A stretch of DNA of 64,000 nt from an uncultured Pseudomonadota bacterium (lineage in GTDB: Bacteria; Oederibacteriota; Muellerivitia; Muellerivitales; Muellerivitaceae). The stretch is from assembly GCA_963836235.1 (NCBI GenBank), contig CAWIIP010000002.1, positions 1,056,001-1,120,000 on the forward strand, written 5' to 3'. How positions within the stretch are numbered: position 1 is the first letter of the stretch; the number at the start of each line of letters is the position of its first letter. The translations under genes were made by a program, and so were the position numbers. This document shows, piece after piece, positions 1 to 64,000 of the stretch. The notes below the pieces were generated by a model. That model ran no database searches, had not been told where the DNA came from, and saw only the letters and a list, made by a program, of their open reading frames with translations.

Positions 1-1079
1 ATGCGCACGTATCCAGGGCGGATGAACTTGCTGTAATTTCCGAGGCAATAAAGGCGGGGGGTGGCGGCGCCGGCACTGGTACAAAGCCCCTCGTCGTCGG
101 TGTTGATGTTGACCAGCCACCAGTAGCAGAAGGCGTTAAAGTTATGGTCCACGATGCAGTTGTGAAGCAGGCCGGCGTAATAGATGCCGCTGTCGATGTT
201 GTTGTCACTTGTTTTTTCAGAAATTTCGGTCTCCCAGCTTTCCACTGCGTGTCCGGCGGTGGTGGAGTAGCTGGCGGGCACCGTGTTAGGCCCGCCACCG
301 TAAAGGTGCATGCCGATGAAACCCACAAAAGAAGCCGCGGCCGAGTCGCCCATGGTGGTGGCGGATAGGGTCAGGTTGTCGGCGAAGGATTCGGGCATCA
401 TGATGATCGAGGTGCCGAAGCCCGCCGCTTGGAGGTCCGGACCCAGATAGCTCTTGATGTAAGTGTCAAAATTCGCGGGGGACCAAAGGCAAGCATCGTA
501 ACTGGGGTCGTAGTCAGGTTCGTTTTGCACGGAAAGGGCGGTCAGGGTGAAACCATAGGTATTCTTGCAGGCCGTGACGAAGCTCGTCTGGTAGGCAGCG
601 TAGTTGGAGAAGTCCGCGGTATTAATCTGGTCGGTGTTGGTCCCCGGGTTACCGTTGTCGCTGCCGGTGTTGTTGCCGTCCACGTTGTTGTTGTTCTTCC
701 ACTTGGCGGGCGGGCTCCATTCGGAGCCGAAGACTTTAATCTTTGAATTGATTCCCAACGCTTGGGTAGCGAATGCGCATTGCGTGCCCCAGTTGGCGTT
801 TCCGGAGTCGTCGATTCCAAGGCGGAGAATAGAGAGGCCAACATCGCCGTTGACTTGGTTGGCGGGGGGCTGGCTGGAATCGTCCGCCCAAAAAGTGGTG
901 GCCAGCGAGGACGAGAATGTGTTATCCCATTGGCTGGATGCCCCGAAACCCGAGATCGTTTGATAAGTCGTGCCGGAAGTGACCGTAACGGTTTGCGCCC
1001 ATGCGGCGGGAACTAAACCACAAAACCCGAAGAAGCCCGTGGCCCAAAGGGCACTTTTAATTTTTTTAAAAAATCGCAT
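1..1079 (-). CDS. GH30 (GH30_8-like) xylanase, secreted; runs off the window edge and is absent from the ORF track
   Basis: Manual translation from ATG at 1079 (GAGGA RBS): MRFFKKIKSALWATGFFGFCGLVPAAWAQTVTVTSGTTYQTISGFGAS...GLSILRLGID...SEWSPPAKWK...VQNEPDYDP...HLYGGGP...WETE...LGNYSKFIRPGY. Acid/base NEP and nucleophile ETE present. Paralog of 5959..9150. Confidence 0.88.
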   Translation of the reverse strand, partial: MRFFKKIKSALWATGFFGFCGLVPAAWAQTVTVTSGTTYQTISGFGASSQWDNTFSSSLATTFWADDSSQPPANQVNGDVGLSILRLGIDDSGNANWGTQCAFATQALGINSKIKVFGSEWSPPAKWKNNNNVDGNNTGSDNGNPGTNTDQINTADFSNYAAYQTSFVTACKNTYGFTLTALSVQNEPDYDPSYDACLWSPANFDTYIKSYLGPDLQAAGFGTSIIMMPESFADNLTLSATTMGDSAAASFVGFIGMHLYGGGPNTVPASYSTTAGHAVESWETEISEKTSDNNIDSGIYYAGLLHNCIVDHNFNAFCYWWLVNINTDDEGLCTSAGAATPRLYCLGNYSKFIRPGYVR

Positions 1080-1188
1080 CGAAACTGTCCTCTTGCGGAT
1101 CCGGCGACAACCAGGATCGCCTCATCTTTGGCCTAATAACCCGATAACGTTTTATTAAAAGAGGGCTATTGAAAAAATTCGTGACTGC

Positions 1189-1202
1189 GAAAAGCGCTTT
1201 TC
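1189..1202. promoter_or_regulatory. Palindrome GAAAAGCGCTTTTC, LacI/CcpA-type operator candidate
   Basis: Perfect 14-bp inverted repeat with central CG upstream of the GH30. Similar sites lie at ~49615 (TAAAAGCGCTCTTA) and ~60367 (GAAGCGCTTTTC). Confidence 0.45.
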
Positions 1203-1328
1203 ACGGGACAAAGAAACCCTATTTGTGATGATCAAAACATACCTCCGAAAGGGGGTCTTCACAATAAAGGGATCGAATTAAATAGTACCATAGCGTCAAA
1301 AAAATTGACTTTTATTTCTTAGGACAAA

Positions 1329-1342
1329 TGTAACCGGTTTAA
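1329..1342. promoter_or_regulatory. Operator candidate TGTAACCGGTTTAA (TGWAACCGGTTWCA family)
   Basis: One mismatch from the consensus seen at 9374, 15144, 25016 and 35859. Intergenic, upstream of GH30. Confidence 0.55.
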
Positions 1343-1368
1343 GTGGAAAAGTTTTTCGTTCAAACCTG

Positions 1369-3165
1369 TTAGGGTTTTTGGCGAAATTTCTGAGGTGAAA
1401 TTCCCACCTTTTTGCGGAACAAACGGATGAAATAAGAACTTGAGCCGAACCCACAAGTTTTCGCGATTTGCGACACGGGGAGGCTTCCAGTCTTCAAAAG
1501 CCGGCGAGCCTTCTCCAGCCGCAAGTTTTGGAGATAGTTTTCCAATCCCATCCCCGTGTTTTTTTTGAAACGTCGGCTCAGTGTGGAAATGGAAACCTTG
1601 GCCATTCCCGCAAGCCTGGAGATTCGCAAAGATTCTCCAAAATGCCTGTCGGTGTAATCTTTTATCTTCTGGATGGAATAAGCTTCCGCAAGCGCTCCTT
1701 TACCATGCGTCAACTTCAAAAATTTCTCCATCGCCTCTTTAAAGGCCAAAATCATTTCCTGCGTAGTTCCGGTTCCATCCAATGAAAGCGCCAGGCTTTC
1801 GTAAAAGGCCCGCATTTCTTTTTCACCCAAATCGGTTAGGTTTTTCATGGCCTCTACCAAATGGATAAGCCCATACTGCAAATGCCAGCGGATTTCCTCG
1901 GGGTTTTGAAAAGAAAGCGTGAGGACTTCCCGGAGGAATTCGTCCAAGACTGATTCCATTCCTGAAAATGAAGCCGTTTCGAATTGGTGTCTCAAGTCCA
2001 GCAGTAATCTCCTCAATTTCAGGAGGCCTTCCGTTTTTTCATCGCGGGCCGGACTGAAAAAAACCAGTTTCTTTCCGGATTGCCTTCCCAAGTGGAGGGC
2101 CAAGACCGCTTGTCGGTAGGATTCGTTCAGCAGCTCCCCCGGCGCGACAGTTTCCCCGATCCCCACGAGGGCCGGCCCACCTAAAGTTTCCTCCGCAAAT
2201 TTGTGGATGCGTTCGGCAGCTTCCATAACTTCATGGCGGCGTTGGGGTCTGCCCTTGGAGGGATCGGGAGATATGACAAAAACCGCCCCGTAGTTCTCCA
2301 GTTTGCCTCCGACCGACTGCGGGAGACTTCGGGCAAAAGTAAAACTTCGGCGCTGGAACTGGTAAATACGGAGCATCTCCTCGATGGGATCGGTTTTGCG
2401 TTCGGATGGCTTCACTGGTATGGCCGTGATGACGGTGGTGGGAACGCGGGTGATCCCAATTTCAGATCTTACCCATTCCAGTTCTTGAATCTTGATGTTC
2501 CAAGTCGGAGTCGCCTGACGCGTGGGCAACCCCAGAACCCAACTCATCCAAAAGCTGTGGGGGATATGTTTGGAAAAAACATCAACCATAAGTTCCCTAA
2601 TTCGCATTTGGGCCTGTCTATTTTCTTGATGGGTTAAAATCTGGGCGAAAATTTCAAGGGATTCTTGATAGGCGGAAAGAACATCTCCTTCGAGTACCGG
2701 TATTTCCAACATAACTCTAACAAATTCCCGAAATTCCATGTTTTCCGCGGAAGCCGCTTGACCGGTTAGACCTTTCCAACTTTCGCGCAAGTGCGAATAA
2801 GTTAATTCCCTATCCGCAAAAGCCCCCGACAAAAGTGTTCCTAGCCGTTTTTCCTTCTTGCGAATCGGCATGAAGATGTCGAAAAAACCCAGGTTTTCCA
2901 CCAGAAGGGGTTTTCCTTTATTCTTGTTTTCGAAAGAATTGTCGGTCAGCCGGTTCCATTTGCGGACAAAGTTGTATTTTTTTTCAAAATCGAATAGTGA
3001 TTCCAGTCTTTGATGATGGTAAACGGCCGCCCAGATATCCCGAGAATCAGTGGGGGGAACGACAAAACAATTCAAGTCGACGTAATATTTTAAAATGGAA
3101 AGAAAGCCTTCGTATTCCAAAAGGCCTTCAAAGGGCGTGGAAATCTTGGGGGGCCGAAGCGACAT
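1369..3165 (-). CDS. AraC-family transcriptional regulator (PocR-like sensor, CdaR/GGDEF-like middle domain, AraC HTH)
   Basis: C-terminal LSRRFKKNTG...RLEKARRLL...IAKTCGFGSSSYFIRLFRKKVGISPQKFR; middle LVGIGE...ESYRQAVLAL; N-terminal LGFFDIFMPI...LGTLLSG. Paralog of 9432..11240. Confidence 0.88.
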   Translation of the reverse strand: MSLRPPKISTPFEGLLEYEGFLSILKYYVDLNCFVVPPTDSRDIWAAVYHHQRLESLFDFEKKYNFVRKWNRLTDNSFENKNKGKPLLVENLGFFDIFMPIRKKEKRLGTLLSGAFADRELTYSHLRESWKGLTGQAASAENMEFREFVRVMLEIPVLEGDVLSAYQESLEIFAQILTHQENRQAQMRIRELMVDVFSKHIPHSFWMSWVLGLPTRQATPTWNIKIQELEWVRSEIGITRVPTTVITAIPVKPSERKTDPIEEMLRIYQFQRRSFTFARSLPQSVGGKLENYGAVFVISPDPSKGRPQRRHEVMEAAERIHKFAEETLGGPALVGIGETVAPGELLNESYRQAVLALHLGRQSGKKLVFFSPARDEKTEGLLKLRRLLLDLRHQFETASFSGMESVLDEFLREVLTLSFQNPEEIRWHLQYGLIHLVEAMKNLTDLGEKEMRAFYESLALSLDGTGTTQEMILAFKEAMEKFLKLTHGKGALAEAYSIQKIKDYTDRHFGESLRISRLAGMAKVSISTLSRRFKKNTGMGLENYLQNLRLEKARRLLKTGSLPVSQIAKTCGFGSSSYFIRLFRKKVGISPQKFRQKP

Positions 3166-3290
3166 AATTCAAATTAACACGCTTTGGATCAGCTATGAAC
3201 CTAAAAACGGATTACGACAAACTCGGTTAAGGTAGATAAGGATTGGATCTCTTTAAATCAAAAGCCGGTTTATTGACTTCTAGGAATTTG

Positions 3291-5843
3291 TCACCGAATG
3301 ACAAGCAATTTCGCGATGGAACGGTAACCGTCGACGATAACGACGATGTAATAGACACCATCCGCCAACGGCACCCCCCGTCTGTCGGTGAGCTCCACCT
3401 TTACCGCCATACCCGATGGCACGTTTTGGAAGGTCTCTTCTTGAACTTTCCGGAAGGCTAAGGTGTAAATCTCCACTTGGACATCCTCCAAACCTTGGTA
3501 AGCAGGCGGAAGCACATTGACCATCGGTCCAATAACCGGATTGGGGTAAATCAACAAAACTCGGTTTTCCGCAGGCGTGGGGGTGGCCGACAAGGTCTTT
3601 GTGGGTGTAGTCGAAATTGTTGGAGTATTCGTCTGAGTAAAGGTAAAGGTCGCGCTGTTGGTTCTGGTTGGCGAAACGGTGAGGGAAGCGGTTGGCGACG
3701 ATGAATTTGTCGAGGTAGAAGAAAAGGTGGGTGTGGGTGAAGCCGATGCCGTAACTGTAGGAGACGGGGTTCTCGTGGAGGACCACGTGGGTGTAGTCGA
3801 AGCGGTCGGGGTAGCGGTTGAAGTACCTGTCTTCGTGACTGAGGCCGTCGGGGTTTTAGACGGGGTAAAGCTCAAAGTTGGAGTGATCAAAGCCGTATTC
3901 GTGGGAGTTGAAGTAACTGTGAACGTTCCCGTAGACGTCGGCGTTGTTGAGTCGGTGGAAGTTTCCGAAGGGCTTTCGGTGGCCGTGGAGGTAGGAGTCG
4001 GGCTTAATGTGGCCGTCGCGCTTGAGGTATTGGATGCCGTTGAAGTCATGGAAGATGTGAAGGAAGGCGTTGGCGTAATCAGAAGTGTGTCCGTGGGAGT
4101 CAAGGTGACCGTCGCCGTATAAGTTGTTGTGGAACTGGCCGTTTTGGTCGGGCTAGCCGTAGGGCTATTGGTGGTAGTTGATGTCGCCGTCACGGTACTG
4201 CTGGGGCTGGCTGAGGGTGTGGCTGTCATTGAAGATGTTCCGGTAGAAGTCGGGGTATTTATTAAAGTGTTGGTCATGGTGGCAGTCGCACTCCATGTGG
4301 CAGTTGAACTGAACGTGGATGTAACCGTATTGATCCTCGTCGCGGTAAAGCTGGGCGTATTCAGTAAAGTGTTGGTGGAAGTAAGTGTTGCCGAATTCGT
4401 CGGGGTATTGGTCATCGTCTCTGTGGCACTATGGGTTGCAGTAGCGGTAGCCGTATGAACCTGGGTATTGGTCCAGCTAGCCGTTGGGGTTGAACTAGGG
4501 GTGGCGGAAGCCGTTGAAGTAGAAGTGCTCAAAGGCGTATTGGTTCTTGTAAGTGTAGGCGTTCCCGTGGTCGTAAAAGTCGCCGTAGTTGTTGGGCTTT
4601 GGGTCTGCGTCAGCGTCGCGGTGGCAGTGACGGTTTTGGTTGGCGTGGAAGTAGCGGTATTCATCGGTGTATTAGTACGTGTCGCGGTTGGGCTGTTGGT
4701 GGAGGTGGGGGTTGGGGTTCCAACCGAGGTACATGTGGTAACCACCGCATTATCCCGGGTAAAAAGATAGTCTCGGACCTCGCCCGCTGGAGCGAACCAC
4801 ATGCTGTTGTTCCCCGAAACCGCGAAATTCGTGTTCAAGTAGTTCAGCAGATCCTGAAGGGTTGTTTGGTTGGTGCTGTAGGCGTCGGCGGCCGCTCCGC
4901 TGCCCTGTGAAACGCTGTGGGTATACTCGATAAGCCAGGTGGAACGGCTTTGACCCGCCGCAGAGGCGGCTAGCGACTTCCAGGCTGTATCATCCGTTCC
5001 GAACATCCCGCCCCGCTGGAGCTGGAAGGGCAAAGGGGGCGTATCCACGTAATTATAGGATCCTCCCCCGCACTCCGCGGAGAGGAGATAGGAAGGTGGA
5101 TATCCGGAACAAGTGTTCGCCGAGGAATTCTCGTAAGGAAAAACCATTTGAGTGACGTTATATCCAGGAAAGTATTTCAGCAAAAGGGGCTCGTTATTGG
5201 CCAACTCTGGATCGATATCCGTGGCGGTACCATTGCAGGTGAGTGGGTTGGGGTGGTCGTAGGAATGGTCGAACATGTCCCAGCCCGCCGCCCTCAAGTT
5301 TTGCAAGCAAGTCCAGTTCATAAAATAACTACCGCTCCCGGATGCCCCTCCCCCATTGGCCCAGGAGCCTACAACCGCTTCCCCTGCCCTCCAGCCCAAC
5401 GCGTCCAAAAGAGGTTTACCATAGTCATATTGGGTCAACCGATTGTCGTCAAAGGTAAGGGAATAGGCCCAATGGAAGTTGTTGTAGAGGGTGGCTTTGG
5501 TAGCGGCACCTGTGCCGCCGGAGGTCCAGTTCACGGCGGTGACAACGATGGATTTTCCCGTCGTGGTGAAGGTGGCTGTTCCGGCTGAGGAACTATAGGT
5601 GGCCGAAACCGCGGCCCCATCGGCCGTGACGGCTACCGAAGCGCAGGTGCCCACGTTGACAATCAACGTGATTTTCTCGTAGTTGCACTGGGTAGGAACG
5701 GCTGAATAATTAACCTGCACACAATAAGTTTGGTTGGCCGCCAACCCCTTAGAAGCGCTTACAAAGCACAATAAAAAAAAGCTGACTTGCAAGGCATTAA
5801 AAAAGAAGGGAAGTTTTAAGAAAGTTTTATTGAATTTGTTCAT
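3291..5843 (-). CDS. Secreted polysaccharide deacetylase (CE4/NodB-like) + Thr/Ser/Pro stalk + T9SS-like CTD
   Basis: SLTFDD and DHSYDHP metal-binding motifs. Start placed at ATG 5843 (MNKFNK, GAGGG RBS, signal peptide follows). CTD IYPNP...YTLAFRKV...LADGVYY...KLLVIR. Confidence 0.8.
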   Translation of the reverse strand: MNKFNKTFLKLPFFFNALQVSFFLLCFVSASKGLAANQTYCVQVNYSAVPTQCNYEKITLIVNVGTCASVAVTADGAAVSATYSSSAGTATFTTTGKSIVVTAVNWTSGGTGAATKATLYNNFHWAYSLTFDDNRLTQYDYGKPLLDALGWRAGEAVVGSWANGGGASGSGSYFMNWTCLQNLRAAGWDMFDHSYDHPNPLTCNGTATDIDPELANNEPLLLKYFPGYNVTQMVFPYENSSANTCSGYPPSYLLSAECGGGSYNYVDTPPLPFQLQRGGMFGTDDTAWKSLAASAAGQSRSTWLIEYTHSVSQGSGAAADAYSTNQTTLQDLLNYLNTNFAVSGNNSMWFAPAGEVRDYLFTRDNAVVTTCTSVGTPTPTSTNSPTATRTNTPMNTATSTPTKTVTATATLTQTQSPTTTATFTTTGTPTLTRTNTPLSTSTSTASATPSSTPTASWTNTQVHTATATATHSATETMTNTPTNSATLTSTNTLLNTPSFTATRINTVTSTFSSTATWSATATMTNTLINTPTSTGTSSMTATPSASPSSTVTATSTTTNSPTASPTKTASSTTTYTATVTLTPTDTLLITPTPSFTSSMTSTASNTSSATATLSPTPTSTATESPSETSTDSTTPTSTGTFTVTSTPTNTALITPTLSFTPSKTPTASVTKTGTSTATPTASTTPTWSSTRTPSPTVTASASPTPTFSSTSTNSSSPTASLTVSPTRTNSATFTFTQTNTPTISTTPTKTLSATPTPAENRVLLIYPNPVIGPMVNVLPPAYQGLEDVQVEIYTLAFRKVQEETFQNVPSGMAVKVELTDRRGVPLADGVYYIVVIVDGYRSIAKLLVIR

Positions 5844-5958
5844 GATCCCTCTTCCAGAATCCCTTTCAAAGTTCATTGTGAATTGTTTTAAAAATTTCAC
5901 CAAAGCTGGTATTGAAGGTCGGTGCTTCAGGAAACCCACAGCCGGATGATTCCCTGGA

Positions 5959-8900
5959 TTAACGAATGACCAGCAATTTACCAGTAGAGCGGTGCCCGTC
6001 AACGGTGACAACAATGTAATAGACCCCGTCCGCCAAGGGCGCCCCACGTCGGTCAGTCAGCTCCACCGTTACGGGTTTACCCGACGGCACGTTCCAGAAA
6101 GTCTCATCCTGCACTTTCCGGAAAGCGATGGTGAAAATCTCCACACGTACATCTCCCAAACCTTGGTAAGCGGGCGGTAACACACTCACCGTCGGGCCTG
6201 TAACCGGGTTGGGGTACACCACCACGCCGGAGCTACCCGTCGGACTAGTCGTAGGAGTTTCGGTTGATGTGAAAACAACGGTGGAAGTGGCGGTAACTGT
6301 ATTCGTAGGCGTGTTGGAAGGCGTTGACGTCACCGTTACGATGGTAATCACCGCCCCGGTCACGGGTAAACCGCTAAAGAGCACCGCTTGCCCATTCGTT
6401 CCGGCCCCGTTTGTCACACTGAACTGGTAGTTCCCTGTCGGCGCGCTATTTGAAAAGTTCACCACCACTTGGTAAGTCACCGCACCGTTACTCGGCTGAA
6501 TGGTCCCGTTAAAATTAAAGGTTGCCGTCGTTCCTCCTGTGAAACTCGCGGTAGAGATAACCGTTCCATTGTCCACCAGTGATACGGAAGTGATCCCTGT
6601 GGGAGAAGCCCCCGACTCGGTAAGGGTCAAACTGCTCAAAGTAACCGGATTGTTACTAGGATTGACCAGTTGAATTTGCTGAACTGATACGTTGGAGGTT
6701 CCCGGTATCTGTGAAGAATTGGAGGGTGGGCTTGACCCTTGCGAGGCTTGTACCGTCACTACCGTGGGAGTGGGAGTCAATGTGATCGTGGAAGTGACGG
6801 TATAAGTTGCCGTATTGATCAGGGTATTGGTGGGAGTAGATGTAACCGTTGGAGTCGTAGTTTTAGTTGGGCTATTAGTGAGTGTGGATGTGGCGGTGGC
6901 GCTATTCGTCGGCGTACTCGTCATCGTGGGTGTGATAACCAAGGTATTGGTCGTCGTCGCCGAAGGCGTGCCGGTAGCCGTGCGAGTAGTTGTGAAGGTT
7001 GGCGTCGTTGATGAAGTCGAAGTGGCGGTTGAAGTAGGGCTGTTAGTGGGTGTGGCCGTCAGTGTGTTCATGGCCGTATTGGTCGCCGTAGAAGTAGTGG
7101 TACTGGTGGGGCTGGAAGTCGTCGTATTCGTCACTGTATTCGTTCGGGTGACTGTTGCGGTGTTGGATGGGGTTGAGGTGGCGCTATTTGTCAGCGTATC
7201 CGTCACCGTGGGCGTGATGACCGAGGTATTCGTCGTCGTCGCTGAAGGCGTGCCAGTAGCCGTGCGGGTAGTTGTCGATGTTGTAGTCCCGGATGCGGTT
7301 GAAGTGGTCGTTGCCGTGGGACTATTGGTGGGGGTGGCTGTCAGGGTGTTCATGGCCGTATTGGTCGCCGTAGAAGTAGTGGTACTGGTGGGGCTGGAAG
7401 TCGTCGTGTTCGTCACTGTATTCGTTCTGCTCGCTGTGGAGCTGGAAGTCGGGGTTGAACTGGGAGTTGGCGTCGCCGTATTGGCAACGGTGCTAGTCAT
7501 TGTCGACGAAGCCGTTTTCGTGGCAGTCGCAGTGGGGCTAGAGGTAGTTGTACTAGTGGGACTGGAAGTTTGGGTACTCGTCGGTGAATTAGTCCTGGTG
7601 GCCGTGGGGGTAAATGTGGCCGTATTGGCAACCGTATTTGTGGGAGTAGATGAAGCAGTCCGGCTGGCCGTGGAGGTGGCCGTATTCGTGGGACTATTGG
7701 TGCGGGTCGCGGTAGGAGTCGAAGTCGGGGTATTTGCAGGAGTGTTCGTTCGTGTAGCGGTCGGAGTGAAGGTATTGGTGGAGCTCGAAGAGCTGTTAAC
7801 TCCCACGAAACTCGTCACGCTGGGACCCGTCAGATTGTATGTGAAACTATTTCCCGATACGGCCACGGCGGCTTCCTGGACCAAATTGTTGTTATTGTCG
7901 GTCACCCAAGGAACCACGGAAGTGACGTTGACTCCGTTGAAGGTGAAGGTCTGGCTGGTGGTGCTGCTATTGCCGTTGATAGCGACGATGACGACGGTAG
8001 CCGGAGCGGAAGTGTTGGTGTTTTTATAAGCGGTCACCGAAACTCCACCAGTAGGTACGGTCGTCGCGCCCATGCGGTAAAAGCTCGGGCGCACGAACTT
8101 ACTATATTGGCCCAAGACCATGAGTTTCTTGGAGATACCGCTGGAGGTAATCAGGGCAGAGTTATCGGTGCCCCAAATCCACCAGTGGTGGAAGGCATCC
8201 ATCAAGCCGGTGGTCATGGAGTTGTGGACCCAGCCGGCTTCCACAAGTCCAGAGGTCATGGAATTATCGGGCCCCGCGCCGGAAACGTCGGACATTTCCG
8301 TTTCCCAGTTGTCCTGGTTTGTCAGGTGGCTGAAACCGCCCGAGGAAAGGGAGTTGGGTCCTCCTCCGTATAAATGTCCGGCGATGATATTAACGAAAGG
8401 CGCGTTGGTGGCGTCGTTCATGGTGGTGGCCGCCAGGGGCAAACGGTCGCCGAAGCTCTCCGTAATCATGATCTTGGTCGAAAGTCCCGCGGTCTGCAGG
8501 GCCGAGTGGAATGCTCCGGTGAAAACGTCGAACTGCCCAGCGTTCCAAATCGCGGCTTCGTAAGTGGGATCCCAGTCGGGTTCGTTTTGACAGGAAACGG
8601 CGTAGAGGGTGACGCCAAAACTATTTTGGATGTACTGGATGTAGCGCACCAGGTAGCTGGCGTAACCGGTATCGGCACTGTTGGGGGAGCCTGAGGCCGC
8701 TCCCAAAAAAGTGGCGGTGCTGGTTAAATTGCCGTTGGAGCCGCCGCCGTCCACGCTGTTATTGCCCTTATAAGTGGCTGGGGGTGACCACTCAGTGGAC
8801 CAGATAGTGATGTTGGGGTTGACCGATTTGGCCAGAGTCATGGGGCCCGCTTCGGAGTTCCAGGCCGAGCCGCTGCCGGTATCCGTGGGATCGATGCGGG

Positions 8901-9150
8901 TGCGCATCAGGGAAAGTCCCGCATGGCCGTTGGTGTTATCTACCGCCCAGAGGGTCGAGGCATAGGGGGAAAGATTGCTAGCCGCGTTCCAGGCGCTGGC
9001 CGCCCCGAACCCGCGGATAATTTGGTTGGTCTGGGTCGCGTCCACGGTGCAAGTACCTGCCCAAACTCCGGTAGCGCTTACAAGCATGGTCAGGACCAGA
9101 AAGTTAAAAACGATTTTTTGAGCCACAATAATCCTCAGGTTTTTCGTCAA
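5959..9150 (-). CDS. GH30 (GH30_8-like) xylanase + stalk + Ig-like module + CTD
   Basis: QIIRGFGAA, GLSLMRTRI, EWSPPA, CQNEPDW, HLYGGGP, WETE, GQYSKFVRP. Signal peptide; TTG start. Confidence 0.88.
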   Translation of the reverse strand: MTKNLRIIVAQKIVFNFLVLTMLVSATGVWAGTCTVDATQTNQIIRGFGAASAWNAASNLSPYASTLWAVDNTNGHAGLSLMRTRIDPTDTGSGSAWNSEAGPMTLAKSVNPNITIWSTEWSPPATYKGNNSVDGGGSNGNLTSTATFLGAASGSPNSADTGYASYLVRYIQYIQNSFGVTLYAVSCQNEPDWDPTYEAAIWNAGQFDVFTGAFHSALQTAGLSTKIMITESFGDRLPLAATTMNDATNAPFVNIIAGHLYGGGPNSLSSGGFSHLTNQDNWETEMSDVSGAGPDNSMTSGLVEAGWVHNSMTTGLMDAFHHWWIWGTDNSALITSSGISKKLMVLGQYSKFVRPSFYRMGATTVPTGGVSVTAYKNTNTSAPATVVIVAINGNSSTTSQTFTFNGVNVTSVVPWVTDNNNNLVQEAAVAVSGNSFTYNLTGPSVTSFVGVNSSSSSTNTFTPTATRTNTPANTPTSTPTATRTNSPTNTATSTASRTASSTPTNTVANTATFTPTATRTNSPTSTQTSSPTSTTTSSPTATATKTASSTMTSTVANTATPTPSSTPTSSSTASRTNTVTNTTTSSPTSTTTSTATNTAMNTLTATPTNSPTATTTSTASGTTTSTTTRTATGTPSATTTNTSVITPTVTDTLTNSATSTPSNTATVTRTNTVTNTTTSSPTSTTTSTATNTAMNTLTATPTNSPTSTATSTSSTTPTFTTTRTATGTPSATTTNTLVITPTMTSTPTNSATATSTLTNSPTKTTTPTVTSTPTNTLINTATYTVTSTITLTPTPTVVTVQASQGSSPPSNSSQIPGTSNVSVQQIQLVNPSNNPVTLSSLTLTESGASPTGITSVSLVDNGTVISTASFTGGTTATFNFNGTIQPSNGAVTYQVVVNFSNSAPTGNYQFSVTNGAGTNGQAVLFSGLPVTGAVITIVTVTSTPSNTPTNTVTATSTVVFTSTETPTTSPTGSSGVVVYPNPVTGPTVSVLPPAYQGLGDVRVEIFTIAFRKVQDETFWNVPSGKPVTVELTDRRGAPLADGVYYIVVTVDGHRSTGKLLVIR
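5989..7427. repeat. ~1.44 kb near-identical copy of 11326..12764 (distal stalk + Ig-like module + CTD)
   Basis: Offset 5337. Identical shadow ORFs in the track (6209/11546, 6739/12076). One mismatch seen near 7408. Confidence 0.92.
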
Positions 9151-9373
9151 GAAAACTTTTAATTAAATGAATTCAGGTCTGTAGAATAATACTTCGGAAA
9201 TGACCGAGGTTTTCAAAAGGCCGTTCGAGAACATCGCTTAAACGTCACATCAATTACCTTTTATTTCACCCGGGTTAAAATTCAGCCCGCCGAAGAAAAT
9301 TGCTCGTTCAACCCAAACCGTTCTTTCAAGGCGAATTTGCCCCGAAAGGAATAAATTTTTCTAACTCCGACGC

Positions 9374-9387
9374 TGTAACCGGTTACA
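9374..9387. promoter_or_regulatory. Perfect palindrome TGTAACCGGTTACA, LacI-type operator candidate
   Basis: Intergenic between AraC and GH30; recurrent motif. Confidence 0.65.
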
Positions 9388-9431
9388 TTTTATTGGCTTG
9401 AACGGACGGAAACGGTGCCTGAACGACCGTT

Positions 9432-11240
9432 TTAAACTTGCTGAAGGTTTTTTCGGAAGGCTTGTGGAGTCTGTCCGATTTTTTTTCGGAACAGTTGAAT
9501 GAAGTGTGGATTTGATTTAAACCCGCAGTCCCTCGCGACTCGGAAGATCGGAAGCCGGGTGGCTTTCAGCAGACGTTTGGCCTCGTCCAGGCGGCGCCTC
9601 TGAAGATAGGCTTCCAGTCCCAACCCGGTGAGTTTCTTGAAACGCCGACTAAAGGTGGAAATCGAAAAACCCGCCCGCTTGGCCAGATCGGCAATAGGCA
9701 AAGGTTTCGTGAAGTGACGGTCTAAGTACTCGCGCACCTTCTCCACTGAATGGTCCTGTTGAGCCGAGAAAGGCTTCTCAATCTCTCTTTCCAATTTAGA
9801 AAGGGCCGTCTGGTAGGCCAGGACGATTTCTTGGAAAGTGACAGCCTCTTCCAATACACAGGCCGCGTCCTCCCTTAGCTTGCGCCTCTGGCGGGGGTGA
9901 AGGTCCATTCGTATCCCGACCGTTTCGGAAAGCCTATTCAGGGCGTAATGAAAATGCCACCGGATCTCGTGGGGATTCTGGAACGATACTTGTATGGCCT
10001 GCTTGAGGAAGAGGTCCTTGAGCACTTCCAGCCCGGAGAAGGACGCCGTCTGGAAGGCTTCATTCATATTGTCCAATAGGGTTCCTAGTTCCCTCACTCC
10101 GCCAAAAGCCAGTCCTTTTTTCCCGCCATCGAAAAACAATATTTCTTTAGCCGCGCCTTTCCACAAATGCAAGGCTAGGACGGCTTGTCGGTAGGACGGA
10201 TTCAAGGGTTCCCCAGGCGTCACTGTCTCTCCTACTCCTACCAATACCGGACCGCCCAATTCTTTGACGGCAAAGTCTCTTATTCTCCGGGCCGTCTCTT
10301 CGATGTTTTTTCTTTGAACCAATTTAGGCATCTTGGGATCGGCCGAAGTCACAAAAACCGCCCCATAGTCGTCCAATTTTCCGCCCACCGTTTCCGGAAG
10401 GGTTTGGGCGAAAAGAAAGGCCCCTCTCTGGAACCTGTAGATGCGTAATACTTCCGCCGTCCAATCCAGTGCCGTTAGTCCTGATCTTTGGGGGATGACC
10501 GTCAACACCGTCGTGGGTGTGCGGGTCACGCCAATTTCATCCTTCACCCACGCCCATTCCTCAATTTTTTTCGACCAAGGCGGAACCGATTCGGAGGTGG
10601 GCTTTCCCAGGGCCCAATCCATGAAATAACTATGGGGTAGGTTCTTCGAGAAAACACCCACCAACAGGGCTTGGAACCTCGGGCCGATGGCTTCTCCGTC
10701 CCCGGAGCCGGAAAGAAGATTAGCGAAAAGTTCCAGCGATTCCTCGAAGGCCGGTAAGAGCGGGCCATCCAGAACGGGGATTTCCAAAAGCGACCGGGTG
10801 AACTCTCGGAACTCGGGAAGGTCGGGCGAGACGGCACGCCCGCTCAGTTGTTTCCAGCAATGGGAAAGGGTCTCGAAAGTGATTTCCTTTTTCGCGAAGG
10901 CTCCCGCTTGCAGGCATCCCAGGATTTTTTCGCCGGTCAGGATTGGCACGAATAAATCTTTGAACCCCAGGTGTTCCACGCCGACCGTCTTGCGGGTTTC
11001 CTGAACCTTCTTGAAGCACTGGCCGACGAAATGGTCCCGGGCCTGAGGCCCTCCATATTTGACTTCCAGGGCGTAAAGACTGGTCGTCCTTTTGCGGCGG
11101 TTCAAGGCCCACCAAACCTTGGGGGAAGTAATCTGGGGCCCGGAAACCAGGAAACAGCTTAAATCCACATAATAGTGAATGACGCTATGGAAGGGCTTGT
11201 ATTGAAGAAACTGGGAAAAAGCGGAGAACTTACTCTTCAT
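9432..11240 (-). CDS. AraC-family transcriptional regulator (paralog of 1369..3165)
   Basis: FSRRFKKLTG...RLDEAKRLL...VARDCGFKSNPHFIQLFRKKIGQTPQAFR. Shares EIGVTRTPTTV and VGGKLDDYGAVFV blocks with the paralog. Confidence 0.88.
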   Translation of the reverse strand: MKSKFSAFSQFLQYKPFHSVIHYYVDLSCFLVSGPQITSPKVWWALNRRKRTTSLYALEVKYGGPQARDHFVGQCFKKVQETRKTVGVEHLGFKDLFVPILTGEKILGCLQAGAFAKKEITFETLSHCWKQLSGRAVSPDLPEFREFTRSLLEIPVLDGPLLPAFEESLELFANLLSGSGDGEAIGPRFQALLVGVFSKNLPHSYFMDWALGKPTSESVPPWSKKIEEWAWVKDEIGVTRTPTTVLTVIPQRSGLTALDWTAEVLRIYRFQRGAFLFAQTLPETVGGKLDDYGAVFVTSADPKMPKLVQRKNIEETARRIRDFAVKELGGPVLVGVGETVTPGEPLNPSYRQAVLALHLWKGAAKEILFFDGGKKGLAFGGVRELGTLLDNMNEAFQTASFSGLEVLKDLFLKQAIQVSFQNPHEIRWHFHYALNRLSETVGIRMDLHPRQRRKLREDAACVLEEAVTFQEIVLAYQTALSKLEREIEKPFSAQQDHSVEKVREYLDRHFTKPLPIADLAKRAGFSISTFSRRFKKLTGLGLEAYLQRRRLDEAKRLLKATRLPIFRVARDCGFKSNPHFIQLFRKKIGQTPQAFRKNLQQV

Positions 11241-11295
11241 GAGGGCATTTTATAAGATCATCTAGGGAGTGGGGCTTAAATCGGATTCCTTGGAA

Positions 11296-14200
11296 TCAGC
11301 CGAGAATCAGGAGTTTTCCAATAGCGCGGTGCCCGTCAACGGTGACAACAATGTAATAGACCCCGTCCGCCAAGGGCGCCCCACGTCGGTCAGTCAGCTC
11401 CACCGTTACGGGTTTACCCGACGGCACGTTCCAGAAAGTCTCATCCTGCACTTTCCGGAAAGCGATGGTGAAAATCTCCACACGTACATCTCCCAAACCT
11501 TGGTAAGCGGGCGGTAACACACTCACCGTCGGGCCTGTAACCGGGTTGGGGTACACCACCACGCCGGAGCTACCCGTCGGACTAGTCGTAGGAGTTTCGG
11601 TTGATGTGAAAACAACGGTGGAAGTGGCGGTAACTGTATTCGTAGGCGTGTTGGAAGGCGTTGACGTCACCGTTACGATGGTAATCACCGCCCCGGTCAC
11701 GGGTAAACCGCTAAAGAGCACCGCTTGCCCATTCGTTCCGGCCCCGTTTGTCACACTGAACTGGTAGTTCCCTGTCGGCGCGCTATTTGAAAAGTTCACC
11801 ACCACTTGGTAAGTCACCGCACCGTTACTCGGCTGAATGGTCCCGTTAAAATTAAAGGTTGCCGTCGTTCCTCCTGTGAAACTCGCGGTAGAGATAACCG
11901 TTCCATTGTCCACCAGTGATACGGAAGTGATCCCTGTGGGAGAAGCCCCCGACTCGGTAAGGGTCAAACTGCTCAAAGTAACCGGATTGTTACTAGGATT
12001 GACCAGTTGAATTTGCTGAACTGATACGTTGGAGGTTCCCGGTATCTGTGAAGAATTGGAGGGTGGGCTTGACCCTTGCGAGGCTTGTACCGTCACTACC
12101 GTGGGAGTGGGAGTCAATGTGATCGTGGAAGTGACGGTATAAGTTGCCGTATTGATCAGGGTATTGGTGGGAGTAGATGTAACCGTTGGAGTCGTAGTTT
12201 TAGTTGGGCTATTAGTGAGTGTGGATGTGGCGGTGGCGCTATTCGTCGGCGTACTCGTCATCGTGGGTGTGATAACCAAGGTATTGGTCGTCGTCGCCGA
12301 AGGCGTGCCGGTAGCCGTGCGAGTAGTTGTGAAGGTTGGCGTCGTTGATGAAGTCGAAGTGGCGGTTGAAGTAGGGCTGTTAGTGGGTGTGGCCGTCAGT
12401 GTGTTCATGGCCGTATTGGTCGCCGTAGAAGTAGTGGTACTGGTGGGGCTGGAAGTCGTCGTATTCGTCACTGTATTCGTTCGGGTGACTGTTGCGGTGT
12501 TGGATGGGGTTGAGGTGGCGCTATTTGTCAGCGTATCCGTCACCGTGGGCGTGATGACCGAGGTATTCGTCGTCGTCGCTGAAGGCGTGCCAGTAGCCGT
12601 GCGGGTAGTTGTCGATGTTGTAGTCCCGGATGCGGTTGAAGTGGTCGTTGCCGTGGGACTATTGGTGGGGGTGGCTGTCAGGGTGTTCATGGCCGTATTG
12701 GTCGCCGTAGAAGTAGTGGTACTGGTGGGGCTGGAAGTCGTCGTATTCGTCACTGTATTCGTTCGGGTGACTGTCGCGGTGTTGGATGGGGTTGAGGTGG
12801 CGCTATTTGTCAGCGTATCCGTCACCGTGGGCGTGATGACCGAGGTATTAGTCGTCGTTGCTGAAGGCGTGCCAGTAGCCGTGCGAGTAGTTGTTGATGT
12901 TGGAGTCCCGGATGCGGTTGAAGTAGTGGTACTGGTAGGGCTGGAAGTCGTCGTGTTCGTCACTGTATTCGTTCGGGTGGCTGTCGCCGTGCCGGTGGGC
13001 GTATTGGAAGGCGTTGAAGTCAGTGTGTTCACCACCGTGTTGGTTGAAGTCGAGCTTGCGGTGCTGGTGGCTGTATTGGTACGGGTTGCCGTCGGAGTAG
13101 CTGTGGCAGTACCTGTTGGACTTGAAGTCACCGTATTCGTCGCGGTATTCGTCCTAGTCGACGTGGGGCTGGCCGTAGGGGTTGAACTGGGGGTTGCCGT
13201 CGCCGTATTAGCCACGGTGTTCGTCGCTGTCAATGTTGCCGTTTTTGTCGCCGTAGCCGTGGGGCTTGAAGTAGCGGAAGCGGTTGGGCTGGAAGTTTGG
13301 GTATTAGTCGGTGAATTGGTCCTGGTAGCCGTCGGGCTTGAGGTGGCAGTCAATGTTGCCGTATTGGTGGGACTATTGGTCCTGGTTGCGGTAGGGGTGG
13401 AGGTGGCCGTACTGGCAACCGTGTTGGTTGCAGTGGATGTAGCCGTCTTTGTCGCCGTAGCCGTGGGACTGTTGGTAGGGGTACTCGTGCGAATCGCGGT
13501 TGGACTATTCGTTCGAGTGAAGGTTGGAGTAGCGGTAGGCGTGCTAGTGGGTCCAGAGGAACTAGAGCCAGGAATAACGATCAGATCCATTTCACTGGGT
13601 TGCAGGCTCACCGTAAAGGTCGTTCCGGTCGTTTGGGCCACCCCTGCGATGGAAGCAATAGCGCTAGGCGCCGGATTGGCGGTGCCGTTAATCTGAAGTC
13701 CAGTTACCTCTTGTGGCGCGCCGGAGGAACTGCTTCCTTGGGGAAGCATGACCCAAGCTTGACCGGAGGCCGCAGGGGTGAACCCCGACACAGTGATTGT
13801 GGTGGCCATGGTGGCGGTTGGACTGTTATTCACCATGAAAAGGGTGAGGTTGCCTGAAGCGTTCATCGCCGCATAGGCATTCACGTTCGTGGTGCTACTG
13901 GTGCAAGTCACCATATTGCTGCCGAACTTGCCCGACAGCATAGGAAAGACATAGTAATTTGGAAATGGAGCGTAGGAAGTCGTGTTAACGAAACCATAAT
14001 CGGGGGTACCTCCATTGAGGGTGGCCCAAAGGTTTGCGCCGATCCAGCCGTTCTTTGCCATTTCCATAATCCATTCGGAACAGAACATGGCGTTCACGTA
14101 CTCGTTGGTTTGAGCATCGGGGCCAAGGCTGCAGTTGTATTCAGTCATGAAGTATTTCACTTGTCCGACATAAGAAGCACCTAAGGCGGAAGACACAATG

Positions 14201-15057
14201 GAATTCAAGCTGGCTGTTTGAACCGCGACGGTGGCGGGGTAACTGAGAATTTTAGTATCGGTGGCCTGGCCCGCAGCGACACCGGCGGCCAGGGGGTAAT
14301 TGTGAATGATCAGGAAGTCAGGCACGACACCAGCGGCTTTGGCAGCCGTAAGCATGTTCGGTGTCCAGTTGGTATAATCCGTTGAACCGGGGGACGCCAC
14401 AGCACCGATTTTAATGGTAGAGTCGATGGCTTTCATGCCGTTGTAATAATCGGCAAAATATTGGCCGTAAACCGTTCCCGTCAAAGTGCTACCGGTCGAG
14501 CCCTGGCCTCCCTGTTCCCAATTGCCGTAAACTTCATTACCGACTTCCCAATAAGTCGCCTTGGCCGACCCCGTATTGGTCAGGTTCCAGGTGACCCACG
14601 CTTCCGCCAGGCTGACCGCTTGTGCGTGGGTGAATTGGGTGCTGGTGCCGGATCCCGAGGCGCCGCTGCACCAGTAACCGCTGAGATTCACAATGGGCTG
14701 TAGGGTTCCACCGAATGTTTGCAAAAAGGTGATGAACTGGGGGGTAGTAGCGGCACCCGTATCATTGCAAACGAGATTATTCCAATCCACGATGTCGGCT
14801 TCGGATCCGCCCGGCCACCGGATGTTTCGGCAGCCCGAAACCTGCATAGCGGTGTTATAAGTGGCGACCGTGCCGTTGTTGGCTCCGTTGTAATACTGGG
14901 CGTTGTTGCCGTAAATCGTGTTCGGAATAGTAACAATGGTCGTTCCAGCATTCACGGTGATGCTGGCCTGAGCAAATAAACTGGGAATGTTTATCCCAAA
15001 AAATAGAATGGTTAGGCCCGGCAAGGCCTTTTTTAAAATCCACATTTCCTTTTTCAA
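11296..15057 (-). CDS. Clan GH-A glycoside hydrolase (GH51/arabinofuranosidase-like) + stalk + Ig-like module + CTD
   Basis: IRWPGGSEAD, YWEVGNEVYGNWE (acid/base), FMTEYN (nucleophile). Signal peptide; TTG start. Exact family uncertain. Confidence 0.72.
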   Translation of the reverse strand: MKKEMWILKKALPGLTILFFGINIPSLFAQASITVNAGTTIVTIPNTIYGNNAQYYNGANNGTVATYNTAMQVSGCRNIRWPGGSEADIVDWNNLVCNDTGAATTPQFITFLQTFGGTLQPIVNLSGYWCSGASGSGTSTQFTHAQAVSLAEAWVTWNLTNTGSAKATYWEVGNEVYGNWEQGGQGSTGSTLTGTVYGQYFADYYNGMKAIDSTIKIGAVASPGSTDYTNWTPNMLTAAKAAGVVPDFLIIHNYPLAAGVAAGQATDTKILSYPATVAVQTASLNSIVSSALGASYVGQVKYFMTEYNCSLGPDAQTNEYVNAMFCSEWIMEMAKNGWIGANLWATLNGGTPDYGFVNTTSYAPFPNYYVFPMLSGKFGSNMVTCTSSTTNVNAYAAMNASGNLTLFMVNNSPTATMATTITVSGFTPAASGQAWVMLPQGSSSSGAPQEVTGLQINGTANPAPSAIASIAGVAQTTGTTFTVSLQPSEMDLIVIPGSSSSGPTSTPTATPTFTRTNSPTAIRTSTPTNSPTATATKTATSTATNTVASTATSTPTATRTNSPTNTATLTATSSPTATRTNSPTNTQTSSPTASATSSPTATATKTATLTATNTVANTATATPSSTPTASPTSTRTNTATNTVTSSPTGTATATPTATRTNTATSTASSTSTNTVVNTLTSTPSNTPTGTATATRTNTVTNTTTSSPTSTTTSTASGTPTSTTTRTATGTPSATTTNTSVITPTVTDTLTNSATSTPSNTATVTRTNTVTNTTTSSPTSTTTSTATNTAMNTLTATPTNSPTATTTSTASGTTTSTTTRTATGTPSATTTNTSVITPTVTDTLTNSATSTPSNTATVTRTNTVTNTTTSSPTSTTTSTATNTAMNTLTATPTNSPTSTATSTSSTTPTFTTTRTATGTPSATTTNTLVITPTMTSTPTNSATATSTLTNSPTKTTTPTVTSTPTNTLINTATYTVTSTITLTPTPTVVTVQASQGSSPPSNSSQIPGTSNVSVQQIQLVNPSNNPVTLSSLTLTESGASPTGITSVSLVDNGTVISTASFTGGTTATFNFNGTIQPSNGAVTYQVVVNFSNSAPTGNYQFSVTNGAGTNGQAVLFSGLPVTGAVITIVTVTSTPSNTPTNTVTATSTVVFTSTETPTTSPTGSSGVVVYPNPVTGPTVSVLPPAYQGLGDVRVEIFTIAFRKVQDETFWNVPSGKPVTVELTDRRGAPLADGVYYIVVTVDGHRAIGKLLILG
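12223..13266. repeat. ~1.04 kb stalk segment near-identical to 15869..16912; contains a 282-bp (94-aa) internal tandem duplication
   Basis: Offset 3646 with about 2 mismatches seen. Internal period 282 (12401/12683 and 12521/12803). Confidence 0.9.
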
Positions 15058-15143
15058 TCCCTTTTGAAAAGAAGATTAAACAACCTTTAAATTTGCCTTA
15101 CATAAAACGTTTTGAGTTGAAACCAAAAACTATTACTCAATTA

Positions 15144-15157
15144 TGAAACCGGTTTCA
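15144..15157. promoter_or_regulatory. Perfect palindrome TGAAACCGGTTTCA
   Basis: ~90 bp upstream of the GH51-like start; recurrent motif. Confidence 0.65.
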
Positions 15158-15412
15158 GTTATTACCTTTAAATACCCACTTAAACAATACTAAATGAGTG
15201 GTAGCGGTTACAATTTTACCGGACTATCGGAACAAATGGTAGGAATCGAAGCCTGTCGTTTCACGGTCAACTTTTCCCATTTTCCACCTACTTACCAACA
15301 TGAAAGCAATCTCTTTTATCTTTTAGGAACACATAGTCGCACTAATCAAACCTCAGCCGAAGAAGGTGCACTCAACAATAAAATTTTCGACTTTAAAAAA
15401 TCTAGCTTGGCG

Positions 15413-18277
15413 TTAGTGGATAACCAAGAGTTTGGTGATGGAACGGTGCCCATCGACAGTGACGATTATGTAATAGACTCCATCAGCCAAAAGCCTCCCC
15501 GATCTATCGGTGAGTTCCACCGTGACCGGCACGCCCGAAAGCACGTTCCGGAATATCACATCCTGCACTTTCCGGAAGGCGAGGGTGAATATCTCCACAC
15601 GCACATCCGAAGAGCCTGAATAAGCAGGTGGAAGCACATTAACCGTCGGTCCATTAACCGGGTTGGGATAAACCACCACACCGGAGTGGCCCGTCGGGCT
15701 AGCCGTAGGGGTTTCTGTCGAAGTAAAAGAGCTAGAAGAAGTGGATGTTGCCGTAGAGGTCGCCGTATTGACTATGGTGTTGGTGGGAGTAGATGTAACC
15801 GTTGGAGTGGTGGTCTTGGTTGGGCTGCTGGTGGGTGTGAAGGTGGTGGTCGGGGTAGCCGTACTTGAGGATGTGGCGGTGGCGCTATTCGTCGGCGTAC
15901 TCGTCATCGTGGGTGTGATAACCGAGGTATTGGTCGTCGTCGCCGAAGGCGTGCCGGTAGCCGTGCGAGTAGTTGTGAAGGTTGGCGTCGTTGATGAAGT
16001 CGAAGTGGCGGTTGAAGTAGGGCTGTTAGTGGGTGTGGCCGTCAGTGTGTTCATGGCCGTATTGGTCGCCGTAGAAGTAGTGGTACTGGTGGGGCTGGAA
16101 GTCGTCGTATTCGTCACTGTATTCGTTCGGGTGACTGTTGCGGTGTTGGATGGGGTTGATGTGGCGCTATTTGTCAGCGTATCCGTCACCGTGGGCGTGA
16201 TGACCGAGGTATTCGTCGTCGTCGCTGAAGGCGTGCCAGTAGCCGTGCGGGTAGTTGTCGATGTTGTAGTCCCGGATGCGGTTGAAGTGGTCGTTGCCGT
16301 GGGACTATTGGTGGGGGTGGCTGTCAGGGTGTTCATGGCCGTATTGGTCGCCGTAGAAGTAGTGGTACTGGTGGGGCTGGAAGTCGTCGTATTCGTCACT
16401 GTATTCGTTCGGGTGACTGTCGCGGTGTTGGATGGGGTTGAGGTGGCGCTATTTGTCAGCGTATCCGTCACCGTGGGCGTGATGACCGAGGTATTAGTCG
16501 TCGTTGCTGAAGGCGTGCCAGTAGCCGTGCGAGTAGTTGTTGATGTTGGAGTCCCGGATGCGGTTGAAGTAGTGGTACTGGTAGGGCTGGAAGTCGTCGT
16601 GTTCGTCACTGTATTCGTTCGGGTGGCTGTCGCCGTGCCGGTGGGCGTATTGGAAGGCGTTGAAGTCAGTGTGTTCACCACCGTGTTGGTTGAAGTCGAG
16701 CTTGCGGTGCTGGTGGCTGTATTGGTACGGGTTGCCGTCGGAGTAGCTGTGGCAGTACCTGTTGGACTTGAAGTCACCGTATTCGTCGCGGTATTCGTCC
16801 TAGTCGACGTGGGGCTGGCCGTAGGGGTTGAACTGGGGGTTGCCGTCGCCGTATTAGCCACGGTGTTCGTCGCTGTCAATGTTGCCGTTTTTGTCGCCGT
16901 AGCCGTGGGGCTGTCGGTAGGGGTACTGGTGCGGGTGACCGTGGGAGTGAAGGTAGAAGTACTGGTAGCTGCGGCAGGGGTGAAAGTCTTGGTGGGCGTA
17001 TTCGTGGGGCCACAGGCTGGGAAGGCCACATCATCCGCCCCCGCCATGGCCGCATTATAGGTAGTCACTGCCGCCGTATTGGAGGGAGCTTTACCGTTAA
17101 TTAGACAGTTGCAATCGAAAGTCACTCCCTGAGTATTGAAGACGTCAAAGACTTTAGAACCCGTCAGCGTACAGGCGGCAAACAATACATTGGAAACTGG
17201 CGCCTGCGGCAGGCCCCAAACGATCCCCACGTTGGCGGTTCCGGTCGCGGCTTGGCTGGCGGTGACATTTTGGAAAGTGATGTTGTCCCAATAGGGAGTG
17301 GTACTGTTAGCCGCCGAACCCGTATCCGTTGAGGGGCTGGAGGGGACCGTGGGGTAGTAGCTGTACATCAAGATCGGATTGACCATGATGTTAGACATCG
17401 TAATATTGGAATAAGTGATGTTTGAGGTGATGCCACCTTCTGTGTTGTTGGATTTGAGCCTTAAGCCGTATTGAGTCCCATTGAAGACGCAATTGTTGAC
17501 CAGCACATTACTCACTCCGCCGGAGGTGATGCTGCCGATGGAAAGCCCATGGCCAGTCCCGAAGGTGCAACCCTGGACCGTGACTCCATTACAGGCGTTG
17601 GAACCGCCGATTTGGACTACGTCGTCCCCGTCGCTGATATAGCAATTTTGGATATTTACGTTAGTACCGCGCAGGTCAATGCCATCGGTATTGGGCGAGG
17701 GCCAGGGCGCAGTGATGCTCAAAGCCGAGGCCAGAATGTTGGTGCCGTTTCCTAAAAATTGAATATGGAATTTGGGTGAATTTTGAACCGTGATTCCCGA
17801 AACCGTGACTCCCTTGCATCCTGTGAGCTCGATCATGGCGGGAGGGCGGTTATCAGTTCCCCCGCCGTTGAAATAGTTCCACCAGGCAAGCCCTTGTCCA
17901 TCCATGACTCCGCTGCCATTAATGGTGATATTAGTCAAACCCGAACCATAAAGGAAATCGGTGCTGACGGGGAAAGTTCCCATGGCGGTCATCTGCAGGG
18001 TGGCCCCAGCAGAGAGTTGAAAAGTCATGTTGCTTTTGAGGGTGACAGGGCCGCTAAAGAAAGTACCGGCCGGAACCACGACCGTCCCGCCACTTCCCAC
18101 GGCGTTGATGGCGGCCTGAATTGCGGCAGCGTTGTCGGCGCTGCCCGTTGTGGCGTTATAAGGAGCGGAGGTGATAGTGATCGTTTGGGCGGAAGCGGAA
18201 GCGGCGCAAAAGAAAATAAATAAACCTAGTACCCGGTAAAATCGAGTCGATCCAGAAACGTTTTCAATTTTCTTCAT
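15413..18277 (-). CDS. GH28 polygalacturonase + stalk + CTD
   Basis: All four GH28 motifs present: NTDGID, DGDD, GHGLSIGS, RLKS. Signal peptide. Confidence 0.92.
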   Translation of the reverse strand: MKKIENVSGSTRFYRVLGLFIFFCAASASAQTITITSAPYNATTGSADNAAAIQAAINAVGSGGTVVVPAGTFFSGPVTLKSNMTFQLSAGATLQMTAMGTFPVSTDFLYGSGLTNITINGSGVMDGQGLAWWNYFNGGGTDNRPPAMIELTGCKGVTVSGITVQNSPKFHIQFLGNGTNILASALSITAPWPSPNTDGIDLRGTNVNIQNCYISDGDDVVQIGGSNACNGVTVQGCTFGTGHGLSIGSITSGGVSNVLVNNCVFNGTQYGLRLKSNNTEGGITSNITYSNITMSNIMVNPILMYSYYPTVPSSPSTDTGSAANSTTPYWDNITFQNVTASQAATGTANVGIVWGLPQAPVSNVLFAACTLTGSKVFDVFNTQGVTFDCNCLINGKAPSNTAAVTTYNAAMAGADDVAFPACGPTNTPTKTFTPAAATSTSTFTPTVTRTSTPTDSPTATATKTATLTATNTVANTATATPSSTPTASPTSTRTNTATNTVTSSPTGTATATPTATRTNTATSTASSTSTNTVVNTLTSTPSNTPTGTATATRTNTVTNTTTSSPTSTTTSTASGTPTSTTTRTATGTPSATTTNTSVITPTVTDTLTNSATSTPSNTATVTRTNTVTNTTTSSPTSTTTSTATNTAMNTLTATPTNSPTATTTSTASGTTTSTTTRTATGTPSATTTNTSVITPTVTDTLTNSATSTPSNTATVTRTNTVTNTTTSSPTSTTTSTATNTAMNTLTATPTNSPTSTATSTSSTTPTFTTTRTATGTPSATTTNTSVITPTMTSTPTNSATATSSSTATPTTTFTPTSSPTKTTTPTVTSTPTNTIVNTATSTATSTSSSSFTSTETPTASPTGHSGVVVYPNPVNGPTVNVLPPAYSGSSDVRVEIFTLAFRKVQDVIFRNVLSGVPVTVELTDRSGRLLADGVYYIIVTVDGHRSITKLLVIH
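15869..16912. repeat. Stalk segment shared with 12223..13266 (and partly with ~6886..7427)
   Basis: Direct sequence comparison. Confidence 0.9.
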
Positions 18278-18539
18278 TCTTTCGCCTCAAATGGATTCCG
18301 TTCTTCAAAACGGAATAACGCGGGAACAGGTAATACTTAGTACCTGTTAATGGGAGTTTTATTCCACAAATCGCACAACTTCAATACAGAAAGAGTGAAA
18401 CTATTTCAGACTTGTTTCGTCCCGTTTCCAACCTGTTTTGAGGTGAAACCAAATCCAGTGCCTTTTGTGAACCAGTCTGCTTCCCGCCCGGGGCCGCCAT
18501 AATCGCCAAGGACAACCCAAGGAAAGGTATTGCAAAGGA

Positions 18540-21500
18540 TTATCTCAAAACCATTAACTTGGTGATGAAACGGCCTTGGGACGTTTGAACTACTACATAG
18601 TAAAGACCGTTGGCCAAGGGCGTTCCTTTCCGATCCGTTAAGGACACGGGTATGTCCGTACTTCCCGTCGCCACATTCGATAGGGTGATTTCATTTACCT
18701 TCCGAAAAGCCAAGGTGAAGATTTCAACCCTGACCTCGGAAGCCGCCGACCCCAGGGATAGCTGCACCGTTACCGGACCGGGCCCTGTCACGGGATTGGG
18801 ATAAACAATGATCGTGGCCTGCGGGGTGGGGGTTCGAGTAGGAGTAAGGATATTGACTGGCGTGCTGGTCCCCGTGGCTGAAGGAGTGAATGTTTTACTG
18901 AATGTGAAGATCGGGGTCGCCGAGGCCGTTGAAGTAAAGGTCTGAGTCGAAGAGGCCATCGGCGTCTTCGTGCTTGTGAAGCTTGAAGTCGAAGTCGGCG
19001 TCCAAGTCTGGGTGGCGGTCGGGCTGGACGTCGTGGTCGCGCTTGAGGTCGCCGTCAAAGTTGAACTGGGAGTACCCGTTGAGGTCGACGTAAGGGTCGG
19101 CGGCTGAGTGCTCGTGGGCGTTAAGGTCGGGGTTCCGGAAGGTGTGTGGCTGGCAGTCGCGGTTGAAGACGAAGTGGATGTCCAAGAAGTGGTAGTTGAT
19201 GGAGTAGCCGTCGATGTATAGGAAGCAGTCACGCTAGGAGTCATCGAGGGAGTCGAAGTCTGCGTTGAGATCGGGGTTGCCGTGGGGGAGAAGCTAGATG
19301 TGGCGGTGGGTGAATCCGTCGAAGTGTCGGTGGGAGACATGGTTTTGGAGGCGGTTGAAGAGGTGGTGGCGGTTGGAATTCCAGTAGCCGTATTGGTTGG
19401 GGATGCCGTCGCGGTGGAACTCAGTGTTGCCGTATGCGTTAAAGAAACGGTAGCCGTCGCCGAAAAGGTTGGACTATTGGTGGCGCTCAAAGTGGGAGTG
19501 GGGGTGAAGGTAGCTGTGGAACTGTTGGTCCGGGTCGCCGTAGCAGTGGGTGTGAAAGTCGCCGTGTCCGTAGCGCTATTGGACGGTGTGGGTGTGGATG
19601 ACACCGTAGCGGTGGCGGAAGCCGTGGCCGTGTTGGTTCGGCTTGCGGTGAGGGACGCCGTTGGCGTCATGGAACTGGTAAGGGTGGCCGTACCGGTGGG
19701 GGTTCGGGTGAACGTCGAAGTCGGGGTGGTGGTTGTGATCCAGGTGGCCGTCTTTGTGGCCGAATCCGTGGCGGTGACCGTCGAAGAGGCGGTAGGAGTC
19801 CGCGAACTCGTCGGCGTCGCGGTCGGGCTGGCGCCGCCGCTGGTGGGAGTGGCGCTGGGTGTGGCGCAGGCCTGGAGGAGGATGGCCGGGTTCGTGAAGG
19901 AGGCCGTCCCCAGCGCCGTCGAACTGCCCGAGGCCAGGACCAGTCCCGCCTGGACCCCTGTGCCCAGGCTGACGGTCGCCTGGCCCAGCAGTTTATAGGT
20001 GGTTCCATTGGTACTGTAGTAGCCCGAGTAGGCCCCGGCGCTGCCCGTGATTTCCAGGTAAAGGGGCGACGTCGTTTGGACCGTCTGGACGCTTTGCGCG
20101 GTCTCTCCCGCGCCTTGCCAAATGAGGGACAGGGTGCCGGAGGCGTTTTGGGCCAGGGCGACATAGGCGCCTCCCGTACCGCTCAACAGAAGGCCACCTT
20201 CGGAGGAGGAACCGGTGAGGCCCAGCAGTTCGGCGGTGAGGGTGCCGTCCCCGGTCCAGGGTTGGGAGGCGAACTGTCCCTCCGTGAGGGTCGAGGAGCA
20301 CGCGGTGCCGCTGCCCGTCAAGAGCCACTGGTTGGTGAAGCTATTGAAGGAACTGGCGCCCTGGATGGACGTGCCCGGAAGATCCGCCCCCGACCAGGGT
20401 GCCGGAAGCACCAGGCTGTTCACATAAACTTCCAGGTTGGTGTAGCCGGTCGTCCCATAGGCTGCGGTGCCCGCCGCCGCGTTGGTGGTACTGATGCCGT
20501 TGGCCGCCGCCCAATAGTCGGCGATGCCGTCCCCGCTGGTGTCGGTGAAGGGCGTTCCGGCCGCCAGGGTCCCGTAGCCGTTGTTAGCCAGGCCCGTGTC
20601 GGCCTGGTTCGTGTAGATCGTTCCCGTGAGTCCCAGAGAGGACACGTCCCCGATCACGAAGTTATCGACGGCGTCCCGGGGAAAGGCGCCGCAGGATTCC
20701 ATCACGCTGGGGTAGAGGCCCATCTGGCAACCGGAAGCGGGGGCCGCGCTCAGCGTCGGGATCGAAGAGGTCGTGGGAGACCAGGGCGCGCTAAGCACGG
20801 TGACGCCGCCGCCAATGGTATTGTAGGGCGACCCATTGAGGACGCCGTCCTTGTTGCTATCCATATAATTGCCGGCGGAATAGACGCTTTGGTTGGCGTC
20901 GAACTGGAAATAGGCGTCGCCCGGGCTGGTGGTGCTGGGCCCGGTGATGAAATAGTTGCCCACGATGTCGTGGGAAAAGACGCCCCCCGTGTCGGCCACC
21001 GTATAGGCCGCCTGGAAGTTGTAGATGATGTTGTTGATGTACTGGGTGTCGGATTTGGCCAGAGGCTGGCGGTTGTGGGCGTTGACCCAGAGGTCGCGGT
21101 AGAAGGTATCGGGCCCGACCTCCACATGGGCGCCGAACTGCTGTCCGATGGGATTGGCGATGATACAGTTTTGCACCGTGAAATTGGTTACGCCCACAGC
21201 GTCCACGCCGTCAAACTGCCCGTACTCGAACGAGCAATGGTCCAGGATGATATTACTCCCGTCGCCCACGTTGATGGCGCTCTTGCCGGTATCCGGATCC
21301 TCGTTGCCCTGTCGGAAACGGACATTGCGGATGATGATATTGCTTTTCCCGCTAAGCGATATTTCGGCCGCCATAAGACCAATGCCGCCCCCGGGGGCTG
21401 TCTGGCCCTCGATGGAAAGGTTGCTGCTCACCGAAACCGCAGACAAGAGGACGACGTATCCTCCCACGTCGAACACGATGACACGGTTGCCCGCGCTGAC

Positions 21501-21746
21501 GGCATCCCGAAAGGACCCCGTTCCCGAATCATTCAGATTGGTGACATGGTAGACCGCCCCGCCCCTGCCGCCGGTGGCCGCGGCCCCAAACCCGAACGCT
21601 CCGGGGAAAGCCACGACCTGCGCCCCCGCCGGGGAGGTTAGGAAAGCAAGGAACAATCCCAGCAGGATGAAACTAAGGATTTTAAAATAACATTTCAAAC
21701 TGGAGATTCCAAAGCCATGGGCTGAATGAATTTTATCCATCTTCAT
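18540..21746 (-). CDS. PL1 pectate lyase + ConA/lectin-like domain + stalk + CTD
   Basis: AFPGAFGFGAAATGGRGGAVYHVTNLNDSGTGSFRDAV, GQTAPGGGI, IILDHCSF, HNRQP, and DTSGDGIADYW...GYTNLEVYVNSL. Confidence 0.88.
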   Translation of the reverse strand: MKMDKIHSAHGFGISSLKCYFKILSFILLGLFLAFLTSPAGAQVVAFPGAFGFGAAATGGRGGAVYHVTNLNDSGTGSFRDAVSAGNRVIVFDVGGYVVLLSAVSVSSNLSIEGQTAPGGGIGLMAAEISLSGKSNIIIRNVRFRQGNEDPDTGKSAINVGDGSNIILDHCSFEYGQFDGVDAVGVTNFTVQNCIIANPIGQQFGAHVEVGPDTFYRDLWVNAHNRQPLAKSDTQYINNIIYNFQAAYTVADTGGVFSHDIVGNYFITGPSTTSPGDAYFQFDANQSVYSAGNYMDSNKDGVLNGSPYNTIGGGVTVLSAPWSPTTSSIPTLSAAPASGCQMGLYPSVMESCGAFPRDAVDNFVIGDVSSLGLTGTIYTNQADTGLANNGYGTLAAGTPFTDTSGDGIADYWAAANGISTTNAAAGTAAYGTTGYTNLEVYVNSLVLPAPWSGADLPGTSIQGASSFNSFTNQWLLTGSGTACSSTLTEGQFASQPWTGDGTLTAELLGLTGSSSEGGLLLSGTGGAYVALAQNASGTLSLIWQGAGETAQSVQTVQTTSPLYLEITGSAGAYSGYYSTNGTTYKLLGQATVSLGTGVQAGLVLASGSSTALGTASFTNPAILLQACATPSATPTSGGASPTATPTSSRTPTASSTVTATDSATKTATWITTTTPTSTFTRTPTGTATLTSSMTPTASLTASRTNTATASATATVSSTPTPSNSATDTATFTPTATATRTNSSTATFTPTPTLSATNSPTFSATATVSLTHTATLSSTATASPTNTATGIPTATTSSTASKTMSPTDTSTDSPTATSSFSPTATPISTQTSTPSMTPSVTASYTSTATPSTTTSWTSTSSSTATASHTPSGTPTLTPTSTQPPTLTSTSTGTPSSTLTATSSATTTSSPTATQTWTPTSTSSFTSTKTPMASSTQTFTSTASATPIFTFSKTFTPSATGTSTPVNILTPTRTPTPQATIIVYPNPVTGPGPVTVQLSLGSAASEVRVEIFTLAFRKVNEITLSNVATGSTDIPVSLTDRKGTPLANGLYYVVVQTSQGRFITKLMVLR

Positions 21747-24700
21747 TTACCTCAATACCAATAGCCGGGTGATGAACCGCCCTTGGGGTGTCTGGATTAT
21801 TAAGTAGTAAAGGCCATTGGCCAAGGGAACCCCCTTTTGGTCGGTCAAGGGTAAGGCCTCATTCGTCATTCCTGCCGGAACATTCTGCAGGGTGATTTCA
21901 TTTACCCTTCTGAAAGCTGTGGTGAAAACAAAAATTTGAACTTGTCCGGGCGAAGACAAGGTGAACTGAAGCGTCACCGGTCCCGTCGCCGGATTCGGGA
22001 ATAGCACCACTCCATTCTTACCTGGGGGCGTGGATATTTGAGTGGGGGTATAGGTGTCGGCCGCTATGCTGGTGCCCGTTGCCGTGGGAGTTCCAGTGAA
22101 AGTAAAACTCGGGGTTAACGTGGACGTGGGTGATGCCGTCAAAGTGAAAGTCGCCGTCAAGGAAGCCGTCGGGGTTTTCGTGTTGATGAGGGTAAAAGTG
22201 GCCGTAGCGGTCGGCGTCCAAGTTCGGGTAGCGGTGAAGCTGGATGTTGCTGTGAAAGTGGGGGTGTAGCTGGAAGTAAAAATCCCTGTCGCGGTGAGTG
22301 TAGGGGTCAGCGACGGGGTTCCCGTCGAGGTCAACGTCGGTGTTCCAGAGGGCGTGGAACTCGAAGTAGCCGTGGCGGGGGAGGTATGAGTCGGGCTGGA
22401 GGTCACCGAAGGCGTCCAAGTCACCGTTGGCGTCGGGCTCCCTGTGGGGGATGCCGTCCCGGTCGCCGTTGAAGAAACGGTAGGAGTCCACGAAGTCGTA
22501 CTTGATGGCGTGGCCGTCAAGATGCGGGAGGCTGTCGCGCTTGGAGTCGCCGTATTGGTAGTCAAAGGTGTCATCGAATCCGTCGGCGTATTCGTCCAGG
22601 TTATTGTGAGCGAGGGCGTAGCCGTTGCCGAACTGATGGGGGTTGACGTCGGGGTGGCGGTATCAACCGGGGTATTCGTGGGTGTATCCGTTAGGGTGAA
22701 AACCCTAGTATCTGTGGGGGTACCCGTTGATGTCGACGACAGGGTGGCCGTGTTCGAAGGAGTCGAACTTGTGGTTTTGGTGGGTGAGGCCGAGGACGTC
22801 GGGGTGGATGTAGTCGAAGCTGTCGGTGTATTCATGGCCGTATTCGTACGTGTGGCGGTGGCCGTTGATGAAACAGTAGCCGTCAGGGTCGAGGTTGAAG
22901 TCGAGATCGTTGTAGAGGTCGGCGTTCTCGTGGATGAAGAAGTGGCCGAGGATGTGGGTGACGAACTGGCTGTGATCGAGGGAGTGTCGGTGGCGGTTTT
23001 TGTTGCGGTTGGCGAGGCCGAGGACGTCGGGGAGGACGTGGCCGAAGCTGTCGGTGTATTCATGGCTGTATTGGTGCGGGTGGCTGTTGCCGTTAAAGTA
23101 ACGGTCGAAGTGGGACTATTGATACGAGTTGGGGTAGGGGTTGAAGTGGCCGTCCGGGTGGCCGTGGAAGTAGGGTTACTTGTAGGAGTGCCGGTCGGCG
23201 TGGTGGTAACCCCGCTGACCGAGAATTGAAATTGCTGCAGGGGACAGACGCCCGTACCGGTGTATTGAACGTACACATCATGAACGCCCGTCGTACTCAC
23301 ATAAGAGGCAGGCAAAGGAACCGTGATGGTCGCGGGGCCGGTCACGTTCACCGTCGTGGTAACCGCCACGCTTCCGGTCAGGCTGTCCAACACGAATCGC
23401 AAAGGCCCGGTACAGCTTCCGGCGAAAACCACGGTGAGCGAATTGTACCCGCCGGTTTGAAAATCAAGATACTCATACTCGGCCCATCCGGAGGCCGACA
23501 GCGTGGCTGCGTTTGATGCCGCCTGGTACGTATACGAAACCCCGTTGTCATTGCTTCCCCCCGGCACCAGGTTGCCCGCCAGCCGCAGCACATCCACCCG
23601 GTCCAATTCCGCCTGGCCCGTTCCGGGCTGGAAGGAAATCATGTTGTAACCTTCGGTCATCGGGGCGCTTACGGTGACCGCCTGGGTCGTGGAGAAAGTC
23701 CCCGAGGCCGCTGTGGGGGGGTAAGTCACCGTCATGGCCGGGTTGCCGTCGACGGTCACCAAATGGGTGGAAGCTGTCGTCCCGGTATTAGCATAGAGGA
23801 TCCTCAGTTCGTAAGTTTCGGAAGCGAGGGCGTTGAAATGGAAAATCACTTGGCTGTCGGCGGCGGAAATGTTGTTGATATATTCACCGTTGGAAGCCGA
23901 ATCCGTCTGGGCAAAATTGACGTCCACCAGTTGGGCATGCTCGGCTTCCAGGGCATTGTGGTGGCCCATATAGGGCTGGGTCAGGTGCGGCCAGCCTTGG
24001 TTATCCCAAACGATCTCACGGTTATGGAGGTAGGGATTGCCGTTCTCGTTCGCGTTGTAATAGTGATGGCAGTAAAAGTCCCGGCGTCCGTCATGGATAG
24101 CCGACCCGCCTCCGGGACCGATGTAGATTCCATATTTTGAGAGGACTTCGGTCCCCCCTGAAGCCATCAGGTTTACCCCAGCCTCATCCACGAAAGGGCC
24201 TGTCACGCTTGCGGATCTTCCCACTCGCACGTTGTAGGTGCTACTAACACCCTGGCAGCAAGCGTCCCAGGACGTGAAAAGGTAATAATCATTCTGGTGC
24301 TCGATCATGGTGGAACCCTCTATCGCTCCCCCGCCCCGGGAAGCGAGCGAATAGATCGTCTTATTACTGGCCAACTGCTTGCCGGTGGTCGGATCAATGG
24401 CGATCATCTTGATGCCGTCCCAAAACGAACCGAAAAGCATCCAGACATTGCCGTTGAGATCCACGTAACTAGCCGGATCGATCGCGTTGTAATTGTTAGA
24501 GGTTATGGATTGGAAGACCAGGCCCTGGTCCGTCCATTGGTAATTCGCAGCAGCCGTGTCCAGGGTGGGATTGGTGGCCACGCCGATCACCGAGTTGTTG
24601 GTTCCGAAGGAGGAACAGGCGTAATAGACCCAATAAGTCCCATTGCGATACCTGGCGTCGGGTGCCCAGATGTCCGTGACGGTTGAACCTAGGATCGTGG

Positions 24701-24941
24701 TCACCCAGGTTGGCACTGCCGGAACGATGTTCCCGACAGCCGTCCAGTTGATCTCGTCGGTGGATTGGCGGATTTGCAGCAGGTTGTTCGTGGTCAGCAG
24801 GGTATAAACGCCCCGGGTATCCCGAATGACCGTGGGATCATGGGCGCCCACCAGCACTTCGGCCATCGAAGCGCCGGGACATCCGATGAGAGCGGCGAAA
24901 AGAACTGACTGAAAAATAATTTTTATTTTTTGGTTTTTCAT
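21747..24941 (-). CDS. GH43 endo-1,5-alpha-L-arabinanase + CBM35-like + CBM6-like + stalk + CTD
   Basis: AHDPTV, IWAPD, NAIDP, FGSFWDGIK, AIEG, IGPGG. Then LEAEHAQL (CBM35-like) and WAEYEYLDF...TTGVHDVY (CBM6-like). Confidence 0.88.
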   Translation of the reverse strand: MKNQKIKIIFQSVLFAALIGCPGASMAEVLVGAHDPTVIRDTRGVYTLLTTNNLLQIRQSTDEINWTAVGNIVPAVPTWVTTILGSTVTDIWAPDARYRNGTYWVYYACSSFGTNNSVIGVATNPTLDTAAANYQWTDQGLVFQSITSNNYNAIDPASYVDLNGNVWMLFGSFWDGIKMIAIDPTTGKQLASNKTIYSLASRGGGAIEGSTMIEHQNDYYLFTSWDACCQGVSSTYNVRVGRSASVTGPFVDEAGVNLMASGGTEVLSKYGIYIGPGGGSAIHDGRRDFYCHHYYNANENGNPYLHNREIVWDNQGWPHLTQPYMGHHNALEAEHAQLVDVNFAQTDSASNGEYINNISAADSQVIFHFNALASETYELRILYANTGTTASTHLVTVDGNPAMTVTYPPTAASGTFSTTQAVTVSAPMTEGYNMISFQPGTGQAELDRVDVLRLAGNLVPGGSNDNGVSYTYQAASNAATLSASGWAEYEYLDFQTGGYNSLTVVFAGSCTGPLRFVLDSLTGSVAVTTTVNVTGPATITVPLPASYVSTTGVHDVYVQYTGTGVCPLQQFQFSVSGVTTTPTGTPTSNPTSTATRTATSTPTPTRINSPTSTVTLTATATRTNTAMNTPTASATSSPTSSASPTATKTATDTPSITASSSPTSSATSSSTRTPTSTTISTSTSTLTATVSSTATATRTNTAMNTPTASTTSTPTSSASPTKTTSSTPSNTATLSSTSTGTPTDTRVFTLTDTPTNTPVDTATPTSTPISSATATPSLTITWTNTPTDSMTPLTTNTATPSATASRILTATPSSTTSWTPTVSSTATGTASPTGSPTPTVTWTPSVTSSPTHTSPATATSSSTPSGTPTLTSTGTPSLTPTLTATGIFTSSYTPTFTATSSFTATRTWTPTATATFTLINTKTPTASLTATFTLTASPTSTLTPSFTFTGTPTATGTSIAADTYTPTQISTPPGKNGVVLFPNPATGPVTLQFTLSSPGQVQIFVFTTAFRRVNEITLQNVPAGMTNEALPLTDQKGVPLANGLYYLIIQTPQGRFITRLLVLR

Positions 24942-25015
24942 TTTTATCCCACGCCTTCAAGCACGGATTTTCTAATCAAAAATTTTTATAAAGGCCCGAT
25001 ATCTTTCATTTCTTG

Positions 25016-25029
25016 TGAAACCGGTTTCA
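25016..25029. promoter_or_regulatory. Perfect palindrome TGAAACCGGTTTCA
   Basis: ~75 bp upstream of the GH43 start. Confidence 0.65.
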
Positions 25030-25096
25030 TTTCAACCGAAATAAAAATATCTTGGAAAAATTTTTACTTAGTGGGCCTTGGTAATGATTTCATTCG

Positions 25097-27502
25097 TTAT
25101 TTCCCGCCCAGGGCCGCCACACCGGAAAGAGTGACTCCCCCGCTGTCGAAGAGGGGCTCGCCCCATGGCGGATAACCCGCAACCGACTGAAGCCATTCCG
25201 GCTCCCAATAATTGATACCCATACCCAGCTTGTTCGGAACACCTTGAACCGTCGTGACCAAGTCAGTCAAGAACTGCGCCTGGCCCGCGGGCGTCAATGG
25301 ATAGGTTAGCCCCGTCCCGGTTTTCCCCGTAGTGTTCGGGTACCCCGTCTCCGCCACGTAAACTGGCTTTCCGAAAGTATTGGCGGCGTTGGTCAAGCAA
25401 GTTTGAGCCTGAGCCAAGGGTCCGTGATACTCGGGATAATAACTCTCCCCAATAATGTCGAAGCTGATCCCTTGCGAGTTGACGTTGGTGAAGTACCACT
25501 GGGTGGTAGCCCAATCGCCGCCCCGGTCGATGTGGATGATGATCTTGGGGGTCGGTTGGGAAGCGGAAACCGCTCCATCGTCCACGCCCTGGACGCCCGC
25601 CTTCATCAACATGGCGTAATTGGCCCAACCATTGACAGATATTCTTCCGCCCGGCCCTCCCGTTGTGGCCGGCCACAACAAGCCGTCGGTAATCTCGTTG
25701 CCAACCGCCACGTAATCGGGCATGGCGCCACCCGCAGCCAGGGTTGTGATGACGTTTTGGGTGTAATCATGCACTTGGGTGGCTAGCGCAGCCTGTGTCG
25801 TGATACCCGCCCAAGCGGCGGGCATGGTTTGGTGGCCCGGATCAGCCCAGGTATCGGAGTAGTGGATATCAAGATAAAACTTCAATCCGGCGGCCTTGAT
25901 CTGTGCCCCCAAGGCCGTGTCGTAGGCTAGGTTGTTAACATAAACCTGGGTGCCGTTGGGATTTACCCAGAGTCTCACTCGCATGATGCTGTAATCATGA
26001 TCCGTGGCGATGGAAAGCAGGTTCTCCGCAGCAGGATTTTTGTAAACCACACCTTGGCTGAGCATGGTGGGCAAGAGGGAAATGTCCCAACCGTTCAAAA
26101 GGCCATTGGGAGAAACCGCCAAAGTAGGCGTGGGGACAGCAATAGAGGTGTGAGTTGCTGTCGCCGTGGGAGTACCGGTTCGGGTGCTGGTAACGGTTGA
26201 AGTTGGACTACCGGTGGCTGTGCGGCTCGGAGTGAACGTCAGCGATAAGGTTGGAGTTGCCGTAGTCGAATTTGTCACCGTCGCGGACGGTGTCCGTGAA
26301 ACCGTCCCAGTGGCTGTTCCTGTCGATGTTCCCGTAGGAGATTGGGTTTCAGTTCTGGTACTTGTAGAAGAAGGCGTTGAAGTATTTTGGGAAGTATTGG
26401 ATGGGGTGGAAGTAGGAGTCTTGCTTACGGTCAGGGTTGCCGTGGAGGTCGCGGAACTTGTCGAGGAAGGAGTCGAGGTAGGTGTCCGGCTGGAACTAGA
26501 CGTAACTGTTGCGGTAAATGTCAGCGTGTTCGACTGTGTAGCAGTCGAGGTTACCGTAGAAGTCGCCGTGTTAGTTGCGGAAGCTGTCGCCGAAGCGGTT
26601 GAGGTGGGTGTTTGGCTAAAACGAGGTGTGTTTTGCGGAGTATTGGTAAATGTTCCAGTCGGGGAAAATGTGGAAGTAGACGACGACGTGGAAGTCCCCG
26701 TCTTTGTGGCCGAAGACGTCGTCGAAGCGGTTGAGGTGGGTGTTTGGCTGAAAGTGGATGTGTTTTGTGGGGTATTAGTGGAGGTTCCTGTAGGTGACAT
26801 GGTAGAAGTGGACGACAACGTGAAAGTCCCAGTGGGGGAAAGAGTATTCGTAGAGACAATCGTAAGGGTGGCAGTATTGGAGGGCGTCGAGGTTAATGTT
26901 TTCGTTGAGGTAAATGTTCCCGTTGGTGACAGTGTGGGGGTAGAAGAGGGTGTAGATGTTTGAGAGGGGGGCGGGGTGTTTGTTGGGATCATCGTCGGAG
27001 TAGACGTATTGGGCATCGTGAACGTCGAAGAAACCGTTGATGTCAACGTTCCCGTAGAGGACGGAGTCGGAGAATCTTGCGGGGTATTCGTTGTGGAAGA
27101 AGTTGGAGTCAATGTCGTCGTATTCACAAGAGTCGGGGTGGGAGTGGTGGTAATGGTCCAGGTGTGAGTCAAAGTCGGTGAGGGTGAATTCGTAGTTGTT
27201 CCCGTGAAGGAAGCCGTCGGCGAAGGCAAGAATGTGTCGGTCTTGGTAGCGGTGACCGTTGACGTCGGAGTCATCGTAGCCGAGGACGTCGGCGAAGCGG
27301 TCGCCGATGATGTTGCCGTGGAACTCGGAGTAGACGAGACGGAAGAACTTTGGGTGGAGGAAACCGTGGGTGTATCCGATGGCGTAGGGGTTTCAGTGTC
27401 TCTCAAGTATGGATGCGTTGGTGACACGTTGATGGGACGGGTACAAGAAACTGACATCAATAGTCCCAAAACTAGCCATATCGAAAAAGCCAACTTCTTC
27501 AT
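25097..27502 (-). CDS. Lipoprotein: N-terminal Thr/Ser stalk + C-terminal GH53 endo-beta-1,4-galactanase
   Basis: Lipobox LLMSVSC. GH53 motifs GWDIS, RVRLWVNP, LDIHYSDTWADPGHQ, VGNEI, SYYP, VAETGYP, YWEP. No CTD. Start at MKKLAF (27502) or GTG 27514. Confidence 0.9.
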   Translation of the reverse strand: MKKLAFSIWLVLGLLMSVSCTRPINVSPTHPYLRDTETPTPSDTPTVSSTQSSSVSSTPSSTATSSATASPTSSATMTPTSTVTATKTDTFLPSPTASFTGTTTNSPSPTLTHTWTITTTPTPTLVNTTTLTPTSSTTNTPQDSPTPSSTGTLTSTVSSTFTMPNTSTPTMIPTNTPPPSQTSTPSSTPTLSPTGTFTSTKTLTSTPSNTATLTIVSTNTLSPTGTFTLSSTSTMSPTGTSTNTPQNTSTFSQTPTSTASTTSSATKTGTSTSSSTSTFSPTGTFTNTPQNTPRFSQTPTSTASATASATNTATSTVTSTATQSNTLTFTATVTSSSSRTPTSTPSSTSSATSTATLTVSKTPTSTPSNTSQNTSTPSSTSTRTETQSPTGTSTGTATGTVSRTPSATVTNSTTATPTLSLTFTPSRTATGSPTSTVTSTRTGTPTATATHTSIAVPTPTLAVSPNGLLNGWDISLLPTMLSQGVVYKNPAAENLLSIATDHDYSIMRVRLWVNPNGTQVYVNNLAYDTALGAQIKAAGLKFYLDIHYSDTWADPGHQTMPAAWAGITTQAALATQVHDYTQNVITTLAAGGAMPDYVAVGNEITDGLLWPATTGGPGGRISVNGWANYAMLMKAGVQGVDDGAVSASQPTPKIIIHIDRGGDWATTQWYFTNVNSQGISFDIIGESYYPEYHGPLAQAQTCLTNAANTFGKPVYVAETGYPNTTGKTGTGLTYPLTPAGQAQFLTDLVTTVQGVPNKLGMGINYWEPEWLQSVAGYPPWGEPLFDSGGVTLSGVAALGGK

Positions 27503-27536
27503 CTTTCGGCACACTTTCTTAATTAAAAATATCTGA

Positions 27537-30500
27537 TTACCTTACGACTAAAAGTTTGGTAACGAACCTGCCTTGGGGCGTTTGGATTACGACGTAATAG
27601 AGCCCGTTGGCCAAGGGCTTCCCGTCCCTGTCCGTCAAGGGTAAAGAAATGTCTAATATTCCCGCAGAAACATTGAACAAGGTGATCTGGTTTACTTTCC
27701 GGAAAGCCAGGGTGAAGACCTCCACCTTCACTTGGGCCGCGAATGACACCAAGGAAACCTGTACCGTCACTGGTCCCGGACCCGTTGCCGGATTGGGATA
27801 AACAATCATCGTGGCCTCTGGAGTGGGCGTGGTAGATGGTGTCCCCGTCGGTGTAGAAGAGGAAGTCACTACCGTCGTAGAGGTGGGCGTCTGAGTGGCG
27901 GTGGCTATCGTGACTGTCGCTCCACTTACCGGCATACCGCTGAAAAGAACCGCTTCCCCGTTTGTCCCAGCGCCCCCTGTCACGCTGAACTCGTAAGTTC
28001 CTGCGGGTGCGCTAGTCGAAAAGTTCACCACCACTTCATAGGTCACCGCACCGTTACTCGGCGGTATTACGTTATTGAGACTAAAGATCGCCGTCGATCC
28101 GCTGAATGTTCCGGAAGAAATGACCGTCCCACCATCCACCAACGATATGGAAGTGATTGCCATAGGAGAAGTTCCTGATTCCGTAAGGGTCAAGCTGTTC
28201 ATCGTGACCGCATTGTTCCCCGGATTGGTCAGTTGGATTTGCTGAACCGTGACTCCTGCCGCCCCCGGAAGTTGAGTGGAGTTATTCGGAGGGCTTGAAC
28301 CTTGGGAAGCCGATACAGTTACGACAGTGGGTGTGGCCGTTAATGTAACAGTCAAAGTGGCTGTTAAGCTGGCCGTTGGGGTTGTCGTACGAGTCGGGGT
28401 ATTCGTCACTGTATGGGTTGGAGTTGCCGTAGTGGTTTGAGTAGCCGTATTGGCCAGGGTATTGGTAGGAGTGTAGGTTGTTGTTTTAGTAGCCGTATTC
28501 GAGGCGGTAGGTGTCGTACTATCGGTGGTTGTATTCGTAAAGGTACTGGTGGCAGTCGTCGTGGCTGTATTGGTCGCGGTATTGGCTAAGGTATTCGTGG
28601 GTGTGGAAGAAGCCGTCGGGGTTGCTGTGTTTGAGGTTGTGGCGGTTGGGCTGTTAGTAGCTGTCTTCGTCGAGGAACTCGTGGCGGTCGGGGTGGGCGT
28701 ATTGGTGGCACTATTGGCTAAGGTGTTGGTCGGCGTAAAGCTAGTGGTTCGGGTGGCTGTGTTTGTTGTTGTCATGGTTGGAGTATTAGTCGCAGTTTCG
28801 GCCAAAGTATTGGTCGGCGTTGAAGAAGCTGTTTGAGTAGCCGTATTCGCCAAGGTATTCGTGGATGTTAAAGAAGCCGTTGGAGTCTGGGTATTTGAGG
28901 CGGTAGCCGTCGGACTATTAGTAGCGGTATTCGAAGCAGTCATCGTAGGACTGTTGGTCGCAGTATTTGCCAGTGTATTCGTAGGAGTCGCCGTGGCAGT
29001 ATTGGATAGGGTATTGGTCGGGGTTAAAGTTACCGTTTTGGTAACGGTATTCGAAGCGGTTGTTGTGGCACTGTTGGTGGCGGTATTCGCCAGGGTAGTG
29101 GTAGGTGTCGCAGTAGCGGTTTGGGTCGCAGTATTGGGCAGGGTGTTAGTAGGGGTCGAAGTCAAGCTATTGGTTGGGGTGAATGTCGTCGTCTTCGTTG
29201 CCGTATTCGTCGGCGTGGAAGTAACCGAGGTCGTCGGTGAGCTGGTTTGGGTGTTTGTACGGCTGGCTGTGGGAGTCGAAGTAGTGGTGGAACTGGGGGT
29301 TGAAGTGACCGTCCGCGTGGCGGTATTGGACACCGTCGCGGTGGGGCTGTTGGTTCGGGTGACCGTCGGTGAAAGCGTAGGTGTCGGGCTGTTGCCTCCC
29401 GGCGTGGGGGTGGGCGTGGCATAACCGGTCAATTCCAATCGCACATAGTCATACTCAAAACCTTCACCCAGACTGGCTCCACCGGTCGGCCGTAGGCCGA
29501 TGTCGATCTCGTTTGTACCCGTCTTCAGTTTATTACCTGCGAAATCCAGGTAGGCGTCGCCCCAGTCCCCCTGAGAACCCAGGCGGAGGATCGAGTCGAA
29601 ACTGACGTTCGGCGGGTAGAAACCGGTAGTCGCGTTGGTGATCGTAGTGTAGTTGCCGTCCGTGGAAGCCATGAGCGAAGCGGTTTGGATGGTCCCATTG
29701 ATCGTGAGGATACAGGCCGAACTAAAGGCGGAGGCGAAGGCCATATAAAGCCGGGCGTTTTGGGCCGCCGTGGGCGCGGTCGCCAGGTTAAAAAAGATCT
29801 TGGACGTTGACCCGGCGTAGCCTGTCCCGGAAGGAACAGTGGGCTGGCAATAGTTCCAGTCGGTTCCAGGATCGCTCGTCCCCACCACAAAGCTGACCCC
29901 GTTAGGATATTGGGTCGGATAGGCCATAAACCCACCCCAAGTCGCCGGAACATCATAAGGGGGGCCGCCCGCATAGGCCGGCAGGATGCCGCTATAGGGC
30001 GTCGAAAGATGTTCCCCGTTATTAAATTCGTTGGAGTCCCGATCCGGTGTGCCGATTTCCCACACCGTGGGCCCCAAACGCAAAGGCGACCAGGTAAGGG
30101 CGCCCAGGTTCAAGGACTGGCCTGCGGTCACGGTAACGTTCGCCTGCTCAAAGGTGCCGACCACGCCGGGACCAAAAGCCCAGAGGTTATAAGTGCCGGG
30201 CAAAATGTTAGGGATAGTAAAACTGCCGCCCGTCCCCGTTTTAACCCAGAACTGGCTGGTTAGGTACTGTTGTTGGAAATCCACCCCCCCGTCGACCGGC
30301 CCCAGCCCGATCCAAAGGCTGACCGGCGAGGTTCCCGGATTGTAGGGGTCGTTGATGGCGAGGGTACCGCTCACCGTGGCGCGGCCGGACGCCTGGGGAT
30401 AGACCGTGCCGGTTCCACCGGCCACCGGCTGGGGATTGAACCAGGTATAAGGCCAAGCACCCTGCTCGGCGGCGGCTTGCGCCTGCGCGTCGGCCCAAAG

Positions 30501-31496
30501 GACCCGGGCCTTCAGGGAAACGGGATCACTGGAGGCACCGGTATACTGGTTGGCGTAAATGAAAGCCGGTCCGAAGGTTTTGGACGAGAAACTTCCTGCG
30601 GGCTGGTCTTGAGTGAGGCCGAACCCATAGTGCCCGCCTCCGAACATATCCAGCAATGTGTTGCCGATGTGCTCCGTGAGCTCCCGATGCATGGGGCCAC
30701 CATCTTCAAACTCGTGGCTGGGCAGCGTCTGCCAGACGCCGTAATTGGTGGTCGAGGAGGCCCAGCCCCAGGTGTTGACCTTTCCCAGGGGAGCGCTGTA
30801 GGAATATTTACAATTCGTCAGTCCATTATAGATTCCAGCGGTATATTGCATCACTTCCGGGGGCGCTCCCGCCACTGTCGTGACCGCGGTACTGGGAGGA
30901 GCCATCTGCCTGAACCGGTAAGGGTCCACGGCCAGCCAGTCGAAGATCGAACCCACGTACATGTTGGTGCGTAGTTCGGCGCCGAGATAGTCGGGGTAGC
31001 TGGCCTCGTGGGTGAGAATCATCGTATCGTAGATGCCCTGCTGTCCGCGTAAGAGATCGTAATAGACGGCCATGTCCATGGGGCTGGCCGTTGATTGGAG
31101 CCACACTTCCGCCTGGTTGCCGCCGTTGTTGGCGGGATTTACGGTCAGCGTATAGACGGGGTTCGCCAGGGTGGGCCCGCCAGAGCCGTCGAAGTAAAAA
31201 TACCCGCCGCCATTGCCTCCAGCCAGAAGGTTCGTGCCGTTATAGGTGAAATTCGTGACATTACCGTTGGTTGTGTTGATGACAAAGGAGACAATGCCAT
31301 TGGCTAGCGTAACGTTGGTGCCGTTTTGGGTCACGGTTACGTTGGCTCCGGTGCCGGTACCACCGCCGGGAACGTTGGCTTGAGATAAACATGGGGTTAA
31401 GAAAAGAATCGCAAATCCAAAAAGCCTGGCCCATCCCGATAATTTTAGGGTCAAGGGGATAAAATCGGTTTCATTTGAAGACATGGAAAATTTCAA
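27537..31496 (-). CDS. PL4 rhamnogalacturonan endolyase + stalk + Ig-like module + CTD
   Basis: KYSYS, HEFEDGGPMHRELTEH, GGHYG, KTFGP, FTIPNILPGTYNL, WEIGTPDRDSNEF, YDYVRLE. Confidence 0.88.
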   Translation of the reverse strand: MKFSMSSNETDFIPLTLKLSGWARLFGFAILFLTPCLSQANVPGGGTGTGANVTVTQNGTNVTLANGIVSFVINTTNGNVTNFTYNGTNLLAGGNGGGYFYFDGSGGPTLANPVYTLTVNPANNGGNQAEVWLQSTASPMDMAVYYDLLRGQQGIYDTMILTHEASYPDYLGAELRTNMYVGSIFDWLAVDPYRFRQMAPPSTAVTTVAGAPPEVMQYTAGIYNGLTNCKYSYSAPLGKVNTWGWASSTTNYGVWQTLPSHEFEDGGPMHRELTEHIGNTLLDMFGGGHYGFGLTQDQPAGSFSSKTFGPAFIYANQYTGASSDPVSLKARVLWADAQAQAAAEQGAWPYTWFNPQPVAGGTGTVYPQASGRATVSGTLAINDPYNPGTSPVSLWIGLGPVDGGVDFQQQYLTSQFWVKTGTGGSFTIPNILPGTYNLWAFGPGVVGTFEQANVTVTAGQSLNLGALTWSPLRLGPTVWEIGTPDRDSNEFNNGEHLSTPYSGILPAYAGGPPYDVPATWGGFMAYPTQYPNGVSFVVGTSDPGTDWNYCQPTVPSGTGYAGSTSKIFFNLATAPTAAQNARLYMAFASAFSSACILTINGTIQTASLMASTDGNYTTITNATTGFYPPNVSFDSILRLGSQGDWGDAYLDFAGNKLKTGTNEIDIGLRPTGGASLGEGFEYDYVRLELTGYATPTPTPGGNSPTPTLSPTVTRTNSPTATVSNTATRTVTSTPSSTTTSTPTASRTNTQTSSPTTSVTSTPTNTATKTTTFTPTNSLTSTPTNTLPNTATQTATATPTTTLANTATNSATTTASNTVTKTVTLTPTNTLSNTATATPTNTLANTATNSPTMTASNTATNSPTATASNTQTPTASLTSTNTLANTATQTASSTPTNTLAETATNTPTMTTTNTATRTTSFTPTNTLANSATNTPTPTATSSSTKTATNSPTATTSNTATPTASSTPTNTLANTATNTATTTATSTFTNTTTDSTTPTASNTATKTTTYTPTNTLANTATQTTTATPTHTVTNTPTRTTTPTASLTATLTVTLTATPTVVTVSASQGSSPPNNSTQLPGAAGVTVQQIQLTNPGNNAVTMNSLTLTESGTSPMAITSISLVDGGTVISSGTFSGSTAIFSLNNVIPPSNGAVTYEVVVNFSTSAPAGTYEFSVTGGAGTNGEAVLFSGMPVSGATVTIATATQTPTSTTVVTSSSTPTGTPSTTPTPEATMIVYPNPATGPGPVTVQVSLVSFAAQVKVEVFTLAFRKVNQITLFNVSAGILDISLPLTDRDGKPLANGLYYVVIQTPQGRFVTKLLVVR

Positions 31497-31713
31497 TTTC
31501 CGCCGCCATCTGTTAAATTTTGGAATCCCCGCTTGTCAAAGCTGGGATGGGATAGACTCTCTCATACCTTGGATTCAAGCCTAGATGGTTTTATTCCCTT
31601 TTTTAAAAAAATTTACCTATATTTTTGAATTTACCGTTTAAACAAGAAAAAAGCCAAAAAAGACATGTGATTCATGGATTTTCGACATAAGCCAACAACT
31701 GGAGTGAAAAAGC

Positions 31714-33090
31714 CTACTTTTGAATCGCTAGCACTTTGGGCTTAAACCGGTCTTCCCTTCCCGAATCGTACTTCAGGTCTATCTGGTAAAAGTAATGTCC
31801 TGGCGCAAAGGCCTGGATATTGAGCTCACTTTGTTGGACCCCGGCTGGTTTCGTATCCTCTAGGCTTCCCGCCAGAACGCCCGAAGCGTTCCACACCCGG
31901 ATATCGGCCTTTCCACTTTCCGCCATGTTATAGACGAAACTGACTGTGGGGCCGCTGGAAGGATTGGAGTAAACATAGGGTTGGTTGCCGGGCGCCGGGG
32001 GAGTGGGGGTCGGGCTGCAGACCGCCAAGATAGTCACTGGGTTGGAAGTAACCGGCCCCAGGGGTGCGCCTAAATTCAATTGAGCTGAGTTATTGAAAGT
32101 ATTATTGCAACTATTGGCTGTCGCTGCGACTTGAACCGTCGCGGCTGAACCAGCCACTAAACTTCCCAAGTTCCAATTGACGATTTGCCCCGTGACTGAC
32201 GGACTACCAGTGGCCGTAAAATAATTCAACCCAGCGGGCAAAGTATCCAACAGATTCACATTATCAAAATCCGGCGATTGGACAACTTGGACGTTGTCAA
32301 AAACCACCTCCGAATTCCCCTGCACTTGGATTCCGGGAAAGCCTGGCGCCAATTGGACCGTTGTGCTTGCCGTGGCCACCTGGACTCCATTCACATAGGC
32401 GGTCAATATGGCGGGGTTGACTCCCGACACGGCTAACTTGATCGTAGACCAAACCCCAGTGTTGATCGTCGCGCTCGCGGTCATAGGGGTTTGAAAAGCA
32501 CCGCCATCCTCCTGAACCACTAGGTTGATGTTGTTACTGGTTCCCTGGGAAACCGTCATCTGGTATTGGCCGTCGGCAACATCATTGCGCCACATTAAGG
32601 CAGCCGCGTTTCCACTGTTGGGAAAATAAAAATCGGCCTGGATTGAACCATCTGTTACCGGGCCCGCCCCGTTGTAAACCAATCGGCCGCAAAGGGGACC
32701 GCATCCATTGTTATAAACCGCCGACACGGCTTGGCTTCCCGGGCTCGTGGTGCCGTTTAGTACGTTGATCACCGTCTGGGTAATGGCATAACCTGAACTT
32801 CCGCCATAGGTCGTCCATCCCGTGGGCATCCCCCCTGCGGTGTCGGCTTCAAATGTGTCCATCGTGGTCACGGGCACGCCGGTGTTGCCATAGGCTAGGT
32901 TGTAGATGACCACTTGCCCTCCCGTGACCACCGTGGAAGGGGAAGATAGGTTCAGGAAAGCGGAGGATGATATCGTTGATGTGGCCGTGGGTGAGGGCGT
33001 GGCGGTTTGGCCCAGGGCTTGACCCACCCTAAAACCTCCTCCCCAAAAGGCGATAAATAAAAAAGACAGAATTGTCCTCATCCAAAACAT
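31714..33090 (-). CDS. Secreted protein: DUF11-like domain with an inserted lectin-like domain, plus a divergent CTD
   Basis: Signal peptide. VVTGGQVVIYNLAYGNTG ... NVNLLDTLPAGLNY...VNWNLGSL (DUF11 halves). Tail VYSNPSSG...IRVWNASG...FAPGHYFYQI...KVLAIQK. Confidence 0.62.
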   Translation of the reverse strand: MFWMRTILSFLFIAFWGGGFRVGQALGQTATPSPTATSTISSSAFLNLSSPSTVVTGGQVVIYNLAYGNTGVPVTTMDTFEADTAGGMPTGWTTYGGSSGYAITQTVINVLNGTTSPGSQAVSAVYNNGCGPLCGRLVYNGAGPVTDGSIQADFYFPNSGNAAALMWRNDVADGQYQMTVSQGTSNNINLVVQEDGGAFQTPMTASATINTGVWSTIKLAVSGVNPAILTAYVNGVQVATASTTVQLAPGFPGIQVQGNSEVVFDNVQVVQSPDFDNVNLLDTLPAGLNYFTATGSPSVTGQIVNWNLGSLVAGSAATVQVAATANSCNNTFNNSAQLNLGAPLGPVTSNPVTILAVCSPTPTPPAPGNQPYVYSNPSSGPTVSFVYNMAESGKADIRVWNASGVLAGSLEDTKPAGVQQSELNIQAFAPGHYFYQIDLKYDSGREDRFKPKVLAIQK

Positions 33091-33112
33091 GAAAAACCTC
33101 TTTTTTTCGCCT

Positions 33113-34444
33113 TCACTTAGAATCCGTTGATCCTTTATATTTCACAAGCCAATCCCGCAAAGCCTTGTTGTCTGGTTTTAATTGGAGGACTTTTTCAAAG
33201 CACTGAATGGCATAAACTTTTTCATCCAAATGGTAATAATCATTAGCCAAGGCCTGCCAAAGAAGATCATCCGATGGTTTTTCCTTGATCGCATCCACGT
33301 AAATTCCCATGGCTTCTTTCAGTTTACCTTCTTTTTCTAACTCCTGTCCTTGCGCCAGTGGATCGGTGGAAATTTTAAAATGAACTTCCACATCTTTTGA
33401 GGGGGTTTCGGGCGCCTGCTGTACCACCGTCACCGGTACCTGAACGGGCACCCTCACCACTTCTTTAGGCAGGTCGAATTGGTAGCCCAAGCTGATGCGA
33501 TTGGATGACCCCAAACTACCGAATGGAAGATAAGCGTAATCCAAAGATAAGGAAGAAATTTTGATCCCTGCCCCGGCGGTAAGGCCTGTGAGACCCTCGA
33601 TCTGGTTGTCATAAAAAGTCTGTTGATAACCCAATCGTAGGGCCCATTGCCGGTCCAGTGAACCTTCCAATCCTGCTTGGGCGGAGCCCACTCCTCCCGG
33701 TGTCCAAGACCCGGCCAGGGCCGCCAAAAGGGTGAAATGGGGATTGAGATCAACAAGGACCGATCCCCCGCCATTCAATTCACCGGCAAGGGCATTACCG
33801 GCCACGGGAGTGCCAAAATTTAGGTAGGAGACACCCAGCCGCAGATTTTTTTGGGGTAACCAAAGAAGACCAGCGTCACCGGCCAAACTGGTGTAAAGGT
33901 CGTTCACGACCTTTTGTTGGAGTCCCCTCAGCGCGAGACCGACCGAAAATCCGGGGAACCATTCCATTCCCCATCCGGCGGTAAAACCCACATCACTATC
34001 ATTGAAACTACCTTCGGATACACCATAAGTATTCCGAAGATCGAGGCTCCCCCATCCCACATAATCCAACGAAAAAGCCAGCCCCCCCAAACTCCCAGCG
34101 GGAAAGCCCGCCGTAAGGGTTTCCTGAAAAGTCCCAGCCAAGTAGCTGTTATGGTGAAGGGCGACGTCGGGGCTTTTCAAATTCGCGAGTCCCGCCGGGT
34201 TGAAAAAAAGGGCGGAGGTGTCGTCGGCCACTCCCACGAAGGCTGATCCCAAGGCTAAGTCCCGGGCCGAGCCCTCAAAGTTTTCCAGGGGCGCCGCCAG
34301 GCCCGCTGTCCCCGTTACTGTTTGTGCAAACGAATTTTTAGAAAAAAGTGTCGTCATCAGAGAAATACATAGAAAGGCTAGGGCAAAAGGAATTTTAAGT
34401 TTTGAAAAGCCGGACGGCTTCATGGCTGCCTCCGGCAAAATCAT
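33113..34444 (-). CDS. PorV/PorQ-family (FadL-like) outer-membrane beta-barrel with C-terminal TPR
   Basis: SARDLALGSAFVGVADDTSALFFNPAGLA (PorV/FadL N-terminal signature), alternating strands, LDYAYLPFGSLGSSNRISLGYQF, then TPR helices (AIQCFEKVLQLKPDN). Confidence 0.8.
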   Translation of the reverse strand: MILPEAAMKPSGFSKLKIPFALAFLCISLMTTLFSKNSFAQTVTGTAGLAAPLENFEGSARDLALGSAFVGVADDTSALFFNPAGLANLKSPDVALHHNSYLAGTFQETLTAGFPAGSLGGLAFSLDYVGWGSLDLRNTYGVSEGSFNDSDVGFTAGWGMEWFPGFSVGLALRGLQQKVVNDLYTSLAGDAGLLWLPQKNLRLGVSYLNFGTPVAGNALAGELNGGGSVLVDLNPHFTLLAALAGSWTPGGVGSAQAGLEGSLDRQWALRLGYQQTFYDNQIEGLTGLTAGAGIKISSLSLDYAYLPFGSLGSSNRISLGYQFDLPKEVVRVPVQVPVTVVQQAPETPSKDVEVHFKISTDPLAQGQELEKEGKLKEAMGIYVDAIKEKPSDDLLWQALANDYYHLDEKVYAIQCFEKVLQLKPDNKALRDWLVKYKGSTDSK

Positions 34445-34470
34445 AACATTCCCGGAAGGCTCTTCCTATT

Positions 34471-34497
34471 TATAGATACGTCGGATAAACAAAAGTT
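34471..34497 (-). promoter_or_regulatory. Candidate ECF-type promoter (AACT-N17-TCTATA) upstream of the PorV-like gene
   Basis: Minus strand reads TAACTtttgtttatccgacgtaTCTATA. Similar to 50488..50517. Confidence 0.4.
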
Positions 34498-35140
34498 ATT
34501 TGCCCGTTTCAATACTCACGTTTTTGGACATTTCGGTGGCGCCGGATTTGACCCGAATGCGGTAATCCCCCGTGGGGGCCTGGGACCCATCAGAAAGAAG
34601 GCCATCCCAACGGATCGACCATTTTCCCGGGGCAAGGCTGCCTTGGTAAAGGGTACGAACTGTTTGTTCTTTCGGATCGAGGATACAGACTTCCACCGGC
34701 GCCGGTTTATCCAATTCCACGACCACACTCAAGCGGTTTCCCTCGGCCGTGGAACCCGTCAAACGCTGGGGAACCTGGAGAGGCGGAGGTGGCAAGATAA
34801 CTTTGGGCCGGGAAAGGGTAGCGGGTATCACCACTTTCTCCAGAGGTGTTGCGGTCTGTGCTGTTTCCAGAACGGCTTTGGGCCAAAGAGACCAGGCGAG
34901 AATACCCGCCGAGAAAGTGGTCGCCAACAAGGCCAATTTGGTCAGGGAAAGGGCCGGATGAGGGAGCCCAAAGTTTTTCGGAATCATAGGTACTGGCAAT
35001 CCCATGGCCAGATATTCTTGTTTCATTTTTTCGCCGAACCGAAGGGCCTCTTCGGAGGAATTTCCCAAAAGGTCTTCAAGACTCTGGGCTTCGGCTTCGG
35101 TCAGATTCCGGCTGAAAAATTCATTTACTAGGTTTGTCAT
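34496..35140 (-). CDS. Putative anti-sigma factor: one TM helix + FlgD-Ig/CTD-like extracytoplasmic domain
   Basis: Overlaps the sigma stop (ATGA). N-terminal FFSRNLTEAEAQSLEDLL, then a TM segment, then VRTLYQGSLAPGKWSIRWDG...GSQAPTGDYRIRV. Confidence 0.75.
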   Translation of the reverse strand: MTNLVNEFFSRNLTEAEAQSLEDLLGNSSEEALRFGEKMKQEYLAMGLPVPMIPKNFGLPHPALSLTKLALLATTFSAGILAWSLWPKAVLETAQTATPLEKVVIPATLSRPKVILPPPPLQVPQRLTGSTAEGNRLSVVVELDKPAPVEVCILDPKEQTVRTLYQGSLAPGKWSIRWDGLLSDGSQAPTGDYRIRVKSGATEMSKNVSIETGK

Positions 35141-35742
35141 AGCTTCCCTTCTTGCAACATCTTCTCGACCTTTTCTTTCAGCCCTGCCGTACAGCGGGCC
35201 AAGCGGGACATGACCGTTCCCATCGGAACTTTCAAGGCCCTGGCTATCTCGATATAACTTGCGCTTTCTTTCATCCTCAATTGAAGCATCTTTTTACAGG
35301 GCTCCCCCATGCTTTCCAAGGCCCGGTCGACGGTTTCCATCTTCGCTTTCCGTTCCTTGTCCCGGTCCGCCTGATCGGCGGCTTCCAAAGCCCGGGGCTT
35401 AAGTCGTTCTTCCAGGTCTTCTTCGGCTTGCGACACCATCCGGCCGCGCTTTCGGAAATGCCGGTAACACTGGTGAATGCAAATTTGCGTCAGCCAGGTA
35501 TCCAGGCTGGAACGGAACTCAAACTGGTCTAACTTTTGGAAAGCAGCCAGAAAAGCTTCCTGAAGGATGTCCTCGATTTCCGGGTCATTGGACCCCATGA
35601 AATAAACACAAAAGCTATAGAGCTTTTGCTGGTGGGCCCGGTAAAACTCCGTTTTGGCCCTCTCGTCGCCCTTTAGGATCCGTCCAACCAGTTCCCGCTC
35701 GTCCAAAGGAGCTCCTATCGACTTAGTACCATTTCGGGCCAA
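35137..35742 (-). CDS. ECF RNA polymerase sigma factor
   Basis: EDILQEAFLAAF...FEFRSSLDTWLTQI (region 2) and SYIEIARALKVPMGTVMSRLAR (region 4). Confidence 0.93.
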   Translation of the reverse strand: MARNGTKSIGAPLDERELVGRILKGDERAKTEFYRAHQQKLYSFCVYFMGSNDPEIEDILQEAFLAAFQKLDQFEFRSSLDTWLTQICIHQCYRHFRKRGRMVSQAEEDLEERLKPRALEAADQADRDKERKAKMETVDRALESMGEPCKKMLQLRMKESASYIEIARALKVPMGTVMSRLARCTAGLKEKVEKMLQEGKL

Positions 35743-35857
35743 AATATTCCCTGGCGGCCCTGAATTTATTTCGAAGAAAGTGAACTGACAAGATACGACT
35801 TATCACCGGAAGTAAAAAATCAGAGAGGTTTTCAATTGCTATGCCCGAATTAAAAGC

Positions 35858-35873
35858 ATGAAACCGGTTTCAT
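35858..35873. promoter_or_regulatory. Perfect 16-bp palindrome ATGAAACCGGTTTCAT
   Basis: Upstream of the ECF sigma operon; same family as 9374, 15144 and 25016. Confidence 0.65.
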
Positions 35874-36050
35874 TAGAAAGTTCAATGGATTATAAGACAG
35901 AAAGGATGGCTTCAAAAGGTTGGAGAAGAGTCTCTAGGATTAAAATTAAATTTATGCTGTTTTGAAATTACCGGTTCACCAATAGAACGGCTGTTCCATC
36001 AGTGAATCAAATTCTGCTTTAATTCCAACGGAAAATCCCATTTCGCAGTT

Positions 36051-39000
36051 TTAACGAAGGATCAGCAATTTCCCGATAAATCGGCCCTGGTTGGTTTGGA
36101 TCACAGTGTAATAAAGCCCGCTGGCCAGGGGTTTTCCCCAGTTGTCGTTAAGAATAACCGTGACCGGCCCATAGACCTGTGGTGGATAAGACTTCTCCTG
36201 GACCTTCCGGAAAGCGGTAGTGAAAATCTGAACCTTAATACCAGATTGCCCTAAGTAAGCTGGCGGTAAAACTTGAATGGGGTTCCCATCACTGGGATTA
36301 GGATAAAGAAGTGCCGCGGATCCGACTATTGGAGTAGGTGTCGGCGAACCGCCGGAAGCAAGGAAAACTGTCCCAGTCACGGTAGGCGTACTTGTAGCGG
36401 AGGCTGTGGGAGTGGCTGTAGCGCTTGTAGTAGGGGTTGTAGTGGGTGTTTCCGTGGGTTCGGCGATGGTAATGATGGCCGATCCAACCGGATTCCAATA
36501 AACAGCCGCGGGCTGGCCCGTAACGAGGTCCACACCTGAAGGGCCCGGAATACTGATCCCATAGGTACCGGTCGGAGCGGAAGAATTGAAATTGTAAACG
36601 ACCAAATAAACCTGTGACCCCAGGGTTCCCTGTAGATAGCCATTGACCCCGATATTGGCCGTCCCGTTATCCGAGGGATAGGTTCCCGTCCCCAAAAGGG
36701 TGTCCCCCGCATCCACCTGGCCATCACCATTATTGTCGGCGTAAATGGCGACGTTGGTGATCCCCGTCTGGTCGTTACCTGTTCCCGATGCAGTCAATTG
36801 GATGGCCGTAATGGAAACGGGATCGCTACCTTCATTAACAAGCTTAAATTGCATAACCGCCACAAGCGTGGATCCCGAAACTTGGGTGCTGTTGGAAGGC
36901 GGCGCCGGACCCGTCGAAACCGCGATAGTCACGCGGGTAGGGGAAGAAGTCGGTGAAAAAGTTGGGGACGGGGTAACCGTAAACGTCATCGAATCCGTTG
37001 GACTATTCGTGGGAGTGGCGCTATTTGGCAAAGTCGAGGTGGAGGTTGCCGTAGAAGTTGGGGTCCTTGTCACCGAGGGTGTAAGGCTATTGGCGGGTGT
37101 GGGAGTAGCGGTAATGCTGGCCGTCAAGGTCGTGGTGGATGTGGGTGTGAAGGTGGAACTAAAAGTGGCGGTGGTAGTTGCGGTATTGGTGGGAGTGATA
37201 GTGAACGTGGAGGAAGGCGTGAAGGTTAAGGATGGGCTTAAGGTTCCGGTGGGGCTATCGATTGGAGTAAAGGTGATCGTAGGCGTGTAAGTTACCGTGG
37301 AGGTGGTGGTTGAAGTGGCGCTATTTGTGGAAGTAAACGTGGCCGTGGAAGTGGGGGTCGCGGTTTCGGTCATGGTAGCGGTTCGCGAAGCCGTATTGGA
37401 GGCGGTCGAAGTGGCCGAGAAGGTTGCCGTAAAGGTGGCGCTTGAGGTGGGTGTTGAAGTTCGGGTCAGGGTGATTGTGTTGGTTAAGGTGTTCGTTGGG
37501 CTGGCCGTTGGACTATTGGTAAGGGTCCCGGTCACCGTTTTCGAGGGGGTTTGGGTCGGGCTTGCGGTAGAAGTGCGAGTCGGTGTTGCGGTAGGCGTAG
37601 GCCCGGTGGAAGTGACAAAAGCCGAGGCCATGATCATATAGGAAGCGGTGTAATAAAGTCCCGTTTCGTTCACCACCCAGGGCACGGTCTGATTGCCGCT
37701 GGAGTCCACGTAATCCCAATCACGGTATTCTTTCTCATAGGGCGGTTCCACATTGCCGGCTAACATCGGCGGTTGGGCTAGTCCCCCGGCGGCTTGGTAC
37801 CCATGGCTGGGCCCATCCGGAACGATTCCTGGGGGTGGGCCGAAGCTGGAAGGTCCGCTGTCGCTGATGCCGAAATTATCCGTTCCCGAATAATAGGGAT
37901 AGAGCGGGTCGATGACCGAAGCGGGTTTGCCGATGAAATTGTTATAGGAAAAAGTGACTCCGTAATTCCCGAACCAGGAGTGGTAAATACGCCAAATTCC
38001 ATGGGAGGCGCCAAGAGCGGCCGCGTTGGTCATGAGGGTCATGTTTACCGGGTTGCTTCCATTCATGTAATGAAGAAAGTCCTCGGCGTGTTGCAGGCAC
38101 TGGGCGCTGGTATAGGTCCCCGTCGCCCCCAGCTTGGAGGCCCATACTAGGTCCATGCCGTAGTTCATCTTTACTTCGTCAGCTCCCCAAAAATAGTCGT
38201 AACTGTGCATACCGGAGTTATAAAAATCGTTCTGGGCGAACAGGTCGCCAATCAGGTTGGACCAATCACCTTTCATGTAGTTGACCACTGACACAGTGGC
38301 GCCGGAGGCTTGCATGTAGGTCAACATACCCCAATTCTGCTGGAATAAATCCTCATTAAGCCAAAACCCATTCCAGGTTTGATAGTTATCCACGATGGAT
38401 TGGGCAGCGCTAATGATCGAGGCGGGCCCGCTAAGGGCTTCTTCCATACGGAAGATCTCAGCGGCGGCCCAAAACCGTTGATCACTGGCCGTGGCCGTGG
38501 ACACGAAGCTGTTCCAGGTGTTTTCCGCGGCGGTCCGTAGTGTCACCGCGTAACTGGCCAAGCCCGGTACTCCGAACATGACCCGGGCCGCGTGTGACAT
38601 CAGGGCCACGAACTGGGCCTCCCCCGCAGGATTAGGAGGATAGTAATAACGCGTGGTGGGATCGGTGCTGGGCGGGGAACCAGTCGTATAAACCGTTTGG
38701 TGCACCACCGAAAGCACATGGTGGTCGGTCATCTGCATCTTTAAGTACCAGTCCAATTCCCACTTGGCTTCGTTCAGGATATCGGGATTGCCGTTGCCCG
38801 ATTCGGGGATGTTGCTTTGCAGGCCTGTGAAAAGGGAGGGATTCCACTCGTAGGCCGTGAGGAGGTCCCAAAGAGCTTCCCCGCTGTCCCCGCCCCAATT
38901 GTTGCAGGCCCCGGTTGGAGTCTGGCCGATGTATTTGTTGTAATCCCCGGCATCGTGCCATCCCCCCATTAGGTTCAAGGTGCCGTAGCTGTTGGGAAAA

Positions 39001-39527
39001 GTACATCCGGGTGCAGGTCCACATGCCGCATCCGAAGTATGGCAGGCGGAGGCATCCGCCCAGTTAGCCCCGGCATAAGCCGCGGGTTTGGCGGTTCCAC
39101 ACCTTTGATAATAGAGGGCCTTGAGGGTGGCCGTCATGGGCGCCTGATAAACGGAATCCGAGATGGTGAAGTTATAGGATTGCTCGTTCAGGGTGGAAGA
39201 GAGCAAATAGTATTGTCCAGCAGTTGTAAAGGCGGAAAAATCCACCCACCATAAGGTATCCCCGGAAATTCGCGGGTTAGTCGGATCAGTCCCTTTACTG
39301 GTAATAGTGGTGGTGGTGTAAACCAATGTATTGGTGGTGGCGTTGTACAGTCCCACGCTGGAACCAGGGTTGGCGGTGAAATAAGCGATCTTCGTATCCG
39401 TGGTACGGTAACCGAAATGATCAAGTTTGATATTGCCCAATATGGACGCAGCAGTTGAAGCCTGGACAAACAGGCCTAAGGCTAGGCCCGCCAACCAGGG
39501 AAAGTATTTTTTCAGACTAAATTTCAT
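36051..39527 (-). CDS. GH9 endoglucanase with N-terminal Ig domain + stalk + Ig-like module + CTD
   Basis: IKLDHFGY (CelD_N-like), YYQRCG, GGWHDAGDYNKY, PDILNEAKWELDW, PWVVNETGLYY. Confidence 0.9.
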   Translation of the reverse strand: MKFSLKKYFPWLAGLALGLFVQASTAASILGNIKLDHFGYRTTDTKIAYFTANPGSSVGLYNATTNTLVYTTTTITSKGTDPTNPRISGDTLWWVDFSAFTTAGQYYLLSSTLNEQSYNFTISDSVYQAPMTATLKALYYQRCGTAKPAAYAGANWADASACHTSDAACGPAPGCTFPNSYGTLNLMGGWHDAGDYNKYIGQTPTGACNNWGGDSGEALWDLLTAYEWNPSLFTGLQSNIPESGNGNPDILNEAKWELDWYLKMQMTDHHVLSVVHQTVYTTGSPPSTDPTTRYYYPPNPAGEAQFVALMSHAARVMFGVPGLASYAVTLRTAAENTWNSFVSTATASDQRFWAAAEIFRMEEALSGPASIISAAQSIVDNYQTWNGFWLNEDLFQQNWGMLTYMQASGATVSVVNYMKGDWSNLIGDLFAQNDFYNSGMHSYDYFWGADEVKMNYGMDLVWASKLGATGTYTSAQCLQHAEDFLHYMNGSNPVNMTLMTNAAALGASHGIWRIYHSWFGNYGVTFSYNNFIGKPASVIDPLYPYYSGTDNFGISDSGPSSFGPPPGIVPDGPSHGYQAAGGLAQPPMLAGNVEPPYEKEYRDWDYVDSSGNQTVPWVVNETGLYYTASYMIMASAFVTSTGPTPTATPTRTSTASPTQTPSKTVTGTLTNSPTASPTNTLTNTITLTRTSTPTSSATFTATFSATSTASNTASRTATMTETATPTSTATFTSTNSATSTTTSTVTYTPTITFTPIDSPTGTLSPSLTFTPSSTFTITPTNTATTTATFSSTFTPTSTTTLTASITATPTPANSLTPSVTRTPTSTATSTSTLPNSATPTNSPTDSMTFTVTPSPTFSPTSSPTRVTIAVSTGPAPPSNSTQVSGSTLVAVMQFKLVNEGSDPVSITAIQLTASGTGNDQTGITNVAIYADNNGDGQVDAGDTLLGTGTYPSDNGTANIGVNGYLQGTLGSQVYLVVYNFNSSAPTGTYGISIPGPSGVDLVTGQPAAVYWNPVGSAIITIAEPTETPTTTPTTSATATPTASATSTPTVTGTVFLASGGSPTPTPIVGSAALLYPNPSDGNPIQVLPPAYLGQSGIKVQIFTTAFRKVQEKSYPPQVYGPVTVILNDNWGKPLASGLYYTVIQTNQGRFIGKLLILR

Positions 39528-39776
39528 TTCGAAACACCCAAAGCTGAAATTGATTTAAGCCAAAAATAACCGAATGTGTTAAGGCGATCCAATTTTACCG
39601 CATTTGGGGAGGTCTATTGGGAGACATATCTCAACAATAGCGGGCCGCTCGATAAACCTAAAAGCAACAACTTAATTTTTCACAGGGAAACAGCAAAGAA
39701 GTGGAGGAGAACTGCTTTTGTGTAGAACCCTTAAAGCGAAACCAAAACCTGTAGGTTCGCTTAAGCCACTAAGGGA

Positions 39777-42700
39777 TTAACGCAGGAGGAGGAGTTTGAC
39801 TACGGAGTGGTAACCGTTATGGTTTGAGATCACCACATAGTAAAGGCCACTAGCCAGAGGTGCCCCTGACTTGTCGTTCAGGGCCAAAGGAATATGCCAG
39901 GTCTTCGCTGTTGTACTCCCGCTCACCGAAGCCGTCACGCCCGGTGACGAGGTCGACACCGTGTTGTCCTGCACATCCCGGAAGGCCACCGTGAATATCT
40001 GCACACTCAATGTATCCGACGCTTGACTCAATGTCGCCGACACCGTAACGGGTCCTCCCGTGGAGGGGTTCGGGTAAACCACTGGTATCGAACTCGGTTG
40101 AAGGGTGGAAGTCGGCGTCAACGAAGCCGTGGAATTGGGCGTCGAGGACGGTGTAGAGGTCGCCGAGCTAATCGTGACGACAGCCCCGGGGACCGGCAAT
40201 CCGCCGAAGCCAACAGCTTGGCCATTGTTCCCTGCTCCGCCTGTCACACTGAATGTGTAGGTACCCGTCGGCGCGCTAGTCGAGAAGGTCGCCACCACTT
40301 CATAAGTCACCGCCCCATTACTGGCCGGAATGACATTATTGGAAGTTAAACTACTCAAATTAAAGGTCGCCGTCGTTCCAGTGAAACTGGCCGTGGAAAT
40401 AACCGTTCCATTGTCCACCAGCGATACGGAAGTGATTCCCGTAGGGGATGCACCTGACTCGGTAAGGGTCAAACTGCTCAAAGTGACGGCATTTGCTCCG
40501 GGATTGGTCAATTGGACTTGTTGTACGGCCACGTTGGAAGCTCCCGCCGGTTGAGTTGAATCGACAGGCGGGCTGGACCCTTGCGAAGCCTGCACCGTTA
40601 CTTGGGTGGGAGTCGGGGTCGGGGTGATCGTAGGCGTATTGGTCAGCGTGACCGTTGCCGTAAAGGTTGGGCTGTTGGTTAAAGTTTCGGTGGCCGTATT
40701 GGCCAGAGTATTGGTAGGTGTGGAAGTCGTTGTTTTAGTTTCCGTATTCGAAGTCGTAAGCGTTGGGGTGTTGGTAGCGCTATTCGCCAAGGTATTAGTG
40801 GCTGTCGCCGTGGCCGTACTGGTGGCGCTATTCGCTAAAGTATTCGTGGGCGTGAAAGTCGTTGTTTTAGTTTCCGTATTCGAAGTCGTAAGCGTTGGGG
40901 TGTTGGTAGCGCTATTCGCCAAGGTATTAGTGGCTGTTGCCGTGGCGGTATTCGTGGCACTATTCGCCAAAGTATTCGTAGGCGTCGACGTGGCCGTATT
41001 TATGGCCGTATTTGTCGTCGTACTGGTAGTCGTCGAGGTCGGGGTTTTGGTCGCCGTCATTGTCGTCGTATTCGTAGGGGTATTGGTAGCGGTCACCGTT
41101 GTCGTATTCGTCACCGTATTAGTGCCGGTTTTCGTGGCCGTGAAGGTCGCCGTGCTTGTTCCCGTCATAGTAGGCGTCGATGAAGGTGTTGACGTCAAAA
41201 CGGTTCCCGTGGGACTGAGGGTCGGCGTATCACTAATAGTGGCCGTGGCGGTGTTAGTCGTCGTGGAGGTAGCGGTTTTAGTCGCCGTGTTTGTCGCCGT
41301 TTCCGTAATGGTGGAAGTAGTCGTACCGGTAGTTGTGGAAGTCACCGTTCGGGTGGCGGTGGAAGTGGCCGTATTGGTCGCCGTATTCGTCAGGCTATTC
41401 GTCGGGGTGGCCGTCGGGCTATTCGTGGGGGAAGGCGTCGCCGTACGGGTTGCCGTATTGGAAGTAGTGCCTGTCGCCGTACTCGTGGTCGTATTGGTCG
41501 CCGTGCTGGCCAAAGTGCTGGTGGAAGTCGAGGTCACCGTTGAAGTAACCGTCTTCGTAGGGCTATTTGTGGTTGTATTCGTCGGACTATTCGTAGTCGT
41601 ATAGGTCGCGGTTACCGTAGCGGTATTACCCACCGTATTCGTTGGGCTGGCGGTAACGGTAAAGGTCGGTGTTCGCGTTGGACTGTTGGTGGCGGTCGTA
41701 GTAGGTGTAAATGTAGCTGTGGAAGAAGGGCTACTTGTAGCTGTCTTTGTAAGGGTCCCGGTTGGGGTTAACGTGGGAGTATTAACCACGGTGTTGGTGG
41801 CGGTGGAGGAAGGTGTTCCTGTGGGCGTACGAGTGGCGCTGGAAGTAGGCGTACCGGTCGGGGTACCGGGTACCACCGAGGGTGTGGCGGTATTAATGAT
41901 GACGGGCGTGTAATAGCCGTTGGAAATTTTGGCAAAATGCATGCAAACCTGGTCCACCGAATACCCCAATGTCGCGGGATTACCCGCAGTATCCCATTGG
42001 ACGGAAGTCACATTGGTCAATGCCTGGTCACGCGTGAGGGAGACGCTTCCGTTCGAGGCCAACCCATAGCAGAATCCCGCGCTGTTCCAGTCCTGGCACA
42101 TGATCTCGTTGTAAGTGACGGTGACGGCCTGCCAGGTTGTGGTCACAGGGAAAGTATAGCCGAACTGGTTGGCGTTGCCGCCATTGGCGGGGTCAAGGGC
42201 GGGGTTGTAGAAATTTAAGCGGATGGTCATGGGCGCCGTCGATTTAATATAAAAGTTGATATCCACCAGTGAACAGGGGCCCGCCCCACCAACCGTCAGA
42301 TTCAAGAGATTGTTATATGGCGCATTCAGGGCGGTGGCGATGGCAAATCCTCCATATGTAGCGGGAGTGCTCAAGCCGTTGTCCATCCAGAAACCCGTCA
42401 CGGACGCATCCCAATTAGTTCCCGCGGCACCGGGAGATTGGAGAATATAGGAGGGACCGGAGACAATGGCACGGGTGGGCGTGGGATTGACCGGGGTGTT
42501 GTTCAAACTGGCATAGGAAAAAGTAAACCAGAAACCATTGGTTGAATTGATAAGGTTGTCGTCCTCTAAATCATCCAGCATGAAGCAAGGCATGGGCGTG
42601 GGGGTGGCGGGCGGGGTGTTGGCGGTACAACCGCCGCAGGCCATGTTGGGAAAGTTACCCGTTCCCACCATCAAACACATGAGGCCCAGTGTGTCCTGGA

Positions 42701-43901
42701 AGTATTCCAACGTCACGCAGCCGGTGTTGGCCATCAGACGGCGGGCAAGTTCGTCATAGGTGTCGTCCACGAAAGCCTGGTTAACAGGGTTATTAGGCAG
42801 CCCTGCCATACAGCCCACAAGCGCAGGACCGATCTGCAGGTGGGAGCAAGGGGAGGTAGCACCGTCCGTGCCAGCCTTGACGGCTGTATTGCCGTCCGTG
42901 GCGTTGAAATATTCCTGGATATAATTAAGGTAACCATTGGCGGTGACCCCGGCCTGCATGGTACGGGCGAACATGGAAATAGGGCCCTGGTTGCTGCCGT
43001 TCCAGAGGTAGTCCGTGCCCATGCGCCAGCCCCAGCGGGAAGCGTCGTAACCGTGGTTGTTGGCTCCTTCGGTGCCAAGAGCGATAGGGGAGTGGAAGGT
43101 GCCGTCGTTGTTGATTTCGTTGGGTACATAGCCATGGGTCCATTGGCTTTCCAAAGCCGGGCAGAGGGTGTTGTAAACCCATGTGACTACGTTGGTCCAT
43201 GCCGTATTGCCGGTCTTAGTCTCAAAGCAACGGTACCACCCGGGTGAGCAATAATCAGGATAAACGACCCCCGTATTGTTGTCGCCGCCCGTGACTACGT
43301 TGCCAGAGAAGTCTTTTGCTATAAGTGAAGCGGCCATACTGGCGGCTTCGGTGGTGTAAGTGGCATTGTTCCACTGGTTGGCCGCCATATAGAGCGACAT
43401 GCACATGTCTTGATCCGCATCCGTGGCGTTGTTCCCCGAACAGGTGGCGCCAGTCGGGCCAGCGCAGGTCCAGTTCATCAAGCCGTTGCCGTCCAGATGG
43501 GCCTTGCGATAACCATCCAAGCCATCGAAGAGGGTCTTATCCGCCATTTGGACGGCGATCAACATGCCGTAACCAATTCCTTCCGAAACCGTCTCATAAT
43601 TGGAACCGCCACCGCTTCCGGCATCGGGCCACCAAACCCTCGTGCTGGCTCCGGTCCCCGTGACGAAGGCGTTGTACCAAGAGACATAAAACTGGGAGAC
43701 GGCAGCGGCATATTGAGCTTGGCTGTAACGGCTGGGTTGCAAGCCATAGGTATAGCGGATGTTATGCGGGAAGGGGCAGGTGATAGTGCTAGCTGAAGGG
43801 TCATTGATGAGAGGCGCCGAATAAGCGACCGATATAGATACTAACATTAGGGAGGCTGTAGCAAAAAAACGGAAAAGGTTTTTAGTTAAAAAATTTTTCA
43901 A
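39777..43901 (-). CDS. GH8 glucanase + CBM11-like domain + stalk + Ig-like module + CTD
   Basis: TVSEGIGYGML, NATDADQD, YDASRWGWR. MLDDLEDDN...GFWFTF CBM-like domain. TTG start. Confidence 0.88.
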   Translation of the reverse strand: MKNFLTKNLFRFFATASLMLVSISVAYSAPLINDPSASTITCPFPHNIRYTYGLQPSRYSQAQYAAAVSQFYVSWYNAFVTGTGASTRVWWPDAGSGGGSNYETVSEGIGYGMLIAVQMADKTLFDGLDGYRKAHLDGNGLMNWTCAGPTGATCSGNNATDADQDMCMSLYMAANQWNNATYTTEAASMAASLIAKDFSGNVVTGGDNNTGVVYPDYCSPGWYRCFETKTGNTAWTNVVTWVYNTLCPALESQWTHGYVPNEINNDGTFHSPIALGTEGANNHGYDASRWGWRMGTDYLWNGSNQGPISMFARTMQAGVTANGYLNYIQEYFNATDGNTAVKAGTDGATSPCSHLQIGPALVGCMAGLPNNPVNQAFVDDTYDELARRLMANTGCVTLEYFQDTLGLMCLMVGTGNFPNMACGGCTANTPPATPTPMPCFMLDDLEDDNLINSTNGFWFTFSYASLNNTPVNPTPTRAIVSGPSYILQSPGAAGTNWDASVTGFWMDNGLSTPATYGGFAIATALNAPYNNLLNLTVGGAGPCSLVDINFYIKSTAPMTIRLNFYNPALDPANGGNANQFGYTFPVTTTWQAVTVTYNEIMCQDWNSAGFCYGLASNGSVSLTRDQALTNVTSVQWDTAGNPATLGYSVDQVCMHFAKISNGYYTPVIINTATPSVVPGTPTGTPTSSATRTPTGTPSSTATNTVVNTPTLTPTGTLTKTATSSPSSTATFTPTTTATNSPTRTPTFTVTASPTNTVGNTATVTATYTTTNSPTNTTTNSPTKTVTSTVTSTSTSTLASTATNTTTSTATGTTSNTATRTATPSPTNSPTATPTNSLTNTATNTATSTATRTVTSTTTGTTTSTITETATNTATKTATSTTTNTATATISDTPTLSPTGTVLTSTPSSTPTMTGTSTATFTATKTGTNTVTNTTTVTATNTPTNTTTMTATKTPTSTTTSTTTNTAINTATSTPTNTLANSATNTATATATNTLANSATNTPTLTTSNTETKTTTFTPTNTLANSATSTATATATNTLANSATNTPTLTTSNTETKTTTSTPTNTLANTATETLTNSPTFTATVTLTNTPTITPTPTPTQVTVQASQGSSPPVDSTQPAGASNVAVQQVQLTNPGANAVTLSSLTLTESGASPTGITSVSLVDNGTVISTASFTGTTATFNLSSLTSNNVIPASNGAVTYEVVATFSTSAPTGTYTFSVTGGAGNNGQAVGFGGLPVPGAVVTISSATSTPSSTPNSTASLTPTSTLQPSSIPVVYPNPSTGGPVTVSATLSQASDTLSVQIFTVAFRDVQDNTVSTSSPGVTASVSGSTTAKTWHIPLALNDKSGAPLASGLYYVVISNHNGYHSVVKLLLLR
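40726..40940. repeat. 132-bp-period (44-aa) tandem duplication in the GH8 stalk
   Basis: tgttttagtttccgtattcgaagtcgtaagcg... occurs at 40731 and 40863. Confidence 0.85.
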
Positions 43902-44029
43902 CGGTTTTCCTTCAAGGATTCTTCAAAAGCCTCTGTGTTTTGCAATACCCACATTTGATTTAGCTTCGTAAGAGTACCGCAAGAAACCTTCCAAGTAAAT
44001 CCACAATCATCACTTAAGGCATCTTGCTA

Positions 44030-44058
44030 TTTATCGATAAAACTACCTGATTATCGAC
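44030..44058. promoter_or_regulatory. Palindrome TTTATCGATAAA plus a half-site 20 bp away
   Basis: Upstream of GH8. Related sites lie upstream of the other cellulose-type genes. Confidence 0.5.
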
Positions 44059-44193
44059 TTTAAAAAGAAGGTCTGGGGCCACCCCACCCCATCTGTTGCT
44101 GTTTTTTAGGATTATATGTCTTGTGAATCCCGATTTTGTATTGGAAGGCCGCAAGAAAAAAACGGATTTTTCTTGCCGATCAGTCCAAATTCA

Positions 44194-45861
44194 TCAATAG
44201 AAGCTGACGTCATCCACCCAAAGGTCATAGTTGGCAAGGGGGAAAGTGTTGTCAAACTCCCATTGGACGCCGAGGAGAGAAGTCGGATCCCAAGGAACCG
44301 TCATGTTTCCCCATCCTTGTGGCGCGACAATAGGTGTCGTCATCGGGATTTGGATCAGTTGCCATGAAGTCGTGATCTGTGTCGTCAATTCATAACAGTA
44401 ATGGTCGTCGCATTGAAGTGTTAGGCCCATGCTGTTCACGCTGGGGCCGACGCAACTGCCGCCTTCGGCCGCCGTGGCCGTTGCCACCTCCGGGAACTTG
44501 ACAAAGACACCCGCGACGTTGGAGGAAGGTCCCCACTTGGCGTAAAACTGAACGCCGTGGGAGAAATCGGTCGTGGCCCAAGCGCTAGCGTTATATGGCC
44601 CCTCGGGCTTCAAGAAATTAACCCCTAATCCGGCGAAGGGACAAGTGGTGTAGGGCGCGCCGCAAGCCGCACCTACGGTTCCAGAAATATGGGCCGCGAA
44701 ATCCTGGGTACCGTCGTACCCCGGCGAATCGGGGAAAAAGGCCGTGCCGCTGACCGCCCCGTTCGGGCATTCAACGGTTCCCACCGAAAAGTTATCCGCG
44801 AAAATATACCAGTACCCGGTTCGACCGCTGGGGGATCCGGCATAAAAAGGAGCGGTGTTGTAAAAGGCCACATGATTTTCCCCGTCCTGGAAGTCGCTCA
44901 GCAAAGTCGACCCGGGAGCCGTCGGTGCGGCTGGAGATGTGGTCGTGACGAGTTGGACGTCATCAACCAGGAAATCAATATTAAAATTGTTCGTACCCAG
45001 GTTTTGCGGAGCGAACTTGACGGATTGGATGGAAACCGGGTTGAGCGCTGTGGAACTTCCGTCCTCCAAAAGGTCCCAACCCGCCTGGTTGTAATAAACC
45101 GTGAACTGTTGCCACGCAGTGGTGAATGGGACGGCTACCTGGTGGTCGGTGACGGATCCATTATCGACAAAGTCCACCCAGAACGGCACGGCGGCGCCGC
45201 AGATGGTAGAGGGCATCGTTTTGACCTTTCCCCAAAAGCTGATTCCCGTGTAGTGATGGCCCACTGTGGCGTCATAAAAGGTTACTCCCGCATTCAAGGT
45301 TCCGGTGGGATTGGTAAAGGTAAATCCCAATTGGTCGAACCCGCTGGTACCGCTGGGATTAAAAGTCACGCTTTGTTCAATAGCGGTGGCATCGACGGTG
45401 CCGACCCCGGAGAGGATGGTGGTGACACCCACATCGTTAGTGGCAAACCAATAACCATCCCGCCAATGGCCATTCTCATCCTTGGTAACGTAAATTTGGC
45501 TCACACTATCCGAGCCGCTTCCGCCCGTCCCCTTGAAATCGTCGATCAAAGGGTAGTTCGGAGTGGGGGTACCGGTGGCGGTTGAGGTACTGGTTGGTAC
45601 CGGGGAAGTAGTGGGTGTTGAAGTAGCAGTGTTTGAAGGCGTGTTCGTGGCAGTAGGTGGCGTACCGGTGGAAGTCGGGGTATGTGAAACCGTGGCAGTG
45701 GGGCTGGAAGTCGCCGAAGAGGTGGGAGTCGAGTTGCTGCTCGAGATAGGGATACTCGGGCTTCCCGGAGCCGACAGTTCGCGGGAACAACCCACGAAAA
45801 ATCCTAAACCGACCAATCCGGTTAAAAAGGTTCCCCAAACGAAAAACCGCCATGATTTCAT
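44194..45861 (-). CDS. Lipoprotein: short Thr stalk + two CBM11/CIA30-like domains, apparently non-catalytic
   Basis: Lipobox FFVGC. Domains PLIDDF...GYWFATND...YTGISFWGK...FLVDDVQL and LLSDFQDG...GYWYIFAD...GVQFYAK...LWVDDVSFY. Confidence 0.72.
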   Translation of the reverse strand: MKSWRFFVWGTFLTGLVGLGFFVGCSRELSAPGSPSIPISSSNSTPTSSATSSPTATVSHTPTSTGTPPTATNTPSNTATSTPTTSPVPTSTSTATGTPTPNYPLIDDFKGTGGSGSDSVSQIYVTKDENGHWRDGYWFATNDVGVTTILSGVGTVDATAIEQSVTFNPSGTSGFDQLGFTFTNPTGTLNAGVTFYDATVGHHYTGISFWGKVKTMPSTICGAAVPFWVDFVDNGSVTDHQVAVPFTTAWQQFTVYYNQAGWDLLEDGSSTALNPVSIQSVKFAPQNLGTNNFNIDFLVDDVQLVTTTSPAAPTAPGSTLLSDFQDGENHVAFYNTAPFYAGSPSGRTGYWYIFADNFSVGTVECPNGAVSGTAFFPDSPGYDGTQDFAAHISGTVGAACGAPYTTCPFAGLGVNFLKPEGPYNASAWATTDFSHGVQFYAKWGPSSNVAGVFVKFPEVATATAAEGGSCVGPSVNSMGLTLQCDDHYCYELTTQITTSWQLIQIPMTTPIVAPQGWGNMTVPWDPTSLLGVQWEFDNTFPLANYDLWVDDVSFY

Positions 45862-46086
45862 TTTTTCCTCTTAGTCATTTCCTTAAATTTTGCCGAACGA
45901 GGCGCTCGCCAACGAAGGGCACCTTTACTTGGGACAAGACCCCTTGATGTTGCCCGTTATACAAGTTAAGAATACCAAATCTTGGAGGAATTTTTGGCCA
46001 TTAAATCCATGGTCAATATCCATAAGTTGCATTCTTAGTCCAAAATATCCTCGACTAAAAAAACTAGGGAAATTCTTTGAGAAATC

Positions 46087-46124
46087 GGAGTTTATCAATA
46101 AATCTTGGAGTTTATCAATAAATC
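46087..46124. promoter_or_regulatory. 18-bp direct repeat GGAGTTTATCAATAAATC x2, period 20
   Basis: Copies at 46087..46104 and 46107..46124, each holding TTTATCAATAAA. Upstream of the CBM lipoprotein. Confidence 0.6.
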
Positions 46125-46314
46125 AGGGATTGAGTTTTGTTTAAAAATCAGAACATATGGGCCGAAACCACAAGCGTTGTCTAAACCTTGCTGCGCCACA
46201 CTGTTTCTCTTTTTTTTATCGAGTTTTAAACCCGAATCAAACCCTGTGTAACCTGCATGACTCCAAATTAGGATTCACCCATTTACAGAAAAATGAGGGT
46301 AACACTTACAAGTT

Positions 46315-49300
46315 TTAATGCAAAAGAAGCAGCTTCACCACGCTTCGCTGAGTTCCGACTTCGATGACAACGTAATAGAGGCCGCTGGCCAAGAAATGTT
46401 TCCAGTCATCCGTTAACTCGAACTTCAACGGGCCGTAAGACACGGACTGGTAGGTGGTTTCCTTCACCTTCCGGAAAGCCGTTGTGAAAAGCTGTATCTT
46501 GACGTCTTGATTTCCCACATAGGGGGGAGGCAGAACGCTCACCGGCCCCCCACTAGACGGGTTAGGAAAAAGGACTGGAGTATATCCCGGCAGGGGCGTC
46601 AAGATCGCTGTGGGCGTATAGGTTGAGGCGGGGCCCAATGTTGGGGTGGAACTGATTGTTGACGAAGGCGTCGCTGTAACCATCACCACCGTGATCGTAG
46701 CTCCGTTAAGTGTCGTTGGGTTAAACAGGACCGGCTGTCCATTGTTCCCCGTCTCGTTTGTGATACTGAATGAATAGTTTCCCACCGCCGTATTCGAGAA
46801 ATTTGCCTGTACCTGATAGGTCACCGCTCCATTGCTTGCGGGAATCGTATCGCTAAAGTTAAAGACGGCGTTGGATCCAGTGAAGCTAGCCGTTGATACC
46901 GACACGCCGTTTTTCAAGAGCGTAACCGAAGTAATCCCTGACGTCGTTGCTCCCGTTTCCGTCAAAGTTAGACTCGTCAGATTCACCGGGCTGATACCCG
47001 GATTTGTCATGACGATCTGTTCCAACGATACTCCCGAAGCTCCCGGCAATTGCGAGCTGTTGCCTGGGGGAGATGATCCTTGTGAAACTTCCACCGTCAC
47101 CGGCGTAGGCGACGGGGTCGGCGTATTCGTGGGAGTTCCCGTATTTACCAGGGTGTTGGTAACCGTAGAAGTAACCGTTCGAGTCGCGCTATTAGTCGCG
47201 GTAGAGGTGGGGGTCTCCGTTGCTGTATTCGCCAAAGTGTTGGTAAAAGTCGGCGTCGCCGTATTACTCGGCGTATAAGTCAAGCTATTGGTAACGGTTT
47301 CTGTTGCCGTCCAAGTCGGGCTGGCCGTGGAAGTCGAAGCGGCGGTGCGTGTGGCGCTTGCTGTCGCCGTATCCGTCGAAGTATTCGTGGTGGTAGCGGT
47401 TGGCGATCCCGTAGCCGTGTTGGTGCCGGTGTCCGTGGTGGTGGACGTGGCCGTGTTCGTTTCTGTCTTGGTCGTGGTAAAAGAAGGCGTTGGAGTCAAT
47501 GAAGGGCTCAAAGTTCCCGTAGGACTTAAAGTTGGTGTATCTGTAATTGTGAAGGTAGCCGTATTCGTCGCAGTCGGGGTCGCTGTATTCGTAGGCGTAT
47601 TGGTTGCCGTATTCGTGGTGGTCGACGTGGTTGTGCCGGTTGCCGTGGAAGTGGTCGTGCGGGTAGCCGTAGGAGTTGCCGTGTTGGTCAGCGTATTGGT
47701 AAGAGTGTTGGTAGGTGTAGTCGTCGGGCTATTGGTAGCTGTCGCTGTTGCCGTACGTGTGGTCGTGTTGGTGGGACTATTGGTCTCTGTGCTAGTTACC
47801 GTATTAGTCAAAGTATTGGCCAAGGTGTAGGTAGGGGTGGCCGTTTGGCTGTTAGTAACCGTAGCCGTTGCTGTTCGCGTCCCCGTATTAGTGGCCGTGT
47901 TTGTAGCCGTAAAGGTGGCGGTGGAAGTCGGTGTTAATGTTAAGGTTCGGGTAGCTGTGTTCGTGGATGTAAATGTGGAGGTTGAAGTTGGCGTGTTGGA
48001 AGCCGTGTTGGCCAAAGTCGTAGTCGGCGTCGCAGTCGGGGTTTTGGTGGCCGTAGAAGTCGGACTCCAAGTGGCCGTCGGGGTTGTTGTGTTTGTCCCG
48101 GTGCCGGTAGCACTATAAGTCGGCGTCACAGTAACCGTTCTAGTCGATGTGTTAGTGACAGTTACCGTGGGACTGTTGGTGCGGGTATTCGTTGGCGTAT
48201 TCGTGGCTGTTAGAGTCATTGTATGGGTAGGGGTCCCCGTGAAAGTAAAAGTAGGACTATTGGTCGGAACGGGTGAACCGGCAGAAGGACAGGTAGGCAC
48301 AGGTGTTGCCAGGAAAGTAGAAACAGCGGCACCCCAGGCGGTTGGAGCGAAGCTACCCGTATATAAATTAGGACAGGAACTGTTGGTCATGGACCATGCC
48401 GTGCCGCCCGCGATGCCCGATGTGCCGGTCAGCCAAGGAAAGATGTTGGCGTCAAAAGTAGTATTATCCGTATTGCAACTCGTGGAAGGACCATACTCCC
48501 CCACAAAAACCGGGTAACTCGACAAAAGACTGCTTGGCACCTCGGCGTTCCAACTTGTGGAGGACGTTCCATCGTTATTGCCATAAAGGTGCGCGGCGAA
48601 AGCCACGCCGTTTCCCGTGTTCGTTACCGAAGCGGCGGGAAGCCCGTTTAAATTGGCACACCAATGCAGGCCTCCCATCAAACAAACATTATTGGCTCCG
48701 GCGCCGCGCACTGCGTTCAGGAGAGCCTGCATTCCCGGGGTGGAAAAAGAAGCTCCTGTCAAAGTGCCGCCATTCAGCCAAATGTCATAACCATTCGTAT
48801 CAACGGTCGGCGAGGTGTCTTTTCCAGAATCATAAGGTTCATTATAAAGGTCAAAAAGAACCGCCGAATTGCCAGCGTAAACCCCAGCCACCGAACTCCA
48901 AAAGGTGACGGCGTTGGCGTCCGCCATCGGCTGTTGTTTGGTCGTGGCGGCGGTTCCCCATCCGGTTCCGCAGGGGGACGTAGCCGCAGAGGATTCCCCC
49001 GACCAATGAAGGTCAAGGAGGACATAAACGTTGTTGTTGGCGCACCAGGTTACGATACCGTTCACGATGCTGCGGTAGTTAGAACCATTCGTGTCTGTGT
49101 CGCCACAACCGAACCAATAGTCTTGGTTCATTGGCAACCGGATGAAGTTTGAATCCCATCCTGTCACCGCCTCTTGCGCTACGCTCAGAAGGGTTCCTGG
49201 CCAGCTTCCGTTAGTCCCCGTGGAGGAAAACTCCAGCCCGTCCACATCGACACCCTTCAGCAAGATAGAGCAACCGCTGCTCGTTTGAAGCTTGTTACCC

Positions 49301-49395
49301 GAAACCTGAAGCACCGGAGGAGCCGCATAAATAACCGTGGCTAAAGAGAAAAGAATAAAACTTATAGCTAATAGGTATGGTTTTAGATTTTGAAT
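46315..49395 (-). CDS. GH5 cellulase-like + stalk + Ig-like module + CTD; start is non-canonical or frameshifted
   Basis: NFIRLPMNQDYW, LLDLHW, LFDLYNEP, AAHLY, VFVGEYG. A signal peptide is in frame upstream of GTG 49314 back to ATT 49395. Confidence 0.85.
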   Translation of the reverse strand: MQNLKPYLLAISFILFSLATVIYAAPPVLQVSGNKLQTSSGCSILLKGVDVDGLEFSSTGTNGSWPGTLLSVAQEAVTGWDSNFIRLPMNQDYWFGCGDTDTNGSNYRSIVNGIVTWCANNNVYVLLDLHWSGESSAATSPCGTGWGTAATTKQQPMADANAVTFWSSVAGVYAGNSAVLFDLYNEPYDSGKDTSPTVDTNGYDIWLNGGTLTGASFSTPGMQALLNAVRGAGANNVCLMGGLHWCANLNGLPAASVTNTGNGVAFAAHLYGNNDGTSSTSWNAEVPSSLLSSYPVFVGEYGPSTSCNTDNTTFDANIFPWLTGTSGIAGGTAWSMTNSSCPNLYTGSFAPTAWGAAVSTFLATPVPTCPSAGSPVPTNSPTFTFTGTPTHTMTLTATNTPTNTRTNSPTVTVTNTSTRTVTVTPTYSATGTGTNTTTPTATWSPTSTATKTPTATPTTTLANTASNTPTSTSTFTSTNTATRTLTLTPTSTATFTATNTATNTGTRTATATVTNSQTATPTYTLANTLTNTVTSTETNSPTNTTTRTATATATNSPTTTPTNTLTNTLTNTATPTATRTTTSTATGTTTSTTTNTATNTPTNTATPTATNTATFTITDTPTLSPTGTLSPSLTPTPSFTTTKTETNTATSTTTDTGTNTATGSPTATTTNTSTDTATASATRTAASTSTASPTWTATETVTNSLTYTPSNTATPTFTNTLANTATETPTSTATNSATRTVTSTVTNTLVNTGTPTNTPTPSPTPVTVEVSQGSSPPGNSSQLPGASGVSLEQIVMTNPGISPVNLTSLTLTETGATTSGITSVTLLKNGVSVSTASFTGSNAVFNFSDTIPASNGAVTYQVQANFSNTAVGNYSFSITNETGNNGQPVLFNPTTLNGATITVVMVTATPSSTISSTPTLGPASTYTPTAILTPLPGYTPVLFPNPSSGGPVSVLPPPYVGNQDVKIQLFTTAFRKVKETTYQSVSYGPLKFELTDDWKHFLASGLYYVVIEVGTQRSVVKLLLLH

Positions 49396-49745
49396 TTTTC
49401 CATGTCCTTAAAAACGTTTTCAGACGCAATGAAATACAACTCTCAAAAATAAACCTTCGGCAGACCCTTGATTGAAACCTTTTTAAATTAAATCGCAGTT
49501 GTTTCAGGAAGTCAAAAAATAATCGTTAGGGCAAAAACACTACCGTAAGCCACTTGATCATTAAAGTAACCAAACTCTTTTTGTTTAGTGAAAACCTTGA
49601 ACTTCGCTTTTTTGTAAAAGCGCTCTTATCGGAGTAATTTTCGTTAAATCAGCTTTATCAACAACTCTTCGATTCGGCTTCCCTAGAATTTCGAAAGGAA
49701 AAAGCATAGACTTCGCCCGCAAAAATAATTCTGCGAGGAGAAATT

Positions 49746-50453
49746 ATGTCTGAAACTTTCCTTATTACAGGCGCCAACCGTGGTATCGGATTGGCTGTCA
49801 CTCGGGTCCTGTTGGACCAAGGGGATAAGGTGTTTGCCGCCTGCCGCCAACCTCAAAAGGCCCAGGAATTAATCACTCTTCAAAAAACTCATGGGAAAAA
49901 CCTGGAGTTGGTTGCTCTTGATGCGGCTTCAGACTCTTCCGTAGTTGCCGCCGCGAAAGAAGTGGCCAAAAAAACAGACTATCTGGATGTGCTTTTCAAT
50001 AACGCCGGCATCTCCTTGCAGCCCTACAACGCTTCCCTCGAACAGGTGGAAATCCCAAAAATGCGGGAATCTTTCGAAGTTAATACCTTAGGACCCCTGA
50101 GGGTTTCGCAAACTTTTCTCCCTTTATTAAAGAAAGCCAAAAACCCCCGCCTCATCAACATGACTTCCGGCTTGGGTTCCCTTTCGGGAAAAGCCGAGGG
50201 CGGCTTTTACGCCTATGGGGTTTCCAAGGCCGGCTTAAACATGCTCACCCGTACCATGGCCTTTGACCTTCAAAAAGATAATGTGGTTTGTGTTTGCCTG
50301 GATCCGGGGTGGGTCCAGACCGACATGGGTGGGCCCGGCGCTCCCTTGAAACCAGAGGAATCCGCCACAGCCATTGCCAAGACCTTGAAAGGCCTGACGA
50401 TGAAGCAAACTTCTCTCTTTATTTATAACAACGGCCAGGAATTAAAGTGGTAG
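49746..50453 (+). CDS. Short-chain dehydrogenase/reductase (CsgA/C-factor-like)
   Basis: ITGANRGIG, NNAG, YGVSK, DPGWVQTDMGG. GAGGAG RBS. Confidence 0.92.
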   Translation: MSETFLITGANRGIGLAVTRVLLDQGDKVFAACRQPQKAQELITLQKTHGKNLELVALDAASDSSVVAAAKEVAKKTDYLDVLFNNAGISLQPYNASLEQVEIPKMRESFEVNTLGPLRVSQTFLPLLKKAKNPRLINMTSGLGSLSGKAEGGFYAYGVSKAGLNMLTRTMAFDLQKDNVVCVCLDPGWVQTDMGGPGAPLKPEESATAIAKTLKGLTMKQTSLFIYNNGQELKW

Positions 50454-50487
50454 ACGTTCAGAACCTTTAAAACCTCCTAAATCCATC

Positions 50488-50517
50488 GGAACTATTTACG
50501 GCCAAAATACGTCTATA
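50488..50517 (+). promoter_or_regulatory. Candidate ECF promoter GGAACT-N16-CGTCTA
   Basis: Matches the generic ECF -35 AAC / -10 CGTC pattern. Upstream of the small secreted protein. Confidence 0.5.
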
Positions 50518-50577
50518 GTATGCGTCTGGTTTGACGCAAACCGGAGCTAGATGTAATCAATCTTGAGGAGGATTTTC

Positions 50578-50886
50578 ATGGAGATGAAAGGTTATTTGCG
50601 TAAGGTGGTTTTGGGAGCTGGCGTACTCGGCTTAATGGCGATGCCGATGGTGGCGAAAGCCGGTGTTGACTTAAGCGTTAATATCGGGGGCGACGATCAG
50701 GCCCACTTTGACTTCAATGGGGGAATGGGGCATCACCACCCAATGATTTGGAAAGCCGCCCAACAGTTGCGGAACGCCAAACACACCCTCTGGAACGCCG
50801 CTAACGATTTCCACGGCCATAAGGCGGATGCGATTGGGGCCATCAACGCGGCCTTGGATCAACTCAAGACTTGCGAACAACAATAA
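50578..50886 (+). CDS. Small secreted His-rich helical protein, function unknown
   Basis: GAGGAGG RBS; signal peptide ending AKA; HHHPMIWKAAQQLRNAK...NDFHGHKADAIGAI. Confidence 0.7.
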   Translation: MEMKGYLRKVVLGAGVLGLMAMPMVAKAGVDLSVNIGGDDQAHFDFNGGMGHHHPMIWKAAQQLRNAKHTLWNAANDFHGHKADAIGAINAALDQLKTCEQQ

Positions 50887-50901
50887 TTTTAAAAGAACTT
50901 T

Positions 50902-50932
50902 AAAGGCCACCGGTACCCCGGTGGCCTTTTTT
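50902..50932. terminator. Bidirectional intrinsic terminator
   Basis: AAAGGCCACCGG-tacc-CCGGTGGCCTTT followed by a T run, between convergent genes. Confidence 0.85.
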
Positions 50933-53900
50933 ATTTCCTTTTCAACCGGTATTTATTCTTGTTCCTGTTTTTAACCTTGGACTTCTTCACAACCCTCTTC
51001 TTTTTCGAAACTTTCTTGCGAAGTGAACGTAAACCTTTCCCCGACGATAGCCAAGCGGCTACCACATTCTCGATACGGGACGCTTTCGCCCACTGAAGGG
51101 CTCCCTCCATCTCCTCGGCGGAAAATCGCGATTGAAGCTCCATCGAAAAGGCCACGATGCGGTCTTTGCTCTCTTGCCGACAGGTGGGATGGTTTAAAGC
51201 CGCCAAAAGAAAGCTGATCGCCTGCCGTTCATCCCCCTCGTCCTTTAAGAGCTGAGCGATTCCGATGAGGGCGTCCACCATGAGGGGAATCAGCTTGCAA
51301 TCCAGTGCGATGCGCATGGCTTTCTGGAAATGAAGGCATGCCGCATCCATGCTTTCTTGGCGCAAAGCCACATCGCCAAGTCGGATATGAGATACCACCT
51401 GGCCCACGGTCTCCCGGCGCAGATCGAAACCACGCAGGCTTTTCCGGAACAAGTCCTTGGCTTCCTTCCAATTTTCCCGGAAAACAGCTACTGTTCCCAG
51501 GTGGTGCTGGTGCCAAGCCATTCCTTGGACGTTGGGTCCTTCCATGGCCCAGAGGCTGTAAGCCCGTTGATAGGACTTTTCTGCACCCCGGTCATCCATT
51601 TGGGCCAACTGGACGTTCCCCGTCAGGTCCATGATGAGGGATTCGCCCCGGATATCACCAAGCTTCCGGTAATCGACTAGGGCTTCCTCATAAAGATGGA
51701 GAGCTTCCGGGTAATCCCCCGTAGCCCAAGAAACCTGGCCCAGCAACCCCTTAGACCAGGCCACGGCCCGCGAATCCCCCAGGTCGCTGGAGATGGCCAT
51801 TCCTTCTCGGAACATCTGCCGGGCGCCGGCGTAGTCCCCGAACATGACCGCCTCATGGCCCAGGCTGTGAAACGACCAGGCGATTCCCTTGCGGTCGCCA
51901 ATTTCCAGGTAAGCTGAAAGGCCTTTCTGGTAATGGGCCCGGGCTTCCTCAAAACGCCCCACGTCGTGAAGAATATCGCCCAGAAGATTGTGGGAATAAG
52001 CTTGGGACCTCAGGTCCTTGTCGGCCAGGGAGTAAGCCAGGCTTTTTTTCACCAGTTCGGTAGCCTGGGAATGGCGCCCCAGCCGGTTTTCAATATGCCC
52101 CAAATTATTGAGGGACCAAACAATGCCAAAATGGTCGCGCACCCGATGATAGGCTTGATAACCTTTAGTGTAACAAGTCTTGGCTTTCTCATAGTGTCCT
52201 TGGGTTTCATTGACGATACCCAACCCGCTGAAAGCGAACCCCGCTCCTTTCAGATCTGAAGCCGATTGGTAAAGACGAAGGCTCTCTTCAAAAAAATTTT
52301 GGGCTATCTTGGGCCGGCCTAAAAGGTTTTCAAAGAAACCCGAATAAGCTTTTAACCGGGCCAAAAGGATTTGGGCGCTCTTGGGACTCGAGGAGACACC
52401 GTCATATTTTTTCCGAACACCCTCCACGGCCGCTTGAAAGTTTTCCTTAGCCTCCTGAAACCAGCCCTTGGTCTCAAACAGGAAAAAAAGCGACCCCAGG
52501 TAGGCGTCCATCTCCGGCTCCATTAATTGCTCCAAGGCCCTTTTCCAACCCTCCCGAATATTCCCAATCTCCTCCGTCAAATCCTCGACGACTTTTTTTT
52601 GGCCGGACCCATATAAGTTTTCCTCTTTTTTTTTCATTAGTTGGGCGAAATAAAAGCAATGGGCGTTGAAGACTTTTTCCCTTTCGGTGGAGTCGTCGAA
52701 TAATTTCTCCTTCGCGTAATACTTCAACAATTCATGGATCTCAAAGCGCCCATTGCTGCGGACCCGCAGAAGGGATTTGTTCGCCAGGTAAAGCAAAAGA
52801 TTTTCCGTGGCTCCCGCGACCTTTCGGGCCGCCTGCTCGCTGAAGCTTCCCCTGAAAACGGATATCCCACGGAGAACTTTTTTTTGGACCTCGGAAAGTA
52901 GTATCCAGGAATACTCGAACACTGCCCGGAGAGACCGGTGACGGGCAGGCAAATGCGGCATGGAAGTCGCCAGGAAATCCCGGCTGCTTTCTATTTTTTC
53001 GGCGATCTGGGATAAAGATAGGCTCGGCACCCAGGTGGCGCAAAGTTCCAGCCCCAGGGGCATGCCTTCTAAAAGGCGGCAAATTTCAAGCAGCGGTCTC
53101 CGGTCTTCCGGCTTGAGGGAAAAGTGAGGTTGGATTCGGTGTGAGCTTTTTAAAAAAAGCTGGACAGCGGAAGAAGCTTCCATTCCCTCGGTCCGGCCAT
53201 CGGAGGGATAACGGAGCCCTTTGACCTCCATCACTTTTTCCCCTTCAATCCCCAGGCTTTCACGGGAAGTGACGAGAATCTTCAGCCGAGGGGCACCATT
53301 GAGCATTTGTTCCACCCATTCGGAACCTTCGATGATGTGCTCAAAGTTGTCCATCACGAGAAGCATTTGCTTTTCCTTGAGATGGTTCAAAAGCTGGATT
53401 TTTGCGTCTTCCGGGCCTGCAAAGAAAAATTTGATGGCGCTGGCGATGCTCCCTACCATCAATTGACCGGACAAAAGGGGCGCCAGCGCAATCACATAAG
53501 TCCCGTCTTCGAATTTTTCGATCAAGTCCGCTGCCGCTTGGAGGGCCAGTCGGGTTTTCCCAAACCCACCCGGCCCCAAGAGGGTAATGAGCCGGGTAGA
53601 AGAATGAAGCAGGAGCTTCTCGATTTCCTCCATTTCCTCTTCTCTCCCAAAAAAAGGAGAACTTTGTGGAAGAAAGTTCTGTGGATAATTTTGAAGGGAT
53701 TCTGGGGGCTGGGTCGTTTCGAGGTTGAAATCGGGATGGATCAGGGAATAAATGTTTTGGGGTTCGCTCAAATCCTTGAGAAAGTGGGTGCCCATATCCT
53801 GGAGTCTGGCTCCGGGCGGCAGGGGGACAAAATGGACGGCGGGAACCGTCAGAAGGATTTGGCTGCCCCGGGCGGCGTCCAAGAGTTTAAGCGCATGGCT

Positions 53901-54218
53901 GAAATCGGGGCCAAAATAATTTTGGCCCAGGGGTTCGGCATCACCCACATGGATGGACACTCGAAGACCTGCTTTCCCGAACCGATCCCACAAATGGCTT
54001 TGGAAGTCTTTTTGTAAGGCAATAGCGGCTTTGGCGGGTTCACCACCCTCGAAGATTCCCAATACACCGGTGGGTGTCCGTCGCATCCAATGGACGCCGT
54101 TGGCATAGAGGGTCTCTTCAATGAGGAAATGCTGACAGGCCAGGATATGATCCACCTCGGTAGTGCCCCGTTCCTTGAATACCGACGCGTGATCGATTTC
54201 CGTGAAAAGAAAAATCAT
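50931..54218 (-). CDS. STAND-type protein: degenerate class III cyclase-like domain + NB-ARC/AAA ATPase + TPR array
   Basis: FFGREEE, GPGGFGKTRLA (Walker A), LLVMDNFEH (Walker B), LEGMPLGLEL, RHRSLRAVFEYSW, and multiple TPRs. Confidence 0.88.
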   Translation of the reverse strand: MIFLFTEIDHASVFKERGTTEVDHILACQHFLIEETLYANGVHWMRRTPTGVLGIFEGGEPAKAAIALQKDFQSHLWDRFGKAGLRVSIHVGDAEPLGQNYFGPDFSHALKLLDAARGSQILLTVPAVHFVPLPPGARLQDMGTHFLKDLSEPQNIYSLIHPDFNLETTQPPESLQNYPQNFLPQSSPFFGREEEMEEIEKLLLHSSTRLITLLGPGGFGKTRLALQAAADLIEKFEDGTYVIALAPLLSGQLMVGSIASAIKFFFAGPEDAKIQLLNHLKEKQMLLVMDNFEHIIEGSEWVEQMLNGAPRLKILVTSRESLGIEGEKVMEVKGLRYPSDGRTEGMEASSAVQLFLKSSHRIQPHFSLKPEDRRPLLEICRLLEGMPLGLELCATWVPSLSLSQIAEKIESSRDFLATSMPHLPARHRSLRAVFEYSWILLSEVQKKVLRGISVFRGSFSEQAARKVAGATENLLLYLANKSLLRVRSNGRFEIHELLKYYAKEKLFDDSTEREKVFNAHCFYFAQLMKKKEENLYGSGQKKVVEDLTEEIGNIREGWKRALEQLMEPEMDAYLGSLFFLFETKGWFQEAKENFQAAVEGVRKKYDGVSSSPKSAQILLARLKAYSGFFENLLGRPKIAQNFFEESLRLYQSASDLKGAGFAFSGLGIVNETQGHYEKAKTCYTKGYQAYHRVRDHFGIVWSLNNLGHIENRLGRHSQATELVKKSLAYSLADKDLRSQAYSHNLLGDILHDVGRFEEARAHYQKGLSAYLEIGDRKGIAWSFHSLGHEAVMFGDYAGARQMFREGMAISSDLGDSRAVAWSKGLLGQVSWATGDYPEALHLYEEALVDYRKLGDIRGESLIMDLTGNVQLAQMDDRGAEKSYQRAYSLWAMEGPNVQGMAWHQHHLGTVAVFRENWKEAKDLFRKSLRGFDLRRETVGQVVSHIRLGDVALRQESMDAACLHFQKAMRIALDCKLIPLMVDALIGIAQLLKDEGDERQAISFLLAALNHPTCRQESKDRIVAFSMELQSRFSAEEMEGALQWAKASRIENVVAAWLSSGKGLRSLRKKVSKKKRVVKKSKVKNRNKNKYRLKRK

Positions 54219-54455
54219 TACTTTCCTTTCTCAAACGTCCATTCCTAACGGGGGGCAACTAACCAAAGGCCTTCCACGATGTCGACCTCTATTATATCTG
54301 ATGATCCCACCCGACGCTTGAAGAAGGCTTCTCCGGTGAAAGGGCTTCTGTTAATATCGCCTTTCCAACTCACCCCCCCCGAGGTCCGGACTATCAGTCT
54401 CAAAACATCAACTCGAACTTTTGGGGATTTGGCAGTATTTATAACGAGGATCGGC

Positions 54456-55802
54456 ATGTTCCATTGGAAGAAAAACGAAATAGGCGCTTCGAGATTCCTC
54501 ATCGTTTTTGCTCTTCTCTCCCTGGCTTTTGGCTTTCGTTTTTTCTTTGGGCTTCATTGTCCCGCGACGATTATCGATGAGGATGAGATCCAAACCTATC
54601 TTATCGGCCTAAAATCTTATACGACCCACACTTGGCCCTATTTCGGCACGGATATGCGAAGCGGCGGGGGGGAATACCAGGGCCAAATGGCCGGGGCCTT
54701 AGAGGGCCTTCTGGTTTCCATCCCCTTGTGGATTTGGCCCACCCCAGAGTCGCCTTACCTATTCGTGAATATCCTCTCCTTTCTCGCTTTGGCCTTATGG
54801 GGCTGGTACTGTTACAAGCGCACCCCCGGTCTCCCGCCCTGGCTTCTTTTCACTTGGCTTTTCATTGCCCCTTGGACTACTCATTTTTCAACCCAAATCA
54901 TGAACCAATCCTATTCCCTCGTCGGCGCCATCTTATTTTTTCTCGGTTTGATGGAATCCCTTCCGGTCCTAAGCCTGGGTTGGCTTTCCTCGCGTCCGGC
55001 CAATTTCCTGATGGGATTCGGTTTCTTTTGGTTGATGCAGCTCCATATGTCCTGGGTAATGTTTGTGCCATTCCTGGCCTATTCCCTTTATATCCAATGG
55101 AAATCCGGAACCGGTAAGACCGCCCTCGGATACGGTATCCTCGGTGCGATTCCGATGTTAACCTTACTCGCCCCGACTTATCTGAAATATGGGTTCACGA
55201 CTTCAGAAAATATTCGGGGTTATTCTTCGCTTTTCAACTACTCAAACATGAAAAGCTTTTTCGACATTTTGTCCCGGTATCTTTCCTTTGCCAGTTTTGA
55301 ATTGCCTAGGTTTATTGGAGCCAATAATCACGATCGGTGTGAATACCTCATGAAAACTCCCTGGTTGGCGGGGCCAGGGTTCGTCCTTTGGGGCACGGGA
55401 ATATTGCAAGCTTCATCCCTGCTTGTCCTGGGTTTTTTCCCAAAGCCGGGCCGGAAAGATTGGAATGAGATAAGAACCATTTCCCTTTTTTTTTTCCTGG
55501 TGATTTATATTTTTTTCTGGTTTTCGGCCCAACCTCCCGCTTCCTATCGTTATTATGAAGTTCTTCCCCTCGTGATGCTTTATTCCTTTTACTGTTGGGA
55601 AAGTCTGGCCAATAAAACTTTCTGGCGTATAGTTGGCGTGGTATTCATCACGACGGCAGTTCTTTTCCAGCTAGGGTATGCCATTAGAAATAACAAAGAA
55701 GGCACTTCGGTTTACGACCGATATCGGGGCCGAATGGAAAAGGCTCTTACCCACAATGATTATCGCTTAATGGCCGAGAGAAGGCCTTACGCCCTCTATT
55801 AG
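54456..55802 (+). CDS. Polytopic membrane protein, GT-C/PMT-ArnT-like glycosyltransferase (paralog 1)
   Basis: ATG 54456 with GAGGA RBS; many TM helices; DEDEIQTYLIGLKSY...WPYFG after TM1; C-terminal YRLMAERRP. Confidence 0.6.
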   Translation: MFHWKKNEIGASRFLIVFALLSLAFGFRFFFGLHCPATIIDEDEIQTYLIGLKSYTTHTWPYFGTDMRSGGGEYQGQMAGALEGLLVSIPLWIWPTPESPYLFVNILSFLALALWGWYCYKRTPGLPPWLLFTWLFIAPWTTHFSTQIMNQSYSLVGAILFFLGLMESLPVLSLGWLSSRPANFLMGFGFFWLMQLHMSWVMFVPFLAYSLYIQWKSGTGKTALGYGILGAIPMLTLLAPTYLKYGFTTSENIRGYSSLFNYSNMKSFFDILSRYLSFASFELPRFIGANNHDRCEYLMKTPWLAGPGFVLWGTGILQASSLLVLGFFPKPGRKDWNEIRTISLFFFLVIYIFFWFSAQPPASYRYYEVLPLVMLYSFYCWESLANKTFWRIVGVVFITTAVLFQLGYAIRNNKEGTSVYDRYRGRMEKALTHNDYRLMAERRPYALY

Positions 55803-55900
55803 CCCTACTTTGGATAATCGATGATGGTTGTGGGTCTATAAGGTTAAAAAGAAAACGAACGGCGGGTAGCGGGGCTTTACATTTTTTTGAAGAGGTGGTC

Positions 55901-57370
55901 ATGCCGAATCGAAAAACTCTCTTAATCCTTTTTCTCGGGATTTTCTTTTTTCGGCTCCTTTTTGGACTATGCCAGGCCAAGTGGATGGAAATTGACGAGC
56001 TTCAAACTTATTTGATCGGTTTGAAGTTTTACACGACCAACAGCTGGCCCTACTTTGGCCCCGATGTGAACGGTATCGAAAGCACCTTCCAAAGCCAGAT
56101 CCCCGGCGCGTTGGAAGCTCTTTTAGTAGGACTTCCCTTTTACATCCTTCCCCTCCCCGAAGCTCCTTTCATCTTTTTAAACCTGATGACGGCGGCGGGT
56201 GTCATGCTTTTGGGCTGGTACCTTTATCGGCGGATTCCCGGCCTATCGTTCGTTTGGCTTAGCCTCTGGATCGCCGTGGTCCCTTGGAGCCTTCATGAAG
56301 CTACTTTCATCCTTAATCCGGCCTATATTTTCCTTCCCTCCGTCCTTTTCTTCATCGGGTTTATGGAAGCTACACCCTCTTTCCGTTCTGGCTTGGCGCC
56401 TTTGTCTTGGTCCAACGCCCTCATGGGACTTTCCCTTTTCTGGATCATGCAATTCCATTTTTCCTACATTTACCTGATTCCCCTGACGGCCTTTTCCCTT
56501 CTATTTCAGTTGAAACAAACGCGAAAGTCCCAATGCGTTTTCTTTTTTATTCTGGGATCCCTGGCGCCTCTTGCCTTCGCCATTCCAACCTATCTCAAAT
56601 TCGGCTTATCCAGTAACAATGTAGCTTCTGGTTTTGCGGTTCCCTTCGACTGGGGAAACGTCAAAGAATTTTGGACAATTCTCGCTAGGTTCTTGTCGTT
56701 GGTATCTTTTGAAATACCGCGTTTCATCGGTGAGAATAACCATCAACGCTTCGCTTTTCTTGAAAACCACCCCTTGCTCTTAGGGCCCGGGGCCATGCTT
56801 TGGATCCTCGGTTTACTTCAACCCTTCGTTTTAGCCGCCATATGGTTTCGTGAATTACGGCTTCGTTTCCGCTGGATGTTTTGGATCTTGTTTCTGGGAC
56901 TTTGTGTTCTTTTATCCATCAGCGATATGGGTGAGGTGGTTAAGACCCTTTCCTTAACACTCGGCATCATGGCCCTCATTTTGACTTTGGGGCTTTGGCT
57001 CGGCCGTTTCCAACCGGAAAAGATCGGGCCTCAATGGCAAGGATTGAATCTTCTTCTTTTCGCCTTATTCGCGATGGTTTATACAAGTTTTTGGTTCACG
57101 ATTAAAATGCCCCTTTCCCATATTTACTTCATATTGTTTCCGTTCATCATGGCTTATTCCTGTTATTGCTGGGTCCTCTTCGTGAACGAAAAATATGGGC
57201 GGGTGTTGGCGAAAGTTATTGTGGTATTCGGAATCATTTTCCAGCTGGATTATGCCCTGACCTTGAAGGATCAATACTCCATCTATCCCCAACGGCCCCT
57301 CGTGGTTAAGGCAATCCAAGAAAAAAATTATCACTTGATGGGGGAACGCCGGCCGGGAAGCCGCTACTAA
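55901..57370 (+). CDS. Polytopic membrane protein, GT-C-like (paralog 2)
   Basis: IDELQTYLIGLKFY...WPYFGPD...QIPGALE...PEAPF, WIMQFHFS, YHLMGERRP. Confidence 0.6.
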   Translation: MPNRKTLLILFLGIFFFRLLFGLCQAKWMEIDELQTYLIGLKFYTTNSWPYFGPDVNGIESTFQSQIPGALEALLVGLPFYILPLPEAPFIFLNLMTAAGVMLLGWYLYRRIPGLSFVWLSLWIAVVPWSLHEATFILNPAYIFLPSVLFFIGFMEATPSFRSGLAPLSWSNALMGLSLFWIMQFHFSYIYLIPLTAFSLLFQLKQTRKSQCVFFFILGSLAPLAFAIPTYLKFGLSSNNVASGFAVPFDWGNVKEFWTILARFLSLVSFEIPRFIGENNHQRFAFLENHPLLLGPGAMLWILGLLQPFVLAAIWFRELRLRFRWMFWILFLGLCVLLSISDMGEVVKTLSLTLGIMALILTLGLWLGRFQPEKIGPQWQGLNLLLFALFAMVYTSFWFTIKMPLSHIYFILFPFIMAYSCYCWVLFVNEKYGRVLAKVIVVFGIIFQLDYALTLKDQYSIYPQRPLVVKAIQEKNYHLMGERRPGSRY

Positions 57371-57427
57371 TGAGAGTCGTTATAAGTTTCTAATCCTGAG
57401 TGACTTTCGTTTCCAAAAAAGGAACCC

Positions 57428-58738
57428 ATGTCTGACCACCTGAAATTCGCGTTTTTATTCTTATTCTTTTTTGTTTTTCGCACCCTCTTTGGGCTGTCCC
57501 AGCCCTTTTTCTCACCTGACGAACTCCAGACCTATCTGATCGGCTTGAAATGGTATGGCCAGGGCGGTTGGCCTTATTTCGGACCTGACCTGATCGTGAC
57601 CGAGACCGGTTTTTATAGTCAAATTCCAGGGCCGCTGGAAGCCTGGATGGTAGGCGGTCCACTCCTCCTTTTTCCTTTTCCGGAAGCGCCATTTATTTTT
57701 TTGAATTTTCTTTCCACTGTGGCCTTGGCGATTTTTTCTTGGTATTTCTCTAAACGCCTAACCGGCCTTCCCCTCTTTTTCATTTTCGCTTGGATCTCGA
57801 TCCTGCCTTGGAATTTGCATGAATCTACTAATCCGCTCAATCCTTCCTATCTTTTATTAGGAAGTATCTTATTCTTCCTCGGCTTTTTTGAAGCCGTTCC
57901 TTCCCTGACCCAGAATGTCCTGAAACCGGCTGTGGCTTTTGCCTTCATGGGTTTCGGACTCTTTTGGGACATGCAGTTTCACAACTCCTGGGTGCTTTTG
58001 CCTCCTTTCGTGCTTTTGGCCATCGGACTGCGAATCCGGGATAAGAAATTCCAAATCGCTCAAAACCTTCTCCCCTTCTTGGCGGGCGCGGCGCCTCTGG
58101 TAGGGTTATTGGTTCCGACTTACCTTAAATATGGCCTGAACCGTGGCGCCGGCGGATTCCATCTTTTCGAGCTTTTCAACACCCAAAATTTTCTGGCTTT
58201 TTTCACCATCCTAGGAAGATTTTTTTCCCTACCTTGTTTTGAAACACTTCGCTACATCGGTTTTAATACATCCCAACGCTGGGCTTTTCTTGTCCAATCC
58301 CTTTGGTTCTTTGTACCCGGTCTATGGATGGTCCTCATGGGTTGGATTCAGCCATTAATTCTTTTCATTCTGGGTTGGTCCAAGGATGAAAAACATAAAG
58401 ATTTCCAAATCCTCTCAAAAGTGGTTCTTTTCGCCTTTTTAGTGGTTTGGATTAGTTTTTGGTTTACCTCCAAGGAGCCCCTGGCACATATTTACTATAT
58501 TCTTATGCCCCTTTTAACAGCTTACTCTATATATATCTGGAGTCGGTTTGCCCATCGGCCAGGGTGGCGCTTGTTAGGGCTGGTTTGTATCATGGCCAAC
58601 CTATGGTTCCAGTCGGGCTTCATGATTCGAATGTGGAAAACCCAGTCCCTTTACACGAACCGAACCTTAGTGGTCCAAGCCATCCAAGCGAAGAATTACC
58701 GGATATTAGGAGAACGGCGCCCAGGGAGTGACAACTGA
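57428..58738 (+). CDS. Polytopic membrane protein, GT-C-like (paralog 3)
   Basis: PDELQTYLIGLKWY...WPYFGPD...QIPGPLE...PEAPF, WDMQFHNS, YRILGERRP. Confidence 0.6.
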   Translation: MSDHLKFAFLFLFFFVFRTLFGLSQPFFSPDELQTYLIGLKWYGQGGWPYFGPDLIVTETGFYSQIPGPLEAWMVGGPLLLFPFPEAPFIFLNFLSTVALAIFSWYFSKRLTGLPLFFIFAWISILPWNLHESTNPLNPSYLLLGSILFFLGFFEAVPSLTQNVLKPAVAFAFMGFGLFWDMQFHNSWVLLPPFVLLAIGLRIRDKKFQIAQNLLPFLAGAAPLVGLLVPTYLKYGLNRGAGGFHLFELFNTQNFLAFFTILGRFFSLPCFETLRYIGFNTSQRWAFLVQSLWFFVPGLWMVLMGWIQPLILFILGWSKDEKHKDFQILSKVVLFAFLVVWISFWFTSKEPLAHIYYILMPLLTAYSIYIWSRFAHRPGWRLLGLVCIMANLWFQSGFMIRMWKTQSLYTNRTLVVQAIQAKNYRILGERRPGSDN

Positions 58739-58764
58739 ATAAAGTTTTAAATTTTGGAGAAAAT

Positions 58765-60336
58765 ATGATCCGCAAATTGGTGTTTTTCTTGGTGTTGACT
58801 GGCACGGTTTCCGCCGCCGATATTAATTTTTTAGTGATGCCCGACGAGGTCGTTGGCCCCATCAGCCCCTATATTTACGGGGTGAATGATGTGGACCCGG
58901 GAGACGTCAATACCACCGTCCGCCGCCTGGGCGGCAATCGCATGACGGGTTATAACTGGACCAACAACGCCTCCAACGCGGGCAACGACTGGCACCACAT
59001 GAGTGACAACTGGCTTTGTGATAGTCATCAATACAAGGACTGCGACCAACCCGGAGCCTTCGCCAAACATTTTGTGGAAGCGAACCAGAAATACGGGGTC
59101 GACACTCTCATGACGGTTCCCTTGGCGGGCTTCGTGGCCGCCGATAAGAACGGTGAAGTTTCAGACAAGGAAGCTGCTCCCAACCGACGTTGGAAAAAAA
59201 TTGAGTTCCATAAGAAACGACCCTATACCCTGACCCCTGATCCCAATAACCCCATCGTCTATGAGGATGAGTTCATCAACTTCATGGTCTCCAACTTCAA
59301 GAAAGCGGACGAAGGGGGCGTAAAATTTTACGATTTGGATAATGAACCGGGAATATGGCCCTCCACCCATCCCCGCATTCACCCCGAAAAGACCAGCTAC
59401 TGGGAAATGTCCAACAAAACAGAAGCCGCCGCCGAGAATATTCTCAGGGTAGACCCGACCGCCATAATCTTTGGTGGCGTCTGTTATGGTTGGCAGGAAT
59501 TTATGACTCTCCAAAACGCGCCCGAAAGTAAGGACGCTTCCATCATCCAAAAATTTCCTACTTATCTGGACTTTTACCTGGATTTCATCCACCACTTGGA
59601 AATCACTTATCACCAACGGCTCGTCCGAGTGTTGGACCTGCATTGGTATCCCGAGGCCCAAGGCGGGGGGAAGCGCATCACCGAAAATGATATTTCTTCC
59701 GACTCCATTGAAGCTCGTTTACAAGCTCCCCGAAGCCTTTGGGACCCGGGTTACGTGGAGAAAAGCTGGATCACCCAATGGTCGACCAAAGGTCAACCGA
59801 TCCAATTGATTCCGTGGGTGCAGCAAAAAATCGACAAGTGGTGTCCGGGAACCAAGCTGGCCTTCAGTGAATATGACTATGGGGCGGGAAACCACATTTC
59901 CGGGGGAATCGCCCAGGCGGATGTCTTGGGAATATTTGGCAAATACGGCATTTTCATGTCCAACTATTGGGGGGATTTGAAACCGTACAACCGGGCCGCC
60001 TTCAAGCTCTACCGAAATTATGACGGTAAGAATAGCACCATCGGCGATACCTCGGTTTCAGCCGCCACGGAAGACGTCACCAAAACTTCCTGTTACGCCG
60101 CCACGGACAGCAAAACCCCCGGAGTTCTTTGGGTGGTTGTCTTGAACAAGAACCAAAAAGATTCCATCCACGGCAAATTCAAGTTTCAGGGCAAGGAAAT
60201 CTATGCTTCTTACGAAGCCTACTCCTTTAACGCGGAATCACCTGACATCAAATTGGTCAGAAAAGATAAGGTGGACAAAGACCATTTTGATTATTCCCTG
60301 CCGCCTCTCTCCGCCACTTTGTTTGTTTGCCGTTAA
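58765..60336 (+). CDS. GH44 endoglucanase/xyloglucanase, secreted, with no stalk or CTD
   Basis: ISPYIYG, RLGGNRMTGYNW..NASNAGNDW, LDNEPGIW..THPRIHP, LDLHWYPEA, AFSEYDYG. Confidence 0.92.
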   Translation: MIRKLVFFLVLTGTVSAADINFLVMPDEVVGPISPYIYGVNDVDPGDVNTTVRRLGGNRMTGYNWTNNASNAGNDWHHMSDNWLCDSHQYKDCDQPGAFAKHFVEANQKYGVDTLMTVPLAGFVAADKNGEVSDKEAAPNRRWKKIEFHKKRPYTLTPDPNNPIVYEDEFINFMVSNFKKADEGGVKFYDLDNEPGIWPSTHPRIHPEKTSYWEMSNKTEAAAENILRVDPTAIIFGGVCYGWQEFMTLQNAPESKDASIIQKFPTYLDFYLDFIHHLEITYHQRLVRVLDLHWYPEAQGGGKRITENDISSDSIEARLQAPRSLWDPGYVEKSWITQWSTKGQPIQLIPWVQQKIDKWCPGTKLAFSEYDYGAGNHISGGIAQADVLGIFGKYGIFMSNYWGDLKPYNRAAFKLYRNYDGKNSTIGDTSVSAATEDVTKTSCYAATDSKTPGVLWVVVLNKNQKDSIHGKFKFQGKEIYASYEAYSFNAESPDIKLVRKDKVDKDHFDYSLPPLSATLFVCR

Positions 60337-60586
60337 ACCCCGTTATCGGGAAATCGTTTCGTTATCGAAGCGCTTTTCTCTTAAAGCTTGGAAAAAGATA
60401 TCAAACAAAAAGACATATTTTATTTCCTAAAATTGTTTATCCTTTCGGCTTTTTTCCTAGATCACAAATTAAGCTTTACCGGAATCAAATTGTCAGGTAG
60501 CGTATTCCGCTCACGGTGGGAAAATCGTTTATTCTTTTTACAACGCTTTAAAATTCTTGAACAAGAAAATGAATAAGGAGTTAATC

Positions 60587-62068
60587 ATGAAGAAGTTTAT
60601 GGCGCTGTTTATCTTATTAGGTTGTGTCATTTTGGGATCTTTGGGATGTCCTTCTAAAAACCCTGTAAGCCCCTTATCCGTGGCCAATTCCCCTACCCCA
60701 GTTAATACGGCCACCAATACTCCCACTCGAACGACATCGGGAACACCCACTAAAACTTCAACAACAACTCCGACGGCGACACCTTCCAATACCGCGACAA
60801 ATAGCCCTACTTCCACGGTTTCCAATACCGCCACCAATTCTGGTACGCCTACCGCATCCGGCACACCCACTAACACGGCTTCTAATACCGCAACGGCAAC
60901 TCCCTCAAGCACAGCGACTAACACGGCAACCAGCACAGCCTCCGCTACTCCTTGCCAGGCGGCTTCTTTCCAAGCAACCTATTCTTTCAACAATGGTATT
61001 CAATGTTGGGCACCGACTACCGGTTCAGCGTACGTTACGGATTGGACAATCTCGAGTACTCATACCGCCCCTTCCGGTAACGATTCTCTCGTCGCAACCA
61101 TCAACAATACTTCAGGATCAAATCAAAGCGTTCAGCTTCAACTCATTTTTTCAACCCCTCAGAACATGACCGGTTATGACATTGTTGCTTACGTTTATAT
61201 TGACCCAACCTTGGCGGCGCCTGCCTCTAGTTACACCACTGGGTTGCAAGGCCCCTTTGATGAAAGTACGGGTAGTAACATATTTGAATCGCCTTGGAAT
61301 AATGTCGGCTCTGGAACTGGTGCCACGAATGTAGGCGCTTGGTTCCCGGTTACCCTCGTCGTTGGGTCATCGGGTGGTACCGCATCCTCGGTTAATTCGA
61401 TTGGGATCCAATTAACCAACATGCCGGCGGGCGCAACCGGTAATTTATACCTTGCCGATGTTAGTATCTTTATTCCCGCGGGGCCAACCGCTACACCCAC
61501 GACCGTCCCCAATTATTCCTGGACCTTCGAGGACGGTTCGACGGATGGATTTTATGTTGACTACAATACAGGAGATACCATTACGCCTAACTCCTACGCC
61601 AATTTGGGGATCAGTAACGCTTCAGGTGGCGTGAGCGCCCTGGATATGACCATGATAAGCGGGGCTGGTGGCGGAAATGATATGCAAATAGAATCCAATT
61701 ACGTTTCTGTCAGCGGATCGAACGGTTTCCCTATTAACTTCAGTGCCATTGGTGCGGTGGGTGTCCGCATACAGGTTTACGTGATGCCCGATGCCGCGGG
61801 TTCTTCCGGCTTCGGAGCCGCCAATTATGTAAAAACCACTAGTGGGGATGTTTACGGTACGGGTGGTGTCGGTACCGAAATACCCGGGGGATACAGCTAT
61901 ACCAGCCTTACATCTGGCGCATGGACTCAGGTATCCCTTCAGCCATCCGGAACCAATTGGGCAACCGATGAAACAAGCGTAACAGGGATTGGCATCGAGC
62001 TTAATGTCTACGGCGGGACGCAGGCCACCGCTGGAGATTACATTATCGATAATATGCAACTTTATTAA
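60587..62068 (+). CDS. Lipoprotein: Thr stalk + two beta-sandwich (CBM-like) domains
   Basis: AAGGAG RBS; lipobox GSLGC; domains YSFNNGIQCW...LYLADVSI and WTFEDGSTDGF...YIIDNMQLY. Confidence 0.72.
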   Translation: MKKFMALFILLGCVILGSLGCPSKNPVSPLSVANSPTPVNTATNTPTRTTSGTPTKTSTTTPTATPSNTATNSPTSTVSNTATNSGTPTASGTPTNTASNTATATPSSTATNTATSTASATPCQAASFQATYSFNNGIQCWAPTTGSAYVTDWTISSTHTAPSGNDSLVATINNTSGSNQSVQLQLIFSTPQNMTGYDIVAYVYIDPTLAAPASSYTTGLQGPFDESTGSNIFESPWNNVGSGTGATNVGAWFPVTLVVGSSGGTASSVNSIGIQLTNMPAGATGNLYLADVSIFIPAGPTATPTTVPNYSWTFEDGSTDGFYVDYNTGDTITPNSYANLGISNASGGVSALDMTMISGAGGGNDMQIESNYVSVSGSNGFPINFSAIGAVGVRIQVYVMPDAAGSSGFGAANYVKTTSGDVYGTGGVGTEIPGGYSYTSLTSGAWTQVSLQPSGTNWATDETSVTGIGIELNVYGGTQATAGDYIIDNMQLY

Positions 62069-62088
62069 ATCTTAAATCCACTTGTTCT

Positions 62089-62123
62089 AAGGGCGTTTCG
62101 TGAAATGCGAAACGCCCTTTTTT
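62089..62123. terminator. Intrinsic terminator, probably bidirectional
   Basis: AAGGGCGTTTCG-tgaaatg-CGAAACGCCCTT followed by a T run. Confidence 0.85.
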
Positions 62124-62155
62124 ATTTAATCAATCGTTTAATGGCTTTCACAGTA

Positions 62156-63004
62156 TCAAACCTTTGGAAAACGGCTCCAGAGAAACATTCTTCCCATACC
62201 CCACTCCCAAAGCCAGTCGGGCAACAACCATCGTAGGTAATAGAGAACGCGGTCATCCCCTTTTACCAAGTAACGCCGTTTCATGGGCTTGTCCTCCAAC
62301 GCTTTAAAAACCGTTTGCACGAAAATTTCCACCGGCGCGGCCTTAGTAAAACGTCCCTTTTGCCAGTTCTCCATTTGAAAGGTAAAAGGGGTGTAAGGCG
62401 AGTGAGAAGATTTCACCTTTTGTCCCATCCGGGCATTTTGGACCACGTTGGTTTGCACTTCACCCGGATTGATCTCCGTGACATCGATGCCCCAAGGCCG
62501 GCCTTCCATCCGCAGGGCTTCGGTGATCGAGTTCACCGCAAACTTCGTGGCGGAATAGGCCCCTAGGAAAGGTGTCCCCATGAAGCCCGCGATGCTCCCG
62601 ACATTAATGATTTTTCCCGAACCTTGCTTTCGCATAGAGGGCAGGACCGCCCGCGTGACCCTCAAGAGCCCGAAAACATTGGTTTGGAATTGGGCCTCTA
62701 TGTCGGAATCGGACAAGTCTTCCCAGCATCCAGCCATTACGAACCCGGCGTTATTGAGAAGCGCGTCGATTCGGCCTTCGCGCTTGAGGATTTGCCGAAC
62801 CGCGCGATCCACGGAGGATTTCCGGTCCACATCCATTAACAAGGGGTAAAGAGTCAGGCTTTTGGATAACTGCCATAAATGGCCCGCCTTTCGGGGGTTG
62901 CGATAGGTGGCATAAACCCGATAGCCCTTTTCGGCCAGGGCCTGGGCCGTGGCCAAACCGAACCCTGAATTGGCTCCCGTTATGAGGACAACCAAGGGGG
63001 TCAT
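62156..63004 (-). CDS. Short-chain dehydrogenase/reductase
   Basis: ITGANSGFG, NNAG, YSATK. Start at MTPLVV overlaps the upstream stop (ATGA). Confidence 0.9.
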   Translation of the reverse strand: MTPLVVLITGANSGFGLATAQALAEKGYRVYATYRNPRKAGHLWQLSKSLTLYPLLMDVDRKSSVDRAVRQILKREGRIDALLNNAGFVMAGCWEDLSDSDIEAQFQTNVFGLLRVTRAVLPSMRKQGSGKIINVGSIAGFMGTPFLGAYSATKFAVNSITEALRMEGRPWGIDVTEINPGEVQTNVVQNARMGQKVKSSHSPYTPFTFQMENWQKGRFTKAAPVEIFVQTVFKALEDKPMKRRYLVKGDDRVLYYLRWLLPDWLWEWGMGRMFLWSRFPKV

Positions 63005-63855
63005 GGCCGAGCCTCTTTTTGGAACTGGGAATATCGGGTTTGCAAAACCCGGTCGTAAAGGAAATCCGGAAGGAACCAACGGATCAAAGGAAAAAAGACC
63101 GCGTCCCTCCCCACAGGATACCGCACAGCCATTCGGGACGACCGCAAAGCTTTTAGGATTGCTTTCGCCACCCTGTTCGGTCCTGGAGCTGACGAAGGGG
63201 GATGGTCTCCGAAATAAAGGACTCTTTCCAACACACTCTGGTATACGGACTTCTTTTCAAGAAAGATTTTGGCCTTGCGCCGGTTGACCTTAAAGGGAGT
63301 CTTGATGTTCCCGGGCTCCACCACCGCCACCTGAATATTGAAAGGACGGACTTCCAAGCGGAGGCTTTCTGTAATGGCTTCCACCGCGTATTTGCTGGAA
63401 CAATAAAGGCCGATCCCGGCGAATGTCATTTTACCGGCAAGGGACCCGATATGAAGAATACGGCCGGATTTTTGCGCCCGCATCACCGGTAACACAGCCC
63501 GCGTGACCCTCAAAAGGCCGAAGACATTGGTCTCGTACTGGGCCCGGATCTCCTCATCGGAAAACTCCTCTAAAGCGCCAAAGGCTCCCCACCCCGCGTT
63601 ATTGACGAGCACGTCGATTCGGCCCGCTTTTTTAACAATAGCGGCAATCGCCCTTTTTACGGACGGAAATTTGTCCACGTCCAATTGCAGAATTTCAACC
63701 GGCAAACCGGCTGAAGCTTCCTTCAAGGGACGCGTTTTTTTCAGGTCTCGCATCGTCGCGAAAACCCGATAACCATGGTGGGCTAAAAGAAGCGCGGTTT
63801 CAAAACCAATACCAGTGGAGCACCCCGAAATTAAAACAACTTTTTGGTCTTCCAC
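63001..63855 (-). CDS. Short-chain dehydrogenase/reductase (tandem paralog)
   Basis: ISGCSTGIG, NNAG, YCSSK. Confidence 0.9.
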   Translation of the reverse strand: MEDQKVVLISGCSTGIGFETALLLAHHGYRVFATMRDLKKTRPLKEASAGLPVEILQLDVDKFPSVKRAIAAIVKKAGRIDVLVNNAGWGAFGALEEFSDEEIRAQYETNVFGLLRVTRAVLPVMRAQKSGRILHIGSLAGKMTFAGIGLYCSSKYAVEAITESLRLEVRPFNIQVAVVEPGNIKTPFKVNRRKAKIFLEKKSVYQSVLERVLYFGDHPPSSAPGPNRVAKAILKALRSSRMAVRYPVGRDAVFFPLIRWFLPDFLYDRVLQTRYSQFQKEARP

Positions 63856-64000
63856 GAAATTTCCTTCTGACTTTCAGAAATAAAGAAAAACAATATTGTT
63901 TCATACTATGAGGGGCGCTAATGTGGCCGGGGAAAAACTATGGCATAGGCCGGATCAAAAGGCAAATAGGCCAAGGATAAAATTTTCTTTTACGGTGATT

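Follow-up and report, generated by a model that had tools for sequence, protein, structure and literature searches.

Stalked plant-cell-wall enzymes with a shared type IX-like C-terminal tail in a putative FCPU426 bacterium

Introduction

Ten neighbouring genes for secreted carbohydrate-active enzymes (CAZymes), each ending in the same tail, raise the question of how a bacterium brings such enzymes out of the cell and where it keeps them. The genes lie in a 64,000-nucleotide stretch of the genome of an uncultured bacterium (GCA_963836235.1, CAWIIP010000002.1:1056001-1120000; hereafter the window, from whose first letter positions are counted). From the DNA alone, the tail had been likened to the C-terminal domain (CTD) of type IX secretion system (T9SS) substrates, and the array had been taken for a possibly undescribed strategy of plant cell wall degradation.

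The prevailing view ties type IX secretion to the Bacteroidota (FCB group) and to a proton-driven motor. Its outer-membrane core in Bacteroidota comprises the SprA/Sov translocon, the PorV shuttle and the PorQ-PorZ and PorV-PorU attachment pairs, and these bacteria have a handful of PorV-type barrels. The accessible portion of a systematic survey places T9SS only in Bacteroidetes (PMC4793230). 'Candidatus Paraporphyromonas polyenzymogenes' and Cytophaga hutchinsonii are described, in the available part of another study, as secreting CAZymes by T9SS without polysaccharide utilization loci (PULs; PMC5831590).

Results

Ten enzymes of one architecture

The ten enzyme genes occupy positions 3291-49395 of the window, all on the minus strand, and each encodes a signal peptide, a carbohydrate-active catalytic module, a Thr/Ser/Pro stalk and the shared tail. 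From the left, the products are a CE4 esterase (3291..5843, tail 3294-3578; Polysacc_deac_1 28.1 bits, cut-off 23.1, with leader and tail alignment in agreement), a GH30 xylanase-like enzyme (5959..9150, tail 5962-6246; Pfam 24.9 bits against a cut-off of 23, XynC 160 bits), a GH39/GH51-like enzyme (11296..15057, tail 11299-11583), a GH28 polygalacturonase (15413..18277, tail 15416-15700; Glyco_hydro_28 177.6 bits) and a PL1-like pectate lyase (18540..21746, tail 18543-18827; PelZ 66 bits, TIGR04183 21.1 bits, FlgD_ig 31.2 bits, and a Pfam Beta_helix match under its cut-off). They are followed by a GH43 arabinanase with a CBM6 (21747..24941, tail 21750-22034; GH43 141 bits, CBM6 30 bits, AbnA 261 bits), a PL4 rhamnogalacturonan lyase (27537..31496, tail 27540-27824; fn3_3 62 bits, TIGR04183 20.9 bits), a GH9 cellulase with CelD_N (36051..39527, tail 36054-36338; GH9 104 bits, CelD_N 47 bits), a GH8 enzyme (39777..43901, tail 39780-40094; GH8 85 bits) and a GH5 cellulase (46315..49395, tail 46318-46602; Cellulase 97.9 bits).

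Placement of the array and nine of the ten family assignments thus agree with the original prediction. The enzyme at 11296-15057, predicted as GH51-like, lacks a Pfam match; its best leads are GH39 beta-xylosidases in the PDB (E 2e-5) and ArfA (E 0.002), and we read it as a probable clan GH-A type enzyme, the clan placement being our assumption. Each of the ten proteins has a recognizable hydrophobic leader at its N-terminus, with two caveats: the CE4 leader requires a start at ATG 5843, not GTG 6047, and the GH5 gene has no in-frame ATG, GTG or TTG ahead of its leader, so that only ATT at 49395 provides a start, which is probably the one used.

An eleventh gene of the same build spans the left edge of the window. 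The part inside it (3..1079, minus strand) encodes the N-terminal part of a GH30 enzyme (Glyco_hydro_30 40.6 bits), and the full ORF (G000:C2:1053591-1057079, 1162 aa) has both the tail and the pre-tail domain described below. The expected lack of SusC, SusD, cohesin and dockerin families was borne out by Pfam and NCBIfam for the window proteins scanned, a set that left out three ORFs resembling short-chain dehydrogenases (49746-50453 and 62156-63855). The window further holds four features that the original prediction did not mention: a PorV-type gene, a sigma/anti-sigma pair, the pre-tail domain and N-terminally stalked lipoproteins.

Stalks, lipoproteins and the pre-tail domain

Stalks are present on all ten enzymes as predicted; at 317-580 residues they exceed the 230-500 first estimated. 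Their composition is 35-44% Thr, 10-20% Ser and 9-12% Pro, with 2.8-4.4% charged residues. Plus-strand ORFs over the stalks (e.g., 6815-8029) were rejected as genes, being artefacts of ACN-rich coding. Neighbouring genes share near-identical stretches: the 3' 1451 nt of the gene at 11296-15057 agree with the GH30 gene at 1447 of 1451 positions, and 1044 nt of the GH28 stalk agree with the gene at 11296-15057 at 1042 positions.

Three lipoproteins of the window are also stalked, namely a GH53 galactanase (25097..27514, minus strand; Glyco_hydro_53 276.5 bits, residues 474-781), a 555-aa protein (44194..45861, minus strand) without Pfam or NCBIfam match, whose sole PDB match is to the stalk region, and a 503-aa protein; the first two have no tail. 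In all three, the stalk directly follows the lipidated Cys, the opposite of the arrangement in the tailed enzymes, where it adjoins the tail end. The stalk therefore always lies beside whichever terminus is expected to be membrane-anchored.

Six of the ten enzymes carry an extra carbohydrate-binding-module (CBM)-like domain ahead of the tail: GH30 (6331-6759), the enzyme at 11296-15057, PL4 (27897-28322), GH9 (36483-36932), GH8 (40152-40601) and GH5 (46675-47100); the other four lack it. This pre-tail domain resembles the N-terminal carbohydrate-binding domain of GH33 sialidases (Z 12.2, rmsd 3.0, 131 residues aligned) better than the cohesin beta-sandwich, to which its fold likeness reaches only Z ~9; no Pfam Cohesin match is among the families listed for it.

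The tail is a probable divergent type A CTD

The ten tails align across 95 residues, reproduce the consensus originally given, and share invariant N13, P14, G17, A72, G74 and Y76; in the GH8 tail, 13 residues are inserted and the signature becomes FTVAFRDV. They retain PNP, GxYY and K motifs, which we take to be those of type A CTDs. Scanned alone, each of the 43 tails, of which nine come from the window and 34 from relatives, matches PF18962 (Por_Secre_tail) at E <= 1 (best 2e-7), mostly under the curated cut-off, and 28 of the 43 match FlgD_ig. When whole enzymes were scanned, TIGR04183 matched three of ten end-to-end (positions 1-71 of 72) at 17.8-21.1 bits and gave no match at E <= 0.1 in the other seven; PF18962 matched two, at 21.0 and 17.3 bits, and none of the other eight at the threshold used. 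No whole enzyme reached the curated cut-off of either family (23 bits for TIGR04183, 27 bits for PF18962).

The AlphaFold model of the tail (mean pLDDT 92.4) is a seven-stranded Ig-like beta-sandwich. Its best Foldseek matches in the PDB include the PorU CTD (6za2, E 1.3e-4, 23% identity) and PorZ (5m11), a CTD substrate bound to a T9SS complex (8glk_D), the NucA CTD, the RgpB CTD (7pq4) and the mirolase CTD (8qb1, TMq 0.71, rmsd 2.3); the third and fourth places go to a CARDB domain (3idu). Profile and model matches together support the predicted T9SS-like tag, and on their basis we consider the tail to be a divergent type A T9SS CTD, homologous to the family.

All ten window enzymes, which have Sec leaders, bear the tail at the extreme C-terminus, and matches of a tail HMM across the genome end within 15 residues of the stop codon in 49 of 52 ORFs. 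The idea of ten enzymes forming a self-contained system does not hold, as 47-49 proteins of the genome have the tail and another contig holds a second array, in which a CBM3 takes the position between stalk and tail. Across the phylum, 60 of 61 sampled genomes encode the tail; it is shared by 15 public-database proteins, 11 of which have CAZyme Pfam families and none of which is named T9SS.

The host fits candidate phylum FCPU426

The motif [EQF][IVL][FY]T[LTI]AFR[KR]V was scanned against one genome per species (185,579 species), yielding 106 matching stretches, 95 confirmed, and 74 loci kept. All 74 come from MAGs whose titles read FCPU426, 'uncultured bacterium', 'bacterium' or 'proteobacterium', and none from a Bacteroidota-titled genome; the FTxAFRKV signature, singled out as distinctive, is accordingly lineage-specific. 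With motif loci and relatives in MAGs titled candidate division FCPU426, the data fit a soil bacterium of this candidate phylum, as had been guessed. The published nearest neighbours of FCPU426 are Firestonebacteria and Elusimicrobia (PMC7031533, in part). Goldbacteria/FCPU426 cellulolytic genomes, from the same or a close lineage, display a like enrichment of GH5, GH8, GH9, GH44 and CBMs in the accessible portions of three reports (PMC7031533, PMC5520028, PMC9765126). The words 'T9SS', 'linker' and 'C-terminal' are absent from the main text of PMC7031533, and 'secretion' from PMC5520028, as far as the available text of each extends.

A SprA homologue and many PorV-type barrels

The genome (99.4% complete) was searched for T9SS components, of which an SprA-type translocon and PorV/PorQ-type barrels were found. 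A 2028-aa ORF matches SprA (TIGR04189, 226.6 bits, cut-off 200), as do ORFs in 58 of 61 phylum genomes. PorV_fam (NF033709) gave 25 match rows that merge into ~21 genes; 16 of the rows are above cut-off, two of these being second pieces of the same genes. PorV-family barrels also occur in the control genome of B. thetaiotaomicron, which we assume to lack a T9SS.

PorK/GldK (TIGR03525) had no match in the genome, nor had the FGE-sulfatase fold of PorK (PF03781), a search whose control matched in 3 genomes. GldL, GldN and PorP/SprF models likewise found nothing; they gave none in the control genomes either, which leaves their reach unproven. The same is true of GldM, without a match in this genome, in 41 phylum genomes from 16 families or in the controls, and of the Peptidase_C25 domain of PorU (PF01364), without a match here or in the controls. 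The PorU model NF033707 matched 17 places, all via its CTD part (positions 962-1095). A canonical T9SS needs these undetected parts, so either the mechanism differs here or the tails have some other function. Three secretins in the genome make a type II route available. With the strict tail set, only 2 of the 21 PorV-type genes have a tailed gene within 3 kb (random mean 2.3); with a broad CTD set, 14 of the 21 have a CTD gene that near (random mean 4.9, maximum 11 in 1000 trials).

A barrel and sigma factor module inside the array

Within the array, on the minus strand, lies a module of an ECF sigma factor (35137..35742; Sigma70_r2 and r4, TIGR02937 92.8 bits), an anti-sigma-like membrane protein that has a FlgD-Ig domain in the periplasm (34496..35140; FlgD_ig 49.2 bits) and an outer-membrane barrel of the PorV/PorQ family that ends in a TPR region (33113..34444; NF033709 114.7 bits, cut-off 90). 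The barrel scores 40.6 against the PorV equivalog cut-off of 250, which it does not reach. It is adjoined by a gene for a 458-aa LamG/DUF11 protein (31714..33090, minus strand; DUF11 29.3 bits) with a different, more canonical type A tail (TIGR04183 22.9 bits) that matches the enzyme-tail profile weakly (26% probability); the FlgD-Ig domain of the anti-sigma protein is not close to that profile (0.3%). Homologues of the barrel, up to 83% identical, were present in 13 of 13 family genomes searched, and close ones sit in tail arrays of two other genera (G027 and G015).

Two paralogous AraC-family regulators, at 1369..3165 (AraC-type HTH matches, residues 493-597) and within the array at 9432..11240 (NCBIfam scan), are also on the minus strand. 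Together with the ECF sigma/anti-sigma/PorV-TPR module, they probably control expression of the array. A predicted complex of the PorV barrel with the tail scored 0.34 (best control 0.00), with at least 58% of contacts shared between runs and a partner pLDDT of at least 78. This prediction lends weak support to the pairing and may merely mirror likeness to known structures, because PorV complexes with CTD substrates have already been solved.

Discussion

We suggest, at a probability of about 0.6, that the region forms a regulon by which an FCPU426 bacterium degrades plant cell walls, the tailed enzymes being held via a SprA/PorV route. This reading draws on what the computation shows, namely how the domains are arranged, the tail's homology and fold, the occurrence of SprA and PorV homologues, and conservation across the phylum. 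Sec would export the enzyme into the periplasm; its tail would be recognised at a SprA-type outer-membrane translocon, with PorV-family barrels taking part, and the enzyme would then cross the outer membrane through SprA. Held at its tail end, it would display the catalytic module at the far end of a long, probably O-glycosylated stalk, giving rise to the surface 'bristle' of the original prediction. More tentatively, and with the odds rather against it, FCPU426 may have the T9SS outer-membrane core only, consisting of a SprA-type pore and a greatly expanded set of PorV-type barrels and lacking the PorLM motor, the PorKN ring and the PorU sortase. An uncleaved tail would then dock the proteins permanently, the glycosylated stalks would form a brush tipped with pectinase, xylanase and cellulase (~80-145 nm if extended, for the length per residue that we presume), and stalk-tail cassettes would be recombined between neighbours.

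It is unlikely, in our estimate, that a complete and ordinary T9SS operates here, with PorK/L/M/N, PorU and PorZ too diverged for Bacteroidota-trained models, tails cleaved and enzymes attached to glycolipid as in Porphyromonas. SprA, barely over its cut-off, does imply strong divergence, and the GldL, GldM, GldN, PorP and C25 models matched no control genome; against this stand the empty search with the FGE-sulfatase model, broad enough to take in the PorK fold, the lack of GldM throughout the phylum genomes searched and the restriction of all PorU matches to the CTD. Less probable still is a tail acting as a FlgD-Ig/CARDB-type binding or anchoring module with no secretion signal, the enzymes leaving by the type II system or vesicles. 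The FlgD_ig matches, the CARDB domain in third place, the three secretins and the PorV-family barrels of the B. thetaiotaomicron control speak for it; the extreme C-terminal position, the retained type A motifs, the presence of tail and SprA each in nearly all phylum genomes sampled, and the best structural matches, which are T9SS CTDs, speak against it.

The stalks, finally, could simply be flexible spacers that resist proteases on enzymes released from the cell, much as Thr/Pro linkers are in the cellulases of actinobacteria and fungi, with no surface brush. Free cellulases commonly have Thr/Pro-rich linkers joining their catalytic modules to CBMs, and CBM-like domains follow the stalk in six enzymes, as CBM3 does in the second array. 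We hold this to be the least probable of these explanations, as the stalks are far longer than such linkers usually are, four enzymes have a stalk without a pre-tail domain, and the N-terminal stalks of the lipoproteins directly follow the lipid anchor.

In sharing one C-terminal module among many plant-wall enzymes, and in the cohesin-like fold of the pre-tail domain, the array recalls a cellulosome; unlike one, it lies in a genome without a Dockerin_1 match (the control matched in 2 genomes), and the pre-tail domain is nearer the GH33 sialidase domain. The SprA homologue above cut-off, the PorV/PorQ barrels and the CTD proteins encoded beside them resemble the Bacteroidota T9SS core, which differs in that ~21 barrel paralogues, and an in-array barrel with a TPR tail, occur here and PorU, PorK/N and PorL/M were not detected. 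Calling the strategy undescribed was too strong: according to the available part of one study, PUL-free arrays of T9SS-tailed CAZymes are known in Bacteroidetes and likewise combine type A CTDs on cellulases and hemicellulases with operon-like clusters lacking SusC/D or cohesin-dockerin (PMC5831590). Compared with these, as described there, the present array belongs to an FCPU426 host, its tails score below the TIGR04183 cut-off and bear the FTxAFRKV signature, every enzyme has a Thr-rich stalk, and no motor, ring or sortase gene of a T9SS was detected. Nor did the analysis find a Bacteroidota genome whose tails are ordinary TIGR04183 domains and which combines a standard T9SS with SusC/D close by. 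The tie of an ECF sigma factor to a PorV-type barrel and proteins with CTD-like domains, here in gene order alone, parallels PorA-PorV-PorXY-SigP signalling in Porphyromonas gingivalis as far as the accessible text reports it; in place of the two-component system described there, the partner here is an anti-sigma membrane protein bearing a FlgD-Ig domain (PMC7712824).

The phylum combines a conserved SprA-type pore, many PorV-type barrels and dozens of tailed cargo proteins, mostly polysaccharide-degrading enzymes in the two arrays examined. If the motor, ring and sortase are truly absent, this would bear on two questions, namely which T9SS parts are ancestral and which of them transport requires. 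For the display of enzymes, the common tail and stalk could be used as a cassette. The proposed arrangement offers a concrete picture of enzyme presentation in a rare soil lineage with cellulase-rich genomes and, if true, the brush would be a third architecture of plant-cell-wall attack beside PULs and cellulosomes.

An array of stalked, tailed enzymes

The genome that holds the window (G000) amounts to 3.97 Mb on five contigs, with an estimated completeness of 99.4%; the window itself is G000:C2:1056001-1120000. All long genes between positions 3291 and 49395 lie on the minus strand, and the long plus-strand ORFs that run across the stalk regions are by-products of ACN-rich coding. Searches with Pfam and NCBIfam assigned CE4 (3291-5843; 28.1 bits), GH30 (5959-9150; XynC, 160 bits), GH28 (15413-18277; 177.6 bits), a PL1-like enzyme (18540-21746; PelZ, 66 bits), GH43 with CBM6 (21747-24941; 141 and 30 bits), PL4 (27537-31496; fn3_3, 62 bits), GH9 with CelD_N (36051-39527; 104 and 47 bits), GH8 (39777-43901; 85 bits) and GH5 (46315-49395; 98 bits), bearing out nine of the ten families in the original prediction. 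The gene at 11296-15057 (minus strand), labeled GH51-like at that stage, found no match in Pfam; it comes closest to GH39 beta-xylosidases (E 2e-5) and ArfA (E 0.002), and we refer to it as GH39/GH51-like. One more enzyme with this architecture, the eleventh and again GH30, starts at 1079 and continues past the left edge of the window.

N-terminal leaders were seen in all ten array enzymes. CE4 has its leader only with the ATG at 5843 as start, and GH5 only with an in-frame ATT at 49395 (region 49290-49480, minus strand) as start, no ATG, GTG or TTG being found ahead of it. An ATG near this start is out of frame and reaches a stop six codons on.

The tail is a diverged type A sorting domain

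The last 95 residues can be aligned across all ten enzymes, and the alignment matches the tail consensus proposed earlier. When tails were scanned alone (nine from the window and 34 from relatives), Pfam Por_Secre_tail (PF18962) matched all 43 at E ≤ 1, with a best value of 2e-7, and FlgD_ig matched 28 of them. On whole proteins, TIGR04183 aligned end-to-end with three of the ten enzymes at 17.8-21.1 bits, below its curated cut-off of 23. An AlphaFold model of the tail, based on the 43-row alignment, has seven strands and a mean pLDDT of 92.4. Its best PDB matches in Foldseek include the C-terminal domains (CTDs) of PorU (6za2), PorZ (5m11) and RgpB (7pq4), as well as the mirolase CTD (8qb1, TMq 0.71) and a substrate CTD bound in a T9SS complex (8glk_D); a CARDB domain ranks amid these T9SS CTDs. 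Based on the profile matches, the model and the structural neighbors, the tail is a diverged type A sorting domain rather than a new fold, in agreement with the T9SS-like tag of the original prediction.

The FTxAFRKV signature is lineage-specific

Related loci were sought with an eight-row tail alignment across 185,579 species, each represented by a single genome. The scan for the FTxAFRKV signature matched 106 stretches, 95 of which were confirmed, and all 74 loci kept come from metagenome-assembled genomes (MAGs) titled candidate division FCPU426, uncultured bacterium, bacterium or proteobacterium. The signature is thus lineage-specific. Tail relatives with up to 67% identity occur in MAGs titled candidate division FCPU426, a candidate phylum in the NCBI listing, and bear out the host guessed from the sequence. 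Across the phylum sample, the tail was found in 60 and SprA in 58 of 61 genomes. Public protein collections hold 15 proteins with the same tail, 11 of which carry CAZyme families; none of the 15 has a precomputed PF18962 match or a T9SS name.

Within G000, a tail HMM matched 52 ORFs, in 49 of them at the C-terminus. Iteration of the HMM enlarged its hits from 49 to 115 ORFs, with envelopes that enter stalks and with FlgD-Ig proteins included, and this larger collection was used only as a broad CTD set. A second array lies on contig C1 (G000:C1:186001-240000; loci L095-L097) and contains tailed GH30, GH62 and GH44 enzymes, in the forms GH30 with CBM3, GH30, GH62 with CBM3, GH30 with malectin and CBM3, and GH44, together with a metalloprotease bearing Kelch repeats. 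It is headed by an FlgD-Ig anti-sigma-like protein, a PA14-CBM9-CTD protein and a PorV-type barrel, a module similar to the one within the window's array.

A predicted carbohydrate-binding module precedes the tail

Six of the ten array enzymes carry a domain of 143 residues between stalk and tail; genome-wide it occurs in 14 ORFs, all of them tailed. The structural model (pLDDT 95.9) best matches the carbohydrate-binding domain at the N-terminus of GH33 sialidases (Z 12.2, rmsd 3.0 over 131 aligned residues), followed by cohesins (Z ~9). Pfam returned nothing significant. We read the domain as a putative CBM-like module, because the GH33 domain is the best match and CBM3 occupies this position in the second array. 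A cohesin was rejected in favor of this CBM-like sandwich, given its lower Z score and the finding of no dockerin in the genome.

Stalks and their neighboring genes

The stalks of the ten enzymes span 317-580 residues and consist of 35-44% Thr, 10-20% Ser and 9-12% Pro, with charged residues making up just 2.8-4.4%. Over their 3' 1451 nt, the GH30 and GH39/GH51-like genes agree at 1447 positions (four differences; within 5959-18277), and 1044 nt of stalk are identical at 1042 positions between the latter gene and GH28. Such near-identity suggests that stalk-plus-tail cassettes have passed recently between adjacent genes by gene conversion, unless repeats were collapsed during assembly.

Three lipoproteins carry the stalk directly after the lipobox Cys and have no tail: GH53 (25097-27514, minus strand), a 555-aa protein (44194-45861, minus strand) and a 503-aa protein with its stalk at the N-terminus (60557-62068, plus strand). 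The latter two could be assigned to no family, and their mutual similarity is not significant. The 503-aa protein follows a GH44 enzyme (58765-60336, plus strand; 185.7 bits) that has a leader and neither stalk nor tail. The stalk always lies on the side expected at the membrane, be it next to the lipid, in the lipoproteins, or next to the tail, in the remaining enzymes; mainly because of this arrangement, we suggest that the cells display these enzymes rather than releasing them.

The composition of the stalks points to O-glycosylation, as do three tandem paralogous multi-pass membrane proteins of 507, 491 and 436 aa (54279-58738, plus strand). Following their first helix, these share the motif D-E-(L/I)-Q-T-Y; Pfam and PDB searches gave no match, and the sole lead is a feature-based likeness to GT-C glycosyltransferases of the PMT/PMT_2 type. 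They are candidates for modifying the stalks. Decoration by a Bacteroidota-type system is unlikely, because the O-glycosylation motif of Bacteroidota, D(S/T)(A/I/L/V/M/T), occurs just once or twice per stalk.

Just outside the array, the gene at 50931-54218 (minus strand) encodes an NB-ARC NTPase of the STAND type, 1095 aa long and rich in TPR repeats, that may be a regulator. Two overlapping ORFs at 62156-63855 (minus strand) resemble short-chain dehydrogenases by eye.

PorV-type barrels and the secretion machinery

The array encloses a module that comprises, in transcription order, an ECF sigma factor, an FlgD-Ig anti-sigma-like protein, a PorV-TPR barrel (33113-34444, minus strand; PorV_fam, 114.7 bits) and a 458-aa LamG/DUF11 protein whose own tail is more canonical than those of the enzymes. 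Profile comparison gave this LamG/DUF11 tail only a weak relationship to the enzyme tail (26% probability), and the periplasmic domain of the anti-sigma-like protein bears no close relation to that tail (0.3%). The module had escaped the original prediction, as had the pre-tail domain and the stalked lipoproteins. PorV-TPR homologues were found in all 13 family genomes searched and lie inside tail arrays in two other genera. Complex prediction for the in-array barrel with the tail scored 0.34, compared with 0.00 for the best control, with a contact agreement between runs of at least 58% and a partner pLDDT of at least 78; it weakly suggests an interaction, and resemblance to solved PorV-CTD complexes could account for the score.

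A single 2028-aa ORF of the genome passes the SprA/Sov model (226.6 bits, cut-off 200). At the SprA locus (L094; G000:C1:505869-519006), genes for a LytTR response regulator and a histidine kinase precede this one, and a CTD-bearing protein of 1545 aa that includes a CbhB-like segment is encoded after it. PorV_fam gave 25 matches in about 21 genes, most above cut-off, and the genome has three secretins. GldK, GldL, GldN, PorP/SprF and Peptidase_C25 were not detected in the genome, GldM was found neither there nor in any of 41 phylum genomes, and the PorU model matched through its CTD part only; the control genomes likewise gave no match, so these results do not amount to absence, those for GldL, GldM, GldN, PorP and C25 having no positive control from a T9SS-bearing genome. 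The FGE-sulfatase fold of PorK was also not detected, the control matching in three genomes.

When neighbors were counted with the broad CTD set, 14 of 21 PorV-type genes had a CTD-bearing gene no more than 3 kb away, in most cases no more than 300 bp, compared with a random mean of 4.9 and a maximum of 11 in 1000 trials. For strictly enzyme-tailed genes such adjacency fails (2/21 versus a random mean of 2.3). Because of the broad-set adjacency and the variety of CTD neighbors (NHL propeller, subtilase, sedolisin, PA14-CBM9, LamG), the barrels look paired with particular CTD proteins, much as PorQ with PorZ and PorV with PorU. The enzyme arrays have one barrel in common. A CTD-bearing S8 subtilase (L101; G000:C4:564017-566784) and a sedolisin-like peptidase (L106; G000:C2:379793-382991) each lie directly beside a PorV-type barrel, and are possible replacements for PorU as the protease that processes tails.

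Relation to known systems

From homology and co-conservation, we propose that the enzymes would be exported through SprA with the help of PorV.

According to PMC7031533, the FCPU426 16S cluster is tied to Goldbacteria, a lineage enriched in GH5, GH8, GH9 and GH44 and placed beside Firestonebacteria and Elusimicrobia; the main text of that paper contains none of the terms "T9SS", "linker" or "C-terminal". PMC5520028 and PMC9765126 add enzyme counts alone. PMC4793230 detected T9SS in 60 of 97 Bacteroidetes genomes and in no other group. The closest published precedent is a rumen Bacteroidete with 42 CAZymes bearing T9SS tails and no PULs (PMC5831590). Among the papers listed in searches on FCPU426, Goldbacteria and T9SS in candidate phyla, no account of the present architecture was found. 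The array of stalked, tailed enzymes is a real observation. As T9SS-tagged enzyme arrays are already known, the notion of an undescribed strategy holds in part: the novelty lies in the great length of the stalks that all the enzymes carry, in a tail specific to the lineage, in a host outside Bacteroidota and in an apparently reduced machinery.

Follow-up and report, generated by a model that had tools for sequence, protein, structure and literature searches.

A conserved ECF sigma/anti-sigma cassette organised around a PorV-like barrel: a candidate glycan-responsive surface-to-sigma signalling system

Introduction

What could associate an ECF sigma factor and its anti-sigma factor with an outer-membrane barrel of the PorV type and a secreted protein carrying a sorting tail? 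Four adjacent genes raise this question in the window (the whole stretch of 64,000 nucleotides that was analysed). The host is an uncultured soil bacterium that degrades plant fibre. The original prediction took the four genes for a trans-envelope signalling module, in which the barrel, perhaps dedicated to the adjacent cargo, engages an anti-sigma factor that mimics the sorting tails (CTDs), so that the cell senses either secretion load or ligand binding by a lectin cargo. Our analysis retains one conserved sigma/anti-sigma/barrel/cargo unit and does not support the mimicry. We found no paper in the literature that describes this cassette.

Results

Four genes form a recurrent unit

The cassette consists of four co-oriented ORFs on the minus strand, all confirmed by an ORF check at the coordinates of Table 1, and their domain matches agree with the features first proposed for them. 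The host genome has four copies: the best paralogues of sigma, anti-sigma, barrel, and cargo are those of three other loci with the same set. We then have 20 loci around full-length anti-sigma homologues, from 18 related genomes of the candidate division FCPU426. The sigma gene adjoins the anti-sigma gene in all 20, a barrel was found in 17, a match to the cargo model in 19, and the complete set in 17. One of the incomplete loci is cut by a contig end (L042), no barrel was detected in another (L047), and neither barrel nor cargo in the third (L048). A second sample of seven further loci, three of them from a second family (G069), has sigma, anti-sigma, and barrel in 7/7 (one barrel being 5.5 kb off) and the cargo in 5/7. 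Since there are four host copies, a complete set in most related loci, and a largely kept one in seven more, the arrangement is not due to chance, and the synteny expected elsewhere is indeed present. Linkage persists through rearrangements, with three gene orders among the related loci. The patristic distances in the sigma, anti-sigma, and barrel trees are correlated (rho 0.84-0.90) across 26 cassettes, which include kin that are not independent and one mis-assigned barrel. These results support the view that the four genes work as a single conserved unit, i.e., an ECF sigma/anti-sigma pair with a PorV-like barrel and a dedicated protein bearing its own type of tail.

Table 1. Coordinates of the cassette, its promoter motifs, and the neighbouring enzyme genes.
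Feature	Coordinates	Strand	Evidence
ECF sigma gene	35137..35742	-	TIGR02937, Sigma70_r2, and Sigma70_r4_2 matches
Single-pass anti-sigma factor gene	34496..35140	-	FlgD_ig match; TM span; 4-nt overlap
PorV/PorQ-family outer-membrane barrel gene	33113..34444	-	NF033709, AF2 model, Foldseek, profile
Secreted sensor/cargo protein gene	31714..33090	-	Pfam, cassette-specific tail
ECF-type promoter motif of the cassette	35721..35750	-	-35 GGAATA 35745-35750; -10 CTAAGT 35721-35726; spacing 18 nt
Second copy of the promoter motif (GGAATA ... GGTACTAAGT)	18335..18365	-	57 nt upstream of the GH28 start codon
GH28 polygalacturonase, ordinary sorting tail	15413..18277	-	Glyco_hydro_28 177.6 bits
PL4-type rhamnogalacturonan lyase, ordinary sorting tail	27537..31496	-	fn3_3 (PL4 domain II) 62.2 bits

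Anti-sigma factor and barrel

The anti-sigma ORF overlaps the sigma stop codon (ATGA). It encodes a conserved cytoplasmic N-terminus of ~60 residues, a single hydrophobic span (about residues 66-86), a Pro-rich linker of ~40 residues, and a periplasmic FlgD-Ig domain (PF13860, residues 131-199, E 5.4e-13, 49.2 bits for a cut-off of 27); the protein contains the string VRTL...WDG...GDYRIRV. In the alignment of 21 sequences (A2), the N-terminus and the Ig domain both have invariant residues.

The barrel passes the cut-off of the PorV/PorQ family (NF033709, 114.7 bits, cut-off 90) and neither of the equivalog cut-offs for PorV and PorQ. Its AF2 model (pLDDT 76) is closest by Foldseek to 8gl6_F (E 2e-14) and 6h3i_F, ahead of FadL (7e-9), and its profile matches the PorV 6h3i_F (E 5.7e-11), so that it groups with PorV before FadL, as anticipated, both by fold and by sequence profile. 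The protein has a signal peptide, a plug, 14 strands (93-322), a disordered Pro/Val-rich linker (329-359), and a TPR tail (362-438) of five helices, with a TPR_2 match at residues 395-426 (29.2 bits, cut-off 27). This tail is present in all four sigma-linked barrels of the host genome, vs 2 of its 17 other PorV-family ORFs. Both termini of the barrel, hence the TPR tail, should face the periplasm, and a contact between this tail and the Ig domain is therefore likelier than an engagement of the anti-sigma factor by the barrel lumen. One paralogue is a fusion of a PorV-family barrel with FlgD_ig, TPR, and OmpA (peptidoglycan-binding) domains, which puts FlgD-Ig and TPR domains on the same, periplasmic, side of barrels of this kind.

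A cassette-specific tail on variable passengers

The cargo has a signal peptide, a probable ConA-like domain, a DUF11 domain (29.3 bits, cut-off 24.6), and a cassette-specific tail (31717-32001). It matches Laminin_G_3 under the cut-off (23.4 vs 27.6 bits) and Por_Secre_tail slightly below the cut-offs (21.3 and 22.9 bits vs 27 and 23). Three ordinary tails of the window share 46-51% identity among themselves but 20-23% with the cargo tail. Ordinary tails number exactly ten in the window by a tail model built from the genome (E 1e-19 to 1e-26); the same model matches the cargo and the anti-sigma domain at ~1e-10. The count agrees with the ten other CTDs first noted. The strong matches of the variant-tail model in the host genome are the cargos of the four cassettes only (172, 161.5, 72, and 38 bits). 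The last 95 residues of the cargos have a mean column identity of 74% and 30 invariant positions, and the tail is modelled as an Ig-like sandwich (pLDDT ~90).

This special tail is kept across cassettes with unrelated passengers (alignments A3 and A4): ConA-like/DUF11 in the window, PA14+CBM9, pectate lyase+malectin, NHL, or a bare tail of 149 aa (L082). The enzyme cargo (pectate lyase+malectin) is found in two orthologous cassettes, and most cargos are non-catalytic binding modules. A tail restricted to cassette cargos fits the proposal of a barrel reserved for the cargo encoded next to it. The passenger of the window might be a lectin, but this assignment is weak: the Laminin_G_3 match is under its cut-off, the passenger model (residues 15-366) has a pLDDT under 50, and the Atlas leads score 0.88, below the trustworthy range. 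The sole solved-structure match of the cargo profile, RsgI3 (6qe7_A, E 0.0088, 18.3 bits), is a weak lead. As for export, SprA is present in the host genome (226.6 bits, cut-off 200); the models used, in searches run without a positive control, gave no match for GldK, GldL, GldM, or PorU, and by these models the secretion apparatus is incomplete.

A promoter motif shared with neighbouring enzyme genes

The sigma protein matches TIGR02937 (sigma70-ECF, 92.8 bits, cut-off 42.9), Sigma70_r2 (56.6 bits), and Sigma70_r4_2 (22.1 bits). Translation probably begins at the TTG at 35706, 12 codons into the longest ORF (35742 start), because orthologues start there behind an AGGAG and because of the position of the promoter motif (Table 1). 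The motif GGAATA-N18/19-CT[ACT]A[GT][TC] stands upstream of three of the four sigma genes of the host. In the 20 related loci (265,704 bases) it has 22 matches: 14 are directly upstream of the RBS and TTG start of sigma genes, 5 directly after a cassette, and 3 elsewhere. Three of the five post-cassette motifs (L037, L041, and L043) directly precede GH28 or GH30-like genes. The -10 variants track the type of cassette, CTAAGT being that of the pectin type and CTCAT/CTAAT that of the PA14+CBM9 type.

The pattern GGAAT-N19-21-CTAAGT occurs only four times in the 3.97-Mb host genome. The promoter matrix is weak genome-wide (11 matches vs 7 in the reversed-sequence control at a threshold of 18, and 5 vs 2 at a threshold of 20), and we therefore put weight only on its top matches. 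Six of the top seven lie upstream of ORFs, namely three sigma genes, GH28, a GH30-like+CBM3 gene directly after the barrel of cassette 2, and a GH62+CBM3 gene. The motif upstream of GH28 is among the top three in the genome, with a score of 22.4 vs 22.5 for the sigma promoter, and GH28 is a predicted target of the sigma factor.

In the window, the cassette is followed in the same direction by PL4, GH53, GH43, beta-helix, and GH28 genes. The PL4 gene comes directly after the cassette; no terminator-like site was found between 31496 and 31714, and this gene is a probable co-transcribed or co-regulated output. Six out of six orthologous cassettes of this type are directly followed by PL4 (L033, L034, L036, and L086) or by GH28 (L037 and L038, in genomes G003 and G018), in L037 behind the motif. 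The motif was not found upstream of the PL4 gene, nor of the GH28 gene in L038. Cassette type matches enzyme type.

Discussion

We propose, with about even confidence, that the cassette is a glycan-responsive system that signals from the surface to the sigma factor around a PorV-like barrel. In the window it would most likely report external pectin and turn on pectin-cutting enzymes. This process would involve 1) export of the cargo and its retention on the surface by its own barrel, presumably through docking of the cassette-specific tail; 2) binding of a plant polysaccharide, here probably pectin or rhamnogalacturonan, by the variable passenger; 3) a putative contact in the periplasm between the TPR tail, hanging from the barrel on a flexible linker of ~30 residues, and the FlgD-Ig domain, reaching up from the inner membrane on its linker; 4) a change of this contact by the outside ligand, which would inactivate the anti-sigma factor and free the sigma factor; and 5) transcription from GGAATA-N18/19-CTAAGT promoters of its own operon, probably reading on into the PL4 gene, and of the GH28 gene 13 kb away.

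The barrel and the cargo are inside the operon driven by the sigma factor, which counts against a sensor, for they could be no more than outputs. In that case a periplasmic or envelope cue would be sensed by the anti-sigma Ig domain itself or by something else, while barrel and cargo would be mere products of the regulon, a dedicated anchor and a glycan-binding protein. The promoter of this operon is presumably autoregulated, many ECF operons carry their own targets, the contact of barrel and anti-sigma factor is a putative one, and in 3 of the 20 loci the sigma/anti-sigma pair was detected but a barrel was not. Yet linkage outlasts four duplications and is kept in three gene orders, sigma-linked barrels are where the TPR tail is concentrated, some cargos are a bare tail with no passenger to act as output, and no ligand site is known for the Ig domain, whose profile resembles FlgD alone. 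We regard this explanation as less likely than the sensor.

A checkpoint on secretion or delivery seems less probable still. The Ig domain would stand in for a sorting tail and compete with the cargo tails, either for the barrel or for its TPR tail, and the sigma factor would report the load of the export route. In its favour, sorting tails resemble FlgD-Ig domains in being small Ig-like sandwiches, FlgD_ig is itself matched by the ordinary tails of the host, and the genome-built tail model detects the anti-sigma domain. However, this domain is 11-23% identical to both classes of tails and has neither the (Y/V)xNP motif at their N-terminus nor the motif at their end. Among solved structures its profile finds flagellar FlgD alone, and sorting tails are absent from the matches up to E 0.1, which speaks against the mimicry initially proposed. 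Cassette types follow glycan-binding domains and matching hydrolases rather than general secretion genes, and the predicted targets of the sigma factor yielded no gene for a T9SS component. Of the two cues first envisaged, ligand binding by the cargo is likelier than secretion load, because passengers are glycan-binding modules that differ by cassette type and the predicted targets are the matching glycoside hydrolases.

Very improbable, lastly, is sensing coupled to uptake, in which the barrel, whose fold is common to FadL-type transporters, would let in an oligosaccharide or breakdown product for the Ig domain or the TPR tail to bind, the cargo only making or capturing the substrate at the channel mouth: the pectate lyase+malectin cargo would make oligogalacturonides beside the barrel, but the barrel is closer to PorV, to our knowledge not a solute channel, FadL channels carry hydrophobic compounds, and most cargos are non-catalytic.

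If the cassette is a surface sensor, several known systems resemble it in part. In cellulolytic clostridia, paralogous SigI/RsgI sigma/anti-sigma pairs each have their own carbohydrate-binding sensor and their matching polysaccharide-degrading enzymes, as the paralogous cassettes would. The binding module of these monoderms is within the anti-sigma factor itself, whereas in the diderm cassette it is on a separate protein, presumably anchored at the outer membrane, and the periplasmic tail of the barrel would bridge the gap.

Several T9SS barrel/tail pairs keep a partner on the surface: PorV-PorU, PorQ-PorZ, and PorP/SprF with type B tails. They share with the cassette a PorV-family barrel dedicated to a particular, probably uncleaved tail, and a barrel gene that adjoins the cargo gene, but they lack both a TPR tail and a link to sigma/anti-sigma genes (in part after PMC7712824). 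In P. gingivalis, the surface protein PorA, which is lectin-like and bears a sorting tail, binds PorV and feeds the PorXY-SigP pathway (PMC7712824). The cassette would share with this circuit a small lectin-like surface protein with a retained T9SS tail, its binding to a PorV-type barrel, and a relay that ends at an ECF sigma factor. The P. gingivalis relay passes through the two-component system PorY/PorX, which binds SigP, with no anti-sigma factor; PorV serves there as the general shuttle, and it is the secretion machinery that is the output, whereas the predicted outputs of the cassette are plant-cell-wall enzymes. The cassette encodes instead a dedicated TPR-tailed barrel and a membrane anti-sigma factor with the sensor.

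Fec-type and Bacteroides systems group the genes for an ECF sigma factor, its single-pass anti-sigma factor, and an outer-membrane barrel that extends into the periplasm, and the autoregulated sigma factor drives neighbouring substrate-use genes. In Bacteroides, trans-envelope signalling by SusC-like proteins, anti-sigma, and ECF sigma factors controls glycan loci (PMC2709373). The cassette has the same components and the same disposition of an autoregulated sigma gene next to its substrate-use genes, and its predicted substrates are glycans, as in Bacteroides. It differs in having a barrel of the 14-strand PorV/FadL type, extended into the periplasm by a TPR tail at its C-terminus, and in leaving ligand binding to a second, secreted protein that carries a sorting tail; domain searches found no TonB-dependent transducer, STN (N-terminal signalling), or FecR domain in any of the four proteins. 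The logic of the cassette thus resembles that of FecA/FecR/FecI and of the Bacteroides SusC/anti-sigma/ECF systems, yet it is centred on a PorV-like barrel.

The four genes form a recurrent unit

The four open reading frames of the original prediction, all on the minus strand, are present as it described them, and a number of observations establish that they form a real unit. First, the best paralogues of the sigma factor, the anti-sigma factor, the barrel, and the cargo in this genome lie in three other loci with the same set of genes; we call the four copies cassettes 1 (that of the window) to 4. Second, a model of the variant tail, i.e., the last 95 residues of the cassette cargos, finds the cargo in 4/4 cassettes (172, 161.5, 72, and 38 bits), the next match having 37 bits. 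Third, full-length homologues of the anti-sigma factor occur in all 24 sampled genomes of the same family (30/30 with a profile). We took 20 loci from 18 of these genomes and found the sigma gene adjacent in 20, the barrel in 17, a match to the cargo model in 19, and all four genes in 17, so that the synteny expected by the original prediction was borne out. The incomplete loci are L042, at a contig end, L047, without the barrel, and L048, without barrel and cargo. Because the genes come in three orders (sigma-anti-barrel-cargo, sigma-anti-cargo-barrel, and cargo-barrel-sigma-anti), their linkage must have outlived rearrangement. Seven further loci, of which a second family of the phylum (genome G069) contributes three, have sigma and anti-sigma genes in 7/7, a barrel in 7/7 (one 5.5 kb off), and a cargo in five. 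Fourth, the distances in the sigma, anti-sigma, and barrel trees of 26 cassettes are correlated (rho 0.84-0.90, with kin that are not independent and one barrel, of the second L035 cassette, wrongly assigned), which would fit duplication of the cassette as a whole. Chance adjacency of the four genes can be rejected because the cassette recurs in the genome and is syntenic elsewhere.

Coordinates of the cassette genes and of the other features discussed (G000, this genome, GCA_963836235.1; L, fetched loci; G001, a genome of the same genus)
Feature	Location	Strand
Sigma factor gene, cassette 1	window 35137-35742	-
Anti-sigma factor gene, cassette 1	window 34496-35140	-
Barrel gene, cassette 1	window 33113-34444	-
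Cargo gene, cassette 1	window 31714-33090	-
Cassette 4	G000:C2:487057-492944 (L076)	
Split anti-sigma orthologue	L034:6953-7663 (G001)	
ORF matching the variant-tail model	G000:C2:1883065-1884552	
Barrel-FlgD_ig-OmpA fusions	G000:C4:87761-89962 (L008:1357-3558); G000:C1:161508-163865 (L077:2508-4865)	
SprA/Sov homologue	G000:C1:510622-516708 (L079:2622-8708)	
GH28 gene with promoter motif	window 15413-18277	
Palindrome at the GH28 motif	window 18312-18365	
AraC-type regulators	window 1369-3165; 9432-11240	
STAND-type NTPase	window 50931-54218	
Four ORFs flanking the GH44 gene	window 54279-58738; 60557-62068	+
GH44 gene	window 58765-60336	
Val/Ala/Gly-rich ORFs (rejected)	window 28500-29500, 36700-37700, 40600-41600, and similar	+

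An ECF sigma factor and its predicted partner

The sigma gene product (189-201 aa) matches the ECF superfamily model TIGR02937 with 92.8 bits (cut-off 42.9) and Sigma70_r2 with 56.6 bits (cut-off 24), the match to Sigma70_r4_2 staying below the cut-off (22.1 of 25.7 bits). No NCBIfam equivalog cut-off is reached, the best being PRK11922 with 105.5 of 204 bits. By these matches we class it as an ECF (group 4) sigma-70 factor with sigma-2 and sigma-4 regions only. The gene proposed originally stands, with a start that probably lies further in: the orthologues begin at a TTG behind AGGAG, here at 35706, and the first 12 codons of the longer frame cover the promoter.

The anti-sigma gene overlaps that of the sigma factor by 4 nt (ATGA) and encodes a protein with a single hydrophobic span. 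It is predicted to be the co-transcribed cognate partner of the sigma factor, under a promoter predicted to be autoregulated. Position and conservation suggest that its N-terminus binds the sigma factor; a Pfam scan gave no HxxxCxxC/zf-HC2 (class I zinc-binding) family, and residues 1-60 of the window protein contain neither Cys nor His. The outer, C-terminal domain matches FlgD_ig (PF13860; E 5.4e-13, 49.2 bits, cut-off 27). Public databases give the homologues (53 clusters) no name but 'hypothetical protein' or 'FlgD Ig-like domain protein'. The closest orthologue is split in two by an in-frame TGA, because of either a sequencing error or recent damage to this copy. Cassette 4, the most divergent, lies directly downstream of the flagellar hook gene flgE. 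Genes of the flgD type usually neighbour flgE, and this position may hint at the origin of the FlgD-Ig domain.

A PorV relative with a TPR tail

The barrel matches NF033709, the PorV/PorQ family, with 114.7 bits (cut-off 90), and remains below the equivalog cut-offs of PorV (NF033710, 40.6 of 250 bits) and PorQ (NF033711, 86.5 of 220 bits). It is thus assigned, by profile, to the PorV/PorQ family as neither PorV proper nor PorQ proper. Its AF2 model (pLDDT 76) has plug helices at the N-terminus (60-88), 14 strands (residues 93-322), a disordered Pro/Val-rich linker (329-359), and five TPR helices (362-438), i.e., a predicted 14-strand FadL-like barrel with an N-terminal plug; the C-terminus also matches TPR_2 (29.2 bits, cut-off 27). 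Foldseek places Flavobacterium translocon PorV chains first (8gl6_F, E 2e-14; 6h3i_F, E 4.7e-12) and FadL after them (7e-9). A profile of 17 orthologues matches 6h3i_F, named PorV in its entry, with E 5.7e-11, and its best 60 matches include no FadL. A grouping with FadL, which the original prediction had named as fatal to its case, is set aside because Foldseek and the sequence profile both favour PorV, itself a FadL-like protein. An even number of strands puts the two ends of a barrel in the periplasm, and the TPR tail should therefore be periplasmic.

In this genome the tail is found on 4/4 sigma-linked barrels vs 2/17 other PorV-family ORFs; the TPR-tail model matches mostly generic TPR proteins genome-wide and served only to see which PorV-family ORFs carry the tail. 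One of the two is a fusion of a PorV-family barrel, FlgD_ig, OmpA, and TPR, and since its OmpA domain binds peptidoglycan, it places FlgD-Ig and TPR together beneath such a barrel. There are two PorV-family barrels C-terminally fused to FlgD_ig and the peptidoglycan-binding OmpA, one adding TPR and the other a Big_13 domain. We have not seen this architecture described; judging by it, attachment to the cell wall and periplasmic modules would be common among the PorV-like barrels here.

A constant tail on variable cargos

The cargo is the most telling part of the cassette. It has a signal peptide, a DUF11 match (29.3 bits, cut-off 24.6), and a weak ConA-like match to Laminin_G_3 (23.4 bits, under the cut-off); the best score of residues 45-275 in the ESM Atlas is 0.88, to ConA-like and CBM-type families that we take as leads only. 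These ConA-like/DUF11 passengers are those of the window cassette and its close orthologues. Other cassette cargos carry PA14+CBM9, pectate lyase+malectin, a weak NHL match, or no passenger at all (tail only, 149 aa). The last 95 residues of these cargos are nevertheless almost constant: the mean column identity is 74%, and 30 positions are invariant, among them those of PYVxxNP, FAPGHYFY, and YxSG. This tail is 20-23% identical to the ordinary sorting tails. In the window the cargo tail falls just under the cut-offs of TIGR04183 (22.9 of 23 bits) and PF18962 (21.3 of 27 bits). The tail of the L082 cassette exceeds the former (25.5 bits, cut-off 23), and other cassette tails score 25.1 and 23.7 bits with the Pfam sorting domain (cut-off 27). 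Iterating the tail model in the genome gives ten ordinary tails in the window (E 1e-19 to 1e-26), the number counted originally, and at about 1e-10 also picks up the domains of the cargo and the anti-sigma factor.

The special tail is modelled as an Ig-like sandwich (pLDDT about 90). A model of the cargo from a 6-row alignment has a mean pLDDT of 39.9 and is folded only in the tail (residues 367-458), so that its search against 48,161 representative solved chains is a comparison of the tail only. The fold resembles the tails of PorU, mirolase, and RemA (Z 8.4-9.2), tied with generic Ig/FN3 domains. It is compatible with T9SS tails, in a match no better than that to generic Ig folds. A constant tail with variable glycan-binding heads, always beside one clade of barrels, would look like a docking element. 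The next match of the variant-tail model, a 495-aa ORF outside the cassettes, scores about the same as the cassette-4 cargo and may represent a cargo of the class that has no cassette.

Promoter motif and candidate targets

The motif GGAATA-N18/19-CT[ACT]A[GT][TC] is conserved upstream of the sigma genes, directly before the RBS. In the 20 loci (265,704 bases) this pattern has 22 matches: 14 before sigma genes, five directly after the cassette, and three elsewhere. Among the five, the site in L037 precedes a GH28 gene and those in L041 and L043 precede GH30-like genes. A regular expression for the promoter with a loose -10 element was not enriched (33 genome matches vs 9-55 for scrambled patterns), and we replaced it by a stricter pattern and a position matrix. 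The former, GGAAT-N19-21-CTAAGT, occurs four times in the whole genome, twice within the window: at the sigma promoter and 57 nt before a GH28 gene, the two sites having the extended GGTACTAAGT in common. The matrix is weak genome-wide: at threshold 18 it has 11 matches, vs 7 in the control. The best seven sites comprise three sigma promoters, the GH28 site, and three more: one that directly follows the cassette-2 barrel and precedes a GH30-like+CBM3 gene, one before a GH62+CBM3 gene, and one without an ORF. A scan of 31000-36500 for sigma-70-type promoters and terminators gave nothing above shuffled expectation.

The -10 variant of the motif differs with the type of cassette. Of the six orthologous cassettes of the window's type, four have PL4 behind them and the other two GH28, and PA14+CBM9-type cassettes are followed by GH30-like+CBM3 genes. 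These enzyme genes and the type-specific -10 suggest that cassette 1 is directed at pectin and cassette 2 at xylan, the latter assignment drawing on the usual substrates of CBM9, GH30, and GH62.

The GH28 promoter motif lies within a near-perfect palindrome, an inverted GGAATAA...TTATTCC pair enclosing an 8-bp stem (AACAGGTA/TACCTGTT), with the -10 CTAAGT in the loop of this stem; the pattern therefore has a match on the other strand as well, at 18312. A regulatory hairpin, an operator, and chance are all conceivable explanations.

Genomic surroundings and export machinery

The window is a plant-cell-wall enzyme island, with GH9, GH8, and GH5 before the cassette and PL4, GH53, GH43, a beta-helix protein, and GH28 co-directional after it. 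Most island enzymes bear long Thr/Pro linkers and an ordinary tail; long Val/Ala/Gly-rich ORFs on the plus strand were rejected as mirror artefacts of these linkers. Among the enzyme genes are two paralogous regulators of about 600 aa with a C-terminal AraC-type HTH, whose large N-terminal parts have no known family (one has a weak PocR match); they are a second, different control layer. A STAND-type NTPase of 1095 aa (NB-ARC/AAA_16), rich in TPR repeats, lies at the island edge, and a GH44 gene is flanked by four ORFs of 436-507 aa that match no Pfam family at E 0.001. The available text of one study connects a 16S cluster of FCPU426, the candidate division of these genomes, with the cellulose-degrading candidate phylum Goldbacteria (PMC7031533).

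The genome, 99.4% complete, encodes 21 ORFs with PorV-family matches (16 above cut-off), about 102 proteins with a C-terminal tail, and an SprA/Sov homologue (226.6 bits, cut-off 200). The SprA gene is immediately preceded by a LytTR two-component pair. NCBIfam models found no GldM, GldK, or GldL in the genome and only tail-level matches for PorU; we word this as 'not found with these models' because the searches had no positive control, the control genomes being without T9SS. The export route may be T9SS-like and lack the known motor, or its parts may simply be very divergent.

How the cassette may work

The best-supported model, to which we give about an even chance, is surface-to-sigma signalling. 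The cargo would sense and its special tail would dock it, the barrel with its TPR tail would transduce the signal, and the FlgD-Ig anti-sigma factor would receive it; the periplasm could be bridged by two flexible linkers, one of about 30 residues and one of about 40. The main rival takes the barrel and the cargo to be merely outputs of the regulon, which we find rather unlikely. The complex prediction of barrel 41-443 with anti-sigma 100-214, both given as alignments, scored 0.01 (mark 0.32), evidence neither way. The original prediction had the anti-sigma factor mimic a sorting tail (CTD), so that the cell would sense secretion load or ligand binding by the cargo. The outer domain of the anti-sigma factor is only 11-23% identical to both tail classes, lacks their end motifs, and as a profile matches among solved structures only flagellar FlgD (7eh9_A at 2.7e-10; 7bhq_A). 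The mimicry survives only at the level of a common Ig-like fold, and we hold the reading as mimicry or secretion load to be improbable, ligand binding by the cargo being the likelier of the two cues. Sensing coupled to uptake is the weakest proposal, with very little chance of being right.

Surface-to-sigma signalling could be part of a broader reading, in which PorV-family barrels that have a TPR tail in the periplasm constitute a new class of signal transducers of the outer membrane. Taken as a whole this is tentative, at somewhat less than an even chance. It would involve 1) a secreted sensor docking on the barrel via a dedicated sorting-type tail; 2) the barrel relaying ligand binding to the FlgD-Ig anti-sigma factor; and 3) multiplication of the cassette into parallel glycan-specific switches (pectin, xylan-type, and others). 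Such a system would appear to work with an SprA translocon and to lack a recognisable GldKLM motor.

Discussion

The cassette would belong with trans-envelope ECF signalling. It would parallel in its logic the clostridial SigI/RsgI sets, which are polysaccharide-linked sigma/anti-sigma regulators; the cargo profile has a weak match to RsgI3 (E 0.0088), a lead only. It would work like Fec-type and Bacteroides SusC/anti-sigma/ECF signalling and yet is not of the Fec kind, lacking a TonB-dependent transducer, an STN domain, and a FecR domain: searches of the four proteins with Pfam and NCBIfam (E up to 0.01) gave no TonB-dependent receptor, Plug, STN, or FecR family. With the PorA circuit of P. 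gingivalis, going by the available text of its description, it would have in common a lectin-like, tail-bearing surface protein bound to PorV, whereas that circuit uses PorXY, has no anti-sigma factor, and controls the secretion genes themselves (PMC7712824). We found no description of the cassette in the literature; FlgD, PorV, FadL, and GGAAT are absent from the available main text of the ECF reclassification, whose supplements may list such a group (PMC7826278).

In the broader reading, the cassette would be for FCPU426 the equivalent of the SusC/SusD-linked regulators of Bacteroidota and of SigI/RsgI in clostridia. It would be a third architectural solution by which a two-membrane bacterium reports an outside polysaccharide to its transcription machinery, made of secretion-system parts and not of a TonB-dependent receptor, and it would give a role to many unexplained PorV-like paralogues outside Bacteroidota, such as those among the 21 ORFs of this genome. 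The sigma/anti-sigma/promoter triplets are candidate orthogonal switches. With a binding module, a promoter, and an enzyme set that can all be read in each of them, the cassettes offer a direct handle on the substrate preferences of an uncultured plant-biomass-degrading phylum of soil and peat.
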